A stretch of DNA of 64,000 nt from an uncultured Gemmatimonadaceae bacterium (GCA_963716745.1 OY970320.1:1728001-1792000), one strand, 5' to 3'; counted from the first letter of the stretch, positions 1 to 64,000 are shown. Numbers and translations: made by a program. Notes: a model not told the origin generated them from the letters alone.

Positions 1-317
1 AGGCCGGCGGCTGGCGCATGGGAATGGATGAGAAGGCCGGCCGCGCGACGCGGTTCTACGCCGTGCTCGGCGTGTCGCTCCTCGCCGGCATGGCGATGGA
101 TTTCCTCAAACTCGATCCGATCAAGATGCTCTTCTGGAGCGCCGTGCTGAACGGCGTGCTCGCGCCGCCGCTCATCGTGATCATCCTCGCGGTGTGCAAC
201 AATCCCAGAGTGATGATGGAGCACGTGAACGGGCGCTGGCTGAATATCCTGGGCGGGGCGTGCGCGCTGGTGATGACCGTGTCGGCGGTGGCGATGATCT
301 GGTCGTTCCTGGCGTAG
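1..317 (+). CDS. NRAMP-family divalent metal transporter, C-terminal part (truncated by window)
   Basis: Hydrophobic ORF with FYAVL...LDPIKMLFWSAVLNGVLAPP...N..VM..HVNG.WLN, typical of the bacterial NRAMP-like C-terminus. Confidence 0.75.
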   Translation, partial: AGGWRMGMDEKAGRATRFYAVLGVSLLAGMAMDFLKLDPIKMLFWSAVLNGVLAPPLIVIILAVCNNPRVMMEHVNGRWLNILGGACALVMTVSAVAMIWSFLA

Positions 318-322
318 ACGCG

Positions 323-396
323 ATCCTCAATCATGTGAATCATGTAGATCCTGTCAAGAAATACTGGACAGGAGTTACATGATTTACATCATGTAG
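323..396. repeat. Inverted array of 9-nt units (ATCATGTRA/ATCCTGTCA), AT-rich hairpin
   Basis: atcatgtgaatcatgtagatcctgtc pairs with gacaggagttacatgatttacatcat; lies between convergent genes. Confidence 0.75.
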
Positions 397-398
397 TC

Positions 399-719
399 TC
401 AGTCTTCGATCTTGTTTTCTCCGGGTGGTGCGATGTAGCGATAGCTTTGCACGGGCGTACCGCCGATCAGGTGATCGCGCAGGATCTTCTCCGCGCCATG
501 CACGTCGAGTCCGGCGTACCAGATGTCGTCGGGGTAGACCACGGCCATCGGTCCGTGCCCGCACTGGCCCAAGCAGCCCGAGTGATTCACGCGCACCGTC
601 CCCTTGAGGCCGGCGTCCTTCGCGCCCTTCTTCAAGGCGGCGAACACGGCGTCGCCTCCCTGGCCGGGGCAGGTGCTTCCCGATGTGCACACGAACACGT
701 GATGTTTGAATTGTCCCAT
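399..719 (-). CDS. Thioredoxin-like [2Fe-2S] ferredoxin
   Basis: HVFVCT...C...SGCLGQCGHGP..VVYPDDIWY motif; start placed at MGQFK. Confidence 0.9.
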   Translation of the reverse strand: MGQFKHHVFVCTSGSTCPGQGGDAVFAALKKGAKDAGLKGTVRVNHSGCLGQCGHGPMAVVYPDDIWYAGLDVHGAEKILRDHLIGGTPVQSYRYIAPPGENKIED

Positions 720-732
720 TCCGGAATCTAGC

Positions 733-1101
733 ATGGCGACGTTCGACGAATTCTTGGCGATCGATATCCGCGTGGGCACCGTGCTCCGCGCGGAACCCTT
801 CCCCGCGGCGAAGAAGCCGGCGATCAAACTCGAGATCGACTTCGGCCCGGAGATCGGCGTGAAGCGATCGAGCGCGCAGCTCACGATGCATTACACGCCG
901 GCGGAATTGATCGGCCGACAGGTGCTCGGCGTGGTGAATTTCCCCGTGCGCCGCATCGCGACGTTCGATTCGGAGGTGCTCGTGCTCGGTGCGATGCCGC
1001 AGGCGACCGAGGTCATCCTGCTCGAGGTTGAGAGACCCGTCGCGAATGGTACGCGCATTCGGATGACCCACCCTCGGCACTCGGCAGTGCGGTTAGATTG
1101 A
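733..1101 (+). CDS. csaA: tRNA-binding/secretion chaperone CsaA (OB fold); true end probably ~1066 if a 1-nt insertion is removed
   Basis: DIRVGT...A.KPA.KL.IDFGPEIG.K.SSAQLT..Y..NFP...SEVLVLG. Confidence 0.88.
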   Translation: MATFDEFLAIDIRVGTVLRAEPFPAAKKPAIKLEIDFGPEIGVKRSSAQLTMHYTPAELIGRQVLGVVNFPVRRIATFDSEVLVLGAMPQATEVILLEVERPVANGTRIRMTHPRHSAVRLD

Positions 1102-1131
1102 GCCTGTAGGAACCTGCACCCGGAGTCTCGC

Positions 1132-1998
1132 ATGGCACCCGATCCTATCGCCGCGAAAGGCTATTCCCGCCCCGACATGCTCGTGTCCACCGAGTGGCTC
1201 GCGGCGCATCTCAGCGACCCGAAGCTGCGCATCATCGAGAGCGATGAGGACGTGCTGCTCTACGACACCGGGCACATCGCGGGCGCGCAGAAGGTGGACT
1301 GGCACGCCGATCTCAACGACGATCTCGTGCGCGACTACGTCGATCGCGAGCATTTCGAGAAGCTGCTGCGCGCGAAGGGTATCGACGAGACCACCCCCGT
1401 GGTGTTCTACGGCGACAAGAACAATTGGTGGGCGTGCTACGCGCTCTGGGTATTCGAGCTGTTCGGCTTCAAGAACGGAAAAGTTCTCGACGGCGGCCGC
1501 GTGAAGTGGGAGCAAGAGGGCCGTCCCTTCGTCACGGATGTGCCCAAGTATCCGGCCACGAATTACAAAGCGCCGCCGCGAGACGACGCACGCATCCGCG
1601 CGTTCCGCGACGAGGTGCTGGCGCACGCGAAGGCGGGCAAGAAGCTCATCGACGTGCGCTCGCCCGATGAGTTCACCGGCAAGAAGACGCACATGCCCGA
1701 GTATCCGCAGGAGGGCGTGCTGCGCGGCGGCCACATCCCCGGCGCGAAGAGCGTGCCGTGGGCGCGCGCCGCGAACGCCGACGGCACCTTCAAGAGCGCA
1801 TCCGAATTGCGCCAGATCTACGAGACCGAGGTCGGCCTCAAGTCCGGCGACGACGTGATCGCGTACTGCCGGATCGGCGAGCGATCGTCGCATACATGGT
1901 TCGTGCTCACGTATCTCCTCGGCTACAACAAAGTGCGCAATTACGACGGCAGTTGGACCGAGTGGGGCAACGGCGTTCGGCTCCCGGTGGAGCGGTGA
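1132..1998 (+). CDS. Tandem-domain rhodanese/thiosulfate sulfurtransferase (SseA/CysA type)
   Basis: LVSTEWL, GHIPGA, active-site [10 protein letters not shown]-terminal YDGSWTEWG. Confidence 0.95.
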
Positions 1999-2459
1999 AC
2001 GAGTTCACCAATGCCCACAAGGCGGCGCACACCGCCGAATTCAAGGTCCACACGCCGCAGGTGGTGCACACCGTGTGGTCGAAGGACCAGGAGTTCAAGT
2101 CGGGCAAACCCGGCGTGCCGCCCATGCTGATCGACTCGCACGGCAAGGCCGCGTCCGGTCCGGTGGAGACGCTGCTGGCCGCGTTCGCGACGTGCGCCGC
2201 GACGAATGTGGTGGAGATCCTCGCGAAGCGGCGCACGCCGCTCGAGAAGCTCGAAGTGGAGTCGTTCGGCACGCGCGCCGAGAGCACGCCGCGGCGGCTC
2301 GTGCACGTGCTGATGAAGTTCACCATCGACGGCAAAGGCATCGAGCGCCATCACGCGGAGCGGGCGATCGAGCTCGCCGTATTCAAGTATTGCTCCGTGG
2401 GCGCGTCGCTGGATCCGGCGATCAAGGTGGAGACGATCCTAAAGCTCAACGGCGAGTAG
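1995..2459 (+). CDS. OsmC/Ohr family protein
   Basis: [15 protein letters not shown]...KYCSVGASL two-Cys signature; GTG overlaps the upstream TGA. Confidence 0.85.
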
Positions 2460-2476
2460 GACCCGGCCCTACTCTC

Positions 2477-2719
2477 TCACGCCATTCCCGCGAGCCGCAG
2501 CTTCGCCATGACCTTTCGCCTGAGATCCTCCGGCGCCGTGTGCTCCACTCTGCTCTTCGCGATCGCCTCGAGGAATTCCTTCTCGAAGTCGAAATGCGGG
2601 AAGCACCCGCGGCACGATCGGAGATGGCCGCGGATCTCGGTCATGCGATCTTCGGTGAGCTCGCCGTCGAGGTAGTCCCACAGCTGCTGGATATTCTTCT
2701 CACAATCCATGTGCGTCAC
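2477..2719 (-). CDS. Zinc-finger anti-sigma factor (zf-HC2, RsrA/RshA-like)
   Basis: C...LWDYLDGEL...HLRSCRGC (HxxxCxxC)...AP..LR; directly downstream of ECF sigma. Confidence 0.9.
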   Translation of the reverse strand: MTHMDCEKNIQQLWDYLDGELTEDRMTEIRGHLRSCRGCFPHFDFEKEFLEAIAKSRVEHTAPEDLRRKVMAKLRLAGMA

Positions 2720-3320
2720 CCTCCCGGGGCGATTCCTTCGCCGCCGCGCTTACGAATCCGGCATCGCGCGCGAACTCGATGAGCGATTGCTGCAGGATCC
2801 TGCGGCCGCGGAACAATCGCGACCGTACTGTGCCGATCGGCACGCCGAGCACCCCCGCCGCTTCGTCGTAGCTCTGTCCTTCCACGTCGACTAGAACGAC
2901 CGCCGTCCGGAAGACCTCCGGCAATTCCTCCAGCGCCTTCCGGATCGCCGGCACGAGGTCGAGCCGCGAGAAGATCGCGTCGGCGTTCGACATCGCGAAC
3001 GGGGACGCTTCGCGCACCGCGGCCATCGTCTCGAGCACCGCATCATCGCCGCCGGTGTCCACCTGCCGCGCTTCGCGTTCGCGTGTGCGCAGGAAAACGT
3101 TCCGGCAGATCGTGAATAGCCAGCGCCGGCAGTCGCTGCCCGGCTCGAACGTGTGCCAGGCGCGGTACGCGCGCAGGTAGGTCTCCTGCACGAGATCGTC
3201 GGCGTCGGCCTCATCGTGCGTCATCGAGCGCGCGAACCGGTAGACGTCGTCCATCCACGGTAGCGCCTCGCGCTCGAATCGCGCGTCCTGCTCGAGCTTG
3301 GTCTCGGGACTATCCGACAC
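2700..3320 (-). CDS. ECF sigma-70 factor (SigH/SigR-like)
   Basis: FEREALPWMDDVYRFA..DADDLVQETYLRA..WLFTI; region 4 GVPIGTVRSRLFRGR. Confidence 0.93.
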   Translation of the reverse strand: MSDSPETKLEQDARFEREALPWMDDVYRFARSMTHDEADADDLVQETYLRAYRAWHTFEPGSDCRRWLFTICRNVFLRTREREARQVDTGGDDAVLETMAAVREASPFAMSNADAIFSRLDLVPAIRKALEELPEVFRTAVVLVDVEGQSYDEAAGVLGVPIGTVRSRLFRGRRILQQSLIEFARDAGFVSAAAKESPREGDAHGL

Positions 3321-3430
3321 GATTTCTCCGTACTTGCGAGAAAGTGCTTCGGCCGGTGGAGAGTTCCCGGCGGCCGACGACTTAGATTATACCCTTCTAA
3401 CGATCGAGATGCCTCGGCCGTTGTTGTTCA

Positions 3431-3557
3431 CAAAGGCAGTCATCATGTAAATCCCGTTCTTATCCTGTCATCCTGTCAAAGCAGTTACGGCTAACGACAA
3501 CTAACTGCTTTGACGGGATTGCAAGATAAGAACTTGATTAACAGGATGACTGCTTTG
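3431..3557. repeat. AT-rich imperfect inverted repeat (~57-bp arms), same 9-mer family as 323-396
   Basis: caaaggcagtcatcatgtaaatc...atcctgtcaaagcagtta pairs with taactgctttgacgggat...ttaacaggatgactgctttg. Confidence 0.85.
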
Positions 3558-3609
3558 GTGTAAAACTCTAAGTTCGTCTTGCTCGCCCCCACGCGCTAAC
3601 TTTGAATCC

Positions 3610-5085
3610 ATGACTCGAACAACCAGGATCTTACTCGCGGCGCTGATCGTCGCGCCGAGCTTCGTCGGCGCGCAGGCGAAACCGAAGGCGAAGACGCCCG
3701 CCGCGGCGCCCGCCGCGCCGGTCGTCAAGCAGCCGACGCAGCGCGAAGAACTCGAGCGGATCATCCAGCGCAAGCTGCTCGCTAATGGGCTCGAGGTGAT
3801 CGTCATCGAGAACCACGGCGTGCCGCTCGCCACGGTGGAGCTCGTCGTGAAGAACGGCGCCTTCACGCAGACGCCGGAGTACGCCGGCCTCGCGCACATG
3901 TACGAGCACATGTTCTTCAAGAGCAACGACGACTACCCGCAGCCCGATCAGTTCGTCGCGCGCGGGAGCGAACTCGGCGCCATCTACAACGCCAGCACGC
4001 GCGAAGAGGTCGTGAACTATTACCTCACCGTGCCCGCCGACTCGCTGCAGGGCGCCATGGAATTCCTTGAGGCCGCCTTCCGCGCGCCGAAGTTCCGGAA
4101 GGACGAACTCGAGCGCGAACGTCAAGTGGTGCTCGGCGAATACGACCGCCAGGAATCCAGTCCGTTCTTCCAGCTCACGCAGAAGATGGACAGCGTGATG
4201 TGGGGATCGGAGGTCTCGCGCAAGAACACCATTGGCGAGCGCAGCGTGATCGCGACCGTCACGCCGGAGAAGATGTTCGAGATCCAGAAGCGCTATTACA
4301 TCCCGAACAACGCCGCGCTGATCATCGCCGGCGATGTGGACCCCGAGACGTCGTTCCGCATGGCTGACGCGATCTTCGGCAAGCTGCCGAAAGGCGACGA
4401 CCCCAACGTGAAGTATCCGGTCCCCGATTTCCCGCCGCTCACCAAGAGCGCCGCGGTGATCGTCGAGGAGCCGGTGAACACCGTGGCCTTCCTCGTGCAG
4501 TGGCGCGGGCCGAGCGTGCAGAAGGACCCGGAATCCACGTATGCGGCCGACGTCTTCAGCGGCCTGCTGAACCAGGATGGTTCGACCTTCCAAAAACGCC
4601 TCGTGGACAGCGGACTCTGGAGCGAAGTGGTGGTGAACTACTACACGCTCAATCATGTCGGGCCGATCACGATCAGCGGCGAGACGTCGCCGGATAAACT
4701 GAAAGCGGCGGTCGCGGCGCTCTATCAGGAGATCGCGAAGTTCGACCAGCCCGGCTATTTGTCCGAACCGGAGCTCGAGCCGCAGAAACAGCAGCGCGCC
4801 GTGGGCACCGCGATGGGACTCGAGCGCGCGAGCGGTTTCGCGCACGAGCTCGGATTCTGGTGGAGCGTCGCGAGCCTCGACTACTACATGGGCTACGTGG
4901 ACAACATGGCGCGGCAGAACATCGCGGACATGCGCGCGTACGCGAAGAAGTACATCGTCGGCAAGCCGCACGTCGTAGGCGTGCTCATCGCTCCCGACGC
5001 ACGCCGATCGATCGGACTCACCGCCGCCGACGTCCTCGGCGACAGTCTCACCACCTCTTCGACCAACCCGCGGAGCCCCAAGTGA
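3610..5085 (+). CDS. M16 zinc peptidase, catalytic subunit, with signal peptide
   Basis: LANGL..GLAHMYEHMFF (HxxEH), NAST, ERQVVLGE. Confidence 0.92.
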   Translation: MTRTTRILLAALIVAPSFVGAQAKPKAKTPAAAPAAPVVKQPTQREELERIIQRKLLANGLEVIVIENHGVPLATVELVVKNGAFTQTPEYAGLAHMYEHMFFKSNDDYPQPDQFVARGSELGAIYNASTREEVVNYYLTVPADSLQGAMEFLEAAFRAPKFRKDELERERQVVLGEYDRQESSPFFQLTQKMDSVMWGSEVSRKNTIGERSVIATVTPEKMFEIQKRYYIPNNAALIIAGDVDPETSFRMADAIFGKLPKGDDPNVKYPVPDFPPLTKSAAVIVEEPVNTVAFLVQWRGPSVQKDPESTYAADVFSGLLNQDGSTFQKRLVDSGLWSEVVVNYYTLNHVGPITISGETSPDKLKAAVAALYQEIAKFDQPGYLSEPELEPQKQQRAVGTAMGLERASGFAHELGFWWSVASLDYYMGYVDNMARQNIADMRAYAKKYIVGKPHVVGVLIAPDARRSIGLTAADVLGDSLTTSSTNPRSPK

Positions 5086-6417
5086 TGCGCCGCCTCGTTC
5101 TCCTCGCCGCGACCGCGTTCGCGTCCGCGGGCCCGCTCGCTGCGCAGCAGACCCCGGCGCCGCGCGCCGGCGCACGCTTCGACACGAGTACCGTCGCGTT
5201 CGATACCGGCGGCGTGCACGTGATCCTGCGGCGCAATCCCGCCAACGATGTCGTGGCCGCCAATCTCTACTTGCTCGGCGGCGGCCAGATGGTGACGCAG
5301 GCGAACGCCGGCATCGAGCCGTTCCTGCTCTGGGTGTCGGAGCGCGGCAGCAAGAATTATTCGCAGGATGCGATGCGCACGAAGATCGCCGCGCTGGGCA
5401 GCACGATCGTGGTGGCGCCGAGTGACGATTGGACGCTGTTCGGATTCCGCGGCGTGCGCTCGACGTTCGACAGCACGTGGGCGATCTGGGCGGATAGGCT
5501 CACGGCGGGCACGCTCGACGCGCCGGACATCGAGTTCGTGCGCGACCAGATCCTCTCGGCGCTGCGGCAGCGCGACGATAATGCCGATGGCCTGGTGCAC
5601 GTGCTGGCCGACAGCGCGCGATTCGTGGGGATGCCGTACTCGATGCCGGTGGGTGGGAGCGAGAAATCGGTGTCGTCCTTCACGGCCGCGCAACTCGCGG
5701 ACTGGCGCGCGACCAAGATCATCACGTCGCGCATGCTGCTCGTGGTAGTGGGGAACATCGAGCGCGATCATCTCGCGAAGATGGTCGCGGCGACGTTCGG
5801 CAAACTGCCGCGCGGCGCGTACAAGTGGGTGCCGCCGGTCGCGACGCCGGGCGTGGGCGGGCCGGCGGTGATGGTGCAGAAGCGGCTGCCGACGAACTAC
5901 CTGCTCGGCTACTACATCGGTCCGCCGGCTTCGAGCTCGGACGCGACCGCGCTGCGCATCGCGACCGCGGTGATCGCGGGACGGTTGTTCACCGAAGTGC
6001 GCTCGCGGCGGAACCTGACGTACGACGTGGACGCGCCATTCGAGGAGCGCGCGATCACGACCGGCGGATTGTACGTGACCACCGCGTTCGCCGACTCGAC
6101 GCTGGAGATCATGCGGCGCGAGACCGAAGCGCTGAAGCGCGGCCGCCTGGACCCCGAGCAGCTCAATCTGATCGAGGAGCAGTTCATCACCGAATATTTC
6201 CTGAAGAACGAGACCAACGCCGACCAAGCCGGCCAACTCGCGCGCGCGCAGGTGTACCGGGGCGATTACCGGTACGCGGACAAGTTCGTGCTGGAGATCC
6301 ATGCGGTGTCGCCGCTGGGAGTGCAGTATGTGGCGCAGAAGTACATGAAAGGGTTTGTTTGGGCGTTTGTGGGGGATACACTCCGCGTTACGCAGGGCGA
6401 AGCTGGAGCAGTTCTGA
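5085..6417 (+). CDS. M16 peptidase non-catalytic partner subunit (open frame runs to 6512; removing one G near 6395 gives ..QAKLEQF* at 6417)
   Basis: Signal peptide, RLFTEVRSRRNLTY (R/Y pair), no HxxEH; TGATG coupling. Confidence 0.85.
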
Positions 6418-6677
6418 ACGGCGTGAGTCGCGACCTGAACGCCGTGACTCGTACCCCGAACGCCGTGAGTACCGAGTCGTGCGTCGTGGACCACGCACGG
6501 CGTGAGTCGTGACCCGTGACGCCGTGACATCGTACCCCGAACGCCGTGAGTGCACGCACGACTCACGGCGTTCGGGGTTCGACTCTCGGCGTTCGGGTTA
6601 CCAATTACGCAGTCCAGTAAGTACGACGCACGACTCGGTACTCACGGCGTTCGGGTTACGACTCACGCCCTTGGTCG
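6414..6677. repeat. Composite direct and inverted array of ~21-nt units (ccgaacgccgtgagt...)
   Basis: ~50-bp duplication (6420-6470 vs 6499-6551), perfect 18-bp hairpin 6534-6551/6561-6578, ~45-bp outer inverted repeat. Confidence 0.9.
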
Positions 6678-9512
6678 TTAGGGTGCCTTGAGCGTGACTT
6701 TCACTCCGGTTTCCATCTCGACCGTCACCGTCTTCCCCGATTGCATCAGCACTTGCTCCAGCTGTGCCACGTCCGTGATCTTCACGCCGTTCACCGTCTT
6801 GATCGCCGCGCCCCGCTTGAGTCCCGCTGCCGCCGCGGCGCTCGCGTCGTCCACCGTACCCACTCTGATCGCTCCGCTCTGCGTGCCTTGCACGTCGATC
6901 CCCCACGCGCCGATCCGAAGCGGCACTCCCACGCACGGCTCGCCGAAGATGCCCTGGTAGCTCACGCCTTCGGGCAGCTCCACCGGCTGCAGGATGCGGC
7001 GCAGGTGACCGTCGCCCACGATGCGCGATTCATCCACCGCCACGAATGCCGTGTACTGCGACACGAGATGGTACTGCACCGCGAGGTCGGTGATCGCGCG
7101 CTCGTAACCTCCGCGGTCCGCGGAGTCCGCGGCCAGCTGCTGGCTCGAAAGATCGGCGATCTTCGCGCGCGCCCACACCGGCGCCAGCGCGCCGTGCTCA
7201 CTCTCGCGCTCCGGCAGCGTCACGCGCACCGGGTACCGCACGCGCCGGCTGCCGACGCGTCCGGTCACATAGAACGTGCCCTTCGCCGGACTCGTGTACT
7301 TCGCGATCAGATTGATGGTCTGCCCGCCGAACAGATCGGGCAGCTTGGACGGATACATTTCTTCCACCGGCAGGCCGTTCCAGTCGACCGCGACATCCAC
7401 GAGCACCGGTGAATCGATCGCCTCGAACAGCATGCTCACGCCGCGATCCGCGTACGCACTGTCGCGCGGGATGAGCGCGAAGCTCTCGCCGCCGCCTTCC
7501 TGGCCGATGCCGTCAATGAGATAGCGGTTCACACTCGAGCCGATCCCGAAGCCGAAGAAACGCGCGTCGCCCCGCTCCTTCTTGATCGTCGCGAGGATGC
7601 GCGGCTCGTCGCCCACGTAGCCATCGGTCATGAAGACGTACATCTGCAGGTAGCGCGCGTCATGGTGCGCGTGCAGCGCGCGCTCGAGACCGGCGAGCAT
7701 CTCGGTGCCGCCGCCGGCGTTCAGATTCTCGAGGAACGCCTTGGCCGCCCGGATGTTCTCGTAGCTGCCGAGTTGGGCGCGTTCCCAGAGCTGCGCATTG
7801 TTGCCGGAGAAATAGACGATGTTGAAACGGTCATCCGGGCGCAGCTTGTCGAGGGAACGGATCACGACCTGCTTCGACATTTCGATCGGAATCCCCATCA
7901 TGCTGCCGCTCACGTCCATGATGAACGTGATCTCGCGCGGCGTGACCTGCTCGTCCGTCGGCTCGGCGGGCGGCTGCATCTGCAGCGTGAGGAATCCGGG
8001 GCCATTCTCGCTCTCGCGGTTCGTGATGACGCCGAACTGCGTCTCGTCGCCGGCCACGCTCCAGCGGAGAACGAAGTCGCGGTTCGGGATCGAATCGCCG
8101 GCGGCGAGATGGATCACGCGCTTGTCCGAGCTCGGGCGCGAGATCTCCACGTGATGCGCGGGCACGTTGAGCTTCGTGATCGGGAGGCCGGCGTCGAGCG
8201 TGACCGTGAGGCCAATGTCGTGGCCGCTGCGCTGGCCGGGCTTGAGGACCGGCGGCGTGATGTGGCTCGCGTCGGGCACGACGTTCGTGTTGGGACTCCA
8301 GCCGCCGCCATCGGGATTGACGGGATGCGGCGGATTGCCGGCGAGTAGACCGGGACCGGTGGCGCCGCCGGGGATGTAACGCGGCCCGACGACCATCGGC
8401 ATCACCCACTCATACTCACCGTGCTGGTACGGCAGGCGCTCGAAGTACGTGATCTTGATGTCCACGTGCCCGCCCGGCTCGATGTTCGCCACGCTCTGCG
8501 TGAAGATGTTCGGGCGCTCCTGCGTGAGGAGGCTCGCCGTCTGACCGCGCGCGATCGCCTCACGATAGATACGCTCGGCTTCGCCGCGCGGGCGCACGAT
8601 GCCGATGATCTTGCGGCCGCCGACTTCCATCATGAAGTCGTTCACCGCCGCCATCGACGGGAGCGGGAAGACATAGACCGCTTCGATCACTTCATTGAAC
8701 GGGTTCGTGTACTGCTGCGTGACCGTCGTGCGCGCGAGGTAGCCGGAGATATCCGCGTTGACGTCCGTGTGCTTGAGCGGGAATTCGCCCGCGATCTCGC
8801 CGTCGGGGCCGCGCGCGCGAAGGGTACCTTGCGTGACTGGGCCGACGTCCTGCGCCGCGTGTTGGACCGTGCGGTTCGGACCGTCGCCGCGCTTGGTCTT
8901 CACATCGCTCGTCGACTGGGCGCGTTCCATGACGACGACTTCGTCGGCGTCCTCGAGTTTGTCTTCGATCCCGTTGGAGGGTGCGTAGGCGGATTTCATC
9001 GCGGGCATCGACATCGGCGCGACGGCGCTCATCTGCATGCTCGTCGAGGACCCCGGGGAGCCGGCGCTCTGCTCGTTGATCGACATGCCGAGCTTCCCGC
9101 TTGTCGGAGTCGTACCCTCGCCGGTGACCACTACCTCGCTGAGTCGCAGCGGATTCGTCTTGAGCGTGAAGTTCTCCGTCCGCTTCTCGCCGGCGTGGAG
9201 CAGGATCTTCCGCGAGATAGGCTTGAAGCCGATCAACCGAGCCGAGAGCGTGACGGAGTCGGCGGTGATTTTCGCGGCGGGCACCGTAATGCGGTACCAA
9301 CCCTCGGAACTCGTCATCGTGCCGAGGTTCTTTCCCTCGAGGAACACGTTCACGCTATTGAGCGGCGCTCCGGCTTCGGACTGGACATTCCCTTCGATGA
9401 TCGCGGCGTTCGGATCGTGTCGCGGCTTCGACGCGACCTTTACGACATCGGCCGCGGGGAATGCGAGGAGTCCGACCATCGGGACGAGGGCGAGCGAGTA
9501 CAAGCGGCGCAT
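6678..9512 (-). CDS. Exported VIT + VWA domain protein with N-terminal carboxypeptidase-regulatory-like domain and C-terminal PDZ-like domain
   Basis: FPLKHTDV..QQYTNP..EAVYVFPLP (VIT); DVSGSM MIDAS, GGTEM, TDG (VWA); GGAGG RBS before MRRLYS. Confidence 0.9.
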   Translation of the reverse strand: MRRLYSLALVPMVGLLAFPAADVVKVASKPRHDPNAAIIEGNVQSEAGAPLNSVNVFLEGKNLGTMTSSEGWYRITVPAAKITADSVTLSARLIGFKPISRKILLHAGEKRTENFTLKTNPLRLSEVVVTGEGTTPTSGKLGMSINEQSAGSPGSSTSMQMSAVAPMSMPAMKSAYAPSNGIEDKLEDADEVVVMERAQSTSDVKTKRGDGPNRTVQHAAQDVGPVTQGTLRARGPDGEIAGEFPLKHTDVNADISGYLARTTVTQQYTNPFNEVIEAVYVFPLPSMAAVNDFMMEVGGRKIIGIVRPRGEAERIYREAIARGQTASLLTQERPNIFTQSVANIEPGGHVDIKITYFERLPYQHGEYEWVMPMVVGPRYIPGGATGPGLLAGNPPHPVNPDGGGWSPNTNVVPDASHITPPVLKPGQRSGHDIGLTVTLDAGLPITKLNVPAHHVEISRPSSDKRVIHLAAGDSIPNRDFVLRWSVAGDETQFGVITNRESENGPGFLTLQMQPPAEPTDEQVTPREITFIMDVSGSMMGIPIEMSKQVVIRSLDKLRPDDRFNIVYFSGNNAQLWERAQLGSYENIRAAKAFLENLNAGGGTEMLAGLERALHAHHDARYLQMYVFMTDGYVGDEPRILATIKKERGDARFFGFGIGSSVNRYLIDGIGQEGGGESFALIPRDSAYADRGVSMLFEAIDSPVLVDVAVDWNGLPVEEMYPSKLPDLFGGQTINLIAKYTSPAKGTFYVTGRVGSRRVRYPVRVTLPERESEHGALAPVWARAKIADLSSQQLAADSADRGGYERAITDLAVQYHLVSQYTAFVAVDESRIVGDGHLRRILQPVELPEGVSYQGIFGEPCVGVPLRIGAWGIDVQGTQSGAIRVGTVDDASAAAAAGLKRGAAIKTVNGVKITDVAQLEQVLMQSGKTVTVEMETGVKVTLKAP

Positions 9513-9701
9513 GGGAGCCTCCGGCATCTTGCCTGGTGTTCGCGGTGGCGAGATGCACACCGCGCTGGCAAGGGGACGCCGGTCATCGCGGGACTTGCAC
9601 ACGGCGACTGCCGGAGCTGGAGCGCCATACCCGCGTCACTCGTTACCCTGGCGCTTCGATGCGCCCGGCGATGGCCGCGGAATGGAGCGGCCGGACGCGC
9701 G

Positions 9702-10115
9702 CTAGTTTCGCTCGAAGTCCCAGCCGGAGGCCGGCCAATTGGTCGGCTGGCCGCGCATGAGCACCCATGTCAAGTCGCCGGCCAATCTCACGGTGATCAA
9801 GTTAGTGCCATGCCATATCGCGATGGTTCCGTGGTCGCCCGTGAAGGTCAGTGACACTCTATCACCATCGACGACGCCGCTCACCGAGAGGCTCTCAGCC
9901 GCTCGCCCTATGTCGCAGAATAGGCCGCTTCCGGTGACCACTGTCCCCTCCACGTGGAGCTGGAAGTGGAAGCAGTAGCCCGACGGGTTGAACTCGTTAG
10001 GGTCGACCCATGATCCATCGACGCGCGTCGACGCAGTCGGGTTCTCAGTGGGTGTGCTGCAAGCCATCACGACGGGGACGACGGCGGTTAGGACGGCAAC
10101 AAGAGAGAGTCGCAT
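9702..10115 (-). CDS. Hypothetical lipoprotein
   Basis: Hydrophobic N-terminus with lipobox-like VMAC; beta-rich; GAGG upstream. Confidence 0.6.
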   Translation of the reverse strand: MRLSLVAVLTAVVPVVMACSTPTENPTASTRVDGSWVDPNEFNPSGYCFHFQLHVEGTVVTGSGLFCDIGRAAESLSVSGVVDGDRVSLTFTGDHGTIAIWHGTNLITVRLAGDLTWVLMRGQPTNWPASGWDFERN

Positions 10116-10215
10116 GCGCGCCTCGAGAGGGAGGTCAGACTTATACCCGTACGACGCAGCATGTTGCCGTCGGACGCCTGCCGCAATGGTCCTCGCACAG
10201 CGCAAGCGATGCTGA

Positions 10216-11022
10216 TCAATTCGGCCGGCTCCCGAACGGCGCCGCGTACGCCGCGAGCGACCCGAGCATCTGCACCGACCACGCCGCCCATTTCTGCTGC
10301 GCCTCGGCGTTCAGTCCGTGCATGGTCTCATCGTCGTACTTCTGCTGCGTCACCCGCTCCTCATCGAACGCCGCGGCGCCGAGTGCGTCGCGCTGGGCGT
10401 CGGTCATCTTGCACGGGTGATCCACCATCATGTAGGTGCGGCGCAGCTCGCGCGAGATGATCTCGGAAATGTTGAAATGCACCTGCTCGTGCGCGAGCGC
10501 GACGGCACTCTGCATCTGGTTGCCGACGACTTCCGGCCGCACCCACGACTCGCGCGGGATGAACGCGGCGATCACGCCGTACTGGAACAGGTTTCCATCG
10601 CAACCGGAGCCGGAGATCTGCCCGACCTCCGACAGCGCGGCCTCGCGCCCCAATGGCTGCGGCGGCGCCTGGAAATCATTCCACGTGAGCGGACGCGAAG
10701 GACTCCATTCGATGCCGCCGCGCTCGGAGAGCTGGGCGCGCAGACTCGAGGCAATGCGGTCGGTCGACTGCGGGATGTTCGCGTCAGGCTCGCCACCGGC
10801 CGTGCGCGCGGGCGGGTGCGGCGGACGCGCGATCTCGTCTTCGAAGACCGCGGTCACGAGACCGGCGGTCCGCACGGGCGTGGTCTTCGCGGGCGCGGCC
10901 GGCTGCCGTGGCGCGGCGATCGAATCATGCACGGCCGCGCGCTGCTTCCGGCCGCCGGCACCGTGGCCGATGCAGGCGGCGAGAATGATCAGCGCGAAAA
11001 CGAATCGGCGAGTCGAGCGCAT
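10216..11022 (-). CDS. DUF922-like putative Zn-dependent protease, exported
   Basis: W...RPLTW.DF, SWV, HEQVHFNISE, YDDETMHG...Q..W. Confidence 0.78.
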   Translation of the reverse strand: MRSTRRFVFALIILAACIGHGAGGRKQRAAVHDSIAAPRQPAAPAKTTPVRTAGLVTAVFEDEIARPPHPPARTAGGEPDANIPQSTDRIASSLRAQLSERGGIEWSPSRPLTWNDFQAPPQPLGREAALSEVGQISGSGCDGNLFQYGVIAAFIPRESWVRPEVVGNQMQSAVALAHEQVHFNISEIISRELRRTYMMVDHPCKMTDAQRDALGAAAFDEERVTQQKYDDETMHGLNAEAQQKWAAWSVQMLGSLAAYAAPFGSRPN

Positions 11023-11033
11023 TCGCTACTATA

Positions 11034-11924
11034 CTAGACCGCTATCTCCTCAAGAAGCCTCAAGAAACTGTCGTACCGCTCCGCGCTCACGCCGCCGCTC
11101 GCCACGAGCGCCTTGAGCGCGCACCCCGGCTCGTTGATGTGCCGGCAGTCGTTGAACTTGCACTTCCCCAATGCTGGCCGGAATTCGGGAAAGCACTCCG
11201 CGAGACTCGTCGCGTCCACGCCCCAGATCCCAACTTCGCGAAGTCCCGGAGTGTCCACCACATACCCGCCGTCGGGCAGAGGATGCATGAGCGCGCCTAC
11301 CGTAGTATGGCGGCCCTTGTTCACGGATTCGCTGATCTCGCCAACTCGAAGGTTCAATCCGGGATAGATCGCGTTCATCAGCGATGACTTCCCCACTCCC
11401 GACGGTCCCGTGAGCGCTGAGACTCGCCCGGCGAGCACAGCGCCGAGCTCCTCGAGGCCGAGTCGTTTCTTCACGCTCGTGTAGTGCACGGGATACCCTG
11501 CCCGCTCGTAATCCGCGAACTGCTCGTCCGCCCGCGGATCGAGATCCACCTTGTTGATCACGATCCGCGCGGGAATCCCGTTCGACTCAGCGATCACCAG
11601 GAACCGGTCGAGCATCCGACGGTGCGGCTCGGGCTTCACCACGGCGAACACCACCACCACCTGATCGACGTTCGCGACTACCACGCGCGACTGGTACCGG
11701 TTGCCCGGCGCGCGGCGCGTGAGCGCCGAGTGCCGCGGCTTGATCTCCGAGATCGCCGGCGAACTCGCGAGGTCGAGCATCACCTCGTCGCCCACGGACA
11801 ACTTCAGTCCGTCGCCTTCCTTGAGCCGCCCGCGCATGCTCGCCTCATGCACTACGCCCGCCGTATCGCGCACCTGCCACACACCGCCGGTGCCGCTCAG
11901 CACGCGGCCCGCGACCTCGGTCAC
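11034..11924 (-). CDS. rsgA: Ribosome small subunit-dependent GTPase A
   Basis: ANVDQ, NKVDL, GPSGVGKSS, GRHTT, DTPG, CKFNDCRH..EPGC zinc finger. Confidence 0.97.
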   Translation of the reverse strand: MTEVAGRVLSGTGGVWQVRDTAGVVHEASMRGRLKEGDGLKLSVGDEVMLDLASSPAISEIKPRHSALTRRAPGNRYQSRVVVANVDQVVVVFAVVKPEPHRRMLDRFLVIAESNGIPARIVINKVDLDPRADEQFADYERAGYPVHYTSVKKRLGLEELGAVLAGRVSALTGPSGVGKSSLMNAIYPGLNLRVGEISESVNKGRHTTVGALMHPLPDGGYVVDTPGLREVGIWGVDATSLAECFPEFRPALGKCKFNDCRHINEPGCALKALVASGGVSAERYDSFLRLLEEIAV

Positions 11925-12307
11925 TTCTCGCCCTCAGGTGCGATGTCCCAATACGGGATGTCATTCGCGGGCCCGCGGTCAGCGATCGCCTGATCGAGCA
12001 GCCGCTTCGCCTCGTCGATCTTGAGCGCGCCCACCTTCGCGCGCGCCTCGGCCTCGGTGCGGCCTCGCGCCAGGTAATCTGTTTCGCGATGTCCGGTCAC
12101 CCGCGGCTCGCCGCGGCTCCAGCGCACGAACACGAAGTACGCGGCGTAACTCGCGCGCGGATCCTCCGTCTCGTCCACGTCGATCTCCACGGTGTAACTG
12201 AGACCGTCGCTCCCTTCGAATCCCGCGGGGCGGTCGTGCACCGCCATCCAGCCGCCGATCGTGCTGTCGTCGCCCTTCGAATGGTCCGGCGGTAGATGAC
12301 GACCCAC
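11921..12307 (-). CDS. Hypothetical protein
   Basis: Sits between PRODH and rsgA, overlapping the rsgA start; plausible globular sequence. Confidence 0.7.
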   Translation of the reverse strand: MGRHLPPDHSKGDDSTIGGWMAVHDRPAGFEGSDGLSYTVEIDVDETEDPRASYAAYFVFVRWSRGEPRVTGHRETDYLARGRTEAEARAKVGALKIDEAKRLLDQAIADRGPANDIPYWDIAPEGEK

Positions 12308-12310
12308 GCG

Positions 12311-13249
12311 CTATTTCTTCCTCCGGCCGAGCGCTTCGCGCATCACGCTGCCCATGATGAACGCGAGATTCGCGGGACGCTCCGCCAGCCGGCGCATGAG
12401 ATACGGATACCACTGCGTCCCGAAGGGAACGTAGACGCGCATGCGATACCCCTGGCGCACGTTCTCCTCCTGCAGATCGCGCCGCACGCCATAGAGCATC
12501 TGGAACTCGTAGCGGTCCGGGCCGATATGCTGCTCCTTCGCATACCGCTTCGCCTCTTCGATGATCGTCTCGTCGTGCGTCGCAAGACCGGGATAATTCC
12601 CCTCTTTCATGAGTGACTGCATGCAGCGTACGTAGTTCGCATCCACATCGGCCTTCAGCGGATAGGCGACGGTGGCAGGCTCCTGGTATGCGCCCTTGCA
12701 GATGCGCACCCGCGCGCCGAGCGTGATCGCGCGTTTCACGTCGGCCTCGGTGCGGAAGAGATAGCTCTGCAGCACGATCCCAACCTCGGCCTGGAATCCC
12801 GGGTACAGTTTCTCCTCGAACATCTTGAGCGTGCGCTCGGTGTAGTCACTCCCCTCCATGTCGAGCCGCACGAACGTGCCGTACTGCTTGGCGCGCGTGA
12901 GGATGCCGCGCATGATCTCCACGCACAGTGCCTCCGAGATGTCGAGCCCCATTTGCGTGAGCTTCACGCTCACGTTCGCATCGAGCTTCTCCTTATTGAT
13001 GCGGTCGAGCATCTCGAGATACTGCGCGCTCGCGGCGCGCGCCTCGGCCTCGTTGGTCACGCTCTCGCCGAGCAGGTCGAGCGAGGCTGTGATCTTCTTG
13101 GCGTTCAACGCGCGAACCGCCTCGATGGCGGTGTCGAGCGTCTCACCGGCAACGAAGCGGTTCGCGAATTTCTTGGCGAGCCCGTTGTTCCGAACGAAAC
13201 GGAAGATCGTGGGCTGATTGGACAGATAGAGGAACGTGGAACGCAGCAT
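12311..13249 (-). CDS. Monofunctional proline dehydrogenase
   Basis: RFVAGE, DLLGE, SVKLTQ, RLDME, KGAY, ATHD, FQMLYG, YLMRRLAERP. Confidence 0.96.
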   Translation of the reverse strand: MLRSTFLYLSNQPTIFRFVRNNGLAKKFANRFVAGETLDTAIEAVRALNAKKITASLDLLGESVTNEAEARAASAQYLEMLDRINKEKLDANVSVKLTQMGLDISEALCVEIMRGILTRAKQYGTFVRLDMEGSDYTERTLKMFEEKLYPGFQAEVGIVLQSYLFRTEADVKRAITLGARVRICKGAYQEPATVAYPLKADVDANYVRCMQSLMKEGNYPGLATHDETIIEEAKRYAKEQHIGPDRYEFQMLYGVRRDLQEENVRQGYRMRVYVPFGTQWYPYLMRRLAERPANLAFIMGSVMREALGRRKK

Positions 13250-13301
13250 TCAACGTGTGTCGGTGGCGGGAATGGGCGCGAAGCTGACGGAAGCTAGACG
13301 G

Positions 13302-14969
13302 CTACCGCGCATCGTTCAATCCGCCGCTCGCACCCGGAATGCGCCACACCGGGAAGGTGAACCCCGGGGCAATGGCCGCGTCGAAGAAATTCCACGTGAC
13401 GAGTCCGTCGTCGCTCTCCGGCTCGAGCAAGTAGAACGCGACCACGCCAAGCGGCTGCGCGCTCTTCACGATCATGCTGCCGGCGGGGAGTGTGGTGACC
13501 GTGTCGCGCCACTTGCCGAAGACGGTTGTTTCGTGATGCCCCTGGAAGGGACGCTCGGCGTGATGGACGCTGTCGATCACGTAGCGCTGCACCGTGCCGG
13601 ACCACGCGGCGGCGAGCGGCTCGAGGCGCACGCCGTGCATCTTGAGCACGCGCGTCATCGCGCTGTCGCCCACCGGAATGGCGTATGCGTACGGCATCTT
13701 CTTCGTGAGCGTGGCCTCGAAGGCGATGTACACCGGCATCATCTGCGAGCGGAAATGGCCGGTGCGTTTGAGCCCCCGCGGGACGCCGGGCTGCGTAAGC
13801 GATGAGTCGCCTGTCTTCACGAGGTCTTCGGCGACCACGACCTCTTCGAGCGGCGACCGCGAGAGCGAAGAGCGCAATGCGAGTGCGGGCGCCGTGCCCG
13901 GTGATGCGCCCCAGGCGACGACGGCGGAATCGGCGCGCTTGGAGAGTGCGGTGAGCGTCTTGCCGTGCGCCGCTGCGTACGAGAGGATCTGTTGCACGAA
14001 CGCGTACATCGTGGCGACGCGACGTTCGAACGGATCGTGCGAGTAACCTTCCACCAGGATCGCGACGCGGCCGCGCAGGCCCACGTAGTTCGTGCCGAAG
14101 CGCGGGCGCGAATCGTAGGTGTACCAACCCTGCTTGATCGTGTCGGCGTTCACGTCGGTGCCGTAGTCGAGCGAGAAGTTGCCGTAGTCGAAGGTCGCGA
14201 CGTTCATCGCGCTCAAGTTCTTCTTGATGGCCGGCAGCATGGAGTCACGCGCGTACGGGCCGCCAAAGGTCGCGGCGGGATTGAGCGACGGCGCGTACGT
14301 GACGGCGTAGCCATGGAAGGAGCCGTCGGTCGTGTGGAGGTCCACGAACACATCTGGATCCCACGCGTTGAGCACCGCGAGCGAGGCGCGTGTCTCGGGC
14401 GTCTCCCCCTTCACGTAGTCGCGATTGAGATCGAGTCCCTGCCCGTTCGGCCGCTGGCCCACCGTTTCCGGTCCGTTCTGTTCCGTGCGATTCACCGATT
14501 GCGGCGCCCACTTCTCATTGCCGTCGGCGTTGTAGATGGGGACCGCGAGCAGCACGATGGAGTCGAGGACGTTCTTGTTCCCGTCTCTCTCGATGTCGCG
14601 GATCAGCGCGAGCAGCGCCTCTTTCCCTTCCACCTCGCCGGCGTGGATGTTCGCCTGCACGTACACGATGGGGCGGCCGAGTGCTTTCGCTTCGGCTGGC
14701 GAGTTCACGAGCGGCCGGGAGAGGACGACCATCGGGATCGCGAGTCCGCCGGTGCTCATGCCGATCGTGGTGCGATACATCGGCACGCCCTGTTTCTGGA
14801 GCGTGTCGAGGAACGCGATCACATCTGAATAGTGCGATGTCTCGAGATAATTCGTGGCCTCGGCGCGCGTGCGCGGCGATCCGGCGGGCGCGGGCTTAGC
14901 GCCGGGCGCAGCCGGTGCGCCGCAAGCCGCGATCAACGCAGCGCCTGCGAGAACGAGCGCGCGCTTCAC
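13302..14969 (-). CDS. M14 zinc carboxypeptidase-like lipoprotein
   Basis: IAAC lipobox; NIHAGEVEG, NADG, DLNRD, DLHTT. Confidence 0.9.
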   Translation of the reverse strand: MKRALVLAGAALIAACGAPAAPGAKPAPAGSPRTRAEATNYLETSHYSDVIAFLDTLQKQGVPMYRTTIGMSTGGLAIPMVVLSRPLVNSPAEAKALGRPIVYVQANIHAGEVEGKEALLALIRDIERDGNKNVLDSIVLLAVPIYNADGNEKWAPQSVNRTEQNGPETVGQRPNGQGLDLNRDYVKGETPETRASLAVLNAWDPDVFVDLHTTDGSFHGYAVTYAPSLNPAATFGGPYARDSMLPAIKKNLSAMNVATFDYGNFSLDYGTDVNADTIKQGWYTYDSRPRFGTNYVGLRGRVAILVEGYSHDPFERRVATMYAFVQQILSYAAAHGKTLTALSKRADSAVVAWGASPGTAPALALRSSLSRSPLEEVVVAEDLVKTGDSSLTQPGVPRGLKRTGHFRSQMMPVYIAFEATLTKKMPYAYAIPVGDSAMTRVLKMHGVRLEPLAAAWSGTVQRYVIDSVHHAERPFQGHHETTVFGKWRDTVTTLPAGSMIVKSAQPLGVVAFYLLEPESDDGLVTWNFFDAAIAPGFTFPVWRIPGASGGLNDAR

Positions 14970-17158
14970 TTGGCCACCAGCGTGCGATCGAGGAAGTCCG
15001 TCATCATAGTGAAAAGATGCACTTGTGTATTGCCTCCCGATATCGAATGCGTGCGTCCAGGATACATCATCAGTTCGAATTGCGTGCCCTGCGCTTCGAG
15101 GGCGTTCACCATCCAGAGCGTGTTCTGCGGATGCACGTTGTCGTCCCCAGTGCCGGTCACGATGAGCAAGCGGGCAGAAAGCCCGCTCGTGTACGTGAGG
15201 ACGGAACTGTTCTTGTAGCCGTCAGGATTCGCCGCGGGCGTGCGCATGTATCGCTCCGTCCAAATATCATCGTACAGCCGGAAGTCGATGACCGGCGCCA
15301 CCGCGATGCCGCTCCTGAACACGCTGCCGCCGCGGCTCGTGGTGATCGCCGTGAGGAAGCCGCCGCCGCTCCATCCCCACATGGCGATGCGCGCTGAATC
15401 CGCCCACGGCTGCTTCGCGATCCACTTGGCCGCGTCTATCTGATCGAGCGACTCCTGCTGGCCGATCTTCAGGTACATGCTGTGGCGGAACGCCGAGCCG
15501 CGAGCGCCGGTGCCACGATTGTCGACGCTGATCACGACGTAGCCTTTGCGCGCGAGATATTGGTGCCAAAGCTCGCGCTTTCCGCCGAAGGCGTTCACCA
15601 CGGTTTGCGAATTGGGGCCGCCGTAGACGTACATGAGCACCGGATGCGGCTTCGTGCTGTCGAAGTCGGGTGCCACGATGCGGAAGGCGTTGAGCTTCAC
15701 GCCGTCGGGCATCGCGATCTGGAAGAACGACTGCGGCTTGGTCTGCCGCGCGAGATTGGCGCGGAGAGCGGCGTTGCTCTCGAGCACGCGCTTCGCCGCG
15801 AGCGACGGGAGTTCGCGCAGCGTCGCCGCGGGCGGCAGGCCGGCGGCGGAGTGGGTATCGACGAACCAGCGACCGTTCGGCGAGATGCTTACCGTGTGCG
15901 TGCCGGGCTCCGCGGTGATGCGAACGCGCTCGGGCTTCCTCGTGAGCGCGTAGCTGAACACCTGCCGCTCCATCGCGTTCGGCGCGGCTTCCGTGATGAA
16001 CATCTCGCCGGTCTTCGCGGAGATGCCGGACACCGACTCGGCATCCGATCCGTCGGGCGTGATGGCGCGCACCGGCGTGCCGTCGCGCATGTAGAGATAG
16101 TAGCGACGCCAACCGCTCCGCTCGCTCGGCCAGAGGAACATCTTGCCGCCCGCGAGCCAGTGCGGCGCGCTTCGGTCGAGCTCCACCCATGCCGAGTCCG
16201 TCTCGATGAGCACGCGCCGTGGAAGGCCGGTCGTCGCACTCACGATGAGGAGATCGATGCGATTCTGCCAGCGGGACATGCGCTGCACGGACAGCGAATC
16301 GTTGCCTACCCATTCGACCGTCGCGAGATACCCGGCTTCGTTCTCGGTCTGCATCCATACCGTGTGCGCGTTCCCGACGTCCACGACACCGGCCTTTACG
16401 ATGGAGTTGGAGTCGCCGGGCTGCGGGTAGCGGACCGGGAATACTCTCGCATGCACCTCGCGATCGTCGAGGAGCGGGTACTGGGGCACAGGACTCACAT
16501 CGAACCGGTAGAACGCGATGCGCTTGCTGTCGGGGCTCCAGCGGAATCCATCGCGCAGCCCGAGTTCTTCCTCGTACACCCAGTCGCTCGTGCCATTGAT
16601 GATCGTGTTCGATCCATCGCTCGTGAGCGCACGCTCGGCGCCAGTCGCGAGCGTGACGACGAAGAGATTGTTGCCGCGCACGAAAGCGGCGTCTTTTCCG
16701 TCGGGGGAGAACTTGGCGAACATCTGGTAGCCGGGCTTCGAGGAGAGTGGCGTGAGCTTCTTGCTCGCGAAGTCGAGCACGTGATAGTAGCCCTTCGTGT
16801 TGAGGCGCCACACGCGCGCACTGTTGTGGTAGATGAGCGCCTTGGATGCGTCGTCGGAGAACGTGACGCCCTCGACCGCGAGGCGTTGTCCCGCGGAGTC
16901 CACGAGCAGCGAGGCCTCGGCGAGCACCGTCGCAGCGCCGGTCGCGGCGTCGACGCGCACGATGTCCGATCCGCCGGCAGGGTTCGCGCGCGTCGTCACC
17001 CACGCGGTACCGTCGGCGAGCCAGTGGATGTCCGGCATCGTCGCACCGTTGAAATCATTGCCTCCAAAGATCCCCGCGATCGAGAGATCGGGCGCGGCGG
17101 CCTGCTGCGCGCCAAGCGGGAGGGCGAGGGCGATCAGAATTAGAGAGCGGAGTCGCAT
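14966..17158 (-). CDS. S9B dipeptidyl peptidase IV family protein
   Basis: DWVYEEE, WSPD, YGGP, GWSGGG nucleophile, DDNVH, His in RTHSI. Confidence 0.95.
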   Translation of the reverse strand: MRLRSLILIALALPLGAQQAAAPDLSIAGIFGGNDFNGATMPDIHWLADGTAWVTTRANPAGGSDIVRVDAATGAATVLAEASLLVDSAGQRLAVEGVTFSDDASKALIYHNSARVWRLNTKGYYHVLDFASKKLTPLSSKPGYQMFAKFSPDGKDAAFVRGNNLFVVTLATGAERALTSDGSNTIINGTSDWVYEEELGLRDGFRWSPDSKRIAFYRFDVSPVPQYPLLDDREVHARVFPVRYPQPGDSNSIVKAGVVDVGNAHTVWMQTENEAGYLATVEWVGNDSLSVQRMSRWQNRIDLLIVSATTGLPRRVLIETDSAWVELDRSAPHWLAGGKMFLWPSERSGWRRYYLYMRDGTPVRAITPDGSDAESVSGISAKTGEMFITEAAPNAMERQVFSYALTRKPERVRITAEPGTHTVSISPNGRWFVDTHSAAGLPPAATLRELPSLAAKRVLESNAALRANLARQTKPQSFFQIAMPDGVKLNAFRIVAPDFDSTKPHPVLMYVYGGPNSQTVVNAFGGKRELWHQYLARKGYVVISVDNRGTGARGSAFRHSMYLKIGQQESLDQIDAAKWIAKQPWADSARIAMWGWSGGGFLTAITTSRGGSVFRSGIAVAPVIDFRLYDDIWTERYMRTPAANPDGYKNSSVLTYTSGLSARLLIVTGTGDDNVHPQNTLWMVNALEAQGTQFELMMYPGRTHSISGGNTQVHLFTMMTDFLDRTLVAK

Positions 17159-17267
17159 CGAGGCGTCGGCTTGCGGCTGAAGGAGGGTGAAAGTCTATTC
17201 AAGGGAGTGGTGCGCGGCCAGCGGCGGGCTGAGTTTCCGCCCCCCGGACTCGTCCCGGAGACCTAAC

Positions 17268-17831
17268 ATGCGATACTTGGCGCTCGCGCTTTTTCTTTTG
17301 CCCGCCAGCGACGCCTATTGCGCCGGATCCATGGAGCCGCTGTATGTGCACGCCGACGCGGTCATGGATACGTCGATCGTTGGGAATTGGATCAGAATGC
17401 GTGACTCGACGCACACCGACTCCATGGTGGTCAAGCTCGGCAACCCCCGCGACTCAGCGTATCGCGTGACGACTCTCGGCGATAACGGCGAAGAGCAGCA
17501 GCACGACGTCCATCTGATGCGTATCGCCGGGCTCACCGTCGCCGACATCTATACGGATCACGTAGCCGCCTTCGCCCTTTCGGTTCACGGCATCGTGTTC
17601 GTCCGGCTGGGCCGCGACCGGATCACCCTGTACTCGGTCGACACCGACTGGTTGCAGAAATATTCAGCGGCGCATCCGAAGGACATACACTTCACAGTTA
17701 CCCAGGGGATCGCGCTGTTCAGCGACAGCGCCGCCCACGTGCGCGCCTTCATCGCGAAGCAGGGCAACTCTGGGCTGCGGTCGTCGGATTCATCGACATA
17801 CGTTCGCGCGCCCGCACCGGGCAGCCGCTGA
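17268..17831 (+). CDS. Hypothetical exported protein
   Basis: GGAG upstream of MRYLALALFLL signal peptide; similarity not recognised. Confidence 0.65.
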   Translation: MRYLALALFLLPASDAYCAGSMEPLYVHADAVMDTSIVGNWIRMRDSTHTDSMVVKLGNPRDSAYRVTTLGDNGEEQQHDVHLMRIAGLTVADIYTDHVAAFALSVHGIVFVRLGRDRITLYSVDTDWLQKYSAAHPKDIHFTVTQGIALFSDSAAHVRAFIAKQGNSGLRSSDSSTYVRAPAPGSR

Positions 17832-17855
17832 CCACCTCACTTCGGAATTGAGCCT

Positions 17856-18383
17856 ATGCCTACCTCGACTCCTTCCCGCCCCGCCGCTGGCGAATTCTTC
17901 GAGTATTACGGCAAGTACATCGCGCTCGTACCCGACGGCGATGTGCGCGGGCATATCGAGCATCAACTTTCGGATACGGTCGCGTACATCAAGTCACGCC
18001 CCGAGTCGTGGGCGATGTCGCGCTACGCGCCGGGCAAGTGGAGCGTGAAGGAAGTGATCGGCCATTTGGCAGATGCGGAGCGGATCTTCGCCTACCGCGC
18101 GCTGCGCATCGCGCGCGGCGACGCCACAGCGCTCGCGGGCTTCGACGAGAACGCGTATGTGCCGGTCGGGAAGTTCGACGTGCGCGAGACGCAGGAGCTG
18201 CTCGAGGAATTCGCCGCGACGCGCGCCGCGACGATCGCGATGTTCCGCGGCTTCGATGACGCCGCGTGGGCCCGCACCGGCAACGCGAGCGGGCATGCGA
18301 TCAGCGTGCGGGCATTGGCGTACATCATCGCGGGGCACGAACGGCATCATCTCGCCATTCTGCGCGATCGGTATTCCCAATAG
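17856..18383 (+). CDS. DinB/YfiT family protein
   Basis: YAPGKWSVKEVIGHL.D.ERIF.YRAL...AGHERHH. Confidence 0.9.
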   Translation: MPTSTPSRPAAGEFFEYYGKYIALVPDGDVRGHIEHQLSDTVAYIKSRPESWAMSRYAPGKWSVKEVIGHLADAERIFAYRALRIARGDATALAGFDENAYVPVGKFDVRETQELLEEFAATRAATIAMFRGFDDAAWARTGNASGHAISVRALAYIIAGHERHHLAILRDRYSQ

Positions 18384-18389
18384 CGCTTG

Positions 18390-18547
18390 TAGGCCTTAGT
18401 ACCGCTGAAAGGGCGCGTCTGGCAACTGAGCGTATGGTACAGCTCGGCGGGAGTGGGGCCCACTTCCGCCGAGCCGTACCATACGCTCAGTTGCTAAACG
18501 CGCTGTTTCAGTGGTACTAGGGCCTAAACGCGCTGTTTCAGTGGTAC
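18390..18547. repeat. Long palindrome (68-bp arms, 18390-18526) plus 30-nt-period direct repeat (18494-18517 and 18524-18547)
   Basis: Arms match at 60/68; ctaaacgcgctgtttcagtggtac occurs twice. Confidence 0.92.
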
Positions 18548-18565
18548 CAGCAACAACGTTCGTAG

Positions 18566-20231
18566 TTAGCGTCTCAGCTTATTCGCCATTGAGTCCGCGA
18601 TCGACCCCGCGAGCCGCTCCGTGAGTTCTTTCAGCTCGTCCGACCGTTGCCGCACCTTGCGTACGAAAAATGTTCGCGCCGTGGCGTACGCCGCCGCCAC
18701 CAGCCCGCCCGCGATCGCGAACGTCGCGAGGAACGAATGCGTCGCCCCGATCGTGATCCCGATCGACGCGCCGCCGAAGCCGCCGCCGAAACCGCCGACG
18801 ATCCCGCCGAATAGTTCACCGGCCAGCGGGCCCATCCGTTCCTCCGCCCGGATCGTCGTGAAGCCCCCGCGCACGCTGATCGTGATCATCGCTTTGCGTT
18901 TCGGGTGCGTCGACACCCACGTGAGCGAACGCCCCACGCTGTTCACTTGCCCCACATCGCCGAGCTGCCGACGGATGATCTCGATGACGATGTCGTAGTC
19001 ATTGGCGTCCACTTCGCCGGGGATCTTCGCTTCGTACATGAGTGACATTGGCGCGCCCGCCCAGAATCCGGACGGCGATGGGTGCGCCTCCACCGGGACG
19101 ACCGCGCTCGCGCTGCCTGCCTCCGGCGCGGCTGGTGTGATGCCCAGATCTTCGAGCGCGCGCGACACGTACTGCCCCGAGATCCCCGCCTCGAGCGCCG
19201 CCGACCGTACGTTCGCGAGCGCGTAGCCGGTCGTGAGCGGCGATCCCTTCGCCGGCGCGGGAGGCGCGACCGTCGGCGGCACCATCGCCCCCGTGAGCGC
19301 TTGCAGTTCCGATGCGCGCTTCCACACCGCCTCCGCCTCGGAAGCGGATAGCACGCGCGGCGCCGCGGCCGGCGCGTCGATCCCCGGATCGGCGAGCACC
19401 GACTCGATCGCGCGCGCCATATCGCTTCCCGTGGGGTAGCGCATCATCGGCTCGCGCATCAGGCACCGGTCCACCACGGCCGCCAGCGCGGCCGGAACGT
19501 GCGGCGCCACCGACTTGAGCGACGGCGCGCGCTTGGTCACGTGCGACACCAGCACCGCGCTCGCCGTCTCGCTGTCGAACGGGAACGATCCAGAGAGCGC
19601 AAGGAATCCCACCACGCCGAGCGCATAGAGATCGGTGCGGCCGTCCAGCTTCTCCCCGGACACCTGCTCGGGCGACATGTAATGCACGGTGCCGAGCACG
19701 TGACCCGTGGCCGTGAGCGGCGCGGCGTCCGCCACGCGCGCGATCCCGAAATCGGTGACCATCGCGCGGCCGGTGCCGTGCTCCAGCAGGATGTTCTCCG
19801 CTTTCACGTCACGATGGATCACGCCGTGCGCGTGCGCGTATCCCAGCGCCAGCGCCACGTCGCGCAGATAGTTCGCGGCCTCGCGCGCACTCAGCGGTCC
19901 GTACGCTTTCACCTTCTCCGCGAGCGATTCGCCATTCACATACGCCATCGCGAAGTACACGAAGCCGCCTGTCTCGTCGGCACGGTAGATAGACACGATG
20001 TTCGGAATGCGAGAGCAATGCTGCCGTGCGCGCCTCACGCAGGAAACGGTCGCGCGTCGCCGCATCCTGCATGTGCCGCGGCAGCGTCTTGATCGCGACG
20101 TGCCGCGCGAGCTTCTCATCGCGCGCGAGGTACACCACGCCCATCCCGCCGCGCCCGATCTCCCGCTCGAGCGCGTACTGCCCTGCGAGTGCCGCCGCGA
20201 GTTCGGTGAACTCCGACGTCGTCGCCGTCAT
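18566..20231 (-). CDS. Hanks-type Ser/Thr kinase with C-terminal Gly-rich membrane hairpin; +1 frameshift near 20006
   Basis: [13 protein letters not shown] in one frame; HPNIV restored by deleting one [17 protein letters not shown] in the other frame. Confidence 0.9.
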
Positions 20232-22402
20232 CCGAGCGGGTTGCCCTCGGCGGGATAGAACCGCGAGTGCGTGTGCGCCATGCCGGTGAGGAGCCGCGCG
20301 GGCTCGAAGCGCGGCGCGAAGCGCGCATGCAGCATCTCGAGCTGTCGCACAATGTTGTCGACGCCCTCGTGATCAATGTGGCGGAACGGCCCGCCCAAAA
20401 ACGGAGGGAAGCCAATGCCGAACACCGCACCCACATCGCCATCGCGCGGCGAGCGGAGCACGCCATCCTCGAGACAGCGCGCCGCTTCGTTCAAAAGCGC
20501 GAGCATGCAACGTTGCTGCATCTCCGCGGCCGCCATCTCCACGCGATTGGCACCGGTGGGGAGCAGCGCGTACACGCTCTCGTCCACGCCGCGCTTGCGG
20601 CCATTCTCATAGCGGTAGAATCCCTTGCCACCCTTCCGCCCCGTGCGGCCGTCCGCGGCCACGCGCGCGAGCGATACGCTCGGCTTCATCCGGTCGCCGA
20701 ACGCATCGAGCAATACATGCCCGACCTTGGTGCCCACGTCGAGCCCCACCTCGTCCATCAGCGTGATCGGACCCACCGGGAATCCAAGGTCCACCATCGC
20801 ATGATCGAGGGCATCGATCAATGCGCCCTCGTCGAGCAGAAAGCCCGCCTCGTTCATGTAGGCCGACAGCGTGCGCGTGGTGTAGAACCCCGGACCGTCG
20901 TTCACGACGATCACGTGCTTCCCGAGGCGCTTGCCGTACGCGACCGCCGTGGCCGTCGCGACCGGCGTCGTTTTCGGCGTCACGATCACTTCGAGCAGCG
21001 GCATCTTCTGCACGGGACTGAAGAAATGCATCCCGAGGACGTGCTCCGGTCGCTTGGCCGCCTCGGCGATCTTCGCGATCGGGATCGTACTCGTGTTCGA
21101 CGCATAGATCGCGCGCGCAGGCATTACCGCCTCGGTCTCCTTGAGCACTCTGTGCTTGAGCGTGAGATCCTCGAACACCGCTTCGATCACGAGGTCCACG
21201 CTCTGGAATCCCGAGTAGTCCACCGTGCCGCCCACCATCAGCATCTGATCCTCGTACTCGCGGCGCGTGATCTGCTTCTTGGTGAGCCGTTCGCGCAGTA
21301 CGTCGGACACCGACTTGAGCCCCTTTGCGACGCGGTCGAGCGCGGCGTCCTTCAGGCGCACCGTGGTCTTCTGCATCGCCGCGACGCTCGCGATCCCCGC
21401 GCCCATGAATCCCGCGCCGAGCACGCCAAGCTTCGACACCGGCAGCGACTCCGCCGGTTCGTCGGTGCCCGGATCCTTCTTGAGCGCAGTGGTCGCGAAG
21501 AAAAGGAAGATCAGCTGCTGGCATGCCGCGGTCACGGACATCTCCCCGAAGAGGCGCGCTTCCTCGTGGAATCCGCGCGGCATGCCGTGCGTGAGCCCGG
21601 TGCGCACGGCCTCGATCGCGGCGAGCGGCGCTGGGAAATTCCCGTGCGTCTTGGACATCACGCTCGCGTGCGCTTGACGGAACACAATCGCGCGGCCGAG
21701 CGGGTTCTTCTCGAGCACCCATCCCATGAACCCCGGCGACTTCGCGCCGCGCGACCGCTTCATCGAGCCGGCCCCGAGTTTCCTTGCGCGGTCCACCGCG
21801 ATCTCGCGCAGGATCGCGGGGTGCACCATCTCATCCACGAGCCCCATCTGCAATGCTTTCTTCGGGCGAATGTTTTTTCCGGTGAGGATCATGTCCAGTG
21901 CGTTGCGCAGTCCCACCGTGCGCGGCAGACGCTGCGTGCCGCCGGCGCCGGGGATGAGGCCGAGCTGCACTTCCGGCAACGCGAGTATCGTTTTCGGATG
22001 GTCGGTGCAGATCCGGTACGCGCACGCGAGCGACGCCTCGAGCCCGCCGCCCAGGCACGCGCCGTGGATCGCGACCACGATCGGCGTGCGGATGCGCGCG
22101 AGGCGGTCCATCATCAGCTGACCCGCGGCGCTCATCGATTCACCGTCGCTCGCCATGCGGATCGTGAGGAACTCGTCGATGTCGGCGCCCGCGATGAAAT
22201 TCTCCGGCTTGCCCGAGATCAGCACCGCCGCCTTGATGTCGTTGTCGCGCTGAAGGCGGTCGAGCACCGACGAGAACTCATCGACCACCGCGGCCGTGAA
22301 CTTGTTGACGCTCTCGCCCGGCAGATCGAAGGTGATGATCGCGACGCCATCCTCGACCTCCACGCCAAGCGCGCCGCCCGCGAAGATCTTCTCGGGGCTC
22401 AT
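20228..22402 (-). CDS. fadJ: Fatty acid oxidation complex alpha subunit
   Basis: [55 protein letters not shown]. Confidence 0.95.
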
Positions 22403-23697
22403 GACGCGTTCTCCAGCACCATCGCGCAGCCGAGTCCGCCGGCCGCGCACACCGTGAGCAATCCGAATTGCGAGCCGCGCCGCCAGAGCTCGTTCGCGAG
22501 TGTCATGGTGATCCGCGCGCCGGTGGCGCCGAACGGATGCCCGATCGCGATCGAACCGCCCATGATGTTCAGCTTCGAACGGTCCACCTGCCCTACCGGC
22601 TTCGAGAAACCGGCGCGCTCGGCCCACTGCTTGCTCTCGAAGCCGCGCAGGTTGCTCAGCACCTGGCTCGCGAACGCTTCGTGCATCTCTACCAGGTCCA
22701 TGTCGGCCAGCGTGAGGCCCGCGCGCTGCAGCGCCACCGGTGCCGCGAGCACCGGCGCCTGCAGCAGCTGCTCGCCCGGGTCGAGCGCCGCGTACGCATA
22801 ACTCCTGATGAACGCGATCGGTTTGAATCCGAGCGCGTCCGCTTTCTCCTCGCTCATGAGGATGATCGCCGCGGCGCCATCGGTGAGAGGGCTCGAGTTG
22901 CCGGCGGTCACGCTGCCGTACTTCCGGTCGAACACTGGCTTGAGCGCGGCGAGCTGCTCGAGGCTCGTGTCGGTGCGGATGCCGTTGTCGCTCGTCTCCC
23001 ACTTCTCGAACTTCGGCGGCACGTAGAACGGCATGATCTCCGCCGTGAGGCGGCCGTCCTGCGTGCCGGCCGCGGCCAGACGGTGCGAGCGCAGCGCGAA
23101 CTGGTCCTGCTCATCGCGCGGGATGTGATTGAGCTTCGCCATCTTCTCGGCGCTCTGTCCCATCGTCTCGCCGGTGGTCGGCTCCGCGATCGCCGGCGTG
23201 ACCGGGATGAAGTCCTTGGGGCGCAGCTTCGTGAACGCGCCGATCCGCGCGCCGAGCGATTTCGCCTTGGATGCCGCGACGAGCACGTCGGAGAATCCAC
23301 GCGAGAAGAGGATCGGCACGCTGCTGAGCGATTCCGCGCCGCCGGCGATCGCGACGTCGGCGTGGCCGAGGGCGATCTGGTCCGCCGCGTCGGTGATCGC
23401 CTGGTTCGCGCTCGCGCACGCTCGGCTCACCGTGTAGGCCTGGATCCCTTTGGGCAGGCTGGGACTCAGTGCGATCTCGCGGGCGATGTTCGGCGCGAGC
23501 ACGTTGGGCACTACGGTGCCGAACACGAGCATGTCTACTTCGCGCCCGCTGAGATCGGTGCGCGCGATGAGTTCGCATACCACGCGGCGGCCGAGGTCCT
23601 CGGCGCTCACCATGCGGAGTGTCGTGCCGGCGCGCGCGAACGGCGTACGCAACCCCGCAACGATCGCGACCCGGCGCCCGTTCCCAAAGGTGGACAT
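22399..23697 (-). CDS. fadI: 3-ketoacyl-CoA thiolase (FadI type)
   Basis: RTPF, VSRACAS, MHEAFA, GHPFGATG, CAAGG. Confidence 0.95.
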   Translation of the reverse strand: MSTFGNGRRVAIVAGLRTPFARAGTTLRMVSAEDLGRRVVCELIARTDLSGREVDMLVFGTVVPNVLAPNIAREIALSPSLPKGIQAYTVSRACASANQAITDAADQIALGHADVAIAGGAESLSSVPILFSRGFSDVLVAASKAKSLGARIGAFTKLRPKDFIPVTPAIAEPTTGETMGQSAEKMAKLNHIPRDEQDQFALRSHRLAAAGTQDGRLTAEIMPFYVPPKFEKWETSDNGIRTDTSLEQLAALKPVFDRKYGSVTAGNSSPLTDGAAAIILMSEEKADALGFKPIAFIRSYAYAALDPGEQLLQAPVLAAPVALQRAGLTLADMDLVEMHEAFASQVLSNLRGFESKQWAERAGFSKPVGQVDRSKLNIMGGSIAIGHPFGATGARITMTLANELWRRGSQFGLLTVCAAGGLGCAMVLENAS

Positions 23698-23787
23698 GAT
23701 CGGAAACTTAGATGGCCCGCTCCGGCGTTGCCAATCGGAGGCCCGCTGCATTGACCGCGCCCCCATCGCGCCCATAGCGTTCGACCC

Positions 23788-25314
23788 GTGAATCGCACCG
23801 AGTTCTCCGCCGCGTCACGCGCCGCCGCGCTCGATCAGGCAGGTACCGGCGTTCTCAATGTGCTCGTGGTGGGCGGCGGGATCACCGGAGCGGCCACTGC
23901 GCGGGATGCCGCGATGCGTGGACTGCGCGTCGCGCTCGTGGAGCGTGAGGATTTCGCGAGCGGCACCTCGAGCCGCAGCTCACGGCTCGTGCACGGCGGG
24001 CTCCGCTATCTCGAGCACGGCGAATTCCACCTCGTGTTCGAGGCGAGCCGCGAGCGGCGGATCCTGCTGCGCATCGCCCCGCACCTCGTCACGCCCCTGC
24101 GCTTCACATGGCCGGTGTACCGCGGAGCACGCGTTCCGATGTGGAAATTACGCGCCGCGCTCACGCTCTACGACGCGCTCGCGATGTTCCGGAACATCGG
24201 GCGCCACAAGATGTTCAGCGCCTCGGGCATCGAGACGCTAGAGCCATGTCTGCGCACCGACGATCTCGCGGGCGGCGGCACGTACTTCGATGCGCACACC
24301 GACGACGCGCTGCTCACCCTCGCGAACGCGCGCGCCGCCGCCGAGTACGGTGCGCTCGTGATGAACCACGCGCGCGTGCGCTCGCTCATCAAGGAGGGCG
24401 GCGCCGTGACCGGCGCGGAGATCGAGTGCGCTTTCACCGGCCGCGTGGTGCGCGCGGCGGCGCGCTGCGTGGTCAACACCACCGGCCCATGGACGGGCGC
24501 GCTGCAACTCATGGCCGACCCGCGCGCGGTCGTGGGCATTCGCGGCACCAAGGGCGCGCACATCGCCGTTCCACGCACCCGCGTGGGCAACGAGCAGGCG
24601 ATCGCGATTACGCACCCGCGCGACGGCCGCGTGATGTTCATCCTGCCCGCGCGTGAGCTCACGATCGTCGGCACCACGGATACCGACTACGAAGGCTCGC
24701 TCGATGAAGTGCGCGCCACGCGCGACGATGTCGAATATCTGCTCGAGGCGGTGAACCACTACGCGCCCGACGCGGCGCTCACGCGCACCGACGTCGTCGC
24801 GGCGTGGGCCGGCATCCGCCCGCTCGTGGCGAGCGCCGCGAAGACCACCGCCGCGGTGTCACGCGAGCACGCGATCACGCTCACCGCGCCTGGCATGCTC
24901 ACGGTCACCGGCGGCAAGCTCACCACGAATCGCCTGATGGCCGCGCAGATCGTGGACCGCGCCGAGAAGATGCTCGGGCGCCGCGTGCGCCGCGCGCGCA
25001 CGGATCAGAAGGAACTGCGCGACCGCGATCTCAGCGCGAACTTCGACGGGCCGAGCGCGGCGCTGCTCGCGCCGGGCCTGCCGCATGTGTGGGGGCAGGT
25101 GCACGACGCCGTCACGCACGGCATGGCGCTGCGCGTGTCCGACGTGCTGATCCGGCGCATCCCGCTCGCCTTCGAGACGGCCGATCACGGTCGGTCGGTC
25201 GCACCGGCGGTCGCGCGCGTCATGGCGCAGCTGCTGGGCTGGACGCCGGATCGCGAACGCGAAGAGCTCGCGCGCTACGCCGCCGAGGTGGAGCGGATCT
25301 TCCGGATCGACTGA
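23788..25314 (+). CDS. glpD: FAD-dependent glycerol-3-phosphate dehydrogenase/oxidase
   Basis: GGGITG, DFASGTSSRSSRLVHGGLRYLE, GTTD, GIRPL, GGKLTT. Confidence 0.9.
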   Translation: MNRTEFSAASRAAALDQAGTGVLNVLVVGGGITGAATARDAAMRGLRVALVEREDFASGTSSRSSRLVHGGLRYLEHGEFHLVFEASRERRILLRIAPHLVTPLRFTWPVYRGARVPMWKLRAALTLYDALAMFRNIGRHKMFSASGIETLEPCLRTDDLAGGGTYFDAHTDDALLTLANARAAAEYGALVMNHARVRSLIKEGGAVTGAEIECAFTGRVVRAAARCVVNTTGPWTGALQLMADPRAVVGIRGTKGAHIAVPRTRVGNEQAIAITHPRDGRVMFILPARELTIVGTTDTDYEGSLDEVRATRDDVEYLLEAVNHYAPDAALTRTDVVAAWAGIRPLVASAAKTTAAVSREHAITLTAPGMLTVTGGKLTTNRLMAAQIVDRAEKMLGRRVRRARTDQKELRDRDLSANFDGPSAALLAPGLPHVWGQVHDAVTHGMALRVSDVLIRRIPLAFETADHGRSVAPAVARVMAQLLGWTPDREREELARYAAEVERIFRID

Positions 25315-25315
25315 C

Positions 25316-25792
25316 TCAGGCCTTGGGCGCCGCGTGGATCGTCCGCAGCTCCACGATCTTGAGCGAGCGCGTCATCTTCGGCAGACGCAGCAGCACGACG
25401 TCGCCCACCGATTTCCCCTGCAGCGCGAGACCGATCACCGAGCTCATGGTGACGTGGCCATCCTCGAAATCCACGGAGTCGCCGAACACGAGGTGGTAGA
25501 CCTCGCTCTGGTTGGTCTTCACATCGGAGACGACGACGCGCGAGCCGAGCCCCACGCGGTCGGTGGGGATCTGGCTCAGATCGATCTGCGAGAGCTTGGA
25601 GAGCCGGCTGCGGAGCTGGCCGAGCCGCGCCTGCACGAACGCCTGGCGCTCGAGCGCGCTCTTGTACTCGCTGTTCTCCTTCAGGTCGCCGAGTTCGACG
25701 GCGCGCCGGATCTCGGCGGGCAATACGACATTCAATTCATGCTGGAGACGCTCGACTTCGGCGCCGAGCTTCTCCTTGAGGGCATCGAGCAT
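25316..25792 (-). CDS. greA: GreA/GreB transcription elongation factor
   Basis: GDLKENSEY with both acidic residues; S.IG.AL.GK.VGD. Confidence 0.9.
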   Translation of the reverse strand: MLDALKEKLGAEVERLQHELNVVLPAEIRRAVELGDLKENSEYKSALERQAFVQARLGQLRSRLSKLSQIDLSQIPTDRVGLGSRVVVSDVKTNQSEVYHLVFGDSVDFEDGHVTMSSVIGLALQGKSVGDVVLLRLPKMTRSLKIVELRTIHAAPKA

Positions 25793-25804
25793 AGGGGCGC
25801 TGGG

Positions 25805-25839
25805 AAAAAAGGGAGCGCCCGGCGTTGGGGCCGGGCGCT
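25805..25839 (-). terminator. Intrinsic terminator-like hairpin in the greA 5' leader
   Basis: Minus strand agcgcccggc-cccaac-gccgggcgct-ccc-TTTTTT, ending 12 nt before the greA ATG. Confidence 0.7.
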
Positions 25840-25911
25840 GCAGTGCGTTACTTGCATACTAGAATAGGGGGCGCGGGATGTCTAGGCTCATCGCCCGTTA
25901 TCTTTCGCGCG

Positions 25912-26694
25912 ATGCTCTCCATTGAGCGGTACGACGATGTCGTGCGCCTGCGGATGTCCACGTCGGTCACGCGCGCGCTCGGATACGAGGCGAGCGCGTA
26001 TTTCACGCGCGGCATGCTCGTGGATACGGGATTCCCCGCCGTCGCGCGCGACCTCGCGCATTGGCTCGACGGCACGCGACCCAGCGGAGTGGTGCTCACG
26101 CATCAGCACGAGGACCACGCGGGGAATCTCGAATTGCTCGCACGCGGCGGCGTGCCGGTGGCCGCGGCCAATGCCACGCTCGAAGCGATCCGTGCCGCCC
26201 GCCCCCTCGACTTCTACCGGCGGTTCAATTGGGGGACTCCGCCGGCGCTCCGGTCGCCTTTCGCGCGCCTCGACCCGGCACCGCTCCGGCTGCTGCCGAC
26301 GCCGGGCCACACGCCCGATCATCACGTCGTGTGGGACGCCGAGCGCGAGACCATGTTCTCGGGCGACCTGTTCCTGAGCGTGAAGATGCGTCTCGCACAG
26401 GACGCCGAGGATGTACATGGCGTGGTGCGTAGCCTGCACGCGGTGATCGCCCTCAAACCCAAGCGTGTGTTCTGCGCGCACCGAGGCCCGTTGCACGACC
26501 CGGTGAACACCCTGCGCGCGAAGGCCGCATGGATGGAGGAGATCATCGGCGAAGCACGCCGACTCGCTGCGACCGGGATGCCGGTGCCCGAGATCACCCG
26601 GCAACTGCTCGGCCGCGACGGCTGGACGAGTTTCATTTCTCGGGGAAAACTCGCGAAGTGCAACTTGATCCGCTCCGCCCTCCGCGCCGGGTAG
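25912..26694 (+). CDS. MBL-fold metallo-hydrolase
   Basis: VDTG, THQHEDHAG, TPGHT, FSGD. Confidence 0.88.
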   Translation: MLSIERYDDVVRLRMSTSVTRALGYEASAYFTRGMLVDTGFPAVARDLAHWLDGTRPSGVVLTHQHEDHAGNLELLARGGVPVAAANATLEAIRAARPLDFYRRFNWGTPPALRSPFARLDPAPLRLLPTPGHTPDHHVVWDAERETMFSGDLFLSVKMRLAQDAEDVHGVVRSLHAVIALKPKRVFCAHRGPLHDPVNTLRAKAAWMEEIIGEARRLAATGMPVPEITRQLLGRDGWTSFISRGKLAKCNLIRSALRAG

Positions 26695-26733
26695 CGGAGT
26701 TACCACGGCGAGCGGACACTTCCTAACAGGCAT

Positions 26734-26790
26734 GGCTGTCGGCTGTCGCAAGCAATCGCGGTTGAATGCGACAGCCGACAGTCGACAGTC
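26734..26790. repeat. Heptamer (GGCTGTC/GACAGYC) inverted array, possible bidirectional terminator
   Basis: ggctgtcggctgtcgca ... tgcgacagccgacagtcgacagtc between convergent genes. Confidence 0.8.
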
Positions 26791-26795
26791 CGCAT

Positions 26796-27962
26796 CTAGC
26801 GTCGGTAGTGTGGCCCTGTTTCGAACTCCTTTTGCAACGCCTTCATCAACTGCTCCCGCTTCTCCATCAGCCGCCGCAGTTTGCGCGGCCTCCGGTTCGC
26901 GAGCGCGTACGACGTGATGAGCGGCAGCGCGATCGTCGAGTCGGTATAGCACACCACCGCATCCGGCAGTTTATCGGGATCGATCTTCCCCCAACTCACT
27001 GCCTCGCCTGGCGTGGCGCCCGAGAGTCCGCCGGTGTCGGGGCGCGCGTCGGTGATCTGCAGGAAGAGATCGTGCCCCCGCTCATCGATGCCGAGCACTT
27101 CCTGGATCTGCGGTTCGGTCTGCAGCGCGAAATTCTTGGGACTCCCGCCGCCCGCGATCATGATCGCGCTCCGGCCGCCGCCGCGCTTCGCGCCGAGCAC
27201 GATCGCCGCGGTCTCGTTCACATCCTTGTTCGGGTCGAGCACGAGTTTCGATCCCTCGAGCGCGAGCGCCGCGACGTTCATGCCGATCGACGAATCGCCG
27301 GGCGACGACGTATAGATCGGCACGCCGCACGCGTACGCCGCCGAGAGCAGCGACTTCTGCCCGATGCCGAGCTTGGTCTCGCGCTCGCGGATGTACTTCC
27401 CGCACAGGTAATGGAATTCCGCGCTGCTCATCGCGCGCTGGAATTCCGGCGCCCGCATGATCTGGCGGAAGAATGCGTCGGTGTCGAGCAGCACGTGGAA
27501 GTCGAAGAAGATATCGTAGATCCGCACGACGCCCTCCTCGCGCAGCAGCACGTCCGACGTCTGCGTGTTGCCGCGGTGCATCGCGAGCCCCAGTCCGAAA
27601 TGCGTGTCGTGATAGAGATTCGCGCCGGTGGAGATGATCCAGTCCACGAATCCCGCTTCGATGAGCGGGATGAGCACGGCGATGCCGAGCCCGGCGGGCG
27701 TGAGCGCACCCGTGATCGTGAGCCCCACGGTCACGTCCGGCTCGAGCATCTTGCGCGTGAACAGCTGCGCGCCCTCGCGCAGCCGCGCCGCGTTGTACGC
27801 GAGGAACGTGCCATCGATGAGCTGGGTGATGCTCTCGCTGCCGTCCACACGCCGCGGATCGATGCGCGCGCCGCCGAGGAAGCGGCTCGCGCGTTTCACC
27901 GGCGGAACCGTCTTCTTCTTCACCGCCGCCGCTTTCGGCTTCACGGGCTGTTTCTTCTTCAT
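26796..27962 (-). CDS. Deoxyhypusine synthase-like protein (probable homospermidine synthesis)
   Basis: [43 protein letters not shown] with catalytic Lys. Confidence 0.9.
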
Positions 27963-27968
27963 GCGCCT

Positions 27969-28949
27969 CTAGATCTCCCGGATGTCCGACGCGCGGCGCT
28001 TCGGCGGCGCGCGCCGCTGCGCTTCGTACGCCGCGATCACCGTGTGCGCCGCCTCGGCCGGTTCGTCAGTCATCAGCATGAGGTCCAGATCGCCAGCTGA
28101 GATCTTCTTCTCCAGCAACACGCGCGACTGGAGCCAGCGGATGAGTCCCGCCCAGTAGCGCCGGCCGAAGAGAACCACCGGGAACTGGTAGATCTTTCCC
28201 GTCTGGATGAGCGTGAGCGCTTCGAACAGCTCGTCGAGCGTGCCGAATCCGCCCGGGAAGATGATGAACGCCGATGAGTATTTCACGAACATCGTCTTGC
28301 GCACGAAGAAATAGCGGAAGTTGATGAGCGTGTCGACGTACGGATTCGCGCCCTGCTCGAACGGGAGCTCAATATTGCAGCCGATCGAGCGGCCGTTGCC
28401 GAGCCGCGCGCCCTTGTTCGCGGCTTCCATGATGCCCGGACCGGCGCCGGTGATGATCGAGAATCCCGCGAGGGCGAGCAGCCGCGCCGTCTCCTGCGCC
28501 GCAGCGTACGCGGGATCGTCCGGACCGGTGCGCGCGGAGCCGAAGATGCTCACGCCTTTCTCGATGCCGGCGAGCGTGTCGAAGCCTTCAATGAACTCCG
28601 ACATGATGCGCATGACCCGCCAGGGGTCCGTGCGCGTGAAGTCCGGGCCCGGCGTCGTGGTCGCGAGGAGCTTCTCGTCCTCGGTGACGGGCGGCGGCAG
28701 GTAATCGCGGATCGAATCGTCGATGTGCCGCTCGGGCTCCTCGAGCTTCACCGCGCCGGCCTGGCGCATGTCGGAGATCTGCGACGGTGGCGTGCGGCCC
28801 GCCTTGATGTGTCCCGTCTCCGTGCGCTCGCGCAGCCCCGCGCGCGCCTCCTGCTCGGCGGTGGCGATGTGTTTCACGTCGGCCTTCTTGCCCATCGCCG
28901 TCACGACACGGCTCACGCGCGGCTTGGGAGCGCTCTTCTTCTTCGCCAT
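27969..28949 (-). CDS. LOG family Rossmann-fold phosphoribohydrolase (TIGR00730-like) with long N-terminal extension
   Basis: FGSAR, TGAGPGIMEAAN, LPFEQ, FFVRK, PGGFGTLDE. Confidence 0.92.
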   Translation of the reverse strand: MAKKKSAPKPRVSRVVTAMGKKADVKHIATAEQEARAGLRERTETGHIKAGRTPPSQISDMRQAGAVKLEEPERHIDDSIRDYLPPPVTEDEKLLATTTPGPDFTRTDPWRVMRIMSEFIEGFDTLAGIEKGVSIFGSARTGPDDPAYAAAQETARLLALAGFSIITGAGPGIMEAANKGARLGNGRSIGCNIELPFEQGANPYVDTLINFRYFFVRKTMFVKYSSAFIIFPGGFGTLDELFEALTLIQTGKIYQFPVVLFGRRYWAGLIRWLQSRVLLEKKISAGDLDLMLMTDEPAEAAHTVIAAYEAQRRAPPKRRASDIREI

Positions 28950-28963
28950 GATGGTGTGGAAAG

Positions 28964-29200
28964 CTAAGGAGCGCGTGCCCGCGCCGCGAGCGGCGGGATC
29001 GAGAAGAGGGCCCAGATCCCTTCGAGCGCGATGAACCCGGCGCGCCGGTCGTGCACCGCCACCCAGAGCAGGAAGAGCGATCCCACGAGGTTCAGCGCGT
29101 TGAACCACACGCTGCGCCGGTCGAGGCGGCCGGTCTGCAGTCCGGCGAATCCGACGAGCACGATGGCCGCGCCCGCGAGCGACAAGAGTTGATAGAGCAC
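28964..29200 (-). CDS. Small membrane protein (CBU_0592-like)
   Basis: GA..VL..F..LQ.GRL....FN.LNLVGS...GFI.LEG.W pattern. Confidence 0.7.
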   Translation of the reverse strand: MLYQLLSLAGAAIVLVGFAGLQTGRLDRRSVWFNALNLVGSLFLLWVAVHDRRAGFIALEGIWALFSIPPLAARARAP

Positions 29201-29222
29201 CGCGCACCCGCAAGATTGAGGT

Positions 29223-29486
29223 ATGTCCGACGCGCGAACGACCTGGACCCGCTCCCTGCTCACCGTCGCCGGCCGCGCGATCGTGAGCCCGCGGCTCGCG
29301 AGCGACCTCGTGCGCACCGGCTGGCGCTTCCGCCGCCGCGGCTGGTGGCACCGGGCGCCGTTCCTTCCGCTTCCCGCGCGCGAGTACCTGCGCTGGCGCA
29401 CGTACACGGCGTATGGCGACGCGGACGCGATCCCTTCCGCCGACGACATCATCCGCTACGCGCGCTGGGCCGTTCGCTCGCCGTGA
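29223..29486 (+). CDS. Hypothetical protein
   Basis: WWHRAPFLPLP..EYL.WR..TAYG; GAGG RBS; stop overlaps the queG GTG. Confidence 0.75.
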   Translation: MSDARTTWTRSLLTVAGRAIVSPRLASDLVRTGWRFRRRGWWHRAPFLPLPAREYLRWRTYTAYGDADAIPSADDIIRYARWAVRSP

Positions 29487-30513
29487 CGCCCCTCGAGACC
29501 CGGATCAAGGCGCACGCCTACGGGCTCGGCTTCGACCTCTGCGGCATCGCGGCGCTCGGCCCCGCGCCCACGGCCGATCACTTCGATCGCTGGCTCGCGC
29601 GCGGCTATGCGGGAGAGATGTACTATCTGAAACGTTGGGCCGACAGGCGCCACGATACGCGGCGCCCCGCGCGCGGGATGCGCTCGGCCGATCGTGGTAA
29701 CGTTGGACTACGGCGGCCGCTCGCCTGCCGGACCGATCGCCCGCTACGCGCGCGGCCGCGACTACCACGCCGTCATGCGCGAGAAGCTGCGCGAACTGCG
29801 GCACCTCATCGCGGCCGAGGCCCAGCGCCCGGTGAAGATGAAGGCCTACTCCGACACCGCGCCTATTCTCGAGCGCGATCTCGCGCGACAGGCTGGCATC
29901 GGCTGGTTCGGCAAGAACACCATGATGATCAATCCGAAGAGAGGCAGCTTCTTCGTGATCGGCACCGTGCTCACCGATCTCGCGCTCACGGCCGATGCGC
30001 CGTTCGAGTCCGATCATTGCGGCACGTGCACGCGCTGCCTCGACGCCTGCCCCACGAATGCGTTCCCGGAGCCGCGCGTGCTCGATGCCACGCGTTGCAT
30101 CTCCGTATCTCACGATCGAGCAGCGCGGGCCGATCCCGGAGACGCTGCGCGATGCGGTGGGCGAGCGCGCGTTCGGGTGCGACGTGTGCCAGGATGTGTG
30201 TCCGTGGAACGAGCGGTTCGCGAGCGCGGGCGGCGATCCGAGCGTGGCCGCGCGCGCCGCGAACGTCGCGCCGGATCTCGAAGCGCTACTCGCGCTCGAC
30301 GAGATCGAGTTCCGCGAACGATTCGGCGACAGTGCGGTCTCGCGCACGGCGCGGCGCGGGCTCGCCCGGAACGCCGCCGTCGCGCTGGGGAATCGCGGCG
30401 GCGCCGCGGCGCGACGGGCGCTCGAACGTGCCGCGCGAGAGGACCCCGAACCGCTCGTGCGCGCGCACGCCGCCTGGGCCCTCGAACGCGACCGGTCCCG
30501 GGTGGAACGATGA
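29483..30513 (+). CDS. queG: Epoxyqueuosine reductase; two +1 frameshifts (~29690, ~30105)
   Basis: GFDLCG, GY.GEM.Y, IARYARGRDYH, DTAP.LER, GKN, CGTCTRCLDACPT, CIS/YLTIE, FGCDVCQDVCPWN across three frames. Confidence 0.92.
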
Positions 30514-30546
30514 ACGCCTCTCGCTCGTCAGAATGAATGGCGGGGT

Positions 30547-31440
30547 ATGTCCCGCCTGGACCCGATCTCAGACTTCTTCGAGCGCATCATGAAGATCAGC
30601 ACAGCGCTGCCGTTGATACTGGTGCTCCCGATCATCGGATTCGTGGGCTATCAGGCGGTGACACAATTCCAGGAGTCGGAAGCCGAGAAGGCGGCCGCCG
30701 CGAAGGCGAGCGCCCCTTTGCTCGACGACTCCGCAGCCGCCGCACAGGCGGCCGCCGCCGATCCGGGTCCGCCGCAGCCCGAAAGTCCCGGCCCCGTCGT
30801 CGTCTCGTCGCAGGCCGCGGCAGCGATCGCGCAGACCAACTCGGACGCCGGAACGACGGTGGGCCGGGATGTCGCCGACGTGCGGCGCCGTGTGATGCTC
30901 GGCTCGAAAGGCACCTACATCGATGAGATCCTCGCGGTGAGCGACTCCGGTCTCGCGCGCTGGCCCGACCGCCTGGACAATCCGCTCCGCGTCTGGGTCG
31001 CCGACGGGAAGGGGATCCCGGGATGGGACCCGCGTTATCCCGATCAGGTGCGCGAGGCGTTTGACACGTGGGCGCTCACCGGTCTGCCGATGCGGTTCAC
31101 CTATGTGCGCGACAGCGTCGACGCCGACGTCGTGGTGGGCTGGCTCGAGAAGTTCGACACGCAGATCACGGGCCGCACGCTCTGGTCGCGCGACCGCAAC
31201 TGGTGGATCGTGAACGGGAGCATCATGCTCGCGCTGCATCACACGGGCGGCGAGGCGCTGGACGAGAAGGCGATCCACGCGATCGCGCTGCACGAGGTGG
31301 GGCACCTGCTGGGCCTCAACCACAGCGCCGACACGATGAACATCATGACCGCGCGCGTGCGCGTGCGGGAGCTGTCGGACGCCGATCGCGCGACGATGAA
31401 GCTGCTCTACTCGCTGCCGCCGGGCTCGCTCAAGAACTGA
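30547..31440 (+). CDS. Matrixin (M10-like) metalloprotease, membrane-anchored
   Basis: HEVGHLLGLNHS...IM Met-turn; N-terminal TM segment. Confidence 0.88.
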   Translation: MSRLDPISDFFERIMKISTALPLILVLPIIGFVGYQAVTQFQESEAEKAAAAKASAPLLDDSAAAAQAAAADPGPPQPESPGPVVVSSQAAAAIAQTNSDAGTTVGRDVADVRRRVMLGSKGTYIDEILAVSDSGLARWPDRLDNPLRVWVADGKGIPGWDPRYPDQVREAFDTWALTGLPMRFTYVRDSVDADVVVGWLEKFDTQITGRTLWSRDRNWWIVNGSIMLALHHTGGEALDEKAIHAIALHEVGHLLGLNHSADTMNIMTARVRVRELSDADRATMKLLYSLPPGSLKN

Positions 31441-31446
31441 GCGGCG

Positions 31447-32583
31447 TCACAGCTTCAGCGTCACCGTCTGCTTCTTCTTCTGGCGCACGATGTCGAGCGT
31501 GAGGCTCGCGTCGCGCGCGCGCCGCACGAGCTGCGAGAATTGCCCCGGGCTCGAAAGGGTCGTGCCGTTCGCGCGCGTGATCACGTCGCCGTCGCGCAAG
31601 CCGGCCCGCGCCGCCGGCGTGCCCTGCAGAACGCTCAGCACGAGCAGCCCTGAATCGACTCCGAAATAATCCTTGAGCGCGGCGAACTGCTGCACGTGCG
31701 CGCCGGCGACGGTGAGGTTGTCGTACGAGAAGCTGTACGACATGCCCATCCCCTTCGCCATCGGCGCCGGCCACGGCCGCGGCGGCAGCGGCGTGTAGGC
31801 CGACGGACTCTCCGGCGGCTCCGGCGCCTCCGGCGCCTCGCCGGGCGCGTCAGGCATGACGGTAATATCGGCAGGCGGTGCCCACGAGCCGGGGCGGCGC
31901 TCCACGAGCACCGTGCGATCGACCGTAACTTTGCCGCGCTTCAGTCTCAGCGTCAGCTTGTTGCCGGGTCGCAACAGCTCCTGGAAGCTCGGCGTGCCCT
32001 TGAGCACGTCGCGGCCGGCGAACGCGAGTACGAGGTCCTGCGACTCCACACCCGCCCGCTCGGCGGGAGAGTCGGGCTCCACTGTCTCGACCAGCGGATA
32101 ATCCTTGAACCGCATCATGCGGCGGCCGCTGTCCGAATAGGTCGTGTACGAGCCGGAGAAGGTGATGCCCAGCCAGCCGGAAGGCGGGCGCGGCGTGACG
32201 CGGATCGTCATCGGATCCATGTAGATCTTCATCGCCTGCTGCTGCGCGACGCTGATCTCCACGCTCATCATCCGCATCACGAACCGGTCGTACGCGCGCT
32301 TGGAGACTTCATAGCTCGTGTTCGACTGATAGTACGCCGCTTGCGAGGACGAATCGTTCTTCTCGAGCATCGCTTCGCGCGCGTCAATGGCCGCCTCGTA
32401 GCGTTTGTCCATCTCGGCGCGCAGCGCCTGCTCTTGTGCGCGCATCTTCTCCAATTCGGCGCACTGCGCACACGGCGCAGCCTTGGGAGTCGGTGCGGGC
32501 GGCGCCTCCTGTTGCGACGCCACGGGCGCGGCGAACGCCGCCGCAAGAAGGAACAGTGCGATCGATCCTGTGGAGCGCATCAT
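31447..32583 (-). CDS. Exported tandem-PDZ protein with coiled N-terminus and no protease domain seen
   Basis: Signal peptide; GWLGI..VEPDSPAERAG; GLLV..V..GTPA.RAGLRDGDVI. Confidence 0.85.
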   Translation of the reverse strand: MMRSTGSIALFLLAAAFAAPVASQQEAPPAPTPKAAPCAQCAELEKMRAQEQALRAEMDKRYEAAIDAREAMLEKNDSSSQAAYYQSNTSYEVSKRAYDRFVMRMMSVEISVAQQQAMKIYMDPMTIRVTPRPPSGWLGITFSGSYTTYSDSGRRMMRFKDYPLVETVEPDSPAERAGVESQDLVLAFAGRDVLKGTPSFQELLRPGNKLTLRLKRGKVTVDRTVLVERRPGSWAPPADITVMPDAPGEAPEAPEPPESPSAYTPLPPRPWPAPMAKGMGMSYSFSYDNLTVAGAHVQQFAALKDYFGVDSGLLVLSVLQGTPAARAGLRDGDVITRANGTTLSSPGQFSQLVRRARDASLTLDIVRQKKKQTVTLKL

Positions 32584-32589
32584 GATTCT

Positions 32590-33306
32590 CTAGTAGCTCG
32601 TGAGCCTGACGCCGGCGGGGAGCGTGCTGCCGAGCTGCTGCAGCGTGACTTCCCGCGCGCTGCGCGCGGAGAGGAGGTATTGGTTGAGGATCGGATCATT
32701 GGGCGACGCGTTCACCGCCTGCAACGCGGCGTCCGACACCTTGTCGAGCGCGGCGAGGCGCGAGCGATAACGGTCGGTATCGCCGCGGCCGTACGAGCTG
32801 TCGTGCGCCGCGATGAACGCCGCGGCCACGCGGTAGTCGTGCTCCGCGCGCTGCATCACGGTGAGCGCGTCGGTGAGCGTCGTGATCTTCGTTCCGTCCA
32901 GCGCGACGATGCCGCGCGTGGACGCGAGCTGCGCCGGCGTCGAGGAGCCCGATCCCGAGCCGAGGCCCACGTCGAGCGGCTGGCCCGGCGCGGTGAAGCG
33001 GCCGAGCGCGAGCGCGCTGGCGGCGACCACGATCACGGCGGCGGCGCGCATCCAGGGACGCACGCGCGCGGCGAGCGAGCCGTCGCGGATCACGCCCGCG
33101 TCGCGGAGCGCCGGCGCGAGCGCGCTCCACGAGGTGAGCGGCGCGTCGAGCACCGCCTCTCGCGTGCGCGCACCCGCGTTGCGCAGGGCGCGGTAGACTG
33201 CGGCCTCACGGGCGCAGGCGACGCACTCGGCGAGGTGCTCCGCTTCCGTCGCGTTCGGTTCGGTGTCGGCCAGTGCGGCCAGAGCTTCAGCGTTGAGGTG
33301 CGGCAT
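32590..33306 (-). CDS. Membrane anti-sigma factor (zf-HC2-like)
   Basis: HLAECVAC, TM helix, periplasmic helical domain; downstream of sigma. Confidence 0.8.
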   Translation of the reverse strand: MPHLNAEALAALADTEPNATEAEHLAECVACAREAAVYRALRNAGARTREAVLDAPLTSWSALAPALRDAGVIRDGSLAARVRPWMRAAAVIVVAASALALGRFTAPGQPLDVGLGSGSGSSTPAQLASTRGIVALDGTKITTLTDALTVMQRAEHDYRVAAAFIAAHDSSYGRGDTDRYRSRLAALDKVSDAALQAVNASPNDPILNQYLLSARSAREVTLQQLGSTLPAGVRLTSY

Positions 33307-33862
33307 GTCCGTAACCCATTGCCGGCGTCGGGTCATCCATCAGGTGCGCGAGCAGCCGGCGAAGCTTCGCGCGTGCCTTGAACAGTTGTGATTTCGATGC
33401 GCCTGCGGTGATGCCCAGCTGTGTCGCGATATCCTCGTGCGTATAGCCTTCCACGTCGTGCAGCGTCCAGACCGTGCGTGCGCCCGGCGGCAGTTGCGCC
33501 GCCGCCTGCTCGATCGATTCCGCGAGGAATCCGCGGTCGTGATCATCGCTCACGCTCACGCTGTCCTCTTCGATCTCCACTTCCACCTTCCCGAGCCGCC
33601 GCACTTTGCGCAGCGCGTTCAGCGTGCGGTTCACCGCGATCCGATGCGCCCACGTGCTGAACTGCGAGTCGCCGCGGAACGTCGGCAGCGCGCGGAAGAT
33701 CTGGATCCACACATCCTGCGCGATGTCGGCCGCCAGATCGCGGTCCTCCGCGAAGCGGAGCACCACCGCATCAATGTGCGGCGCATACTGCGACCAGAGC
33801 TGGCGCAGCGCGCGTTCGTCGCCATTGATGGCGCGGCGGATCGTGATCGAGTCCGGTTCCAT
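33287..33862 (-). CDS. ECF sigma-70 factor (RpoE/SigW-like)
   Basis: GDERA, DIAQDVW, FRGDSQFSTW..RIAVN, HDVEGYTHEDIA, SKSQLFKAR. Confidence 0.93.
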   Translation of the reverse strand: MEPDSITIRRAINGDERALRQLWSQYAPHIDAVVLRFAEDRDLAADIAQDVWIQIFRALPTFRGDSQFSTWAHRIAVNRTLNALRKVRRLGKVEVEIEEDSVSVSDDHDRGFLAESIEQAAAQLPPGARTVWTLHDVEGYTHEDIATQLGITAGASKSQLFKARAKLRRLLAHLMDDPTPAMGYGHAAPQR

Positions 33863-33928
33863 GAGCTCGTCCAATTGGTCACTGTGGGAGCGCGCAGGGT
33901 TGCCACGAACAGCGCCCCGCGCCCTCCC

Positions 33929-33954
33929 TACGCGGCGCGCTGCGAGTCGTTACA
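33929..33954 (-). promoter_or_regulatory. Putative autoregulatory ECF promoter TGTAAC-N16-CGTA
   Basis: Minus strand tgtaac gactcgcagcgcgccg cgta upstream of the sigma gene. Confidence 0.6.
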
Positions 33955-34017
33955 GCCAGTGCCGCGCTTCGTCCCTCCTACACCACGCGGCACGCTTCCT
34001 CCCTCCAGGATCCCCCA

Positions 34018-36123
34018 GTGGCATCTCCCTCCGGATCGGCCGGCGCGACCGCGCCCTCGCGCGACTCGGCTCTTCGCCTGGCCGGCTTCTCCTTCCTGAT
34101 CTTGTTCCTGGAACTCGCCCTGATCCGGTATGTCGCCGCCTATGTGCGCGTGTTCGGGTTCTACGTCAATTTCGTGCTCATCGCCACCTTCCTCGGCATG
34201 GGCGTCGGGCTGCTTCGCGCGGCGTCCGCCCAGCGCCTGAAGTGGATGGGTCCGGTGGTGCTCGTCGCGCTGCTCGGACTCGTGAGAGTGTTCGCCGCCA
34301 CCTCGATCCGAGTCAATCCCGATGAGCACGAGGCACTCTGGTCGATCTTCCCGCACGTCAGCGGCGAGATCGCGATCGTGCCGGCAGTGCTCATCCTGTT
34401 CACGATGTGCACGCTGCTCTTCGTGCCGCTCGGCGCGCTCATGGGCGCCGAGTTCCGGAAGTTCCGCCCACTCGTCGCGTACTCGTACGACATCGGCGGC
34501 AGTCTCGCGGGCGTGATCCTCTTCGGCCTCATGAGCGCGCTGCACACCGTTCCGCTCGCGTGGTTCGCGATCGCGCTGGCGGTCTGGTTCGCGCTGTCGC
34601 TCGACGACCGCCGGTTCATCGTCGCACTCGCGCCGCTCGGCGCGGCCGCGCTGCTGCTCGTGGCGAAGACTGCCGCGCCGCAGGGAGAATACTGGTCGCC
34701 GTATTACCGCATTACGACCGACCATCGCGCCAATCTCACGCGCGTCAGCGTGAACGGCGCGCTGCATCAGTACATGGTGAACTTCGCCGCTGCCGGCGAC
34801 ACCGGGCGCGGCAAGCTCGGCGCGTTCATCGCGCAAACGAAGTCGGCGTACCTGCTGCCGTATTCGTTCGTGCCGAGCGTGGACACCGCGCTCGTCGTCG
34901 GCGCGGGCACGGGCAACGACGTGGCGCTCCTGCTGGGACTCGGTGCCAAGTACATCGACGCCGTCGAGATCGATCCGACGATCTACTCGCTCGGCAAGAG
35001 CGAGCATTTCATGCACCCGTACAATGACCCGCGGGTGCACGTGCATGTGAACGACGCGCGTGCCTTCCTTCGCCGGTCGTCGCAGCATTACGACGTGATC
35101 ACAATGGGCACGCTCGACAGCCAAACACTGCTCTCCGGCATGAGCTCGGTGCGGCTCGACAACTACGTGTACACGGTGGAGTCGATGGAGTCGGCGCGCG
35201 ACCATCTCAAGCCCGACGGCAGTCTCATCGCGTACCATCTCTCGCCCCGCCCGTACATCGCGGCGAAGGTGTTCCAGATCATCGCCGTGGCGTTCGGGCA
35301 GCCGCCGCGCGCGATCCGGCAGGACAGCGGATTGTTCAATCTCACCGTGATCGCGGGCGCCGGCGCGGCGGGCGCACACCTGCTGCCGAAGGATTCCGTG
35401 CTGCTCGCCGAGGTCACGCTGCCGCACGACGACTGGCCATATCTGTATCTGAGCGAGCCGGTGATCCCAGCGCACTATCTCACCGCGTTGGCCGGCGTGC
35501 TGGCCATCGCAGTATTGCTCATCGGCGTCGCGGGATGGGGCGAGCTCCGGCGCCGCGAGCGCGAGGATGCCGACCGGCGCGGCGACATCGCGCTCTTCGC
35601 GATGGGCGTGGGATTCTTGCTGCTCGAATCGAAGAGTGTCACCGAGATGTCGCTCCTGTTCGGCTCGACGTGGAACGTGAACCTCCTCGTGTTCGGCTCC
35701 ATTCTCGTCGTGATCGGCGCGGCGAACGGGATCGTGATGCGCTTCGAGCGCGCGATGTTGCCGAAGTTGTTCATCGGACTCTTCGCCACGCTGGCGCTCG
35801 CGTACGCGGTGCCGGCGCACGCGCTCCTCGGCCTTGGGACGGCGGGTGAGTGGTTCGTGGGCGGACTGCTCGTGGCGCTGCCGATCTTCTTCGCGGCGTC
35901 GATCTTCGCGCTGTTGCTCCGCGACCGTGCCGACGCGACGCGCGGGCTCGCGTGCAATCTCCTCGGCGCGATCATCGGCGGCGTGCTCGAATACGGCGCA
36001 ATGGTGGTCGGCATCAAGGCGCTGTATCTGATCGCGGGCGCGGCCTATCTGTGCGCGATGGTCGCGGCGCTGGCACCCGCGACCGAAACGGTTGCGGTAC
36101 CCCAGGCCGAGCCCGCGGCGTAG
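34018..36123 (+). CDS. Membrane protein with central spermidine-synthase-like SAM-binding domain
   Basis: About 7 N-terminal TMs, WSPYY, VVGAGTGNDV, VEID, DAR, YD.I, and C-terminal TMs. Confidence 0.85.
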   Translation: MASPSGSAGATAPSRDSALRLAGFSFLILFLELALIRYVAAYVRVFGFYVNFVLIATFLGMGVGLLRAASAQRLKWMGPVVLVALLGLVRVFAATSIRVNPDEHEALWSIFPHVSGEIAIVPAVLILFTMCTLLFVPLGALMGAEFRKFRPLVAYSYDIGGSLAGVILFGLMSALHTVPLAWFAIALAVWFALSLDDRRFIVALAPLGAAALLLVAKTAAPQGEYWSPYYRITTDHRANLTRVSVNGALHQYMVNFAAAGDTGRGKLGAFIAQTKSAYLLPYSFVPSVDTALVVGAGTGNDVALLLGLGAKYIDAVEIDPTIYSLGKSEHFMHPYNDPRVHVHVNDARAFLRRSSQHYDVITMGTLDSQTLLSGMSSVRLDNYVYTVESMESARDHLKPDGSLIAYHLSPRPYIAAKVFQIIAVAFGQPPRAIRQDSGLFNLTVIAGAGAAGAHLLPKDSVLLAEVTLPHDDWPYLYLSEPVIPAHYLTALAGVLAIAVLLIGVAGWGELRRREREDADRRGDIALFAMGVGFLLLESKSVTEMSLLFGSTWNVNLLVFGSILVVIGAANGIVMRFERAMLPKLFIGLFATLALAYAVPAHALLGLGTAGEWFVGGLLVALPIFFAASIFALLLRDRADATRGLACNLLGAIIGGVLEYGAMVVGIKALYLIAGAAYLCAMVAALAPATETVAVPQAEPAA

Positions 36124-36232
36124 GCCGAATCCGGGAACTCTTCGGCCGTTACAACGCCTTGTCCCGTAGCGTCTTGAGTGTGCGCCCCGTTAGTCTTCGT
36201 TGTAGCCAATTCCCTCCGTCGTTCGGGTCACT

Positions 36233-37588
36233 TTGCTCCTCCATGCACTGCTCATCGCCGGCGCCGCCGCGCTGCCCGCCCCCGGTCTCCCCGTCAAGAG
36301 TCCGGCGAGCGTTGGCATGTCCGCGAAGCGCCTGGAGTCCATCGATCGCATCGTGAAGCGAGGCGTGAACGCCGGTGGGTATCCTGGCGCCGCCGTCGTC
36401 GTGGGCCGCAAGGGCGCGATGGTCTGGCAGAAGGGATTCGGCCGCGTGTCGTGGGGATCGAAGTCGCCGCCGGTGAAACCGGGCGAGACGATCTACGATC
36501 TCGCATCGCTCACGAAGGTCGTGGGCACGACCACCGCGATCATGCTGTTGTACGACGAAGGGCGCATCGAGCTGGACAAGCCCGTGCGCGAGTACCTGCC
36601 TGAATTCTCCGGCGGCGACAAGGACAGTGTCACGATCCGCGAGCTGCTCGAGCACCGCTCCGGACTACCCGCCGACCGCGACATCTGGAAGATGGCGCAC
36701 AATCCGATCGACGCGCGCGCCGCCGTGATCGGCGTGCCGCTCGTCTGCCGTCCGGGCGATTGCTACGTGTACTCCGATCTCGGCGCCATCGTGCTCGGCC
36801 TCGTCGCTGAACGCGTGACAGGCCAGGGTCTCGACGTGTACTTGCACGAGCGCGTGTTCGCACCGCTCGGCATGACGCACACGTTCTTCCGTCCCGCGGA
36901 TTCGCTGCGCAAGAAGATCGCGCCAACGGCGATCACGCCCAACGGCGACTACATGGTGCGGGGCGTCGTGAATGATGAGAACGCCGCGGCGCTCGGCGGC
37001 GTGGCGGGCCACGCGGGACTGTTCAGCACCGCCGGCGATCTCGCGGTGTTCTCGCAGATGCTGCTCAACGGCGGCGTGTACGACGGCGTGCGCATCGTGA
37101 GCGATTCCGCGGTGCGCCTGTTCACCACGCGCGCGGCCGGCAGCCGCGCGCTCGGATGGGCGATGGCCGACGGCCAGTGGGGATCGGGGCGCTATCTCTC
37201 CGACGGTTCGTTCGGCCACGTGGGATTCACCGGCACGTCGATCTGGATCGATCCGACGCGGGAGATGTTCGTCATCCTCCTCACGAACCGCGTGTACAAG
37301 CCGAAAGTGCGCGGGAGCTTCAAGGCGATCGCGGACATCCGCGCCGATCTCGCGGATGCGGCGGCGGTGAGTGTCACCGACGATCCCGACCAGTTGCTCG
37401 CGATGCCGGATTCGTATCGCTCGGAATTGCGCCATGGGTGGAACCCGCGTCCGCCGCGCCGGCACCACACGCACCACACGCCGCACAGCTCGACCTCGAA
37501 GGGCAAGTCGTCCGGCGGCAAGAAGACCTCGGTCAAGAGCGCGTCCGCGACCAAGCCGTCGGCGGCGCGCGCGTCCGGAGCCAAATGA
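36233..37588 (+). CDS. Beta-lactamase-class serine hydrolase with basic low-complexity tail
   Basis: YDLASLTK (SxxK), LLEHRSG, YSD, AGHAGLFST, FGHVGFTG. Confidence 0.9.
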   Translation: MLLHALLIAGAAALPAPGLPVKSPASVGMSAKRLESIDRIVKRGVNAGGYPGAAVVVGRKGAMVWQKGFGRVSWGSKSPPVKPGETIYDLASLTKVVGTTTAIMLLYDEGRIELDKPVREYLPEFSGGDKDSVTIRELLEHRSGLPADRDIWKMAHNPIDARAAVIGVPLVCRPGDCYVYSDLGAIVLGLVAERVTGQGLDVYLHERVFAPLGMTHTFFRPADSLRKKIAPTAITPNGDYMVRGVVNDENAAALGGVAGHAGLFSTAGDLAVFSQMLLNGGVYDGVRIVSDSAVRLFTTRAAGSRALGWAMADGQWGSGRYLSDGSFGHVGFTGTSIWIDPTREMFVILLTNRVYKPKVRGSFKAIADIRADLADAAAVSVTDDPDQLLAMPDSYRSELRHGWNPRPPRRHHTHHTPHSSTSKGKSSGGKKTSVKSASATKPSAARASGAK

Positions 37589-37899
37589 CCGCGCCGGCGG
37601 CGAGCGTGACCGAGGATCAGATAAGGCTCGCGCTGCGCCGCGTGAAGGACCCTGAGCTGAACCTGAACATCATCGACATCGGGCTCGTGTACGGGATCAC
37701 CGTCACCGGCGGCGACGTGGTGATCGACTTGTCGCTCACGTCGCCCGGTTGCCCGAGCGGTCCCGAGATCATGACCGGCGCCGAAGAGGCCGCGCGCGGC
37801 GTGGACGGCGTGACGGGCGTGGCCGTGAACCTGGTGTGGGATCCGCCCTGGACGCCGGATCGGATCGAGCCGCGGATCAGAACTTATCTAGGGTTCTAA
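37585..37899 (+). CDS. sufT: DUF59 metal-sulfur cluster assembly factor (SufT/PaaD-like)
   Basis: V.DPEL..NI.D.GLVY, LTSPGCP, VWDPPW. Confidence 0.9.
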   Translation: MTAPAASVTEDQIRLALRRVKDPELNLNIIDIGLVYGITVTGGDVVIDLSLTSPGCPSGPEIMTGAEEAARGVDGVTGVAVNLVWDPPWTPDRIEPRIRTYLGF

Positions 37900-37919
37900 C
37901 CGAAGTTCGGGGTGCACGC

Positions 37920-39065
37920 TCAGCCCTTCATCGCGCGCACGGCTGCGTCTCCCAGCACTCCCGCCTGCCATTTCTTGATCCCGGGGACAGCGGACAGTTC
38001 CGCCAGTGACGTCGGCTTCGCGCGCGCGATGGACTCGAGCCGCTCGCGCGATGCGAGCACGCCCGGGTCGAGATCGAGCTTGGCCGCGGCCGCTTCGCGC
38101 ACTCCGCGCAGCCGGTTCACGCGCTCATCGAATTCCGCGTCCTTGTCCCAGCGCGCGGCGCGCGGGTAGCGCGGGAGCGAATCCTCCGGCAGCGCGACGC
38201 CTCGCGCCACTGCGTCGATCAGATCCCGCCCGCGGCGCTCGGCGATGCCGCGCGGCATCCCCTTGATCGTGCTCAGGTCGGCGGTCGATTTCGGTTGCAG
38301 CTTCGCCAGTTCGAACAGCACCTCGTTGCCCATCACGCGGAAGGTCGCCCGGTCGAGCTCCTTCGCCACCGAATTCCGCCACGCGACGATCTCGCCGAGC
38401 ACCGCGAGTTCGCGGCGCGAGAGATCGCGCGCGCCCTTCATGCGCATGAACGCGGTGGACGGATCCTCGCGCTCCCACTTCGTGCCCTCGAGGCCTTCGA
38501 ACTCCTCCGCCGCCCAGGAGAGCCGGCCCATCTTGTCGAGCTCCGCGCGCATCTTGTCGCTCAGGTCGAGCAGGAACGCGGTGTCGAGCGCCGCGTAGTC
38601 GAGCATGCCCTTCGTGAGCGGGCGCAACGACCAATCGGCGCGCTGGAATTTCTTGTCGAGCTTCACGCCGAAGTACCGCTCGAGCAGCGCCGCGAGCCCG
38701 AAGGCCTTGATGCCGAGCAGCTGCGCGGCGATGCGCGTGTCGAAGATGTGGTTGACGTGCCAGCCGTAGTCCTGGTGCAGCAGGCGCAGATCGTAGTCGG
38801 CGTCGTGCAGCACGACCTCCACCGCGCGCGATTGGAGCAGCTCGCCCATGCGCGCGGGGGCGCCGATGGCGAGCGGATCGAGCACCGCGGTCACGCCGGG
38901 CGCGCTCACTTGCAGGAGGTAGATCCGGTCGACGAACCGGTGGAACGACGCGCCTTCCGTGTCGAGCGCGATCGCGCCCGTGAGCGGCAGCGACGCGAAG
39001 AACTTCTCGGCGGCGGCGGGCGTGTCAATGTAGAGCGGAGCGAGCGTGGCGATGCGCTGCGGCAA
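37920..39065 (-). CDS. rnd: Ribonuclease D (DEDDy exonuclease + HRDC)
   Basis: ALDTE, H.ADYD, FDT, DWS.RPL, YAALD. Confidence 0.93.
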   Translation of the reverse strand: MPQRIATLAPLYIDTPAAAEKFFASLPLTGAIALDTEGASFHRFVDRIYLLQVSAPGVTAVLDPLAIGAPARMGELLQSRAVEVVLHDADYDLRLLHQDYGWHVNHIFDTRIAAQLLGIKAFGLAALLERYFGVKLDKKFQRADWSLRPLTKGMLDYAALDTAFLLDLSDKMRAELDKMGRLSWAAEEFEGLEGTKWEREDPSTAFMRMKGARDLSRRELAVLGEIVAWRNSVAKELDRATFRVMGNEVLFELAKLQPKSTADLSTIKGMPRGIAERRGRDLIDAVARGVALPEDSLPRYPRAARWDKDAEFDERVNRLRGVREAAAAKLDLDPGVLASRERLESIARAKPTSLAELSAVPGIKKWQAGVLGDAAVRAMKG

Positions 39066-39194
39066 GGCGATCCTCTTGAGGGCCGTTCGTCACGAAAGCT
39101 CTCACCAAGACCGTCGCGGCGGAAGCTTCCGCGCGGGCGCGGGCCGGTGCATCATCTTCCGGCGCTCTCCGCGAGAACCCGCTCCCAGGTGGTC

Positions 39195-40358
39195 ATGGCC
39201 TCCCCCGTTTACCGCTCGTCGCAGCCGATCCACCCGCGCTCGGATGGCTGGACCAACGCGGCCATCCTGCGCACTGCGTGCCTCGTCACGCTCGTCGGGG
39301 TGGTGCTCATCCTGCTCTGGCGCGCGAGCAATGTGATCCTGCTCGTGTTCCTCGGCGCGCTCTTCGGCATCGCGATCGCGCCGCTGGCCGACAAGCTGGC
39401 CAAGCGGCGCATCCCGCGCGGACTAAGCGCGGCCATCATAGTATTCGCGTTCCTCGGCGCGCTCACCGGCATCCTGTCGTACGTCGGCCCGACACTCATT
39501 CGCCAAGGCGGCGAGATCGAGAAGAACCTTCCGGCCTCGCTACTCCGGCTCGAGGCGTGGCTCAACGCACGCACCAACGGCGTGGCGAGCACGGTGATCT
39601 CCGACCAGGCCGCCGCCGCGTCGGGCGATACCACGGCGACGGCGCGTTCCACGCGCACGAAGCACGTGGACATCACGCAGCAGATCAACGACGGCATCAA
39701 CTTCGCAATGCGATACGTAGTGGACATCCTCGGCGCGTCGCTCACGGTGATCGCGGCAATCGGCCTGATGCTCGTGCTCGCGATCTATGTGGGAGCGGAG
39801 GCCGATCTCTACCGGCGCGGCCTGCTGTCGCTCTTCCCGCCACAGCTGCGCCCGCGCATCAACGAGGTCATGGCCGCGACGGCGCACACCCTGCGCAAGT
39901 GGCTGCTCGCGCAGTTCATCGCGATGGCGGTGATCGGGCTCGCGAGCTTCCTCGCCTTCTCGATCATCGGGATCCACGCCGCGTTCGCGCTCGCGCTCAT
40001 CGCCGGGCTGCTCGAATTCATCCCGACCCTCGGCCCGATCCTCAGCGGCTCGATCGCGGTCGCAATGGCATTCCTCGACTCGCCCAGCCAAGCGCTCTGG
40101 GTGCTCTTCGCCGCGATCGTGATCCAGCAGCTCGAGAACAACGTGCTGATCCCGATGCTCATGAAGGGCGGCATGGACCTCCCGCCCGCGCTCACGCTCG
40201 TGATGCAGGGACTCATGGCGATCCTGTTCGGCTTCGCCGGGATGCTCGTGGCCGTGCCGCTGCTTGCCGCGCTGATCGTGCCCGTACGGATGCTCTACAT
40301 CGAGGACACGCTCGGTGGCGGCCTCAAGTTCGAGGCGCCGGCGCCCGAGTCCGGATAG
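39195..40358 (+). CDS. AI-2E family transporter
   Basis: Multi-TM; FIPTLGP, QQLENNVLIP, GMLVAVP. Confidence 0.9.
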   Translation: MASPVYRSSQPIHPRSDGWTNAAILRTACLVTLVGVVLILLWRASNVILLVFLGALFGIAIAPLADKLAKRRIPRGLSAAIIVFAFLGALTGILSYVGPTLIRQGGEIEKNLPASLLRLEAWLNARTNGVASTVISDQAAAASGDTTATARSTRTKHVDITQQINDGINFAMRYVVDILGASLTVIAAIGLMLVLAIYVGAEADLYRRGLLSLFPPQLRPRINEVMAATAHTLRKWLLAQFIAMAVIGLASFLAFSIIGIHAAFALALIAGLLEFIPTLGPILSGSIAVAMAFLDSPSQALWVLFAAIVIQQLENNVLIPMLMKGGMDLPPALTLVMQGLMAILFGFAGMLVAVPLLAALIVPVRMLYIEDTLGGGLKFEAPAPESG

Positions 40359-40437
40359 CACGGCGCGCCGCCTGCCGCGCGCCGCGCGCGCCCGATATAC
40401 TTAGCTTCCTTCGCCCTCAACCCGTCGCCCGCGCTGA

Positions 40438-41274
40438 ATGCCCGCCGTCGCCAAGCAGCCATCCGTCCAGCAGCTCGAGACCACGGCGCGCTCCCTGCGC
40501 CGCCACATCCTCAAGATGATCGCCGCCGCCAACAGCGGACATCCCGGCGGGTCTCTCTCGGCGGTCGAGATCGTGACCGCGCTGTACTTCGGCGGCATCC
40601 TCCGCCACGACGCGAAACGCCCCGAATGGCCCGACCGCGACCGCTTCATCCTGAGCAAGGGACACGGCGCGCCGGTGCTCTACGCGGCGCTCGCCGAGTG
40701 CGGGTATTTCCCGGTGAGCGAGCTGATGACGCTCCGCCAGGTGAACTCGCGCATGCAGGGTCATCCGGTGCAAGGCATCACGCCGGGCGTCGAGGCCTCC
40801 ACCGGGTCGCTCGGCCAGGGACTCTCGATCGGCATCGGTCACGCGATCGCCGCGCGCCTCGATGGCAAGGACTACCACACGTACGTCCTGTTGGGCGATG
40901 GCGAGTGTCAGGAAGGCCAGGTGTGGGAGGCGGTCATGACCGCCGGCAATTACAAGCTCGGGTCGCTCACGGCGATCATCGATTCCAATCGCTATCAGCT
41001 CGACGGCGAGGTGCGGGACATCAATTCACTCGCGCCGCTCCCGGCCAAGTTCAAGGATTTCGGCTGGCACCCGCTCGAAGTGGACGGCCACGACGTGGCC
41101 GCCGTGATGCAGGCGCTCGACACAGCAAAGGCGAACCGCAACGGTCCGTCGTGCGTCATAGCCCATACCGTGAAGGGGAAGGGCGTGAGCTTCATGGAGA
41201 ACAACAACGAATTCCACGGGAAGGCGCCGACGCCCGATCAACTGAAGATGGCCCTTGCGGAGTTGGGCGAATGA
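40438..41274 (+). CDS. Transketolase, N-terminal (TPP-binding) subunit
   Basis: SGHPGG, RDRFILSKGH, GSLGQG, GDGE.QEG, KGKG. Confidence 0.95.
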   Translation: MPAVAKQPSVQQLETTARSLRRHILKMIAAANSGHPGGSLSAVEIVTALYFGGILRHDAKRPEWPDRDRFILSKGHGAPVLYAALAECGYFPVSELMTLRQVNSRMQGHPVQGITPGVEASTGSLGQGLSIGIGHAIAARLDGKDYHTYVLLGDGECQEGQVWEAVMTAGNYKLGSLTAIIDSNRYQLDGEVRDINSLAPLPAKFKDFGWHPLEVDGHDVAAVMQALDTAKANRNGPSCVIAHTVKGKGVSFMENNNEFHGKAPTPDQLKMALAELGE

Positions 41275-42227
41275 CCGCGCCGCTGAGTCTCCCCACCGGC
41301 AAGGCGACGCGCGAAGCGTACGGCGACGCACTGCTGGAGCTCGGCAAAGTGAACAAGGACATCGTGGCGATCGACGCCGATCTCGCGAAGTCCACCTTCT
41401 CGTGGACGTTCGGCAAAGTGTTCCCCGAGCGCTTCTTCAATATCGGCATCCAGGAAGCGAACATGGTGGGGATCGCCAGCGGGCTCGCGTCCAGCGGGAA
41501 GATCCCGTTCATCTCGAGCTTCGCCGCGTTCGTGCTCTGCAAGGGATTCGATCAGCTGCGCATGGGCGCCGCGTATCCGCATCTGAACATCAAGGTTGCC
41601 GGGTCGCACGGCGGCATCTCGATCGGCGAGGATGGCGTGTCGCAGCAATCGGTGGAGGACGTCGCGCTCGCGTGCGCGCTGCCGGGATTCATCGTGTGCA
41701 TCCCGTGCGACGAGCACTCGATGCGCGCCGCCGTGCACGCGGCTGCCGCTCTTAAGGGTCCGGTGTATCTGCGGCTCGGCCGCCCGAAGGCGCCGGTGAT
41801 CCACCAGCCGGATGTGAAGTTCGCCTTCGGCAAGGCGCTGCAGCTGCGCGACGGGAAGTCGCTCACCATCGTCGCGAACGGCCTGCTCGTGGCACAGGCG
41901 CTGCTCGCCGCCGCCGACCTCTCGGCCCGCGGTATCGAAGCGCGCGTGCTCGACATGCACACGATCAAGCCCATCGACGCCGACGCGCTCTCCCACGCCG
42001 CGAAGGAGACGGGCGCCATCGTCGTCGCCGAGGAACACATGCACTCGGGCGGACTCGGCGCCGCGGTGAGCCAGTCGCTCGCCGCCACCACGCCCTGCCC
42101 CGTGGAGTTCGTGGACCTCGGCGACCGCTACGCCGAGAGCGGCAAGCCCGACGACCTGATGAAGAAGTACGGCATGCTCGCCCCGAACATCATCGCCGCG
42201 GCGGACAGAGTACTGAAGAGGAAATGA
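41271..42227 (+). CDS. Transketolase, C-terminal subunit
   Basis: ATREAYG, DADL, GIQEANM, GEDG.SQ, IKP.D, EEH. Confidence 0.95.
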   Translation: MTAPLSLPTGKATREAYGDALLELGKVNKDIVAIDADLAKSTFSWTFGKVFPERFFNIGIQEANMVGIASGLASSGKIPFISSFAAFVLCKGFDQLRMGAAYPHLNIKVAGSHGGISIGEDGVSQQSVEDVALACALPGFIVCIPCDEHSMRAAVHAAAALKGPVYLRLGRPKAPVIHQPDVKFAFGKALQLRDGKSLTIVANGLLVAQALLAAADLSARGIEARVLDMHTIKPIDADALSHAAKETGAIVVAEEHMHSGGLGAAVSQSLAATTPCPVEFVDLGDRYAESGKPDDLMKKYGMLAPNIIAAADRVLKRK

Positions 42228-42228
42228 A

Positions 42229-42260
42229 GACGGCGGAGAGTTGTTGGCCTCTCCGCCGTT
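42229..42260. terminator. Hairpin between convergent transketolase and ferredoxin genes
   Basis: gacggcggagag-ttgttggc-ctctccgccgtt. Confidence 0.65.
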
Positions 42261-42265
42261 GGGTT

Positions 42266-42303
42266 CTAACGTCTAGGTCTAGCGTCTAAGTCTGCAGTTC
42301 AGC
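42266..42303. repeat. Degenerate 6-7-nt tandem array (TAGACNN on minus) starting at the ferredoxin stop
   Basis: Minus strand gcTGAactgcagacttagacgctagacctagacgttaga. Confidence 0.55.
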
Positions 42304-42562
42304 GCGTTGGCTTCCCCGGCGGCTTGTCGCTCTTGAACACATCCTTGTTGATTTGGATGTACTCGACCGACTTCGACGGCACGTCTTCTTCGGGAAAGAT
42401 CGCGGTCACCGGACACTCCGGCTCGCAGGCGCCGCAATCAATGCATTCATCGGGATGGATGTACAGCATCGTCTCCCCTTCATAGATGCAATCCACCGGG
42501 CAGACGTCGACGCACGCCTTATCTTTGACCCCGATACATGCTTCGGTGATGATGTAGGGCAT
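42299..42562 (-). CDS. fdxA: Dicluster ferredoxin (7Fe FdxA-like)
   Basis: YII.E.C...KD..C..VCPVDCI...[17 protein letters not shown]. Confidence 0.93.
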
Positions 42563-42636
42563 TGCTCCCTCGAAGTTGCTTACCCGCTCGTTAGACCACG
42601 CAGAATAATATTGATTTTCCCGTCCGGGGACAGGGG

Positions 42637-43137
42637 ATGATGCGCATGGAGCCTGCCACCGCCACGCTGCGCCTCATGATCAACCGGCGCCCGCACGACG
42701 TCTCCGCGGCGCCCGGCGACACGCTGCTCGACGTGTTGCGCGGCAGTTTGGAGCTCACCGGTTCGAAGCTAGTGTGCGGACGCGGTGAATGCGGGGCGTG
42801 CACGGTGCATCTCGACGGCGAGCCTGCCTACGCCTGTCTCACCCTCGCCGTGGCCTGCGAAGGCGCCGCGATCACCACCATCGAGGGCGTCGCCGACGGC
42901 GAGGCGCTCCACCCGCTGCAGGCCGCGTTCGTGGCGCACGACGCCCTGCAGTGCGGCATGTGCACGCCGGGACAGATCATGGCCGCCCTCGCCCTACTCG
43001 AGCGGAATCCGGATCCGTCCGAGGAGGAGGTCACACGCTGGATGAGCGGCAACCTCTGCCGCTGCGGCGCCTATCCGAAGATCCGGCGCGCCATCCTCGC
43101 CGCGGCGCAAACCATGCGCACGGGTCATGGCCGCTAA
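42637..43137 (+). CDS. Xanthine dehydrogenase family 2Fe-2S subunit (PaoA/CoxS-like)
   Basis: K..C..G.CGACT, C, QCG.CTPG, GNLCRC. Confidence 0.93.
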
Positions 43138-45402
43138 GAAGAAGCCGGCCCCCGGCAGCTTCGTCACGACCACGGTGGAGGTCGAGGGACGCGTCGAGAC
43201 GAAGATCGTCGCGATCCCGGCCTTCGAACCCGCGCCGTGGACGGATCGCGCCGAACTCACCGTCGTCGGCCGGCGCGCCAAGCGCGTCGATGCGGCTGAC
43301 AAGGTCACCGGCCGCGCGCGTTACACCGTAGATGCGCGGCCCGCCGGGATGCTGCACGCGGCGATCCTGCGCGCGCCCATCGCGCGCGGCCGGCTCACGC
43401 ACATCGATCTCGCGCCCGCGCTCGCGATGCCGGGCGTGCGTGCCGCGCTCGCACGCGCCGGCATTCCCGCCATCGATTCACCCGGCGGGACTCTCTTCGC
43501 GCCCGATATCAACTACGCCGGACAGCCGTTGGCCGCAGTGTGCGCCGATACGCCTCGCAACGCGCAGCGCGCGCTCGCGGCGATCGTCGACCCGATACGA
43601 GCGCGCCGCGCACGCGGTGACCGCCGAGGATGCGCTCTCCGGCCATGATCTCCTGAGCGAACCGCAGATCACCGAACGCGGCGACGCCGCTGCCGCGCTC
43701 GAGCGCGCCGACGTCATGATCGCGCGCGAGTACCGCACGCCCACTGCCCTCCACTCTGCGCTCGAGCCCCACGCCGCCGTCGCCGAATGGGTAGGCGGAC
43801 GGCTCACGGTGTGGGAATCCACGCAGGGCATCTTCCACACGCGCGACGACCTGGCGCGCGCATTCGACCTGCCGCACACGCACGTTCGTGTGCTGCTCGA
43901 GCACATGGGCGGCGGCTTCGGCGCAAAGACCGGCGCCAGCACGAACGCGCTCGTCGCCGCATTGCTCGCCCGCGCCGCCAGCCGCCCCGTGCGCTGCGTG
44001 AACGACCGCGACGCCGAGCAGAGCGATGCGGGCAATCGGCCCGGCACGATCCAGCGAGTGTCGCTCGGCGCAAAGCGCGACGGCCGTCTCGTCGCGATCA
44101 CGCTCGATGCCGAGATCGCGACGCGCACGAACGAGCCCGACGCGGGACCCGCCGGCATCTTCCACGATCTCTACGCGTGCGCGAACGTGCGCACGCGCGA
44201 GCGGTTCCTGATCACGAACACGTCGCCCATGGCGAGCTTTCGCGCGCCCGGTTTCGTGGAGGGCGCCTTCGCGCTCGAGCGCGCGATGGATGAGCTCGCG
44301 AAGGCGCTCGGCATGGACCCGGTCGCGCTGCGGCTCAAGAACATCGCGCGCAAACATCCGAACACCGGCAAGCGATTCTCATCGCCGCTGTTCGCCGAAT
44401 GTCTCAACGATGGCGCCAAACGCTTCAAATGGACGAAGCGCGCGCCGCAGCGCACCGGCGCCATCCGTCGCGGGTACGGCATGGCCGCGCAAACGTGGAG
44501 CGCCGGCGGCGGGCCGCCGGCCAATGCGCTTGTGCGTCTCAATCCCGACGGCACCGCCGAGGTGCTCGCCGGCACGCAGGACCTCGGCACGGGCGCGCGC
44601 ACCGTGCTCGCGCAGATCGCGGCCGAGGTGCTCGGCGCGAAGCTCGCGGCGGTGCGCGTGATCCTCGGCGACACCGAGCGCACGCCCTACACTGGGAATT
44701 CATGGGGTTCGATGACCACCGCGTCGGTAGGCCCGGCGGTGCGCATGGCGGCCGAGGACGCGAAGCGGCAGTTGCTCGAATGCGTGCGCCGGAGTGTTCG
44801 GCGTGAGCGTGAAGCGCCTGGTCGCGCGCGATGGCTCCGTGCGCGTGCGCGGCACCAAGCGCGCGATGACCCTCGCGCAGATCGGCGCGAAGCTCGGCAA
44901 GCTGATGATCATCGGGCGCGGCACGCGCGGCCCGAACCCCGCGGCGACGTCACTCTCGACGTTCGGGGCGCAGTTCGCGGAGGTGGAGGTGAACGCCGAC
45001 ACCGGCGTCGTGCGCGTGGTGCGCATCGTCGCATCGCACAGCTGCGGGCGGATAGTGAATCCCACTCTCGCCGAGAGCCAGCTCGAGGGCGGGATTATCC
45101 AGGGACTCGGCTATGCCCTGTTCGAGGAGCGCGTGATGGATCGCGCGCTGGGGCTGCAAATGAACCGGAACCTGCACGACTACAAGATCCCGACCCTCGC
45201 CGACATCCCCGCGATCGACGCGCGGTTCGTGGAGCACGCGGATACCGTGGCGAACCACATCGGCGTGCTGGGCGTGGGCGAGCCGCCGATCATCCCCACC
45301 GCGCCGGCGATCGCGAACGCCGTGGCCGACGCGCTCGGAGTGGAATTGCGCGAGATCCCGCTCGCGCCGTGGCGCGTGCTCGACGCGATCGCGCGCGACT
45401 GA
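43127..45402 (+). CDS. Xanthine dehydrogenase family molybdopterin-binding subunit; two +1 frameshifts (~43590, ~44787)
   Basis: KVTGRARY, LEPH, MGGGFGAK, FRAPG, QDLGTG, QLEGG..QGLG, GVGEP over three frames. Confidence 0.9.
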
Positions 45403-45405
45403 CCG

Positions 45406-45723
45406 CTAGCGCCGCCAGGCCGGCGCTTTGTCCGCCCGGTGGTCGAGCTCGGGATTCTCGCGGTAGAGCGACGTCGTGCGGCCGATCACCTGCACGACGT
45501 CCGCGCCGAGCGCCGCGGCGAGTTCGTTGGCCGCCTGCTTCGCGGAGATGCCGGCGCGTTTCACGAGATGGACCTTCACGAGTTCGTGCGTGCGCAGCGC
45601 ATCGTCGAGCGAGGCGCGCAGCGCATCGGTGAGGCCCTGATGGCCGATGTGCACGGTGGCCTTGAGATGATGAGCCTCGGCACGCAGCGCTGCACGTTCT
45701 TTGCCGGTCAGAAGACCTCCCAA
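45406..45723 (-). CDS. yhbY: YhbY-like CRM-domain RNA-binding protein (start uncertain)
   Basis: LTGKERA.LR..AH.L...V.IG..G...HELVKV...VQ.IGR...LYR. Confidence 0.88.
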   Translation of the reverse strand: MGGLLTGKERAALRAEAHHLKATVHIGHQGLTDALRASLDDALRTHELVKVHLVKRAGISAKQAANELAAALGADVVQVIGRTTSLYRENPELDHRADKAPAWRR

Positions 45724-46881
45724 GCGAATCCTTCCATGATGTACTCCAGCCTGCGTTTCTCGGGGATGTACGTGCAGGATCACGGTTGCCCCAATGCGGT
45801 TGCCGTAGCCCTTCACCGCGAGGTCGTCCACGCCATCGCCGTCAGCATCGAAGGCCTTGATCACTTCGTGCGCCTTGAAGCGCAGATCGCGCACACTGAG
45901 GGGCACCGCGACGCCGGCGGTGTCGACGAGCAGTGCGAGCTGGTGCACATACTCGTAGTCGCCGGCCGACTGATTCACGAGCAGGATCACGCGCCAGTGC
46001 GCGAAGCATCCGATCGCCTGCGACCGCTGCACCTTCACTGATTTCTTGAGACGGTCCGTGAGCTTGGCCGTGTCGGCCTCGAGCACCACGGCCAGCGAGT
46101 CGGCCAGCTCCGAGACACGCAGCGCGAGTTCGATCGAGAGGGAATCATGGCTGCAGCCGGGCGTGAGCGCGTTGGCCACGGTCCCGGAATCGGGCAGCGC
46201 GACCGAATCGGTCGGCGGCGCAGGCGCGCCGGCCGGTCGCGCGGCGCTGTCGGGGTGCGCCGAGTCGGGCATGATCTTGGTGGCGAGTGCCACGAGCGTG
46301 ACGCCGCTGCGCGCCATCGAATCAATGAGGGCCGGCACCGCGAGCGTCGCGACGATACGCTTGTTCCATACCGTGTACCCGGTGACCGTCGCGGAATCCG
46401 CGCCCCACGGACCGTGCAGCACGAAGCGATCGCCCGGATGCACCGGCGAGAGCACCTTGGCCGCCTCTTCGAACGCCTTCTTCTGCTTGGCGCCGTTCAC
46501 CGAGCCGTCATAGCGCCCGAGATCCAGCAGCAGCCGCTTGCCGCGCGTCGCCGCGACGAATTTCGTCTGGATGAGCGCGTAGAATACCATGCGATCCGAG
46601 ATCGAGTCGGCAAGCGGGTCGAGCGACGCGATCCGCAGCGTGCCGGGCTTCGCGTTCGTGACCGTCGTGTCGGTGCTGCGTGAGATGGTCGCCGTGTCGG
46701 CGGCGGCGAGTTGCTGCTCGCGGGCCGCGGTGTCGTGTTCGGCCGCTCTCGTGAGCGCGCTCGAGAGCGTGTCGCGCGATTCCGTGTTCACTTTCTCGCC
46801 GCCGGTCGACGGACACGCGGCCAGCGCGAGTGCCGCGGCGCATCCGGTGAGTGCGGCGATCCGATTGAACACGAATGACAT
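45708..46881 (-). CDS. Hypothetical lipoprotein (apparent fusion to YhbY probably due to a +1 error near 45765)
   Basis: LAAC lipobox; DADGDGVDD loop; deleting one C gives ..EKRRLEYIMEGFAWEVF*. Confidence 0.7.
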
Positions 46882-46988
46882 TCGGGAGCGGGACGTGGGA
46901 GGGCCGTTCGCGCGGGCGGGCTGGTCTGGAATTAAGGGACGACCAAGGGTATGCTCAAGCACCGCACTTCGACAGTCGCCGCCTCTCC

Positions 46989-47957
46989 GTGCCCCACTCG
47001 CAATTCACATACACCCGCCCCGATTCGCTCCGCGACGCGCTCCATCGGCTCGCGGCCGCGGGCGCGCGTCCGCTCGGCGGCGGCACCGATCTACTGAGCG
47101 CGCTGAATGAGGACGTCGAGCAGGCGTCGGAACTCGTCGACCTGCGGCGCATCGCGGGGTTCGGTGAGATCAGCGGCGACGCGGCGCGGGGTCTCCGCAT
47201 CGGCGGCGGTGCTCGGCTGGCGGCGATCGCCACGCACGAGAAAGTGCGCGCGCACTGGCCGGTGTTGGCGCAGGCCTGCGAGGCCGTGGGCACCACGGCG
47301 CTCCGTCACATGGGAACCATCGGCGGCAACCTGTGCCAGCGACCGCGATGCTGGTATCTACGGCAGGGCGTGCCCTGCCTCAAGAACGGCGGCGACAGTT
47401 GCCCGGCAGAGCAGGGCGAGAACCGCTATCATTCAGTCTTGGGTGGGGGCCCGTGCTTCATCGTGCATCCATCCGATCCCGCGGTCGCGCTCACAGCGCT
47501 CGACGCGAGCGTAGTGATCGCCGGTCCCGCGGGCGAGCGGGGCGTGCCGGTGGCATCGTTCTTCACACTGCCGGCGGATGGCGTGTCGCGTGAGAATGTG
47601 TTAACCAATGGTGAGATCGTGGCTGCGCTCGAATTGCCGGCGGCGAGCGCCGGCGGGTGGCAGCGATATGAGAAAGTGATGGCGCGCGGCGCGTGGGATT
47701 TCGCTCTCGCGAGCCTCGCGGCAGTGCGCCGTACCAATGGCGATGTGCGTCTCGTGCTCGGTGGTGTCGCACCGCGTCCGTGGCGCGTGGACCACTCTGT
47801 GGAGCAGGACATCGCGTCGGGTGGGATCGGCGCCGAAGATGTTGCGACACTGGCTGACCGTGCGTTATACGATGCAAGACCGTTGAGCGGCAATTACTAT
47901 AAAGTGACCCTCGCCGCGGCATTATTGCGCCGCGCGATGACCGACATCCCGACTTGA
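46989..47957 (+). CDS. Xanthine dehydrogenase family FAD subunit with Cys insertion (PaoB-like)
   Basis: GGGTDL, R.MGTIGGNLCQRPRCWY..C..C, PSD, GGVAP.PWR. Confidence 0.92.
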   Translation: MPHSQFTYTRPDSLRDALHRLAAAGARPLGGGTDLLSALNEDVEQASELVDLRRIAGFGEISGDAARGLRIGGGARLAAIATHEKVRAHWPVLAQACEAVGTTALRHMGTIGGNLCQRPRCWYLRQGVPCLKNGGDSCPAEQGENRYHSVLGGGPCFIVHPSDPAVALTALDASVVIAGPAGERGVPVASFFTLPADGVSRENVLTNGEIVAALELPAASAGGWQRYEKVMARGAWDFALASLAAVRRTNGDVRLVLGGVAPRPWRVDHSVEQDIASGGIGAEDVATLADRALYDARPLSGNYYKVTLAAALLRRAMTDIPT

Positions 47958-47975
47958 CCTCCAGGGTAAGGACTC

Positions 47976-48794
47976 ATGCCCGTTCTTGAACTCGAAGGCA
48001 AGCCCGAGCTCGACGGCAATCCGCGCGAATTCGTCAGCGAATTGATGGTCGGGAGCGGGTCGCAGGCGGAGTGGCGTCTCGCGGGACTGGATCTCGCGGC
48101 GCGGCATTTCAAAGTCAGAGCCTCGAGCGACGGGACCGGCTCCGTGGTGCCAGCGTCCCCGCAGAACGTGGTGGTCGTGGGCGGCAAGCAGGTGATGCCC
48201 ACCGGCTCTCCGATCAATTCGGGGGATGTGATCTCGGCCGGCAACGCGCGATTCGTGTTCCTCAAGGACGCGAAGACGGCGCGCCCGGCGGTGCCCAAGC
48301 CGCCGCCGGATGCGCACCTGATCGACACGTCGAGCCGGAAGGGCTACACGCTGCGCAAGCGCGTGGTGCAGATCGGGCGCGAGATCGGCTGCAGCATCGT
48401 TCTCAAGGATCCCACCGTGTCGCGCTTCCACGCCGACGTCCGCGGCGAAGCGGGCGAGTTCGTGATCTACTCGATGGGCTCATCGGGCACGAAGATCAAC
48501 AATCAGCCGGCGAAGGATCCGAAGATCCTGGTGGAAGGCGACCAGATCCAGGTCGGCGACACGATCTTCACCTTCACGCGCCAGCCGCTGCCGCCGGGCG
48601 TGCGGCCCGTGCAGTTCGAGGACCACGACGACGACTCGTTCAGCCGCCGGAGCACGCAGCTGGCGCAGCGCGCCGTCACGATGGAGGGCGGCAAGTACCC
48701 GGTGGACGGGAAATCGCGCCTGCCGGTCATGCCCATGCTGATCGGTGCCGCGATCGTCAGCATCCTCGCCGTGCTCTATCTGGTCTTCCGGTAG
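47976..48794 (+). CDS. FHA domain protein with C-terminal TM anchor
   Basis: IGR...VSRFHA...SSGT.IN...L..GD.I..G; degenerate N-terminal FHA-like repeat. Confidence 0.85.
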   Translation: MPVLELEGKPELDGNPREFVSELMVGSGSQAEWRLAGLDLAARHFKVRASSDGTGSVVPASPQNVVVVGGKQVMPTGSPINSGDVISAGNARFVFLKDAKTARPAVPKPPPDAHLIDTSSRKGYTLRKRVVQIGREIGCSIVLKDPTVSRFHADVRGEAGEFVIYSMGSSGTKINNQPAKDPKILVEGDQIQVGDTIFTFTRQPLPPGVRPVQFEDHDDDSFSRRSTQLAQRAVTMEGGKYPVDGKSRLPVMPMLIGAAIVSILAVLYLVFR

Positions 48795-48842
48795 ACGCCG
48801 GTCGCGCGAACCAAGCTTGTAACGCATTTTAGCGCAATACAT

Positions 48843-48901
48843 TAGAGCCCCGTACCGGGGGCTCTAGTTTGCGTTGACAATTCCGATAGAATCGCTAGGC
48901 T
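48843..48901 (+). promoter_or_regulatory. Hairpin followed by a sigma70-type promoter for suf (TTGACA-N16-TAGGCT)
   Basis: tagagcccc...ggggctcta at 48843-48866; TTGACA 48874-48879; TAGGCT 48896-48901. Confidence 0.6.
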
Positions 48902-48941
48902 TAATAGTCTAACGTCGTCCAGCCGCGGTTCCGGAGCCTGT

Positions 48942-50375
48942 ATGAGCAGTCAGATCGAGTCCCTCGTCAACAAAGAATACGAGTACGGCTTCGTCACCGA
49001 CATCGAAGCCGATACGATCCCGCGCGGCCTCACCGAAGACACGGTGCGGCTCATCTCGGCCAAGAAGCAGGAACCGGCGTGGCTGCTCGAGTGGCGCCTC
49101 AAGGCGTTCCGCCGGTGGACCACGCTCACCGAGCCGCACTGGTCGAACGTGAAGTATCCGCCGATCGACTATCAGAACCTCTACTACTACTCGGCGCCTC
49201 GCACGAAGAAGCCGCTCGGCAGTCTCGACGAAGTCGATCCGAAACTGCTCGAGACGTACAACAAGCTCGGCATCTCGCTGAGCGAACAGAAGATGTTGTC
49301 GGGCGTCGCGGTGGATGCGGTGTTCGACTCCGTGTCCGTGGGCACGAGTTACAAGGAAGAGCTCGCGAAGCACGGGATCGTCTTCTGCTCGTTCTCCGAG
49401 GCGGTGCGCGAGCACGGCGACCTCGTGCGGAAGTACCTCGGCAGCGTCGTGCCGGCGAACGACAATTTCTTCGCCGCGCTCAACTCCGCGGTGTTCAGCG
49501 ACGGCTCCTTCTGCTACGTGCCGCCGGGCGTGCGCGCGCCGATGGAGCTCTCGACGTACTTCCGCATCAACGCCGAGAACACGGGACAGTTCGAGCGCAC
49601 GCTCATCGTGGCCGACGAGGGCGCGTACGTGAGCTATCTCGAGGGTTGCACCGCGCCCAAGCGCGACACGAATCAGCTGCATGCGGCCGTGGTGGAACTC
49701 GTCGCGCGCGATCGCGCGACGATCAAGTACTCCACGGTGCAGAACTGGTTCGCCGGCGACGCCGCGGGCAAGGGCGGCATCTACAATTTCGTGACGAAGC
49801 GCGGCAAGGCGGGCACCGACGCCAAGATCTCGTGGACGCAGGTGGAGACCGGCTCCGCGATCACGTGGAAATATCCGAGCGTGATCCTGCAGGGCGACCG
49901 CTCCGTGGGCGAGTTCTACTCGGTGGCGGTGGTGAACAATCATCAGCAGGCGGACACCGGCACCAAGATGCTCCACCTCGGCAAGGACACGAAGAGCACG
50001 ATCGTCTCGAAGGGGATCTCGGCCGGCCAGGGGAACAACAGTTACCGCGGCCGCGTGTTCGTGAGCCCGAAGGCGGCGCGCGCGCGCAATTACACGCAGT
50101 GCGATTCGATGCTCATCGGGAATCGCTGCGGCGCGCACACGTTCCCGTACATCGAGGTACAGAACGACAGCGCGACGGTGGAGCACGAAGCGAGCACGTC
50201 CAAGATCGGCGAGGACCAGATCTTCTATCTGAAGCAGCGCGGTCTGAGCGCCGAGCAGGCGGTGAGCATGATCGTCGCCGGCTTCTGTCGCGAAGTGTTC
50301 AAGGAACTGCCGATGGAATTCGCGTTGGAAGCGCAGCAACTGCTGGGGATCACGCTCGAGGGAAGCGTTGGCTGA
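48942..50375 (+). CDS. sufB: Fe-S cluster assembly protein SufB
   Basis: [43 protein letters not shown]. Confidence 0.98.
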
Positions 50376-50379
50376 ACTA

Positions 50380-50486
50380 CGCGGGAAGCGGGACGCGGGA
50401 AGCGCCGCGGGACGCGACGAACTGACGAATGCATGCTCCCTTCAGTTCTCGCATCCCGCGGCGCATCCCGCGTCCCGCGTCCCGCG
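50380..50486. repeat. Heptamer (GCGGGAN) inverted array between sufB and sufC
   Basis: cgcgggaagcgggacgcgggaagcgccgcgggacgcgacgaactga pairs with tcagttctcgcatcccgcggcgcatcccgcgtcccgcgtcccgcg. Confidence 0.9.
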
Positions 50487-50514
50487 CCATCTCATTTCTT
50501 AGACTAGGCATTCC

Positions 50515-51267
50515 GTGCTCGATATCAAAGAACCTCTCGGCGAAAGCCGGTGACCGCGAGATATTGAAGGGCATCACGCTCCACGTGGACGCCGGCGAAG
50601 TGCATGCGATCATGGGGCCCAACGGCTCCGGCAAGATCCACGCTCGCGCAGGTGATCGCCGGCCATCCGGGCTATGAGGTCACGGGCGGCTCGGTGACCT
50701 ACATGGGGCAGGATCTCCTCGCCATGGCGCCCGAGGCGCGCGCGCAGGCGGGCGTCTTCCTCGCGTTCCAGTATCCGGTGGAGATTCCCGGCGTATCGAA
50801 CTCGCAATTCATGCGCACGGCGCTCAACGAGGTGCGCAAGGCGCGCGGCGAAGCCGAGATGGATGTCATGGAGTTCATGGAGTACATGGAGCGGAAGCTC
50901 CCCATGCTCGACATGGATCCGGCGATGATGCAGCGCTCGTTGAACGCGGGATTCTCGGGCGGCGAGAAGAAGCGGAACGAGATCCTGCAGATGGCGGTGC
51001 TCGAGCCCAAGCTCGCGGTGCTCGATGAGACCGACTCGGGCCTCGATATCGACGCGCTGCGCATCGTGGCGCAGGGCGTGAACACGCTGCGCCGCAAGGA
51101 CAACGCGACGATCGTCGTCACGCACTATCAGCGGCTGCTCAACTACATCGTGCCCGATCGCGTGCACGTGCTTTCGAACGGCCGCATCGTGACGCTCGGG
51201 CGGCAAGGAGCTCGCGCTCGAGCTGGAAGCGAAGGGCTACGATTGGCTCGAGGCGCCCGCGGCGTGA
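50515..51267 (+). CDS. sufC: Fe-S assembly ATPase SufC; three +1 frameshifts (~50527, ~50636, ~51195)
   Basis: [54 protein letters not shown]. Confidence 0.92.
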
Positions 51268-52580
51268 GCGCGGTGCAGCGCTACATCGATCAGCAGGCGG
51301 CGTTCTCGGCGAACGGCGGCCGTTCGGCGCCCGCGTGGCTGCGCGATGCTCGCCGCGCGGCGATCGCGCGCTTCGAGACGCTCGGCTTCCCCACGATGAA
51401 GAACGAGGATTGGCATTTCACGAATGCCGCGCCGATCGCCGCCGCGGAGTTCGCCTTGCTGCACGGCGATCCGGCGCCGGTGAGCGCTTCGGCCCTCGCG
51501 CCGTACCGCTTCGATGCGTCCTGGCCGACGCTGGTGTTCGTGAACGGGCGATTCCGCGCGGAGCTCTCAAGCGGCGCGCCCGGCGCCGGCGTGCGCGCGA
51601 TGGACATGCCGCGCGCGTGGCGCGAGACGCCCGAGTTGCTCGAACGGCATCTCACGCGCATCGCGACGTCGGACAGTGCGTCGTTCACGGCGCTGAACAC
51701 CGCCTTCCTCGACGACGGGGCGGTGATCCACATCGGCGCGGACGTCGAAGCCGCCGCGCCGGTGCACCTCATCTTCGTCGCCGACGAGCGGGCGGCCAAC
51801 GGCGCGGCGCACGTGCGCAACCTGATCGTCGCCGAGCGCGGGGCACAGGCGGGCGTGGTGGAGAGCTATGTGTCCATCGGCGCGGCGCGGTACTTCACGA
51901 ACGCGGTCACCGAGCTGCACGTGGGCGACGGCGCGACCGTGCGCCACGTGAAGGTGCAGCGCGAGAGCGAGCGCGCGTACCACGTGCACACCGTGCAGGC
52001 CGTGCAGGGGCGCGACAGCCACTTCCAGAGCTTCTCGTTCGCGAGCGGCGCGGCGCTCTCGCGCACGAACATCTATACCGCGCTCGCCGGCCCGGGCTGC
52101 GGCGCCACGCTGAACGGTCTGTACATGACCGACGGCGAGCAGCACGTCGATCACCAGACGCGCATCGAGCACATCGCGCCGAACTGCTTCAGCCGGGAAC
52201 TCTACAAGGGGATCCTGGGCGGGGCGTCGCACGGCGTGTTCAACGGCAAGGTGTACGTGCACCCCGAGGCGCAGAAGACCGACGGGAAGCAGACCAACGC
52301 GAACCTGCTCCTCTCCGAGCGCGCGCGCGTGGACACCAAGCCGCAGCTCGAGATCTTCGCCGACGATGTGAAGTGCACGCACGGCGCCACCGTGGGCCGC
52401 CTGGATCCGAACGCGCTGTTCTACCTCGAGAGCCGCGGGATCGGCGGCGATCTCGCGCGCCGCTTGCTCACGTACGCGTTCGCGGCCGATGTCATCGAGA
52501 CGATCGAGTTCGCGCCGGTGCGCGAGCAGCTGGAATCGCTCTCGCTCGCGCGATTCGCCGGCGTGGGGGCCGGCGCCTGA
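51264..52580 (+). CDS. sufD: Fe-S assembly protein SufD
   Basis: GFPT.K.EDW.FT, ALNTAF, VFNGK, TKPQLEIFADDVKCTHGATVG. Confidence 0.95.
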   Translation: MSAVQRYIDQQAAFSANGGRSAPAWLRDARRAAIARFETLGFPTMKNEDWHFTNAAPIAAAEFALLHGDPAPVSASALAPYRFDASWPTLVFVNGRFRAELSSGAPGAGVRAMDMPRAWRETPELLERHLTRIATSDSASFTALNTAFLDDGAVIHIGADVEAAAPVHLIFVADERAANGAAHVRNLIVAERGAQAGVVESYVSIGAARYFTNAVTELHVGDGATVRHVKVQRESERAYHVHTVQAVQGRDSHFQSFSFASGAALSRTNIYTALAGPGCGATLNGLYMTDGEQHVDHQTRIEHIAPNCFSRELYKGILGGASHGVFNGKVYVHPEAQKTDGKQTNANLLLSERARVDTKPQLEIFADDVKCTHGATVGRLDPNALFYLESRGIGGDLARRLLTYAFAADVIETIEFAPVREQLESLSLARFAGVGAGA

Positions 52581-52903
52581 TGGATGGCTACGAGCCGCTC
52601 GCGCGCGTGGAGGACCTGCCCGCCGGCGCGCTCCTCGGCGTGAAGACGTCGGGCGGCGAGCATGTGTGTCTCGTGAACGATCGCGGCACCATCCACGCGG
52701 TGTCGGGATTGTGTTCGCACCAGGAGTTCCCGCTCGACGACGGCACGCTCCTGACGGGCGGTCGCATCGAGTGCGCGTGGCACGGCAGCCAGTTCGAGCT
52801 CGTGAGCGGCGCGCCGCTGACGCCGCCGGCCGAGGAACGCATCGCGGTATACCGCGTGATGGTCATTGGCGGCATGGTGTGCGTGGGAGCGCGGCGCGGA
52901 TGA
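52580..52903 (+). CDS. Rieske [2Fe-2S] ferredoxin
   Basis: CSH...CAWHGSQF. Confidence 0.92.
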   Translation: MDGYEPLARVEDLPAGALLGVKTSGGEHVCLVNDRGTIHAVSGLCSHQEFPLDDGTLLTGGRIECAWHGSQFELVSGAPLTPPAEERIAVYRVMVIGGMVCVGARRG

Positions 52904-54129
52904 GTGCCCTCGCACCGCGCGCCGATTTCCCGCTGCTCGCCGCGGACCGCCAGCTGGTGTACCTCGACAGCGCCGCCACCGCGCAGAAGCCGCAGGCAGT
53001 GCTGGATGCGATCGCGGAGTTCTACTCGCGCGATTATGCCAACCCGCATCGCGGCGCCTATGCGCTCTCCGCACGCGCGACGTCCGCCTATCGCGGCGCG
53101 CGGCATCGGCTGGCGCGCTTCTTCGGAGTGGCCGACGCCGACACGCTGCTGTTCACCAGCGGGTGCACCGCCGCGCTGAACCTGGTGGCCACTGCGTGGG
53201 GGCGTACCAACGTGCGTGCCGGCGACCGGATCATCGTCACCGCGGCGGAGCACCATGGGAATTTCGTCCCATGGCAGCAACTCGCGCTCGAGCGCGGCGC
53301 GGAATTCTCGATCGCGCCGCTGGGCGACGACGGTACCGTGGACCTCGCGGCGCTCGGCGCGATGCTGGACGCGCGCACCAAGGTGGTGGCGTTCAACCAC
53401 GTGTCGAACGTGCTGGGCGCCGTGAACCCGGTGGGTGAGATCGCGTCGCTCGTGCGCGCCCGGGCGATCAATGCCGTGACCGTGTGCGATGGCGCGCAGG
53501 CGGCGCCGCACATGCCGGTGGCGATCGATGCGCTGGGCGTGGACTTCTACGCCTTCGGCGGCCACAAGATGTTCGGCCCGATGGGCGTGGGCGTGCTCGT
53601 GGGACGGCGGACGCTGCTCGAAGCGATGCCGCCGTACCAGAGCGGCGGCGACATGATCGAGTTCGTGCACGACGATCACAGCACCTGGAACGTGCTGCCG
53701 CACAAGTTCGAGGCCGGCACGCCGAACGTCGAGGGCGCGGTGGGTCTCGCGGCGGCGGCGGACTACCTGGAGAAATTCGGGATGGCCGCGGTGCACGCGC
53801 ACGGCAGCGCGCTCGCGTCGCGCGCGATCGGGCAGATCGAAAAACTCGAGAGTGCGCGCGTGTTCGGACCGCCCGCCGGCGCGGATCGCGGCGGCGTGGT
53901 GAGCTTCACCCTGGCCGACGTGCATCCGCACGACCTGTCGTCCATCCTCGATGCGCGCGGCATCTGCATCCGTGCCGGCCACCACTGTGCGCAGCCGCTC
54001 ATGCGGCGCCTCGGCGTGGGGTCCACCGCGCGCGCTTCGTTTTCCATCTACAACGATGAGCACAATGTGGATGCGCTCATCGGCGGCCTGCGCGCCGCTC
54101 TCGAATTGTTCGGGCATGTCTCCGTCTGA
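52900..54129 (+). CDS. sufS: Cysteine desulfurase SufS
   Basis: YLDSAAT.QKP, EHH.N, DGAQ, GHKM, EAGTP, RAGHHCAQP. Confidence 0.95.
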   Translation: MSALAPRADFPLLAADRQLVYLDSAATAQKPQAVLDAIAEFYSRDYANPHRGAYALSARATSAYRGARHRLARFFGVADADTLLFTSGCTAALNLVATAWGRTNVRAGDRIIVTAAEHHGNFVPWQQLALERGAEFSIAPLGDDGTVDLAALGAMLDARTKVVAFNHVSNVLGAVNPVGEIASLVRARAINAVTVCDGAQAAPHMPVAIDALGVDFYAFGGHKMFGPMGVGVLVGRRTLLEAMPPYQSGGDMIEFVHDDHSTWNVLPHKFEAGTPNVEGAVGLAAAADYLEKFGMAAVHAHGSALASRAIGQIEKLESARVFGPPAGADRGGVVSFTLADVHPHDLSSILDARGICIRAGHHCAQPLMRRLGVGSTARASFSIYNDEHNVDALIGGLRAALELFGHVSV

Positions 54130-54562
54130 CGACGCGCTCAGCGCGATCTATCAGGAGGTGCTGCTCGACCACTACCGGCGGCCGCGCAACCGCGGACCGC
54201 TGCCGCAGGCGAACGTCTCGATCCAGAAGAAGAATCCACTCTGCGGCGACGAGATCACGCTGCAGATCGAGTTCGCGGGGGACACGGTGCAGGATGTGAA
54301 GTTCACCGGCCAAGGCTGCGCGATCTCGCAGGCGTCGGCATCGATGATGACGCAGCAGCTCAAGGGGAAATCGCGCGAGCAGGTGGAGCGTCTCGCGCGC
54401 CGGTTCACCGAGATGGTGCACGGTGACGATGCCGCGGCGCGCGATGCGGCGCTCGGCGATCTTCGCGCGCTCGCCGGCGTGTCGCGGCTGCCGGTGCGTC
54501 TCAAGTGCGCGCTGCTTGCGTGGGGCGCGCTGGCCGAAGCACTCACCGAGGAGCGCGAATAG
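54116..54562 (+). CDS. sufU: SUF system NifU-like protein SufU
   Basis: YQE..LDHY..PRN, NPLCGD, GCAISQAS, R.KCA.L.W. Confidence 0.95.
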   Translation: MSPSDDALSAIYQEVLLDHYRRPRNRGPLPQANVSIQKKNPLCGDEITLQIEFAGDTVQDVKFTGQGCAISQASASMMTQQLKGKSREQVERLARRFTEMVHGDDAAARDAALGDLRALAGVSRLPVRLKCALLAWGALAEALTEERE

Positions 54563-54564
54563 TC

Positions 54565-54858
54565 ATGTATGCGATCGCGATCATCCGCTATCGGCGGCCG
54601 CTCGAGGAGATGCTCAAGGTGGTCGACGCGCACCGCGCGTACCTGGGCGAACTCAAGGCGAAGGGGATCCTGCTCGTGTCCGGGCCATTCGAACCGCGTA
54701 ACGGCGGCGCGATCCTGCTCCGCGTGCCCGATGAGGGCGCGCTCGCGGCACTCGACGCCGTGCGCGACGGCGATCCCTACATCAAGGCCGGCATCGCGCA
54801 GTACGAGATCCTGCCGTGGAAGCCGGGGATCGGCGCGGAGTCGCTCGAGCGGCTCTAG
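54565..54858 (+). CDS. YciI family protein
   Basis: AHRAYL, SGP, GG, DPY. Confidence 0.85.
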   Translation: MYAIAIIRYRRPLEEMLKVVDAHRAYLGELKAKGILLVSGPFEPRNGGAILLRVPDEGALAALDAVRDGDPYIKAGIAQYEILPWKPGIGAESLERL

Positions 54859-56061
54859 TCAGCGGCGCGTGCGGCCGCGCGTCGGCGGCGCCCAATCGGG
54901 CATCATGCGCCGCATGAAATCATCGAACATCGGTACGGTGAACGCCGTGTCGCCTCGCGCTGGGCTGTAGATCATCCCTTTCTGGATCAGGTCGCCGCGG
55001 ATCGGCGCCGCGGCAGTGATCGGCAGCCCGAGCAGGTCCGCGATGGCCGCCGATCGGTGCGAACCCGGGCCGAGCTCCGCCATCGCGCGAACGTAGTCGC
55101 GTTCGCGCGGTGAGAGGCGATCGAACCGCACGCGGAAGAAGCCCGCGTCCAGTGCGCGCAGTGCGTTCTCGGTGGCGCGATCGGCGTCGGCGAGCGTGAT
55201 GGGCGATGCCACCGCGGCATTCCACGCGTGCGAGCCCCACTCCTGCAAGAAATATGGGTAGCGCTCGGTACGCTCGACAATGCGCGCGAGTGCGGCCGGT
55301 GCGATGTCCACTCCTTCATCGATGATCGGCTGGCGGATCGCTTGCGCGGCCGCGGCCGGAGAAAGTGGCCCGACCTCCGGGAAATCGAACAACCGCTCGG
55401 CGTACGATTTCGCTTCGCCTACGAGTCCTGCGAGTTGCGGCAGACCGGCGCCGAAGACGATGAGCGGCAGATCACGCTGGGCGATCTTGTGGATCGAGAC
55501 GATGAGCGCGCCGAGATCGTTCTCGCTGAGGTACTGCACTTCGTCGATGAAGATCGCGACACCCCGCGACGCGGCTTTGGCCGCGCGCGCGACCGCCTCG
55601 AGCAAGGCGGGCAGGTCGGATTCGAGGTCGCCGGAATCGGCGACGCCAGGCTCCGCCTCCACGCTGAACTCCGCGCCGCCGTACTTGACCTTGAACGCGC
55701 TCGCGAACGAACGCAGCACGCGTATGCCTCTGTTCGCGAGTTCGCGCGCATGCGCGATCCCGCTCAACTTGAAGAGCGTAGCGCGCAACGGCGGTACGAG
55801 CATCTCCGCGAGACGGCGGCTCTCGGGCGCTTCCAATACCACCGTCAGATAGTTCTGCATCTCGGCGATCTCGGCGATGCGATTGAGCAACACCGTCTTG
55901 CCGACGCCGCGGAGCCCCAACAGCAGCTGGCTTTTCGCCGGCCGGCCGTCGATCACGCGCTTGAGCGCGACCGTCGCATCGTCGATGATGCTCTCGCGGC
56001 CCGCCAGCTCGGGAGGGCGCGTGCCTGCACCAGGTGCGAATGGGTTCCTTGCTCTGTCCAT
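54859..56061 (-). CDS. AAA+ ATPase (archaeal-ATPase/AAA_16-like) with probable C-terminal winged helix
   Basis: NPF.PG.G..PP.LAGR, GLRGVGKT, IFIDEVQ, YPYFLQ, R..LI.KG.IY, FTVP.F. Confidence 0.85.
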   Translation of the reverse strand: MDRARNPFAPGAGTRPPELAGRESIIDDATVALKRVIDGRPAKSQLLLGLRGVGKTVLLNRIAEIAEMQNYLTVVLEAPESRRLAEMLVPPLRATLFKLSGIAHARELANRGIRVLRSFASAFKVKYGGAEFSVEAEPGVADSGDLESDLPALLEAVARAAKAASRGVAIFIDEVQYLSENDLGALIVSIHKIAQRDLPLIVFGAGLPQLAGLVGEAKSYAERLFDFPEVGPLSPAAAAQAIRQPIIDEGVDIAPAALARIVERTERYPYFLQEWGSHAWNAAVASPITLADADRATENALRALDAGFFRVRFDRLSPRERDYVRAMAELGPGSHRSAAIADLLGLPITAAAPIRGDLIQKGMIYSPARGDTAFTVPMFDDFMRRMMPDWAPPTRGRTRR

Positions 56062-56079
56062 GCGTCGAGAATCGTCCTG

Positions 56080-56150
56080 TGATTTCTTAGCGATTTATCC
56101 AGTATTTATGACTATAATTACTAACTAGTGTAACTAATGGATAAATATGC
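56080..56150. promoter_or_regulatory. AT-rich island bracketed by inverted ATTTATCCA/TGGATAAAT, upstream of the AAA+ gene
   Basis: 9-bp inverted repeat at 56093-56101 and 56138-56146. Confidence 0.5.
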
Positions 56151-56255
56151 CTGATCGAGCCCCGTCGCGCAATTCCGCGAGCCCCGCGGTCATACGAAGG
56201 AATTCTTATGGACGATCGGCCTAAGATCGCTAATTCGGCAGCGCGCGCGCCGGCG

Positions 56256-57281
56256 TCAACATAGATGCACCGCCATCGCCTTGAAGGAGACCCAGACCCG
56301 CTGTCCCTCCGCAAGCGCCAGGTCCTCCGCCGATCGCGTCGTGAGCGCCGCCACGAGCGGCACCCCGTCCACGTCCACCACAGCGCGCGTCAAAGCGCCG
56401 AGCGCCGCGATTTCGGTGACGCGGCCGTGGAACCGGTTCCGCGCCGATGACACGCCCAGTCCCGTCGACAGCGTCACCTCCTCAGCGCGGATCACCGCGT
56501 GGCCCGGACCCGGGTGCGCGTCGCCCACGGTATAGAACGTGAGCGGGCCGGTCGCGAACTCGATCTCACCGTCGCGCACTCGAACTTCCCCCGCGAAAAC
56601 GTTCTCGGCGCCCAGGAACTCGGCGATGTACGGCGATCCCGGAGCGCGGAAGACGGTGTTGGGCGGCCCCGACTGCAGCACGCGGCCCGCATCGAGCAGG
56701 ATCGCGACATCGCCGAGCAGTCCCGCCTCGGTGAAATCGTGCGTCACCTGCAGCACCGTCATGCCGAGTTCGCGGTGCAGCGCGCGCACCTCGCGCCGCA
56801 CTACCGCGCGCCGACGTGGGTCGAGCGTGCTGAACGGCTCGTCGAGCAGCAGCACAGGCGGCCGCGCGGCGATGGCGCGCGCGATGGCTACGACCGCGCG
56901 CTCGCCCCCGCTGAGCGTTCGAACATCGCGCGCCGCGAGCGCATCGGCCCCGACGCGCGCGGCGACAGCGCGTGCGAATGCCGGATCCGTCGCTCCATAG
57001 GCGATGTTCTCCGCCACCGAGAGATGCGGGAAGAGATAGCCGTGCTGGTGCACGAGGCCGATGCCGCGGCTCTCGGGCGGCACGCCGGCGGCATCGCGGT
57101 CGTTGACGATGAGCGTGCCGCCGTCGTGCACGATGAGGCCCGCGATCACTTCGAGCAGCGTGGTCTTGCCCGAACCCGCCGGCCCGATCACCACGCCGTA
57201 CTTGCCACGCGGCACTTCGAACGTGACCTCGCGCAGCGAGAACTCGCCCGCGTGGGCCGAGAGCGATCGGACCGCGATCAT
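56256..57281 (-). CDS. wtpC: Molybdate/tungstate ABC ATP-binding protein with TOBE domain
   Basis: GPAGSGKT, LSGGE, LLLDEP, VTHD, SSARN TOBE. Confidence 0.88.
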   Translation of the reverse strand: MIAVRSLSAHAGEFSLREVTFEVPRGKYGVVIGPAGSGKTTLLEVIAGLIVHDGGTLIVNDRDAAGVPPESRGIGLVHQHGYLFPHLSVAENIAYGATDPAFARAVAARVGADALAARDVRTLSGGERAVVAIARAIAARPPVLLLDEPFSTLDPRRRAVVRREVRALHRELGMTVLQVTHDFTEAGLLGDVAILLDAGRVLQSGPPNTVFRAPGSPYIAEFLGAENVFAGEVRVRDGEIEFATGPLTFYTVGDAHPGPGHAVIRAEEVTLSTGLGVSSARNRFHGRVTEIAALGALTRAVVDVDGVPLVAALTTRSAEDLALAEGQRVWVSFKAMAVHLC

Positions 57282-58078
57282 GCTTCGCTCGCGCGATGCT
57301 CGGGACGCAACGCCCGCAAGGCAACGAGCGGCACGAGCGCGAGCAACACTAAGATGGCCGCGACGGGCAGTGCCTCGGTAAGTCCGTAACTGGTATAGCG
57401 ATCGTAGCTGAGCACGCTCGCGACTCTGGGATTGTACGTGAGCACCACGATCGCGCCGAACTCGCTCACCGCGCGCGCCCACATCACCACGCCCGCGGCG
57501 ATGAGCCCGCGCGTCGCGAGTGGCAGCGTGACGCGGCGGAAGGCGCGCCACGGCGGATCGCCGAGCGTGCGCGCGACGTTCTCGTAGCGCGCGTTCACGC
57601 CGCCGAACGCCTCGCGCGCGGCGCTGATGAACAGCGGCGCCGAGACGAACAGCATCGCCGCGATGATGCCGGCCGGCGAACCCACCACGCGCAGTCCGGC
57701 CGCGAGGAGCGCGCCGCCCACCGCGCTCTGGCGGCCGAGCACGAGCAGCAGCGCCATGCCGGCCACCGGATGCGGCACGAGGAGCGGCAGATCGAGCAGC
57801 GCGGCAAGCAGCGAGCGGCCGCGGAACCGACGTCGTTCGAGGAGATAGGCGAGCGGCGCTCCACCGATCACGCCGAGGAGTGTGGCGACGGTGGCGGTGA
57901 GCGCCGTGAGCGCGAGCGAGTTGCGCAGCTCGGCGTCAGTGAAGAGGCCCGCCGCGCCGGCGGCGCCGCCCGCAGCGACGAGCCGCGCGAGCGGCGCGAG
58001 AAGGAAGAGCAGGAACAGCGAGCCCGCGAGCGCCGCGATCACCGAGGCGGCGCGGTGTGTCGCGCGCGTGCCGTTCAC
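57278..58078 (-). CDS. wtpB: Molybdate/tungstate ABC permease
   Basis: DLP..VPH.VAG.ALL, ARTLG, WARAVSEFGA. Confidence 0.88.
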   Translation of the reverse strand: MNGTRATHRAASVIAALAGSLFLLFLLAPLARLVAAGGAAGAAGLFTDAELRNSLALTALTATVATLLGVIGGAPLAYLLERRRFRGRSLLAALLDLPLLVPHPVAGMALLLVLGRQSAVGGALLAAGLRVVGSPAGIIAAMLFVSAPLFISAAREAFGGVNARYENVARTLGDPPWRAFRRVTLPLATRGLIAAGVVMWARAVSEFGAIVVLTYNPRVASVLSYDRYTSYGLTEALPVAAILVLLALVPLVALRALRPEHRASEA

Positions 58079-59004
58079 GGAGAAGCGGCGCGCGCGACGG
58101 CGTCCGGGGCGCCGGAGCCGATGATCGCCGGACGCGCGAGCACGTCGAGTTTGTTCGCGCGGAGCACGCGCTGTCCGTCGGGCGAGAAGAGATACGCGAC
58201 GAAGCGCGCCGCCAGCACGGCGTGGGGTGCGCCCACCGGAATGGAGAGCGCGAAGACGATCGGCGATCCGCGGAAGGTCACCGAGTCACGCGGCGTATTG
58301 CCCGCGACGCGCACCGACACCGTCGCGTAGCGCGCACTGTCGGCGGGATCGCCGAGATCGATCTCCGCCGGCAACGTCAGATACGAGAGCGACGCGGCCT
58401 GCGCAACCGATTCATATGCCCAGATGTAGTCGAACTCGCCCGCCTGGACGAGCGCGACGAGATCCGCCGATTTCGGACGGATGTTTCGCGGCGGACTCGC
58501 GGCGAGCAGCCGCGCCGCGGCGCCCGGCTGGGCGTAGTACGCCTCGGCGAGCTGCAGCACGAGGAGCGTTCGATAGCCGTTGGGATCCAGATCCGGATTC
58601 GCGCGCCCGGTCTCGACGCCCGGGCGCAGCAGCACCGAGGTCCAATTCTTGGCGGTGATCTCCGAGGCGAACTTGGACTTCGGCGTGTACGCGATCACCA
58701 TGCGATTACGCGCGAACAGCGCGTACCACGTCGTGTATTTTGGGCTCAGGAGCTGGGGGAACACGTCGTAGTCCGCGAGCGCGATCACGTCGGGGATCTT
58801 CCCGAGCTCGGTGAGCTTGCGCGCGGTCTCGAGACTGCCGGCGTTCTCCTGCGCGACGGTGATGCGCTCGTGCGCGGCGAAGCTGTCGGCCGCGGCGCGA
58901 AGCGGTCGGCCGAGGGAGCCGGCGTTGAAGAGGGTGAGGTCCTGGGCGCTGACACGGCTCCCTGCGAGAGCGAGCGCAATGCACGTGGCGATTCTAAGGC
59001 GCAT
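58075..59004 (-). CDS. wtpA: WtpA-like molybdate/tungstate-binding protein
   Basis: AGSL..P, GS...ARK, ADY, DPNGYR, Y.SVA, LP.EIDL. Confidence 0.85.
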   Translation of the reverse strand: MRLRIATCIALALAGSRVSAQDLTLFNAGSLGRPLRAAADSFAAHERITVAQENAGSLETARKLTELGKIPDVIALADYDVFPQLLSPKYTTWYALFARNRMVIAYTPKSKFASEITAKNWTSVLLRPGVETGRANPDLDPNGYRTLLVLQLAEAYYAQPGAAARLLAASPPRNIRPKSADLVALVQAGEFDYIWAYESVAQAASLSYLTLPAEIDLGDPADSARYATVSVRVAGNTPRDSVTFRGSPIVFALSIPVGAPHAVLAARFVAYLFSPDGQRVLRANKLDVLARPAIIGSGAPDAVARAASP

Positions 59005-59006
59005 GT

Positions 59007-59158
59007 GAGTTCGGGATTCGCGATTCGGGATTCGGGCTCGCACGAACGGAAGTTCGCCGCTCATCCCGCGTGTGGCAACCAATGCACCACAATGGCCGTA
59101 CTGCGTGCGGTGGGAGTAATTTGTGTCGTCCCCGAGTCCCGATATCCCGAGTCCCGAG
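59007..59158. repeat. Two opposed heptamer arrays (CGGGATT / CCCGAGT) abutting divergent start codons
   Basis: ttcgggattcgcgattcgggattcggg (59010-59036) and cccgagtcccgatatcccgagtcccgag (59131-59158). Confidence 0.75.
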
Positions 59159-59164
59159 AAGTTC

Positions 59165-60127
59165 ATGCCCGATTCCGCCGTCGAGATCTCGCACGTCGTC
59201 AAGAAGTACGCCGGTCACGCGGCGGTGAACGATCTGTCGCTCACTGTTCCGCGCGGTTCCGTGTACGGTCTGCTCGGCCCCAATGGCGCCGGGAAGACGA
59301 CCACCATTCGCATGCTGCTCGACATCATCGAGCCCGATGAAGGTTCGATCACGGTGTTCGGCAAGCCGCACGATGCGCGCGGGAGCACCGACAAGATCGG
59401 CTATCTGCCCGAGGAGCGCGGCCTCTACAAGAAGATGCAGGTGCGGCGCGTGCTCCGGTTCCTCGCCGCGCTCAAGGGCGTGCCGCGGCGCGAGGCCGAC
59501 CGCCGCATCACCGCGTGGCTGGAACGTCTCGAGCTCAAGACCGCCGAGAAGGACTGGGGACTCGCGAAGGTGGACGAGCTCTCGCGCGGCATGCAGCAGA
59601 AGGTGCAGTTCATCGGTGCGCTGCTGCACGAGCCGGAGCTCGTGATCCTCGACGAACCGTTCAGCGGGCTCGATCCGATCAACGCGCAGGCGCTCAAGGA
59701 CATCATGATCGATCTCCGCAACCAAGGGCGCACGGTGGTGTTCAGCACGCACTTGATGGACAGCGCCGAGCGCATGTGCGACTCAGTGTGCATCATCGCG
59801 CGCGGACGCAAAGTGCTCGACGGCGGCGTGGCCGCGGTGAAGGCGCAGCATGGGGGCCGCTTCGTGGCGCTCTCCTTGTCGCATGGCGCGCCGGCCGCGG
59901 GGGCGGTGCTCGCCGACGCGTCGCTGGTCGCCCGCGCCGACGACTCGAACCGCTCGCTGGAGATCGAGCTCGCGCGCGGTGCCGACGCGCAGCAACTGCT
60001 CAAGCGTCTCGTGGACGCCGGCGCCGGTATCGAGCGCTTCGAGCTCGTGCAGCCGTCGCTGCACCGGATCTTCCTCGACGCGGTGGGCGCCACCGGCGTG
60101 GAAGAGGGAGTGACCGGCCATGGGTAA
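59165..60127 (+). CDS. ABC-2 exporter ATP-binding protein (YhaQ/NatA-like)
   Basis: GPNGAGKTT, GYLPEERGLY, LSRGMQQK, ILDEPFSGLDP. Confidence 0.92.
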   Translation: MPDSAVEISHVVKKYAGHAAVNDLSLTVPRGSVYGLLGPNGAGKTTTIRMLLDIIEPDEGSITVFGKPHDARGSTDKIGYLPEERGLYKKMQVRRVLRFLAALKGVPRREADRRITAWLERLELKTAEKDWGLAKVDELSRGMQQKVQFIGALLHEPELVILDEPFSGLDPINAQALKDIMIDLRNQGRTVVFSTHLMDSAERMCDSVCIIARGRKVLDGGVAAVKAQHGGRFVALSLSHGAPAAGAVLADASLVARADDSNRSLEIELARGADAQQLLKRLVDAGAGIERFELVQPSLHRIFLDAVGATGVEEGVTGHG

Positions 60128-61400
60128 GCTCTGGGCGGTGATCTCGCGCGAATACATGGAGCGCGTGCGCAGCAGGTGGTTCGTGTTCGCAACGGTGTTC
60201 GGTCCCGTGCTCTTCGGGGCGCTGCTCATCCTGCCGCCGCTGCTCGCACTGCGCACGAAGGCCTCGGACGATGTCGCGAACATCGTGATCCTCGACGCCA
60301 CGGGCGCGGGAGTCGGGGAGCGCGTGGCGGCGGCGATACCGCGTCCCGTCGGCGCTCCCATGCCGACGGTGCGCGTCGTGACGATCGATACCCTCACGCG
60401 CGCCGAGAGCACGGCCACGCACGAGGTGATGCGCGCCGATAAGCGTGGCTATCTCGTCCTCGATCAGCGAGCGCTCGCCGGTGAGTCCGCGCGCTACGCC
60501 GGCCGCAACGCGAGTTCGATCGGCGACATGGAAGCCCTCACGAGCGTCGTGCGCCAGAGCGTGTTGCGCACGCGCCTCGCACAGGCGCACGTGGACTCCG
60601 GTCAGGCGGCGACGATCGCGTCGCTCAAGCCGGAGCTCATCACCGAGCGGCTCTCGGAACAGGGACGTGCCGGCTCGGGCATGGTGAACGCGTTCGCCGG
60701 ATTCGGCATCGCGTTCCTCTTGTACATGTCGATCATCCTTTACGGGCAGACAGTACTGCGCGGCGTGATCGAGGAGAAGAACACGCGCGTCGCCGAGGTC
60801 GTGGTGGCGAGCGTGTCCACCGATACGCTGCTCGCGGGCAAGGTGTTAGGGGTCGGCGCGGTGGGGATCACGCAGCAGATCCTCTGGATCGCGAGCGGGA
60901 TCCTCATGGCCAAGTTCAGGGTCCCGATCCTCACCGCACTCGGCGCGAAAGCGGAGCCGGTCGCGCTTCCGCATGTGGGCCTCCCGGTCGCGATCGTGCT
61001 CCTGCTCTTCTTCGTGCTCGGATACATCTTCTATTCGTCGCTCTTCGCGGCGGTGGGCGCGATGGTGAGCAATGAGCAGGACGCGCAGCAGGCGGCGACG
61101 CCGGTGATCATGCTGCTCGTCACACCGATGCTCTTCCTGCAGACGATCCTGCTCAACCCATCGAGCCGCACGGCGGAGATCCTCTCTTGGATCCCCTTCG
61201 CGGCGCCGATCATCATGCCGCTCCGGATGATCGTGACGAGCGTGCCGTGGATCGAGGTCGCGCTGACCCTCGCCGGCGTACTCGCTGCCTGCGCCGCCGC
61301 CGTCTGGCTCGCCGCGCGGATCTATCGCGTGGGCCTGCTCATGTACGGCAAGCGGCCGTCTCTTGGAGAAGTCGCGAGGTGGGTGCGAAGAGCTAGCTGA
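60120..61400 (+). CDS. ABC-2 exporter permease (YhaP/NatB-like)
   Basis: REY..RVR, VIEEKNTR..E, GK.LG, ARIYR.G.L.YG. Confidence 0.9.
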   Translation: MGKLWAVISREYMERVRSRWFVFATVFGPVLFGALLILPPLLALRTKASDDVANIVILDATGAGVGERVAAAIPRPVGAPMPTVRVVTIDTLTRAESTATHEVMRADKRGYLVLDQRALAGESARYAGRNASSIGDMEALTSVVRQSVLRTRLAQAHVDSGQAATIASLKPELITERLSEQGRAGSGMVNAFAGFGIAFLLYMSIILYGQTVLRGVIEEKNTRVAEVVVASVSTDTLLAGKVLGVGAVGITQQILWIASGILMAKFRVPILTALGAKAEPVALPHVGLPVAIVLLLFFVLGYIFYSSLFAAVGAMVSNEQDAQQAATPVIMLLVTPMLFLQTILLNPSSRTAEILSWIPFAAPIIMPLRMIVTSVPWIEVALTLAGVLAACAAAVWLAARIYRVGLLMYGKRPSLGEVARWVRRAS

Positions 61401-61518
61401 ACGACGCGGGACTCGGGACTCGGGACTCGCCGCGGGATTCGACAACTACCCGGTGTAGCAACGCGCCGTTCACGAATCCCGCGGCGAGTCCCGAGCCCCG
61501 AGTCCCGCGTCGTTCAGC
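61396..61518. repeat. 46-bp near-perfect inverted repeat of GGGACTC heptamers including both convergent stop codons
   Basis: gctgaacgacgcgggactcgggactcgggactcgccgcgggattcg vs right arm 61473-61518, 45/46 identical. Confidence 0.95.
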
Positions 61519-61930
61519 AGTTCGCGTCGAACGCCGCCGTCAGATCCGCCGCGATGGCCGCCGCGTCACGCCCTTCGATCTGATTGCGTTCGAGCATGAA
61601 CGCGAGCCGCCCGTCCTTGAAGAGCGCGATCGACGGCGAGCTGGGGCGGTAGCCGGTGATGTAGCTGCGCGCGCGCTCGGTCGCTTCGGCGTCCTGGCCG
61701 GCGAACACGGTCGTGAGCTTGGCCGGCTTCTTCGCGTTCGCGAGCGCGAGCGTCACCGCCGGGCGCGCATTGCGCGCGGCGCACCCGCACATCGAGTTCA
61801 CCACCAGCAGCGTCGTACCGCGCGCATCCTTGAGCGCGCCGTCCACTTCGGATGGCGTCTTCAATTCGGATACGCCGATCCGCGTGAGCTCGGCGCGCAT
61901 CGGCGCGATGAAGCGTTCGTCGTACATCAT
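61514..61930 (-). CDS. BrxA/BrxB-family bacilliredoxin
   Basis: PMR.EL..G, VVNSMCGCAA..ARP, TVFAGQD.EAT, PSSPSIALFKDG. Confidence 0.92.
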   Translation of the reverse strand: MMYDERFIAPMRAELTRIGVSELKTPSEVDGALKDARGTTLLVVNSMCGCAARNARPAVTLALANAKKPAKLTTVFAGQDAEATERARSYITGYRPSSPSIALFKDGRLAFMLERNQIEGRDAAAIAADLTAAFDANC

Positions 61931-61935
61931 GATCC

Positions 61936-62310
61936 TCATTCCTCTCTGGAGACGCCGCCGCGCACGAGCGCGAGGATCGCGGTCTGCGGGACGACGAGAT
62001 AGCGGTCGTTCTCGAACGAGATCTCCACCGCCGCCCGGCGGAAGAACAGCGCGTAGTCGCCCTCCCGTGCCTGCATCGGCACGAAGCGCGTCTCGCGCGC
62101 TGCGGTGCGCCACGGCTCCTCGCTCGATTCGGATGGGTCCGGCATCGGCAGCCCAGGGCCCGTCGCCACGATGCGCCCGCCCTGCACCGCTTGCGTGTCG
62201 ACCGCACTCGGCGGCAGGTAGAGTCCCACCTTGCTGCGCTCCTCGCCCGCTTCGATGGCGATGAGCACGCGGTCGCCCACGACGATCAGCTGCTTGTCCT
62301 TGCGCGGCAT
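61936..62310 (-). CDS. GroES-family co-chaperone paralog (no adjacent groEL)
   Basis: GDRVLI, GLYLP, G.IVA.GPG, GD..LF. Confidence 0.85.
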   Translation of the reverse strand: MPRKDKQLIVVGDRVLIAIEAGEERSKVGLYLPPSAVDTQAVQGGRIVATGPGLPMPDPSESSEEPWRTAARETRFVPMQAREGDYALFFRRAAVEISFENDRYLVVPQTAILALVRGGVSREE

Positions 62311-62335
62311 GACGGGAAAGATACTCGCGGAACGG

Positions 62336-62878
62336 TCAGGGTGCCGACTCTTCCTGCTTCACATGATCGGCGTGGATCAGCTGCGCCGTGCTCTCGCGAT
62401 TCTCGTGCTTCAGCATCTCGTAGCGCACCCGCTGCACCACGACGCCGAGGATGCCCGCGAAGAGCACGATCGCCAGCGTGTGGAGCACCACCGTGCGGAA
62501 CGCGATCGTGGACCAGTCTCCCCACGTGGCCTGCTCCGTGCCGACGATCTCGACGTGGAATGCGATGAGGATCGCACTGATCGTGATCGCGGCGAAGCTC
62601 TCGACCAGCGCGAAGCTGGGCGCCCGCCATTTCCACTGATGCACCGGATGGCTGCCCAGGTGGATCGTCGTGCCGGCGATCAGGATGGCGAGCTGACCGA
62701 GCACACCCAACAGGAGCAGCAGCAGCGAGCGTCCCGCGCCGGAGTGAAAGGCGAGTTCGCGGAATCCGTACACGAACACCGCGGTGATGATCGCCATGCC
62801 CACGAGCGAATGCGCGAAGCGCCGCGGGAGGGCGTCCTCCGCGGTGAGATTTTCCGTATGGCGCGGGAAGAAGCTCAT
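62336..62878 (-). CDS. Hypothetical membrane protein (about 4 TM)
   Basis: Four hydrophobic segments; TAGATT 6 nt upstream. Confidence 0.7.
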   Translation of the reverse strand: MSFFPRHTENLTAEDALPRRFAHSLVGMAIITAVFVYGFRELAFHSGAGRSLLLLLLGVLGQLAILIAGTTIHLGSHPVHQWKWRAPSFALVESFAAITISAILIAFHVEIVGTEQATWGDWSTIAFRTVVLHTLAIVLFAGILGVVVQRVRYEMLKHENRESTAQLIHADHVKQEESAP

Positions 62879-62926
62879 GCCGCTAATCTAACGCCACGGG
62901 GACCGCACGAGGCGCGGCCGGCAGGT

Positions 62927-63208
62927 TCAGGAACCCGCGGCGCCTTGCGAACCGCGCTTCGGGCCCGGGTACATCTGCTGCAAGCGCTCGCCCGGCGGCA
63001 CCGATTCGGGCTGGACGGTGCCGCTGGCGGTGGCGCGCTCGCGCAGCTGCTTCGTGAGCAGATTCATCTCCTCGAAGGCGACCACGGCGCGTTTCTCGGC
63101 GTCTTCCTTCTGCTTGGCCAGTCGCTGCAGGCGCCACGCGATGAACAGCGCGCACACCATGAGCACGATGAAGACCAGCCCCAACCCCATGAATTGTTTC
63201 TCGGTCAT
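62927..63208 (-). CDS. Hypothetical single-TM coiled protein
   Basis: GGAGGAG RBS, N-terminal TM followed by a charged helix. Confidence 0.65.
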   Translation of the reverse strand: MTEKQFMGLGLVFIVLMVCALFIAWRLQRLAKQKEDAEKRAVVAFEEMNLLTKQLRERATASGTVQPESVPPGERLQQMYPGPKRGSQGAAGS

Positions 63209-63271
63209 GCGGCGATTCCTCCTCCATTCCCTACGACTGGAGGCCCGCCCTGGCAACACGCGGCGCCGGCG

Positions 63272-64000
63272 TTAGGGCGCCCGCTCCGAGGTCTTGAACC
63301 AGATGTACAGGGGGACGCCGGCCATCATCACGATGAAGCCGTAGAAGATCACTTCTTGGCCCACGCCGTACGTCGCCCATAGGAGGAAAATGAAGCAGAC
63401 CAGCGCGATCGCCTGCGTGCGGACTCGCATCGCGGCGCTCCAGTCGCCGCCGGGTCGCCGAGCGAGCATTAATGCCGCCGCGGAATTGTACAAGTACGGG
63501 AAGAGCGCGCCGAGGTTCGCGAGCAGAATGAGCAGAGTGAAGACATCCAGCAGCGTGCCCTTCACGAAATAGAGCGGGATGAGCAGCGCTGCGACGGTGG
63601 TGCCGGTGAGGAGCGCCACGTGCGGCGTGCCGAAGCGCGGGTGCAGCTTGCCGAACGCGCGGAAGAAGATCCCGTCCTCCGCCGCGCTGAATGGGATGCG
63701 TCCTACCATGAGCGTCCAGCCGTTCAGGACGCCGAGGCACGCGAACACCGCGCCCACGCTCACCCAGAAGGCCGCGCGCGGGCCGAGCACCTGCTGCGCC
63801 GCGAGCTCCAGGGGATGCGCCGAACTCGCGACGACATCGTTCGGAAGCGCACCCGTCACGGCGAGCGCGAACACGAAGAAGACGAGCGTCGCGAGTCCGA
63901 AACCGAGCATCGTTCCGAGGCGGATCATCCGGCCGGGTTGATCCACCTCCTCGGCGGGCACTGTGGCCGACTCGATGCCGGAGAACGCCCACACGAGGAG
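63272..64000 (-). CDS. APC-family amino acid permease (AdiC/PotE-like), truncated by window
   Basis: WAFSGIESA, LNGW, A.DG.F...F.K.....TP, multi-TM. Confidence 0.88.
   Translation of the reverse strand, partial: LLVWAFSGIESATVPAEEVDQPGRMIRLGTMLGFGLATLVFFVFALAVTGALPNDVVASSAHPLELAAQQVLGPRAAFWVSVGAVFACLGVLNGWTLMVGRIPFSAAEDGIFFRAFGKLHPRFGTPHVALLTGTTVAALLIPLYFVKGTLLDVFTLLILLANLGALFPYLYNSAAALMLARRPGGDWSAAMRVRTQAIALVCFIFLLWATYGVGQEVIFYGFIVMMAGVPLYIWFKTSERAP

Follow-up and report, generated by a model that had tools for sequence, protein, structure and literature searches.

In the 23S rRNA of Coxiella burnetii, an intervening sequence carries an S23p (PF05635) ORF, terminal inverted repeats and tandem heptamers, and the homopentamer deposited as PDB 2GSC has, according to the same source, no known function (PMC4990558). 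REPINs are intergenic hairpin doublets found in several families per genome, each tied to a RAYT gene flanked by the same repeat (PMC3116915). Heptamer repeats of Xanthomonas and Nostoc are intergenic and often occur as convergent pairs near the upstream ORF (PMC4692102). Stop codons donated by repeats have already been described, both for REPs, whose GTAG termini often give TAG stops to flanking ORFs (PMC3733652), and for the TAACTGA repeats of Beggiatoaceae, which overlap the upstream stop in 13 cases (PMC4679880). Heptamer repeats and the PF05635 family are both left unexplained in the accessible text of these papers, and the genus studied here links them.

The window, by which we mean the whole 64,000-nucleotide stretch analysed (G000:C1 1,728,001-1,792,000), belongs to a 3.29-Mb single-contig genome (67% GC, 89.8% complete), hereafter G000, whose closest named matches for SufB (80-85% identity) come for the most part from MAGs of Gemmatimonadaceae and Gemmatimonadales. 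Genes were called with our own dicodon model, and some called ends are wrong where the assembly has indels. Public sequencing runs matched at most 0.21 of the words, and the contigs examined in them come from distant relatives. The original prediction was that repeat elements in this window start exactly at stop codons, with a shared (G)CTGAAC or TAAC end. All seven of its junctions between a repeat edge and a stop are present in the sequence, the one at the M16 gene only after frame correction, and the gene names are supported. The elements are real, and hairpin repeats of such kinds are known. Our literature search, which covered few subscription journals, returned nothing on a system of cassettes plus hairpins or on the flanking base bias described below.

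Heptamer hairpins and the genes enclosed by their arms

Tandem heptamers stand out at gene ends in this genome, with a period-7 score of at least 16/21 at 117 of 2821 ends and only 0-12 ends for periods 5, 6, 8, 9 and 10. Exact period-7 runs are intergenic in 211 of 294 cases, while intergenic DNA makes up 19% of the genome; the commonest 7-nt units are AAGCGGG, ACTCGGG, ACAGCCG, AACAGTC and ACGATGC, and paired arms make stems of ~45-60 bp. A first k-mer census (1548 calls) was too permissive and was replaced by a hairpin score (327 calls). A separate motif-based census, run without a shuffle control, marked 449 of 2882 junctions.

Elements of the window are listed in Table 1; an Rfam search of the window gave 0 matches. 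Several share arms with cassettes elsewhere in the chromosome that enclose a gene: the arms next to the DinB-family gene belong to the family that surrounds a PF05635 gene at 3095 kb, and the left arm of the sufB hairpin aligns with the 5' arm of a PF05635 cassette at 568 kb, as does the element between the ABC permease and brx.

Table 1. Hairpin and arm elements of the window (positions counted from its first nucleotide)
Element	Position	Strand	Stop codons at its ends	Remarks
Hairpin between divergent genes	3423..3566	.		Family encloses a PD-(D/E)XK (PF13366) gene at G000 1095 kb
Compound hairpin element between convergent M16 and VIT/VWA genes	6414..6680	.	M16 TGA 6415-6417 (corrected frame only); VIT/VWA TAA 6678-6680 (minus)	Both ends overlap a stop
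Hairpin (79-nt arms) with extra arm, between DinB-family gene and kinase	18379..18568	.	DinB-family TAG 18381-18383; kinase TAA 18566-18568 (minus)	
Heptamer hairpin	26723..26798	.	TAG 26796-26798 (minus)	Right end abuts the TAG; TAAC at left end is not a stop
Single heptamer arm fused to ferredoxin stop	42265..42301	-	Ferredoxin TGA 42299-42301	
Gene-less hairpin fused to sufB stop	50371..50486	+	sufB TGA 50373-50375	Fold -92.8 kcal/mol, z -11
Heptamer hairpin between divergent genes	59010..59158	.		Both ends face start codons; T(G)AAC absent
Near-perfect hairpin between convergent ABC permease and brx	61396..61518	.	ABC permease TGA 61398-61400; brx TGA 61514-61516 (minus)	Fold -117.4 kcal/mol, z -15; ends overlap both stops

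Compared with three relatives, the M16 subunit (window 5085-6512) is offset by one base close to its 3' end: the relatives have one base fewer just upstream of the stop and terminate at the equivalent codon, and the assembled frame consequently crosses the element and reads through to 6512. The copy in the relative G004 has a separate offset in mid-gene, and both offsets are possibly assembly errors.

PF05635, a four-helix bundle, has 7 matches in G000, 6 of them over the cut-off, and by eye all 6 of these 6 genes sit between inverted arms of dispersed families, among called protein-coding genes and not in an rRNA gene. The protein matches PDB 2GSC (E = 3e-21). A PF13366 nuclease-like gene is likewise enclosed, by eye, by arms of another family. 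Five relatives hold a further 37 PF05635 matches, of which 30 were retrieved. In a tree of 30 PF05635 proteins, built after six short, broken or mis-started rows had been left out, rows with the same arm type group together, but this does not show co-evolution because many rows are the same locus in different genomes. No PF05635 match was found in the window itself. Matching flanks on both sides were seen at 21 called genes.

The PF13366 gene (G000:C1:1094715-1095191, L008) is the only nuclease-like gene seen inside arms, and a second copy near 2953 kb is frameshifted. In G004, a PF05635 gene (G004:C3:797172-797336, L161) lies in the part of the genome that is syntenic to the window, with a weak trace at G002:C19:511467-511556. 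Short, accessory-looking genes at G000:C1:905000-951000 are set apart by about 13 hairpins of one family, an arrangement like that of a cassette array.

What the element and the gene each contribute to the stop

We compared stops with and without an adjoining hairpin, calling hairpins from base +6 after the stop to keep the motif from influencing which ends were scored. TGAAC or TAAC is not equally common at all stops: it occurs at 36% of hairpin-abutting stops (80 of 220), compared with 12% of free stops (118 of 1006; p = 1.4e-16) and 8% of tightly packed ones (107 of 1274), and the longer T(G)AACKRC at 57, 39 and 10 of these, respectively. Part of the matches among controls are single-arm elements missed by the hairpin score; with family-bearing ends removed, the control falls to 79 of 848, compared with 124 of 329 family-bearing ends. 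The enrichment at element stops is three- to fourfold, common and not universal, the motif being absent from 140 of the 220 abutting stops, as it is from two flush junctions of the window outside the original list (the two TAG stops of Table 1). The (G)C proposed to precede the motif survives in part, in that C shows a modest excess (104 of 220 abutting stops, 314 of 1006 free ones) and G is not conserved.

A profile of element ends over the whole genome separates the contributions of the two partners. We anchored arms on the repeat core alone, without the motif, before reading the six bases outside it, and recovered a shared end, AACKRC, which is also found at ends that are not stops. The 182 ends that face start codons read A52 A77 C69 K76 R90 C79 (percent), and the full AACKRC is present at 56 of these, at 52 of 86 stop-flush ends and at 49 of 138 stop-distant ends. 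The base before AACKRC at 100 start-facing ends is G in 44, A in 22, C in 20 and T in 14, and TG precedes it in 11 of the 100; at 77 stop-overlapping ends, the prefix is T in 46, TG in 29 and TA in 2. Since AACKRC also occurs at start-facing ends, where T or TG seldom precedes it, AACKRC belongs to the element and the T or TG to the gene, and the stop is a hybrid codon at the ancestral position. The proposal that the element end supplies the stop thus holds for AAC and fails for the T or TG.

Counting from the T of the stop, the first AACKRC starts at +1 in 62 and at +2 in 35 of 329 family-bearing ends, compared with 2-6 ends at each of +3 to +7. A second peak at +8 and +9 (16 and 11 ends) lies one heptamer further. 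TAAAC is found at only 3 family-bearing ends, a scarcity that would agree with joining at the stop's first A. Natural stops offer AAC at 5.4% and 4.6% for +1 and +2 versus about 1% elsewhere, and this roughly 5-fold availability accounts for the peak in part only. A constant CT dinucleotide ahead of the junction was ruled out, since it is seen at 15 of 46 TAAC overlaps, the same as background. One AACKRC variant contains GTAG in reverse; the other variants do not. Beyond the genus, three genomes (L079, L086, L098) likewise have the AACKRC leader overlapping the stop of sufB, as does 1 of 68 sufB loci without an element.

Fixed sites, changing occupants and a compositional halo

We compared G000 with three congeneric relatives, G002, G004 and G005 (96, 92 and 90% DNA identity around sufB), over a total of ~2.1 Mb in stretches picked for synteny and element content, a non-random sample in which a single G000 site may count against more than one relative, so that p-values across relatives are overstated. 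Sites holding a long G000 hairpin whose arm the relative has not kept were set against ends unoccupied in G000. A different long hairpin was present in G004 at 19 of 27 occupied sites versus 12 of 366 unoccupied ends, and in G005 at 21 of 28 versus 19 of 275; the comparison with G002 alone (2 of 11 versus 8 of 219) was not significant. Sites persist while their occupants change family. Within the window, G004 carries another hairpin family at the M16 site, and the ABC permease/brx site holds another arm family in G002 and G004 and a 5-nt spacer in G005. Cassettes are exchanged as well, at two places at least: near 2,198 kb three different ones occupy G000, G002/G004 and G005 (in opposite orientation in the last), and near 2,134 kb the G004 cassette differs from those of G000 and G005. 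Beside the G000 cassette at G000:C1:2198500-2198570 (L003) lies what is left of an arm from the family found at this site in G002 and G004, a sign that one replacement may be nested in another.

The stop codon differs between genomes at 38 of 105 sites with an element, compared with 25 of 183 free ends. Where the motif is present in one genome only (56 pairs), the stop position is the same in 46; the gene with the motif is the shorter of the two in 8 pairs and the longer in 2. On these counts, a build-up of C-terminal truncations was rejected as the origin of the pile-up. Judged from these alignments, the stop position is ancestral and the codon often rewritten. Insertion had been expected to be harmless to the gene, and to this extent it is, the protein end being kept; the unharmed ends are most simply read as an outcome of selection. 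SufB gives an example: all 30 of 30 loci (one of them, L021, on which no conclusion depends by itself, from the unpublished genome G012) end LEGSVG at one and the same codon, followed by TGA in 12, TAG in 11 and TAA in 7; its hairpin is present in all six genus genomes with five arm types.

Among 943 spacer pairs (G002, G004), 16 passed a length-difference filter, and these 16 length-variant spacers show no consistent target duplication, which had been suggested as a signature to look for. Two of the 16 are clean, element-free convergent junctions in G004, at which the direction, gain or loss, cannot be polarised; one has a 5-6-nt direct repeat in the filled G002 site, which could be the target duplication of a MITE of a DDE insertion sequence but is equally explained by deletion, and the other has none. 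Genome-wide, the stops of convergent gene pairs overlap by 4 nt in 23 of 303 cases, mostly as CTAG.

Genes beside elements also bear a bias at silent sites, here called the halo. Fourfold-site divergence in codons 1-5, 6-10 and 11-15 from the stop is 37, 32 and 25%, compared with 15, 20 and 18% in controls (444 of 1420 versus 330 of 1864 sites over the last 15 codons), and is at control level beyond codon 45. The C share at fourfold sites in the last 15 codons before elements is 0.24 (358 genes), compared with 0.36 before ordinary perfect stems (89 genes), 0.35 and 0.38 in two other free groups and 0.42 far upstream of elements. Near element-bearing stops it drops to 0.22-0.26 and is back up by about codon 60, and it rises with distance, being 0.24, 0.30 and 0.33 where the first arm motif is 32-60, 60-100 and 100-160 nt away. 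In genes starting at most 90 nt downstream of an element, it is G that is depleted (0.25-0.29, compared with 0.39). On either strand, C is scarce at silent sites up to ~150 nt 5' of an element, and G at those up to ~150 nt 3' of it.

The halo holds in a motif-free per-gene test (224 versus 731 genes, p = 1e-21), and T is not enriched over controls. It is equal on leading and lagging strands, which gives no support to replication strand as its source. Terminators were not supported either: a small terminator-like set (12 genes) is also C-poor, but the larger set of ordinary stems is without bias. Where one genome has no detected hairpin, the C share is still 0.27-0.28, compared with 0.46-0.48 at plain ends, although many such "empty" calls are degenerate elements; since the halo is equally present there, it may attract elements and not be their scar. 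Polarised substitution counts, which were too few, gave no C-to-T excess. A cross-genome test at sufB was weak (p = 0.12, 27 versus 68 loci, with L021 also among the 68 control rows); for GC-rich loci it gave p = 0.03 (21 versus 45), or 0.054 without five of the six genus loci.

Persistence at gene ends: candidate mechanisms and known systems

We propose that the hairpins persist at gene ends by repeated breakage, resection and patching, with selection stopping the junction at the stop codon, a model whose chances of being right or wrong we regard as evenly balanced. The hairpin would be cut by a host structure-specific nuclease or by a cassette-linked activity, and 5'-to-3' resection would expose 3' single strands, whose cytosines would be damaged to leave the halo. 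Single-stranded cytosine is prone to damage, and the loss of C in the 5' flank fits resection because the strand that 5'-to-3' resection leaves single is the C-poor strand. During patching from another copy, the incoming end would be attached to an A in the flank; joins eating deeper into the gene would be purged, while T+AAC and TG+AAC would rebuild a stop, giving the pile-up. The PF05635 protein is a candidate for recognising its own arm type. Breaks, intermediates and enzyme activity were not observed. A bolder version, possible but one that we lean against, makes the PF05635 cassettes the masters of a transposase-free homing system: a ring of the protein would bind its own heptamer arms and, via AACKRC, direct the cutting and replacement of the resident hairpin, and rewritten stop codons and a strand-symmetric mutation scar in neighbouring genes would be the outcome.

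It is unlikely, in our judgement, that an element-linked machine instead inserts at or within stops, guided by a DNA signal or by translation termination. The pile-up at +1 and +2, ~15- and 8-fold over +3 to +7, does exceed the ~5-fold natural excess of AAC; truncation is rare (the 8 shorter of 56 pairs), and at the two clean element-free G004 sites the stops are 1 nt apart. Yet the AACKRC end faces starts or lies off stops more often than it overlaps them (100 + 87 versus 77), new occupants arrive mostly at sites already occupied, a search of G000 turned up no reverse transcriptase, and the symmetric halo is left unexplained.

Alternatively, any long hairpin after a stop could serve the host as a terminator, mRNA stabiliser or translation brake, with interchangeable families, positions kept by selection and a flank bias that reflects selection on RNA structure. 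This function, compatible with break-and-patch, would account for sites that outlast their occupants. Period-7 arrays or hairpins follow sufB in 27 of 108 loci of several phyla, arm motifs mark convergent junctions (109 of 326) more often than tandem ones (268 of 2230; both counted without a shuffle control), and arms that are kept differ by 3, 10 and 12%, compared with 15, 19 and 32% at fourfold sites, a comparison biased by pairs picked for similarity. REPs of E. coli at most 15 nt from a stop stall ribosomes, as cited in the part of PMC12306157 available to us. We nevertheless think host function improbable as the full account, since it leaves the shared end, the gene-bearing cassettes and the family turnover unexplained, the bias is found beside families without a G-rich first arm too, and is absent at ordinary stems. 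Outside the genus, many genomes have such arrays after the sufB stop (loci L017-L120, including Cyanobacteria and Bacteroidota), with a different unit each time.

A host TGAAC or TAAC that pre-existed as the target and was simply retained is very doubtful. AAC is indeed available at natural stops about five times as often as elsewhere, and at TGAACKRC sites the partners without the motif are mostly TGA (15 TGA, 2 TAG, 0 TAA). For TAAC the idea is largely refuted: where TAACKRC is present in one genome only, the orthologue stop is TGA in 13, TAG in 10 and TAA in 6, close to background, which likewise leaves the predicted insertion into a stop-containing motif unsupported as a fixed target. The two motifs are interchanged in 4 pairs, and the M16 site has a different reading in each of four genomes. 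Integron attC sites have AAC...GTT ends, fold back on themselves and often overlap cassette stops, but that the hairpins are attC-like sites handled by an integron integrase is hardly credible, for although ends and stop overlap agree and an integrase over the TIGR02249 cut-off is found in G005 and a broken one in G000, RYYYAAC occurs at only 4/182, 5/86 and 6/138 ends (15/406 anchored), four of five genomes yielded no integrase over the cut-off, and the elements follow core genes such as sufB across the whole chromosome. The integrase lies in three pieces at G000:C1:2775564-2776508 (L273, L282) and whole at G005:C9:726701-727636 (L272).

The shared end word, the fixed and swappable sites and the measurable footprint make the origin and spread of heptamer hairpins testable. 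Our results suggest that such repeats may locally raise silent divergence and rewrite the stops of core genes such as sufB.

Like the S23p intervening sequence, the cassettes hold a PF05635 gene within heptamer-bearing inverted repeats; that sequence sits in 23S rRNA, whereas the neighbours of the cassettes are protein-coding genes, and their arms, with a common end, recur in hundreds of hairpins that enclose no gene. Likeness to REPs and REPINs lies in the inverted intergenic doublets that form a hairpin and in the partner gene flanked by the same repeat. Here, in contrast, PF05635 (or PF13366) is the gene enclosed, the arms consist of tandem heptamers and one occupant takes the place of another at a fixed site. 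A Y1 (HUH)/RAYT transposase, present in 11 of 41 relatives overall, was found in 0 of the 6 genus genomes, which are 63-90% complete, so that a mobilising gene may be absent from the assemblies. The RYYYAAC / GTTRRRY core of attC is not found at most ends, nor are the elements restricted to an array linked to an integrase. For diversity-generating retroelements, suggested by an Avd link, a search of G000 for the reverse transcriptase (RVT_1, PF00078) found none. The TAACTGA repeat of Beggiatoaceae resembles the leader found here (PMC4679880), and relative to the heptamer repeats as described in the accessible parts of PMC4692102 and PMC4679880, a partner gene, a shared end, the swapping of occupants at a site and a flank bias are seen only in the present system.
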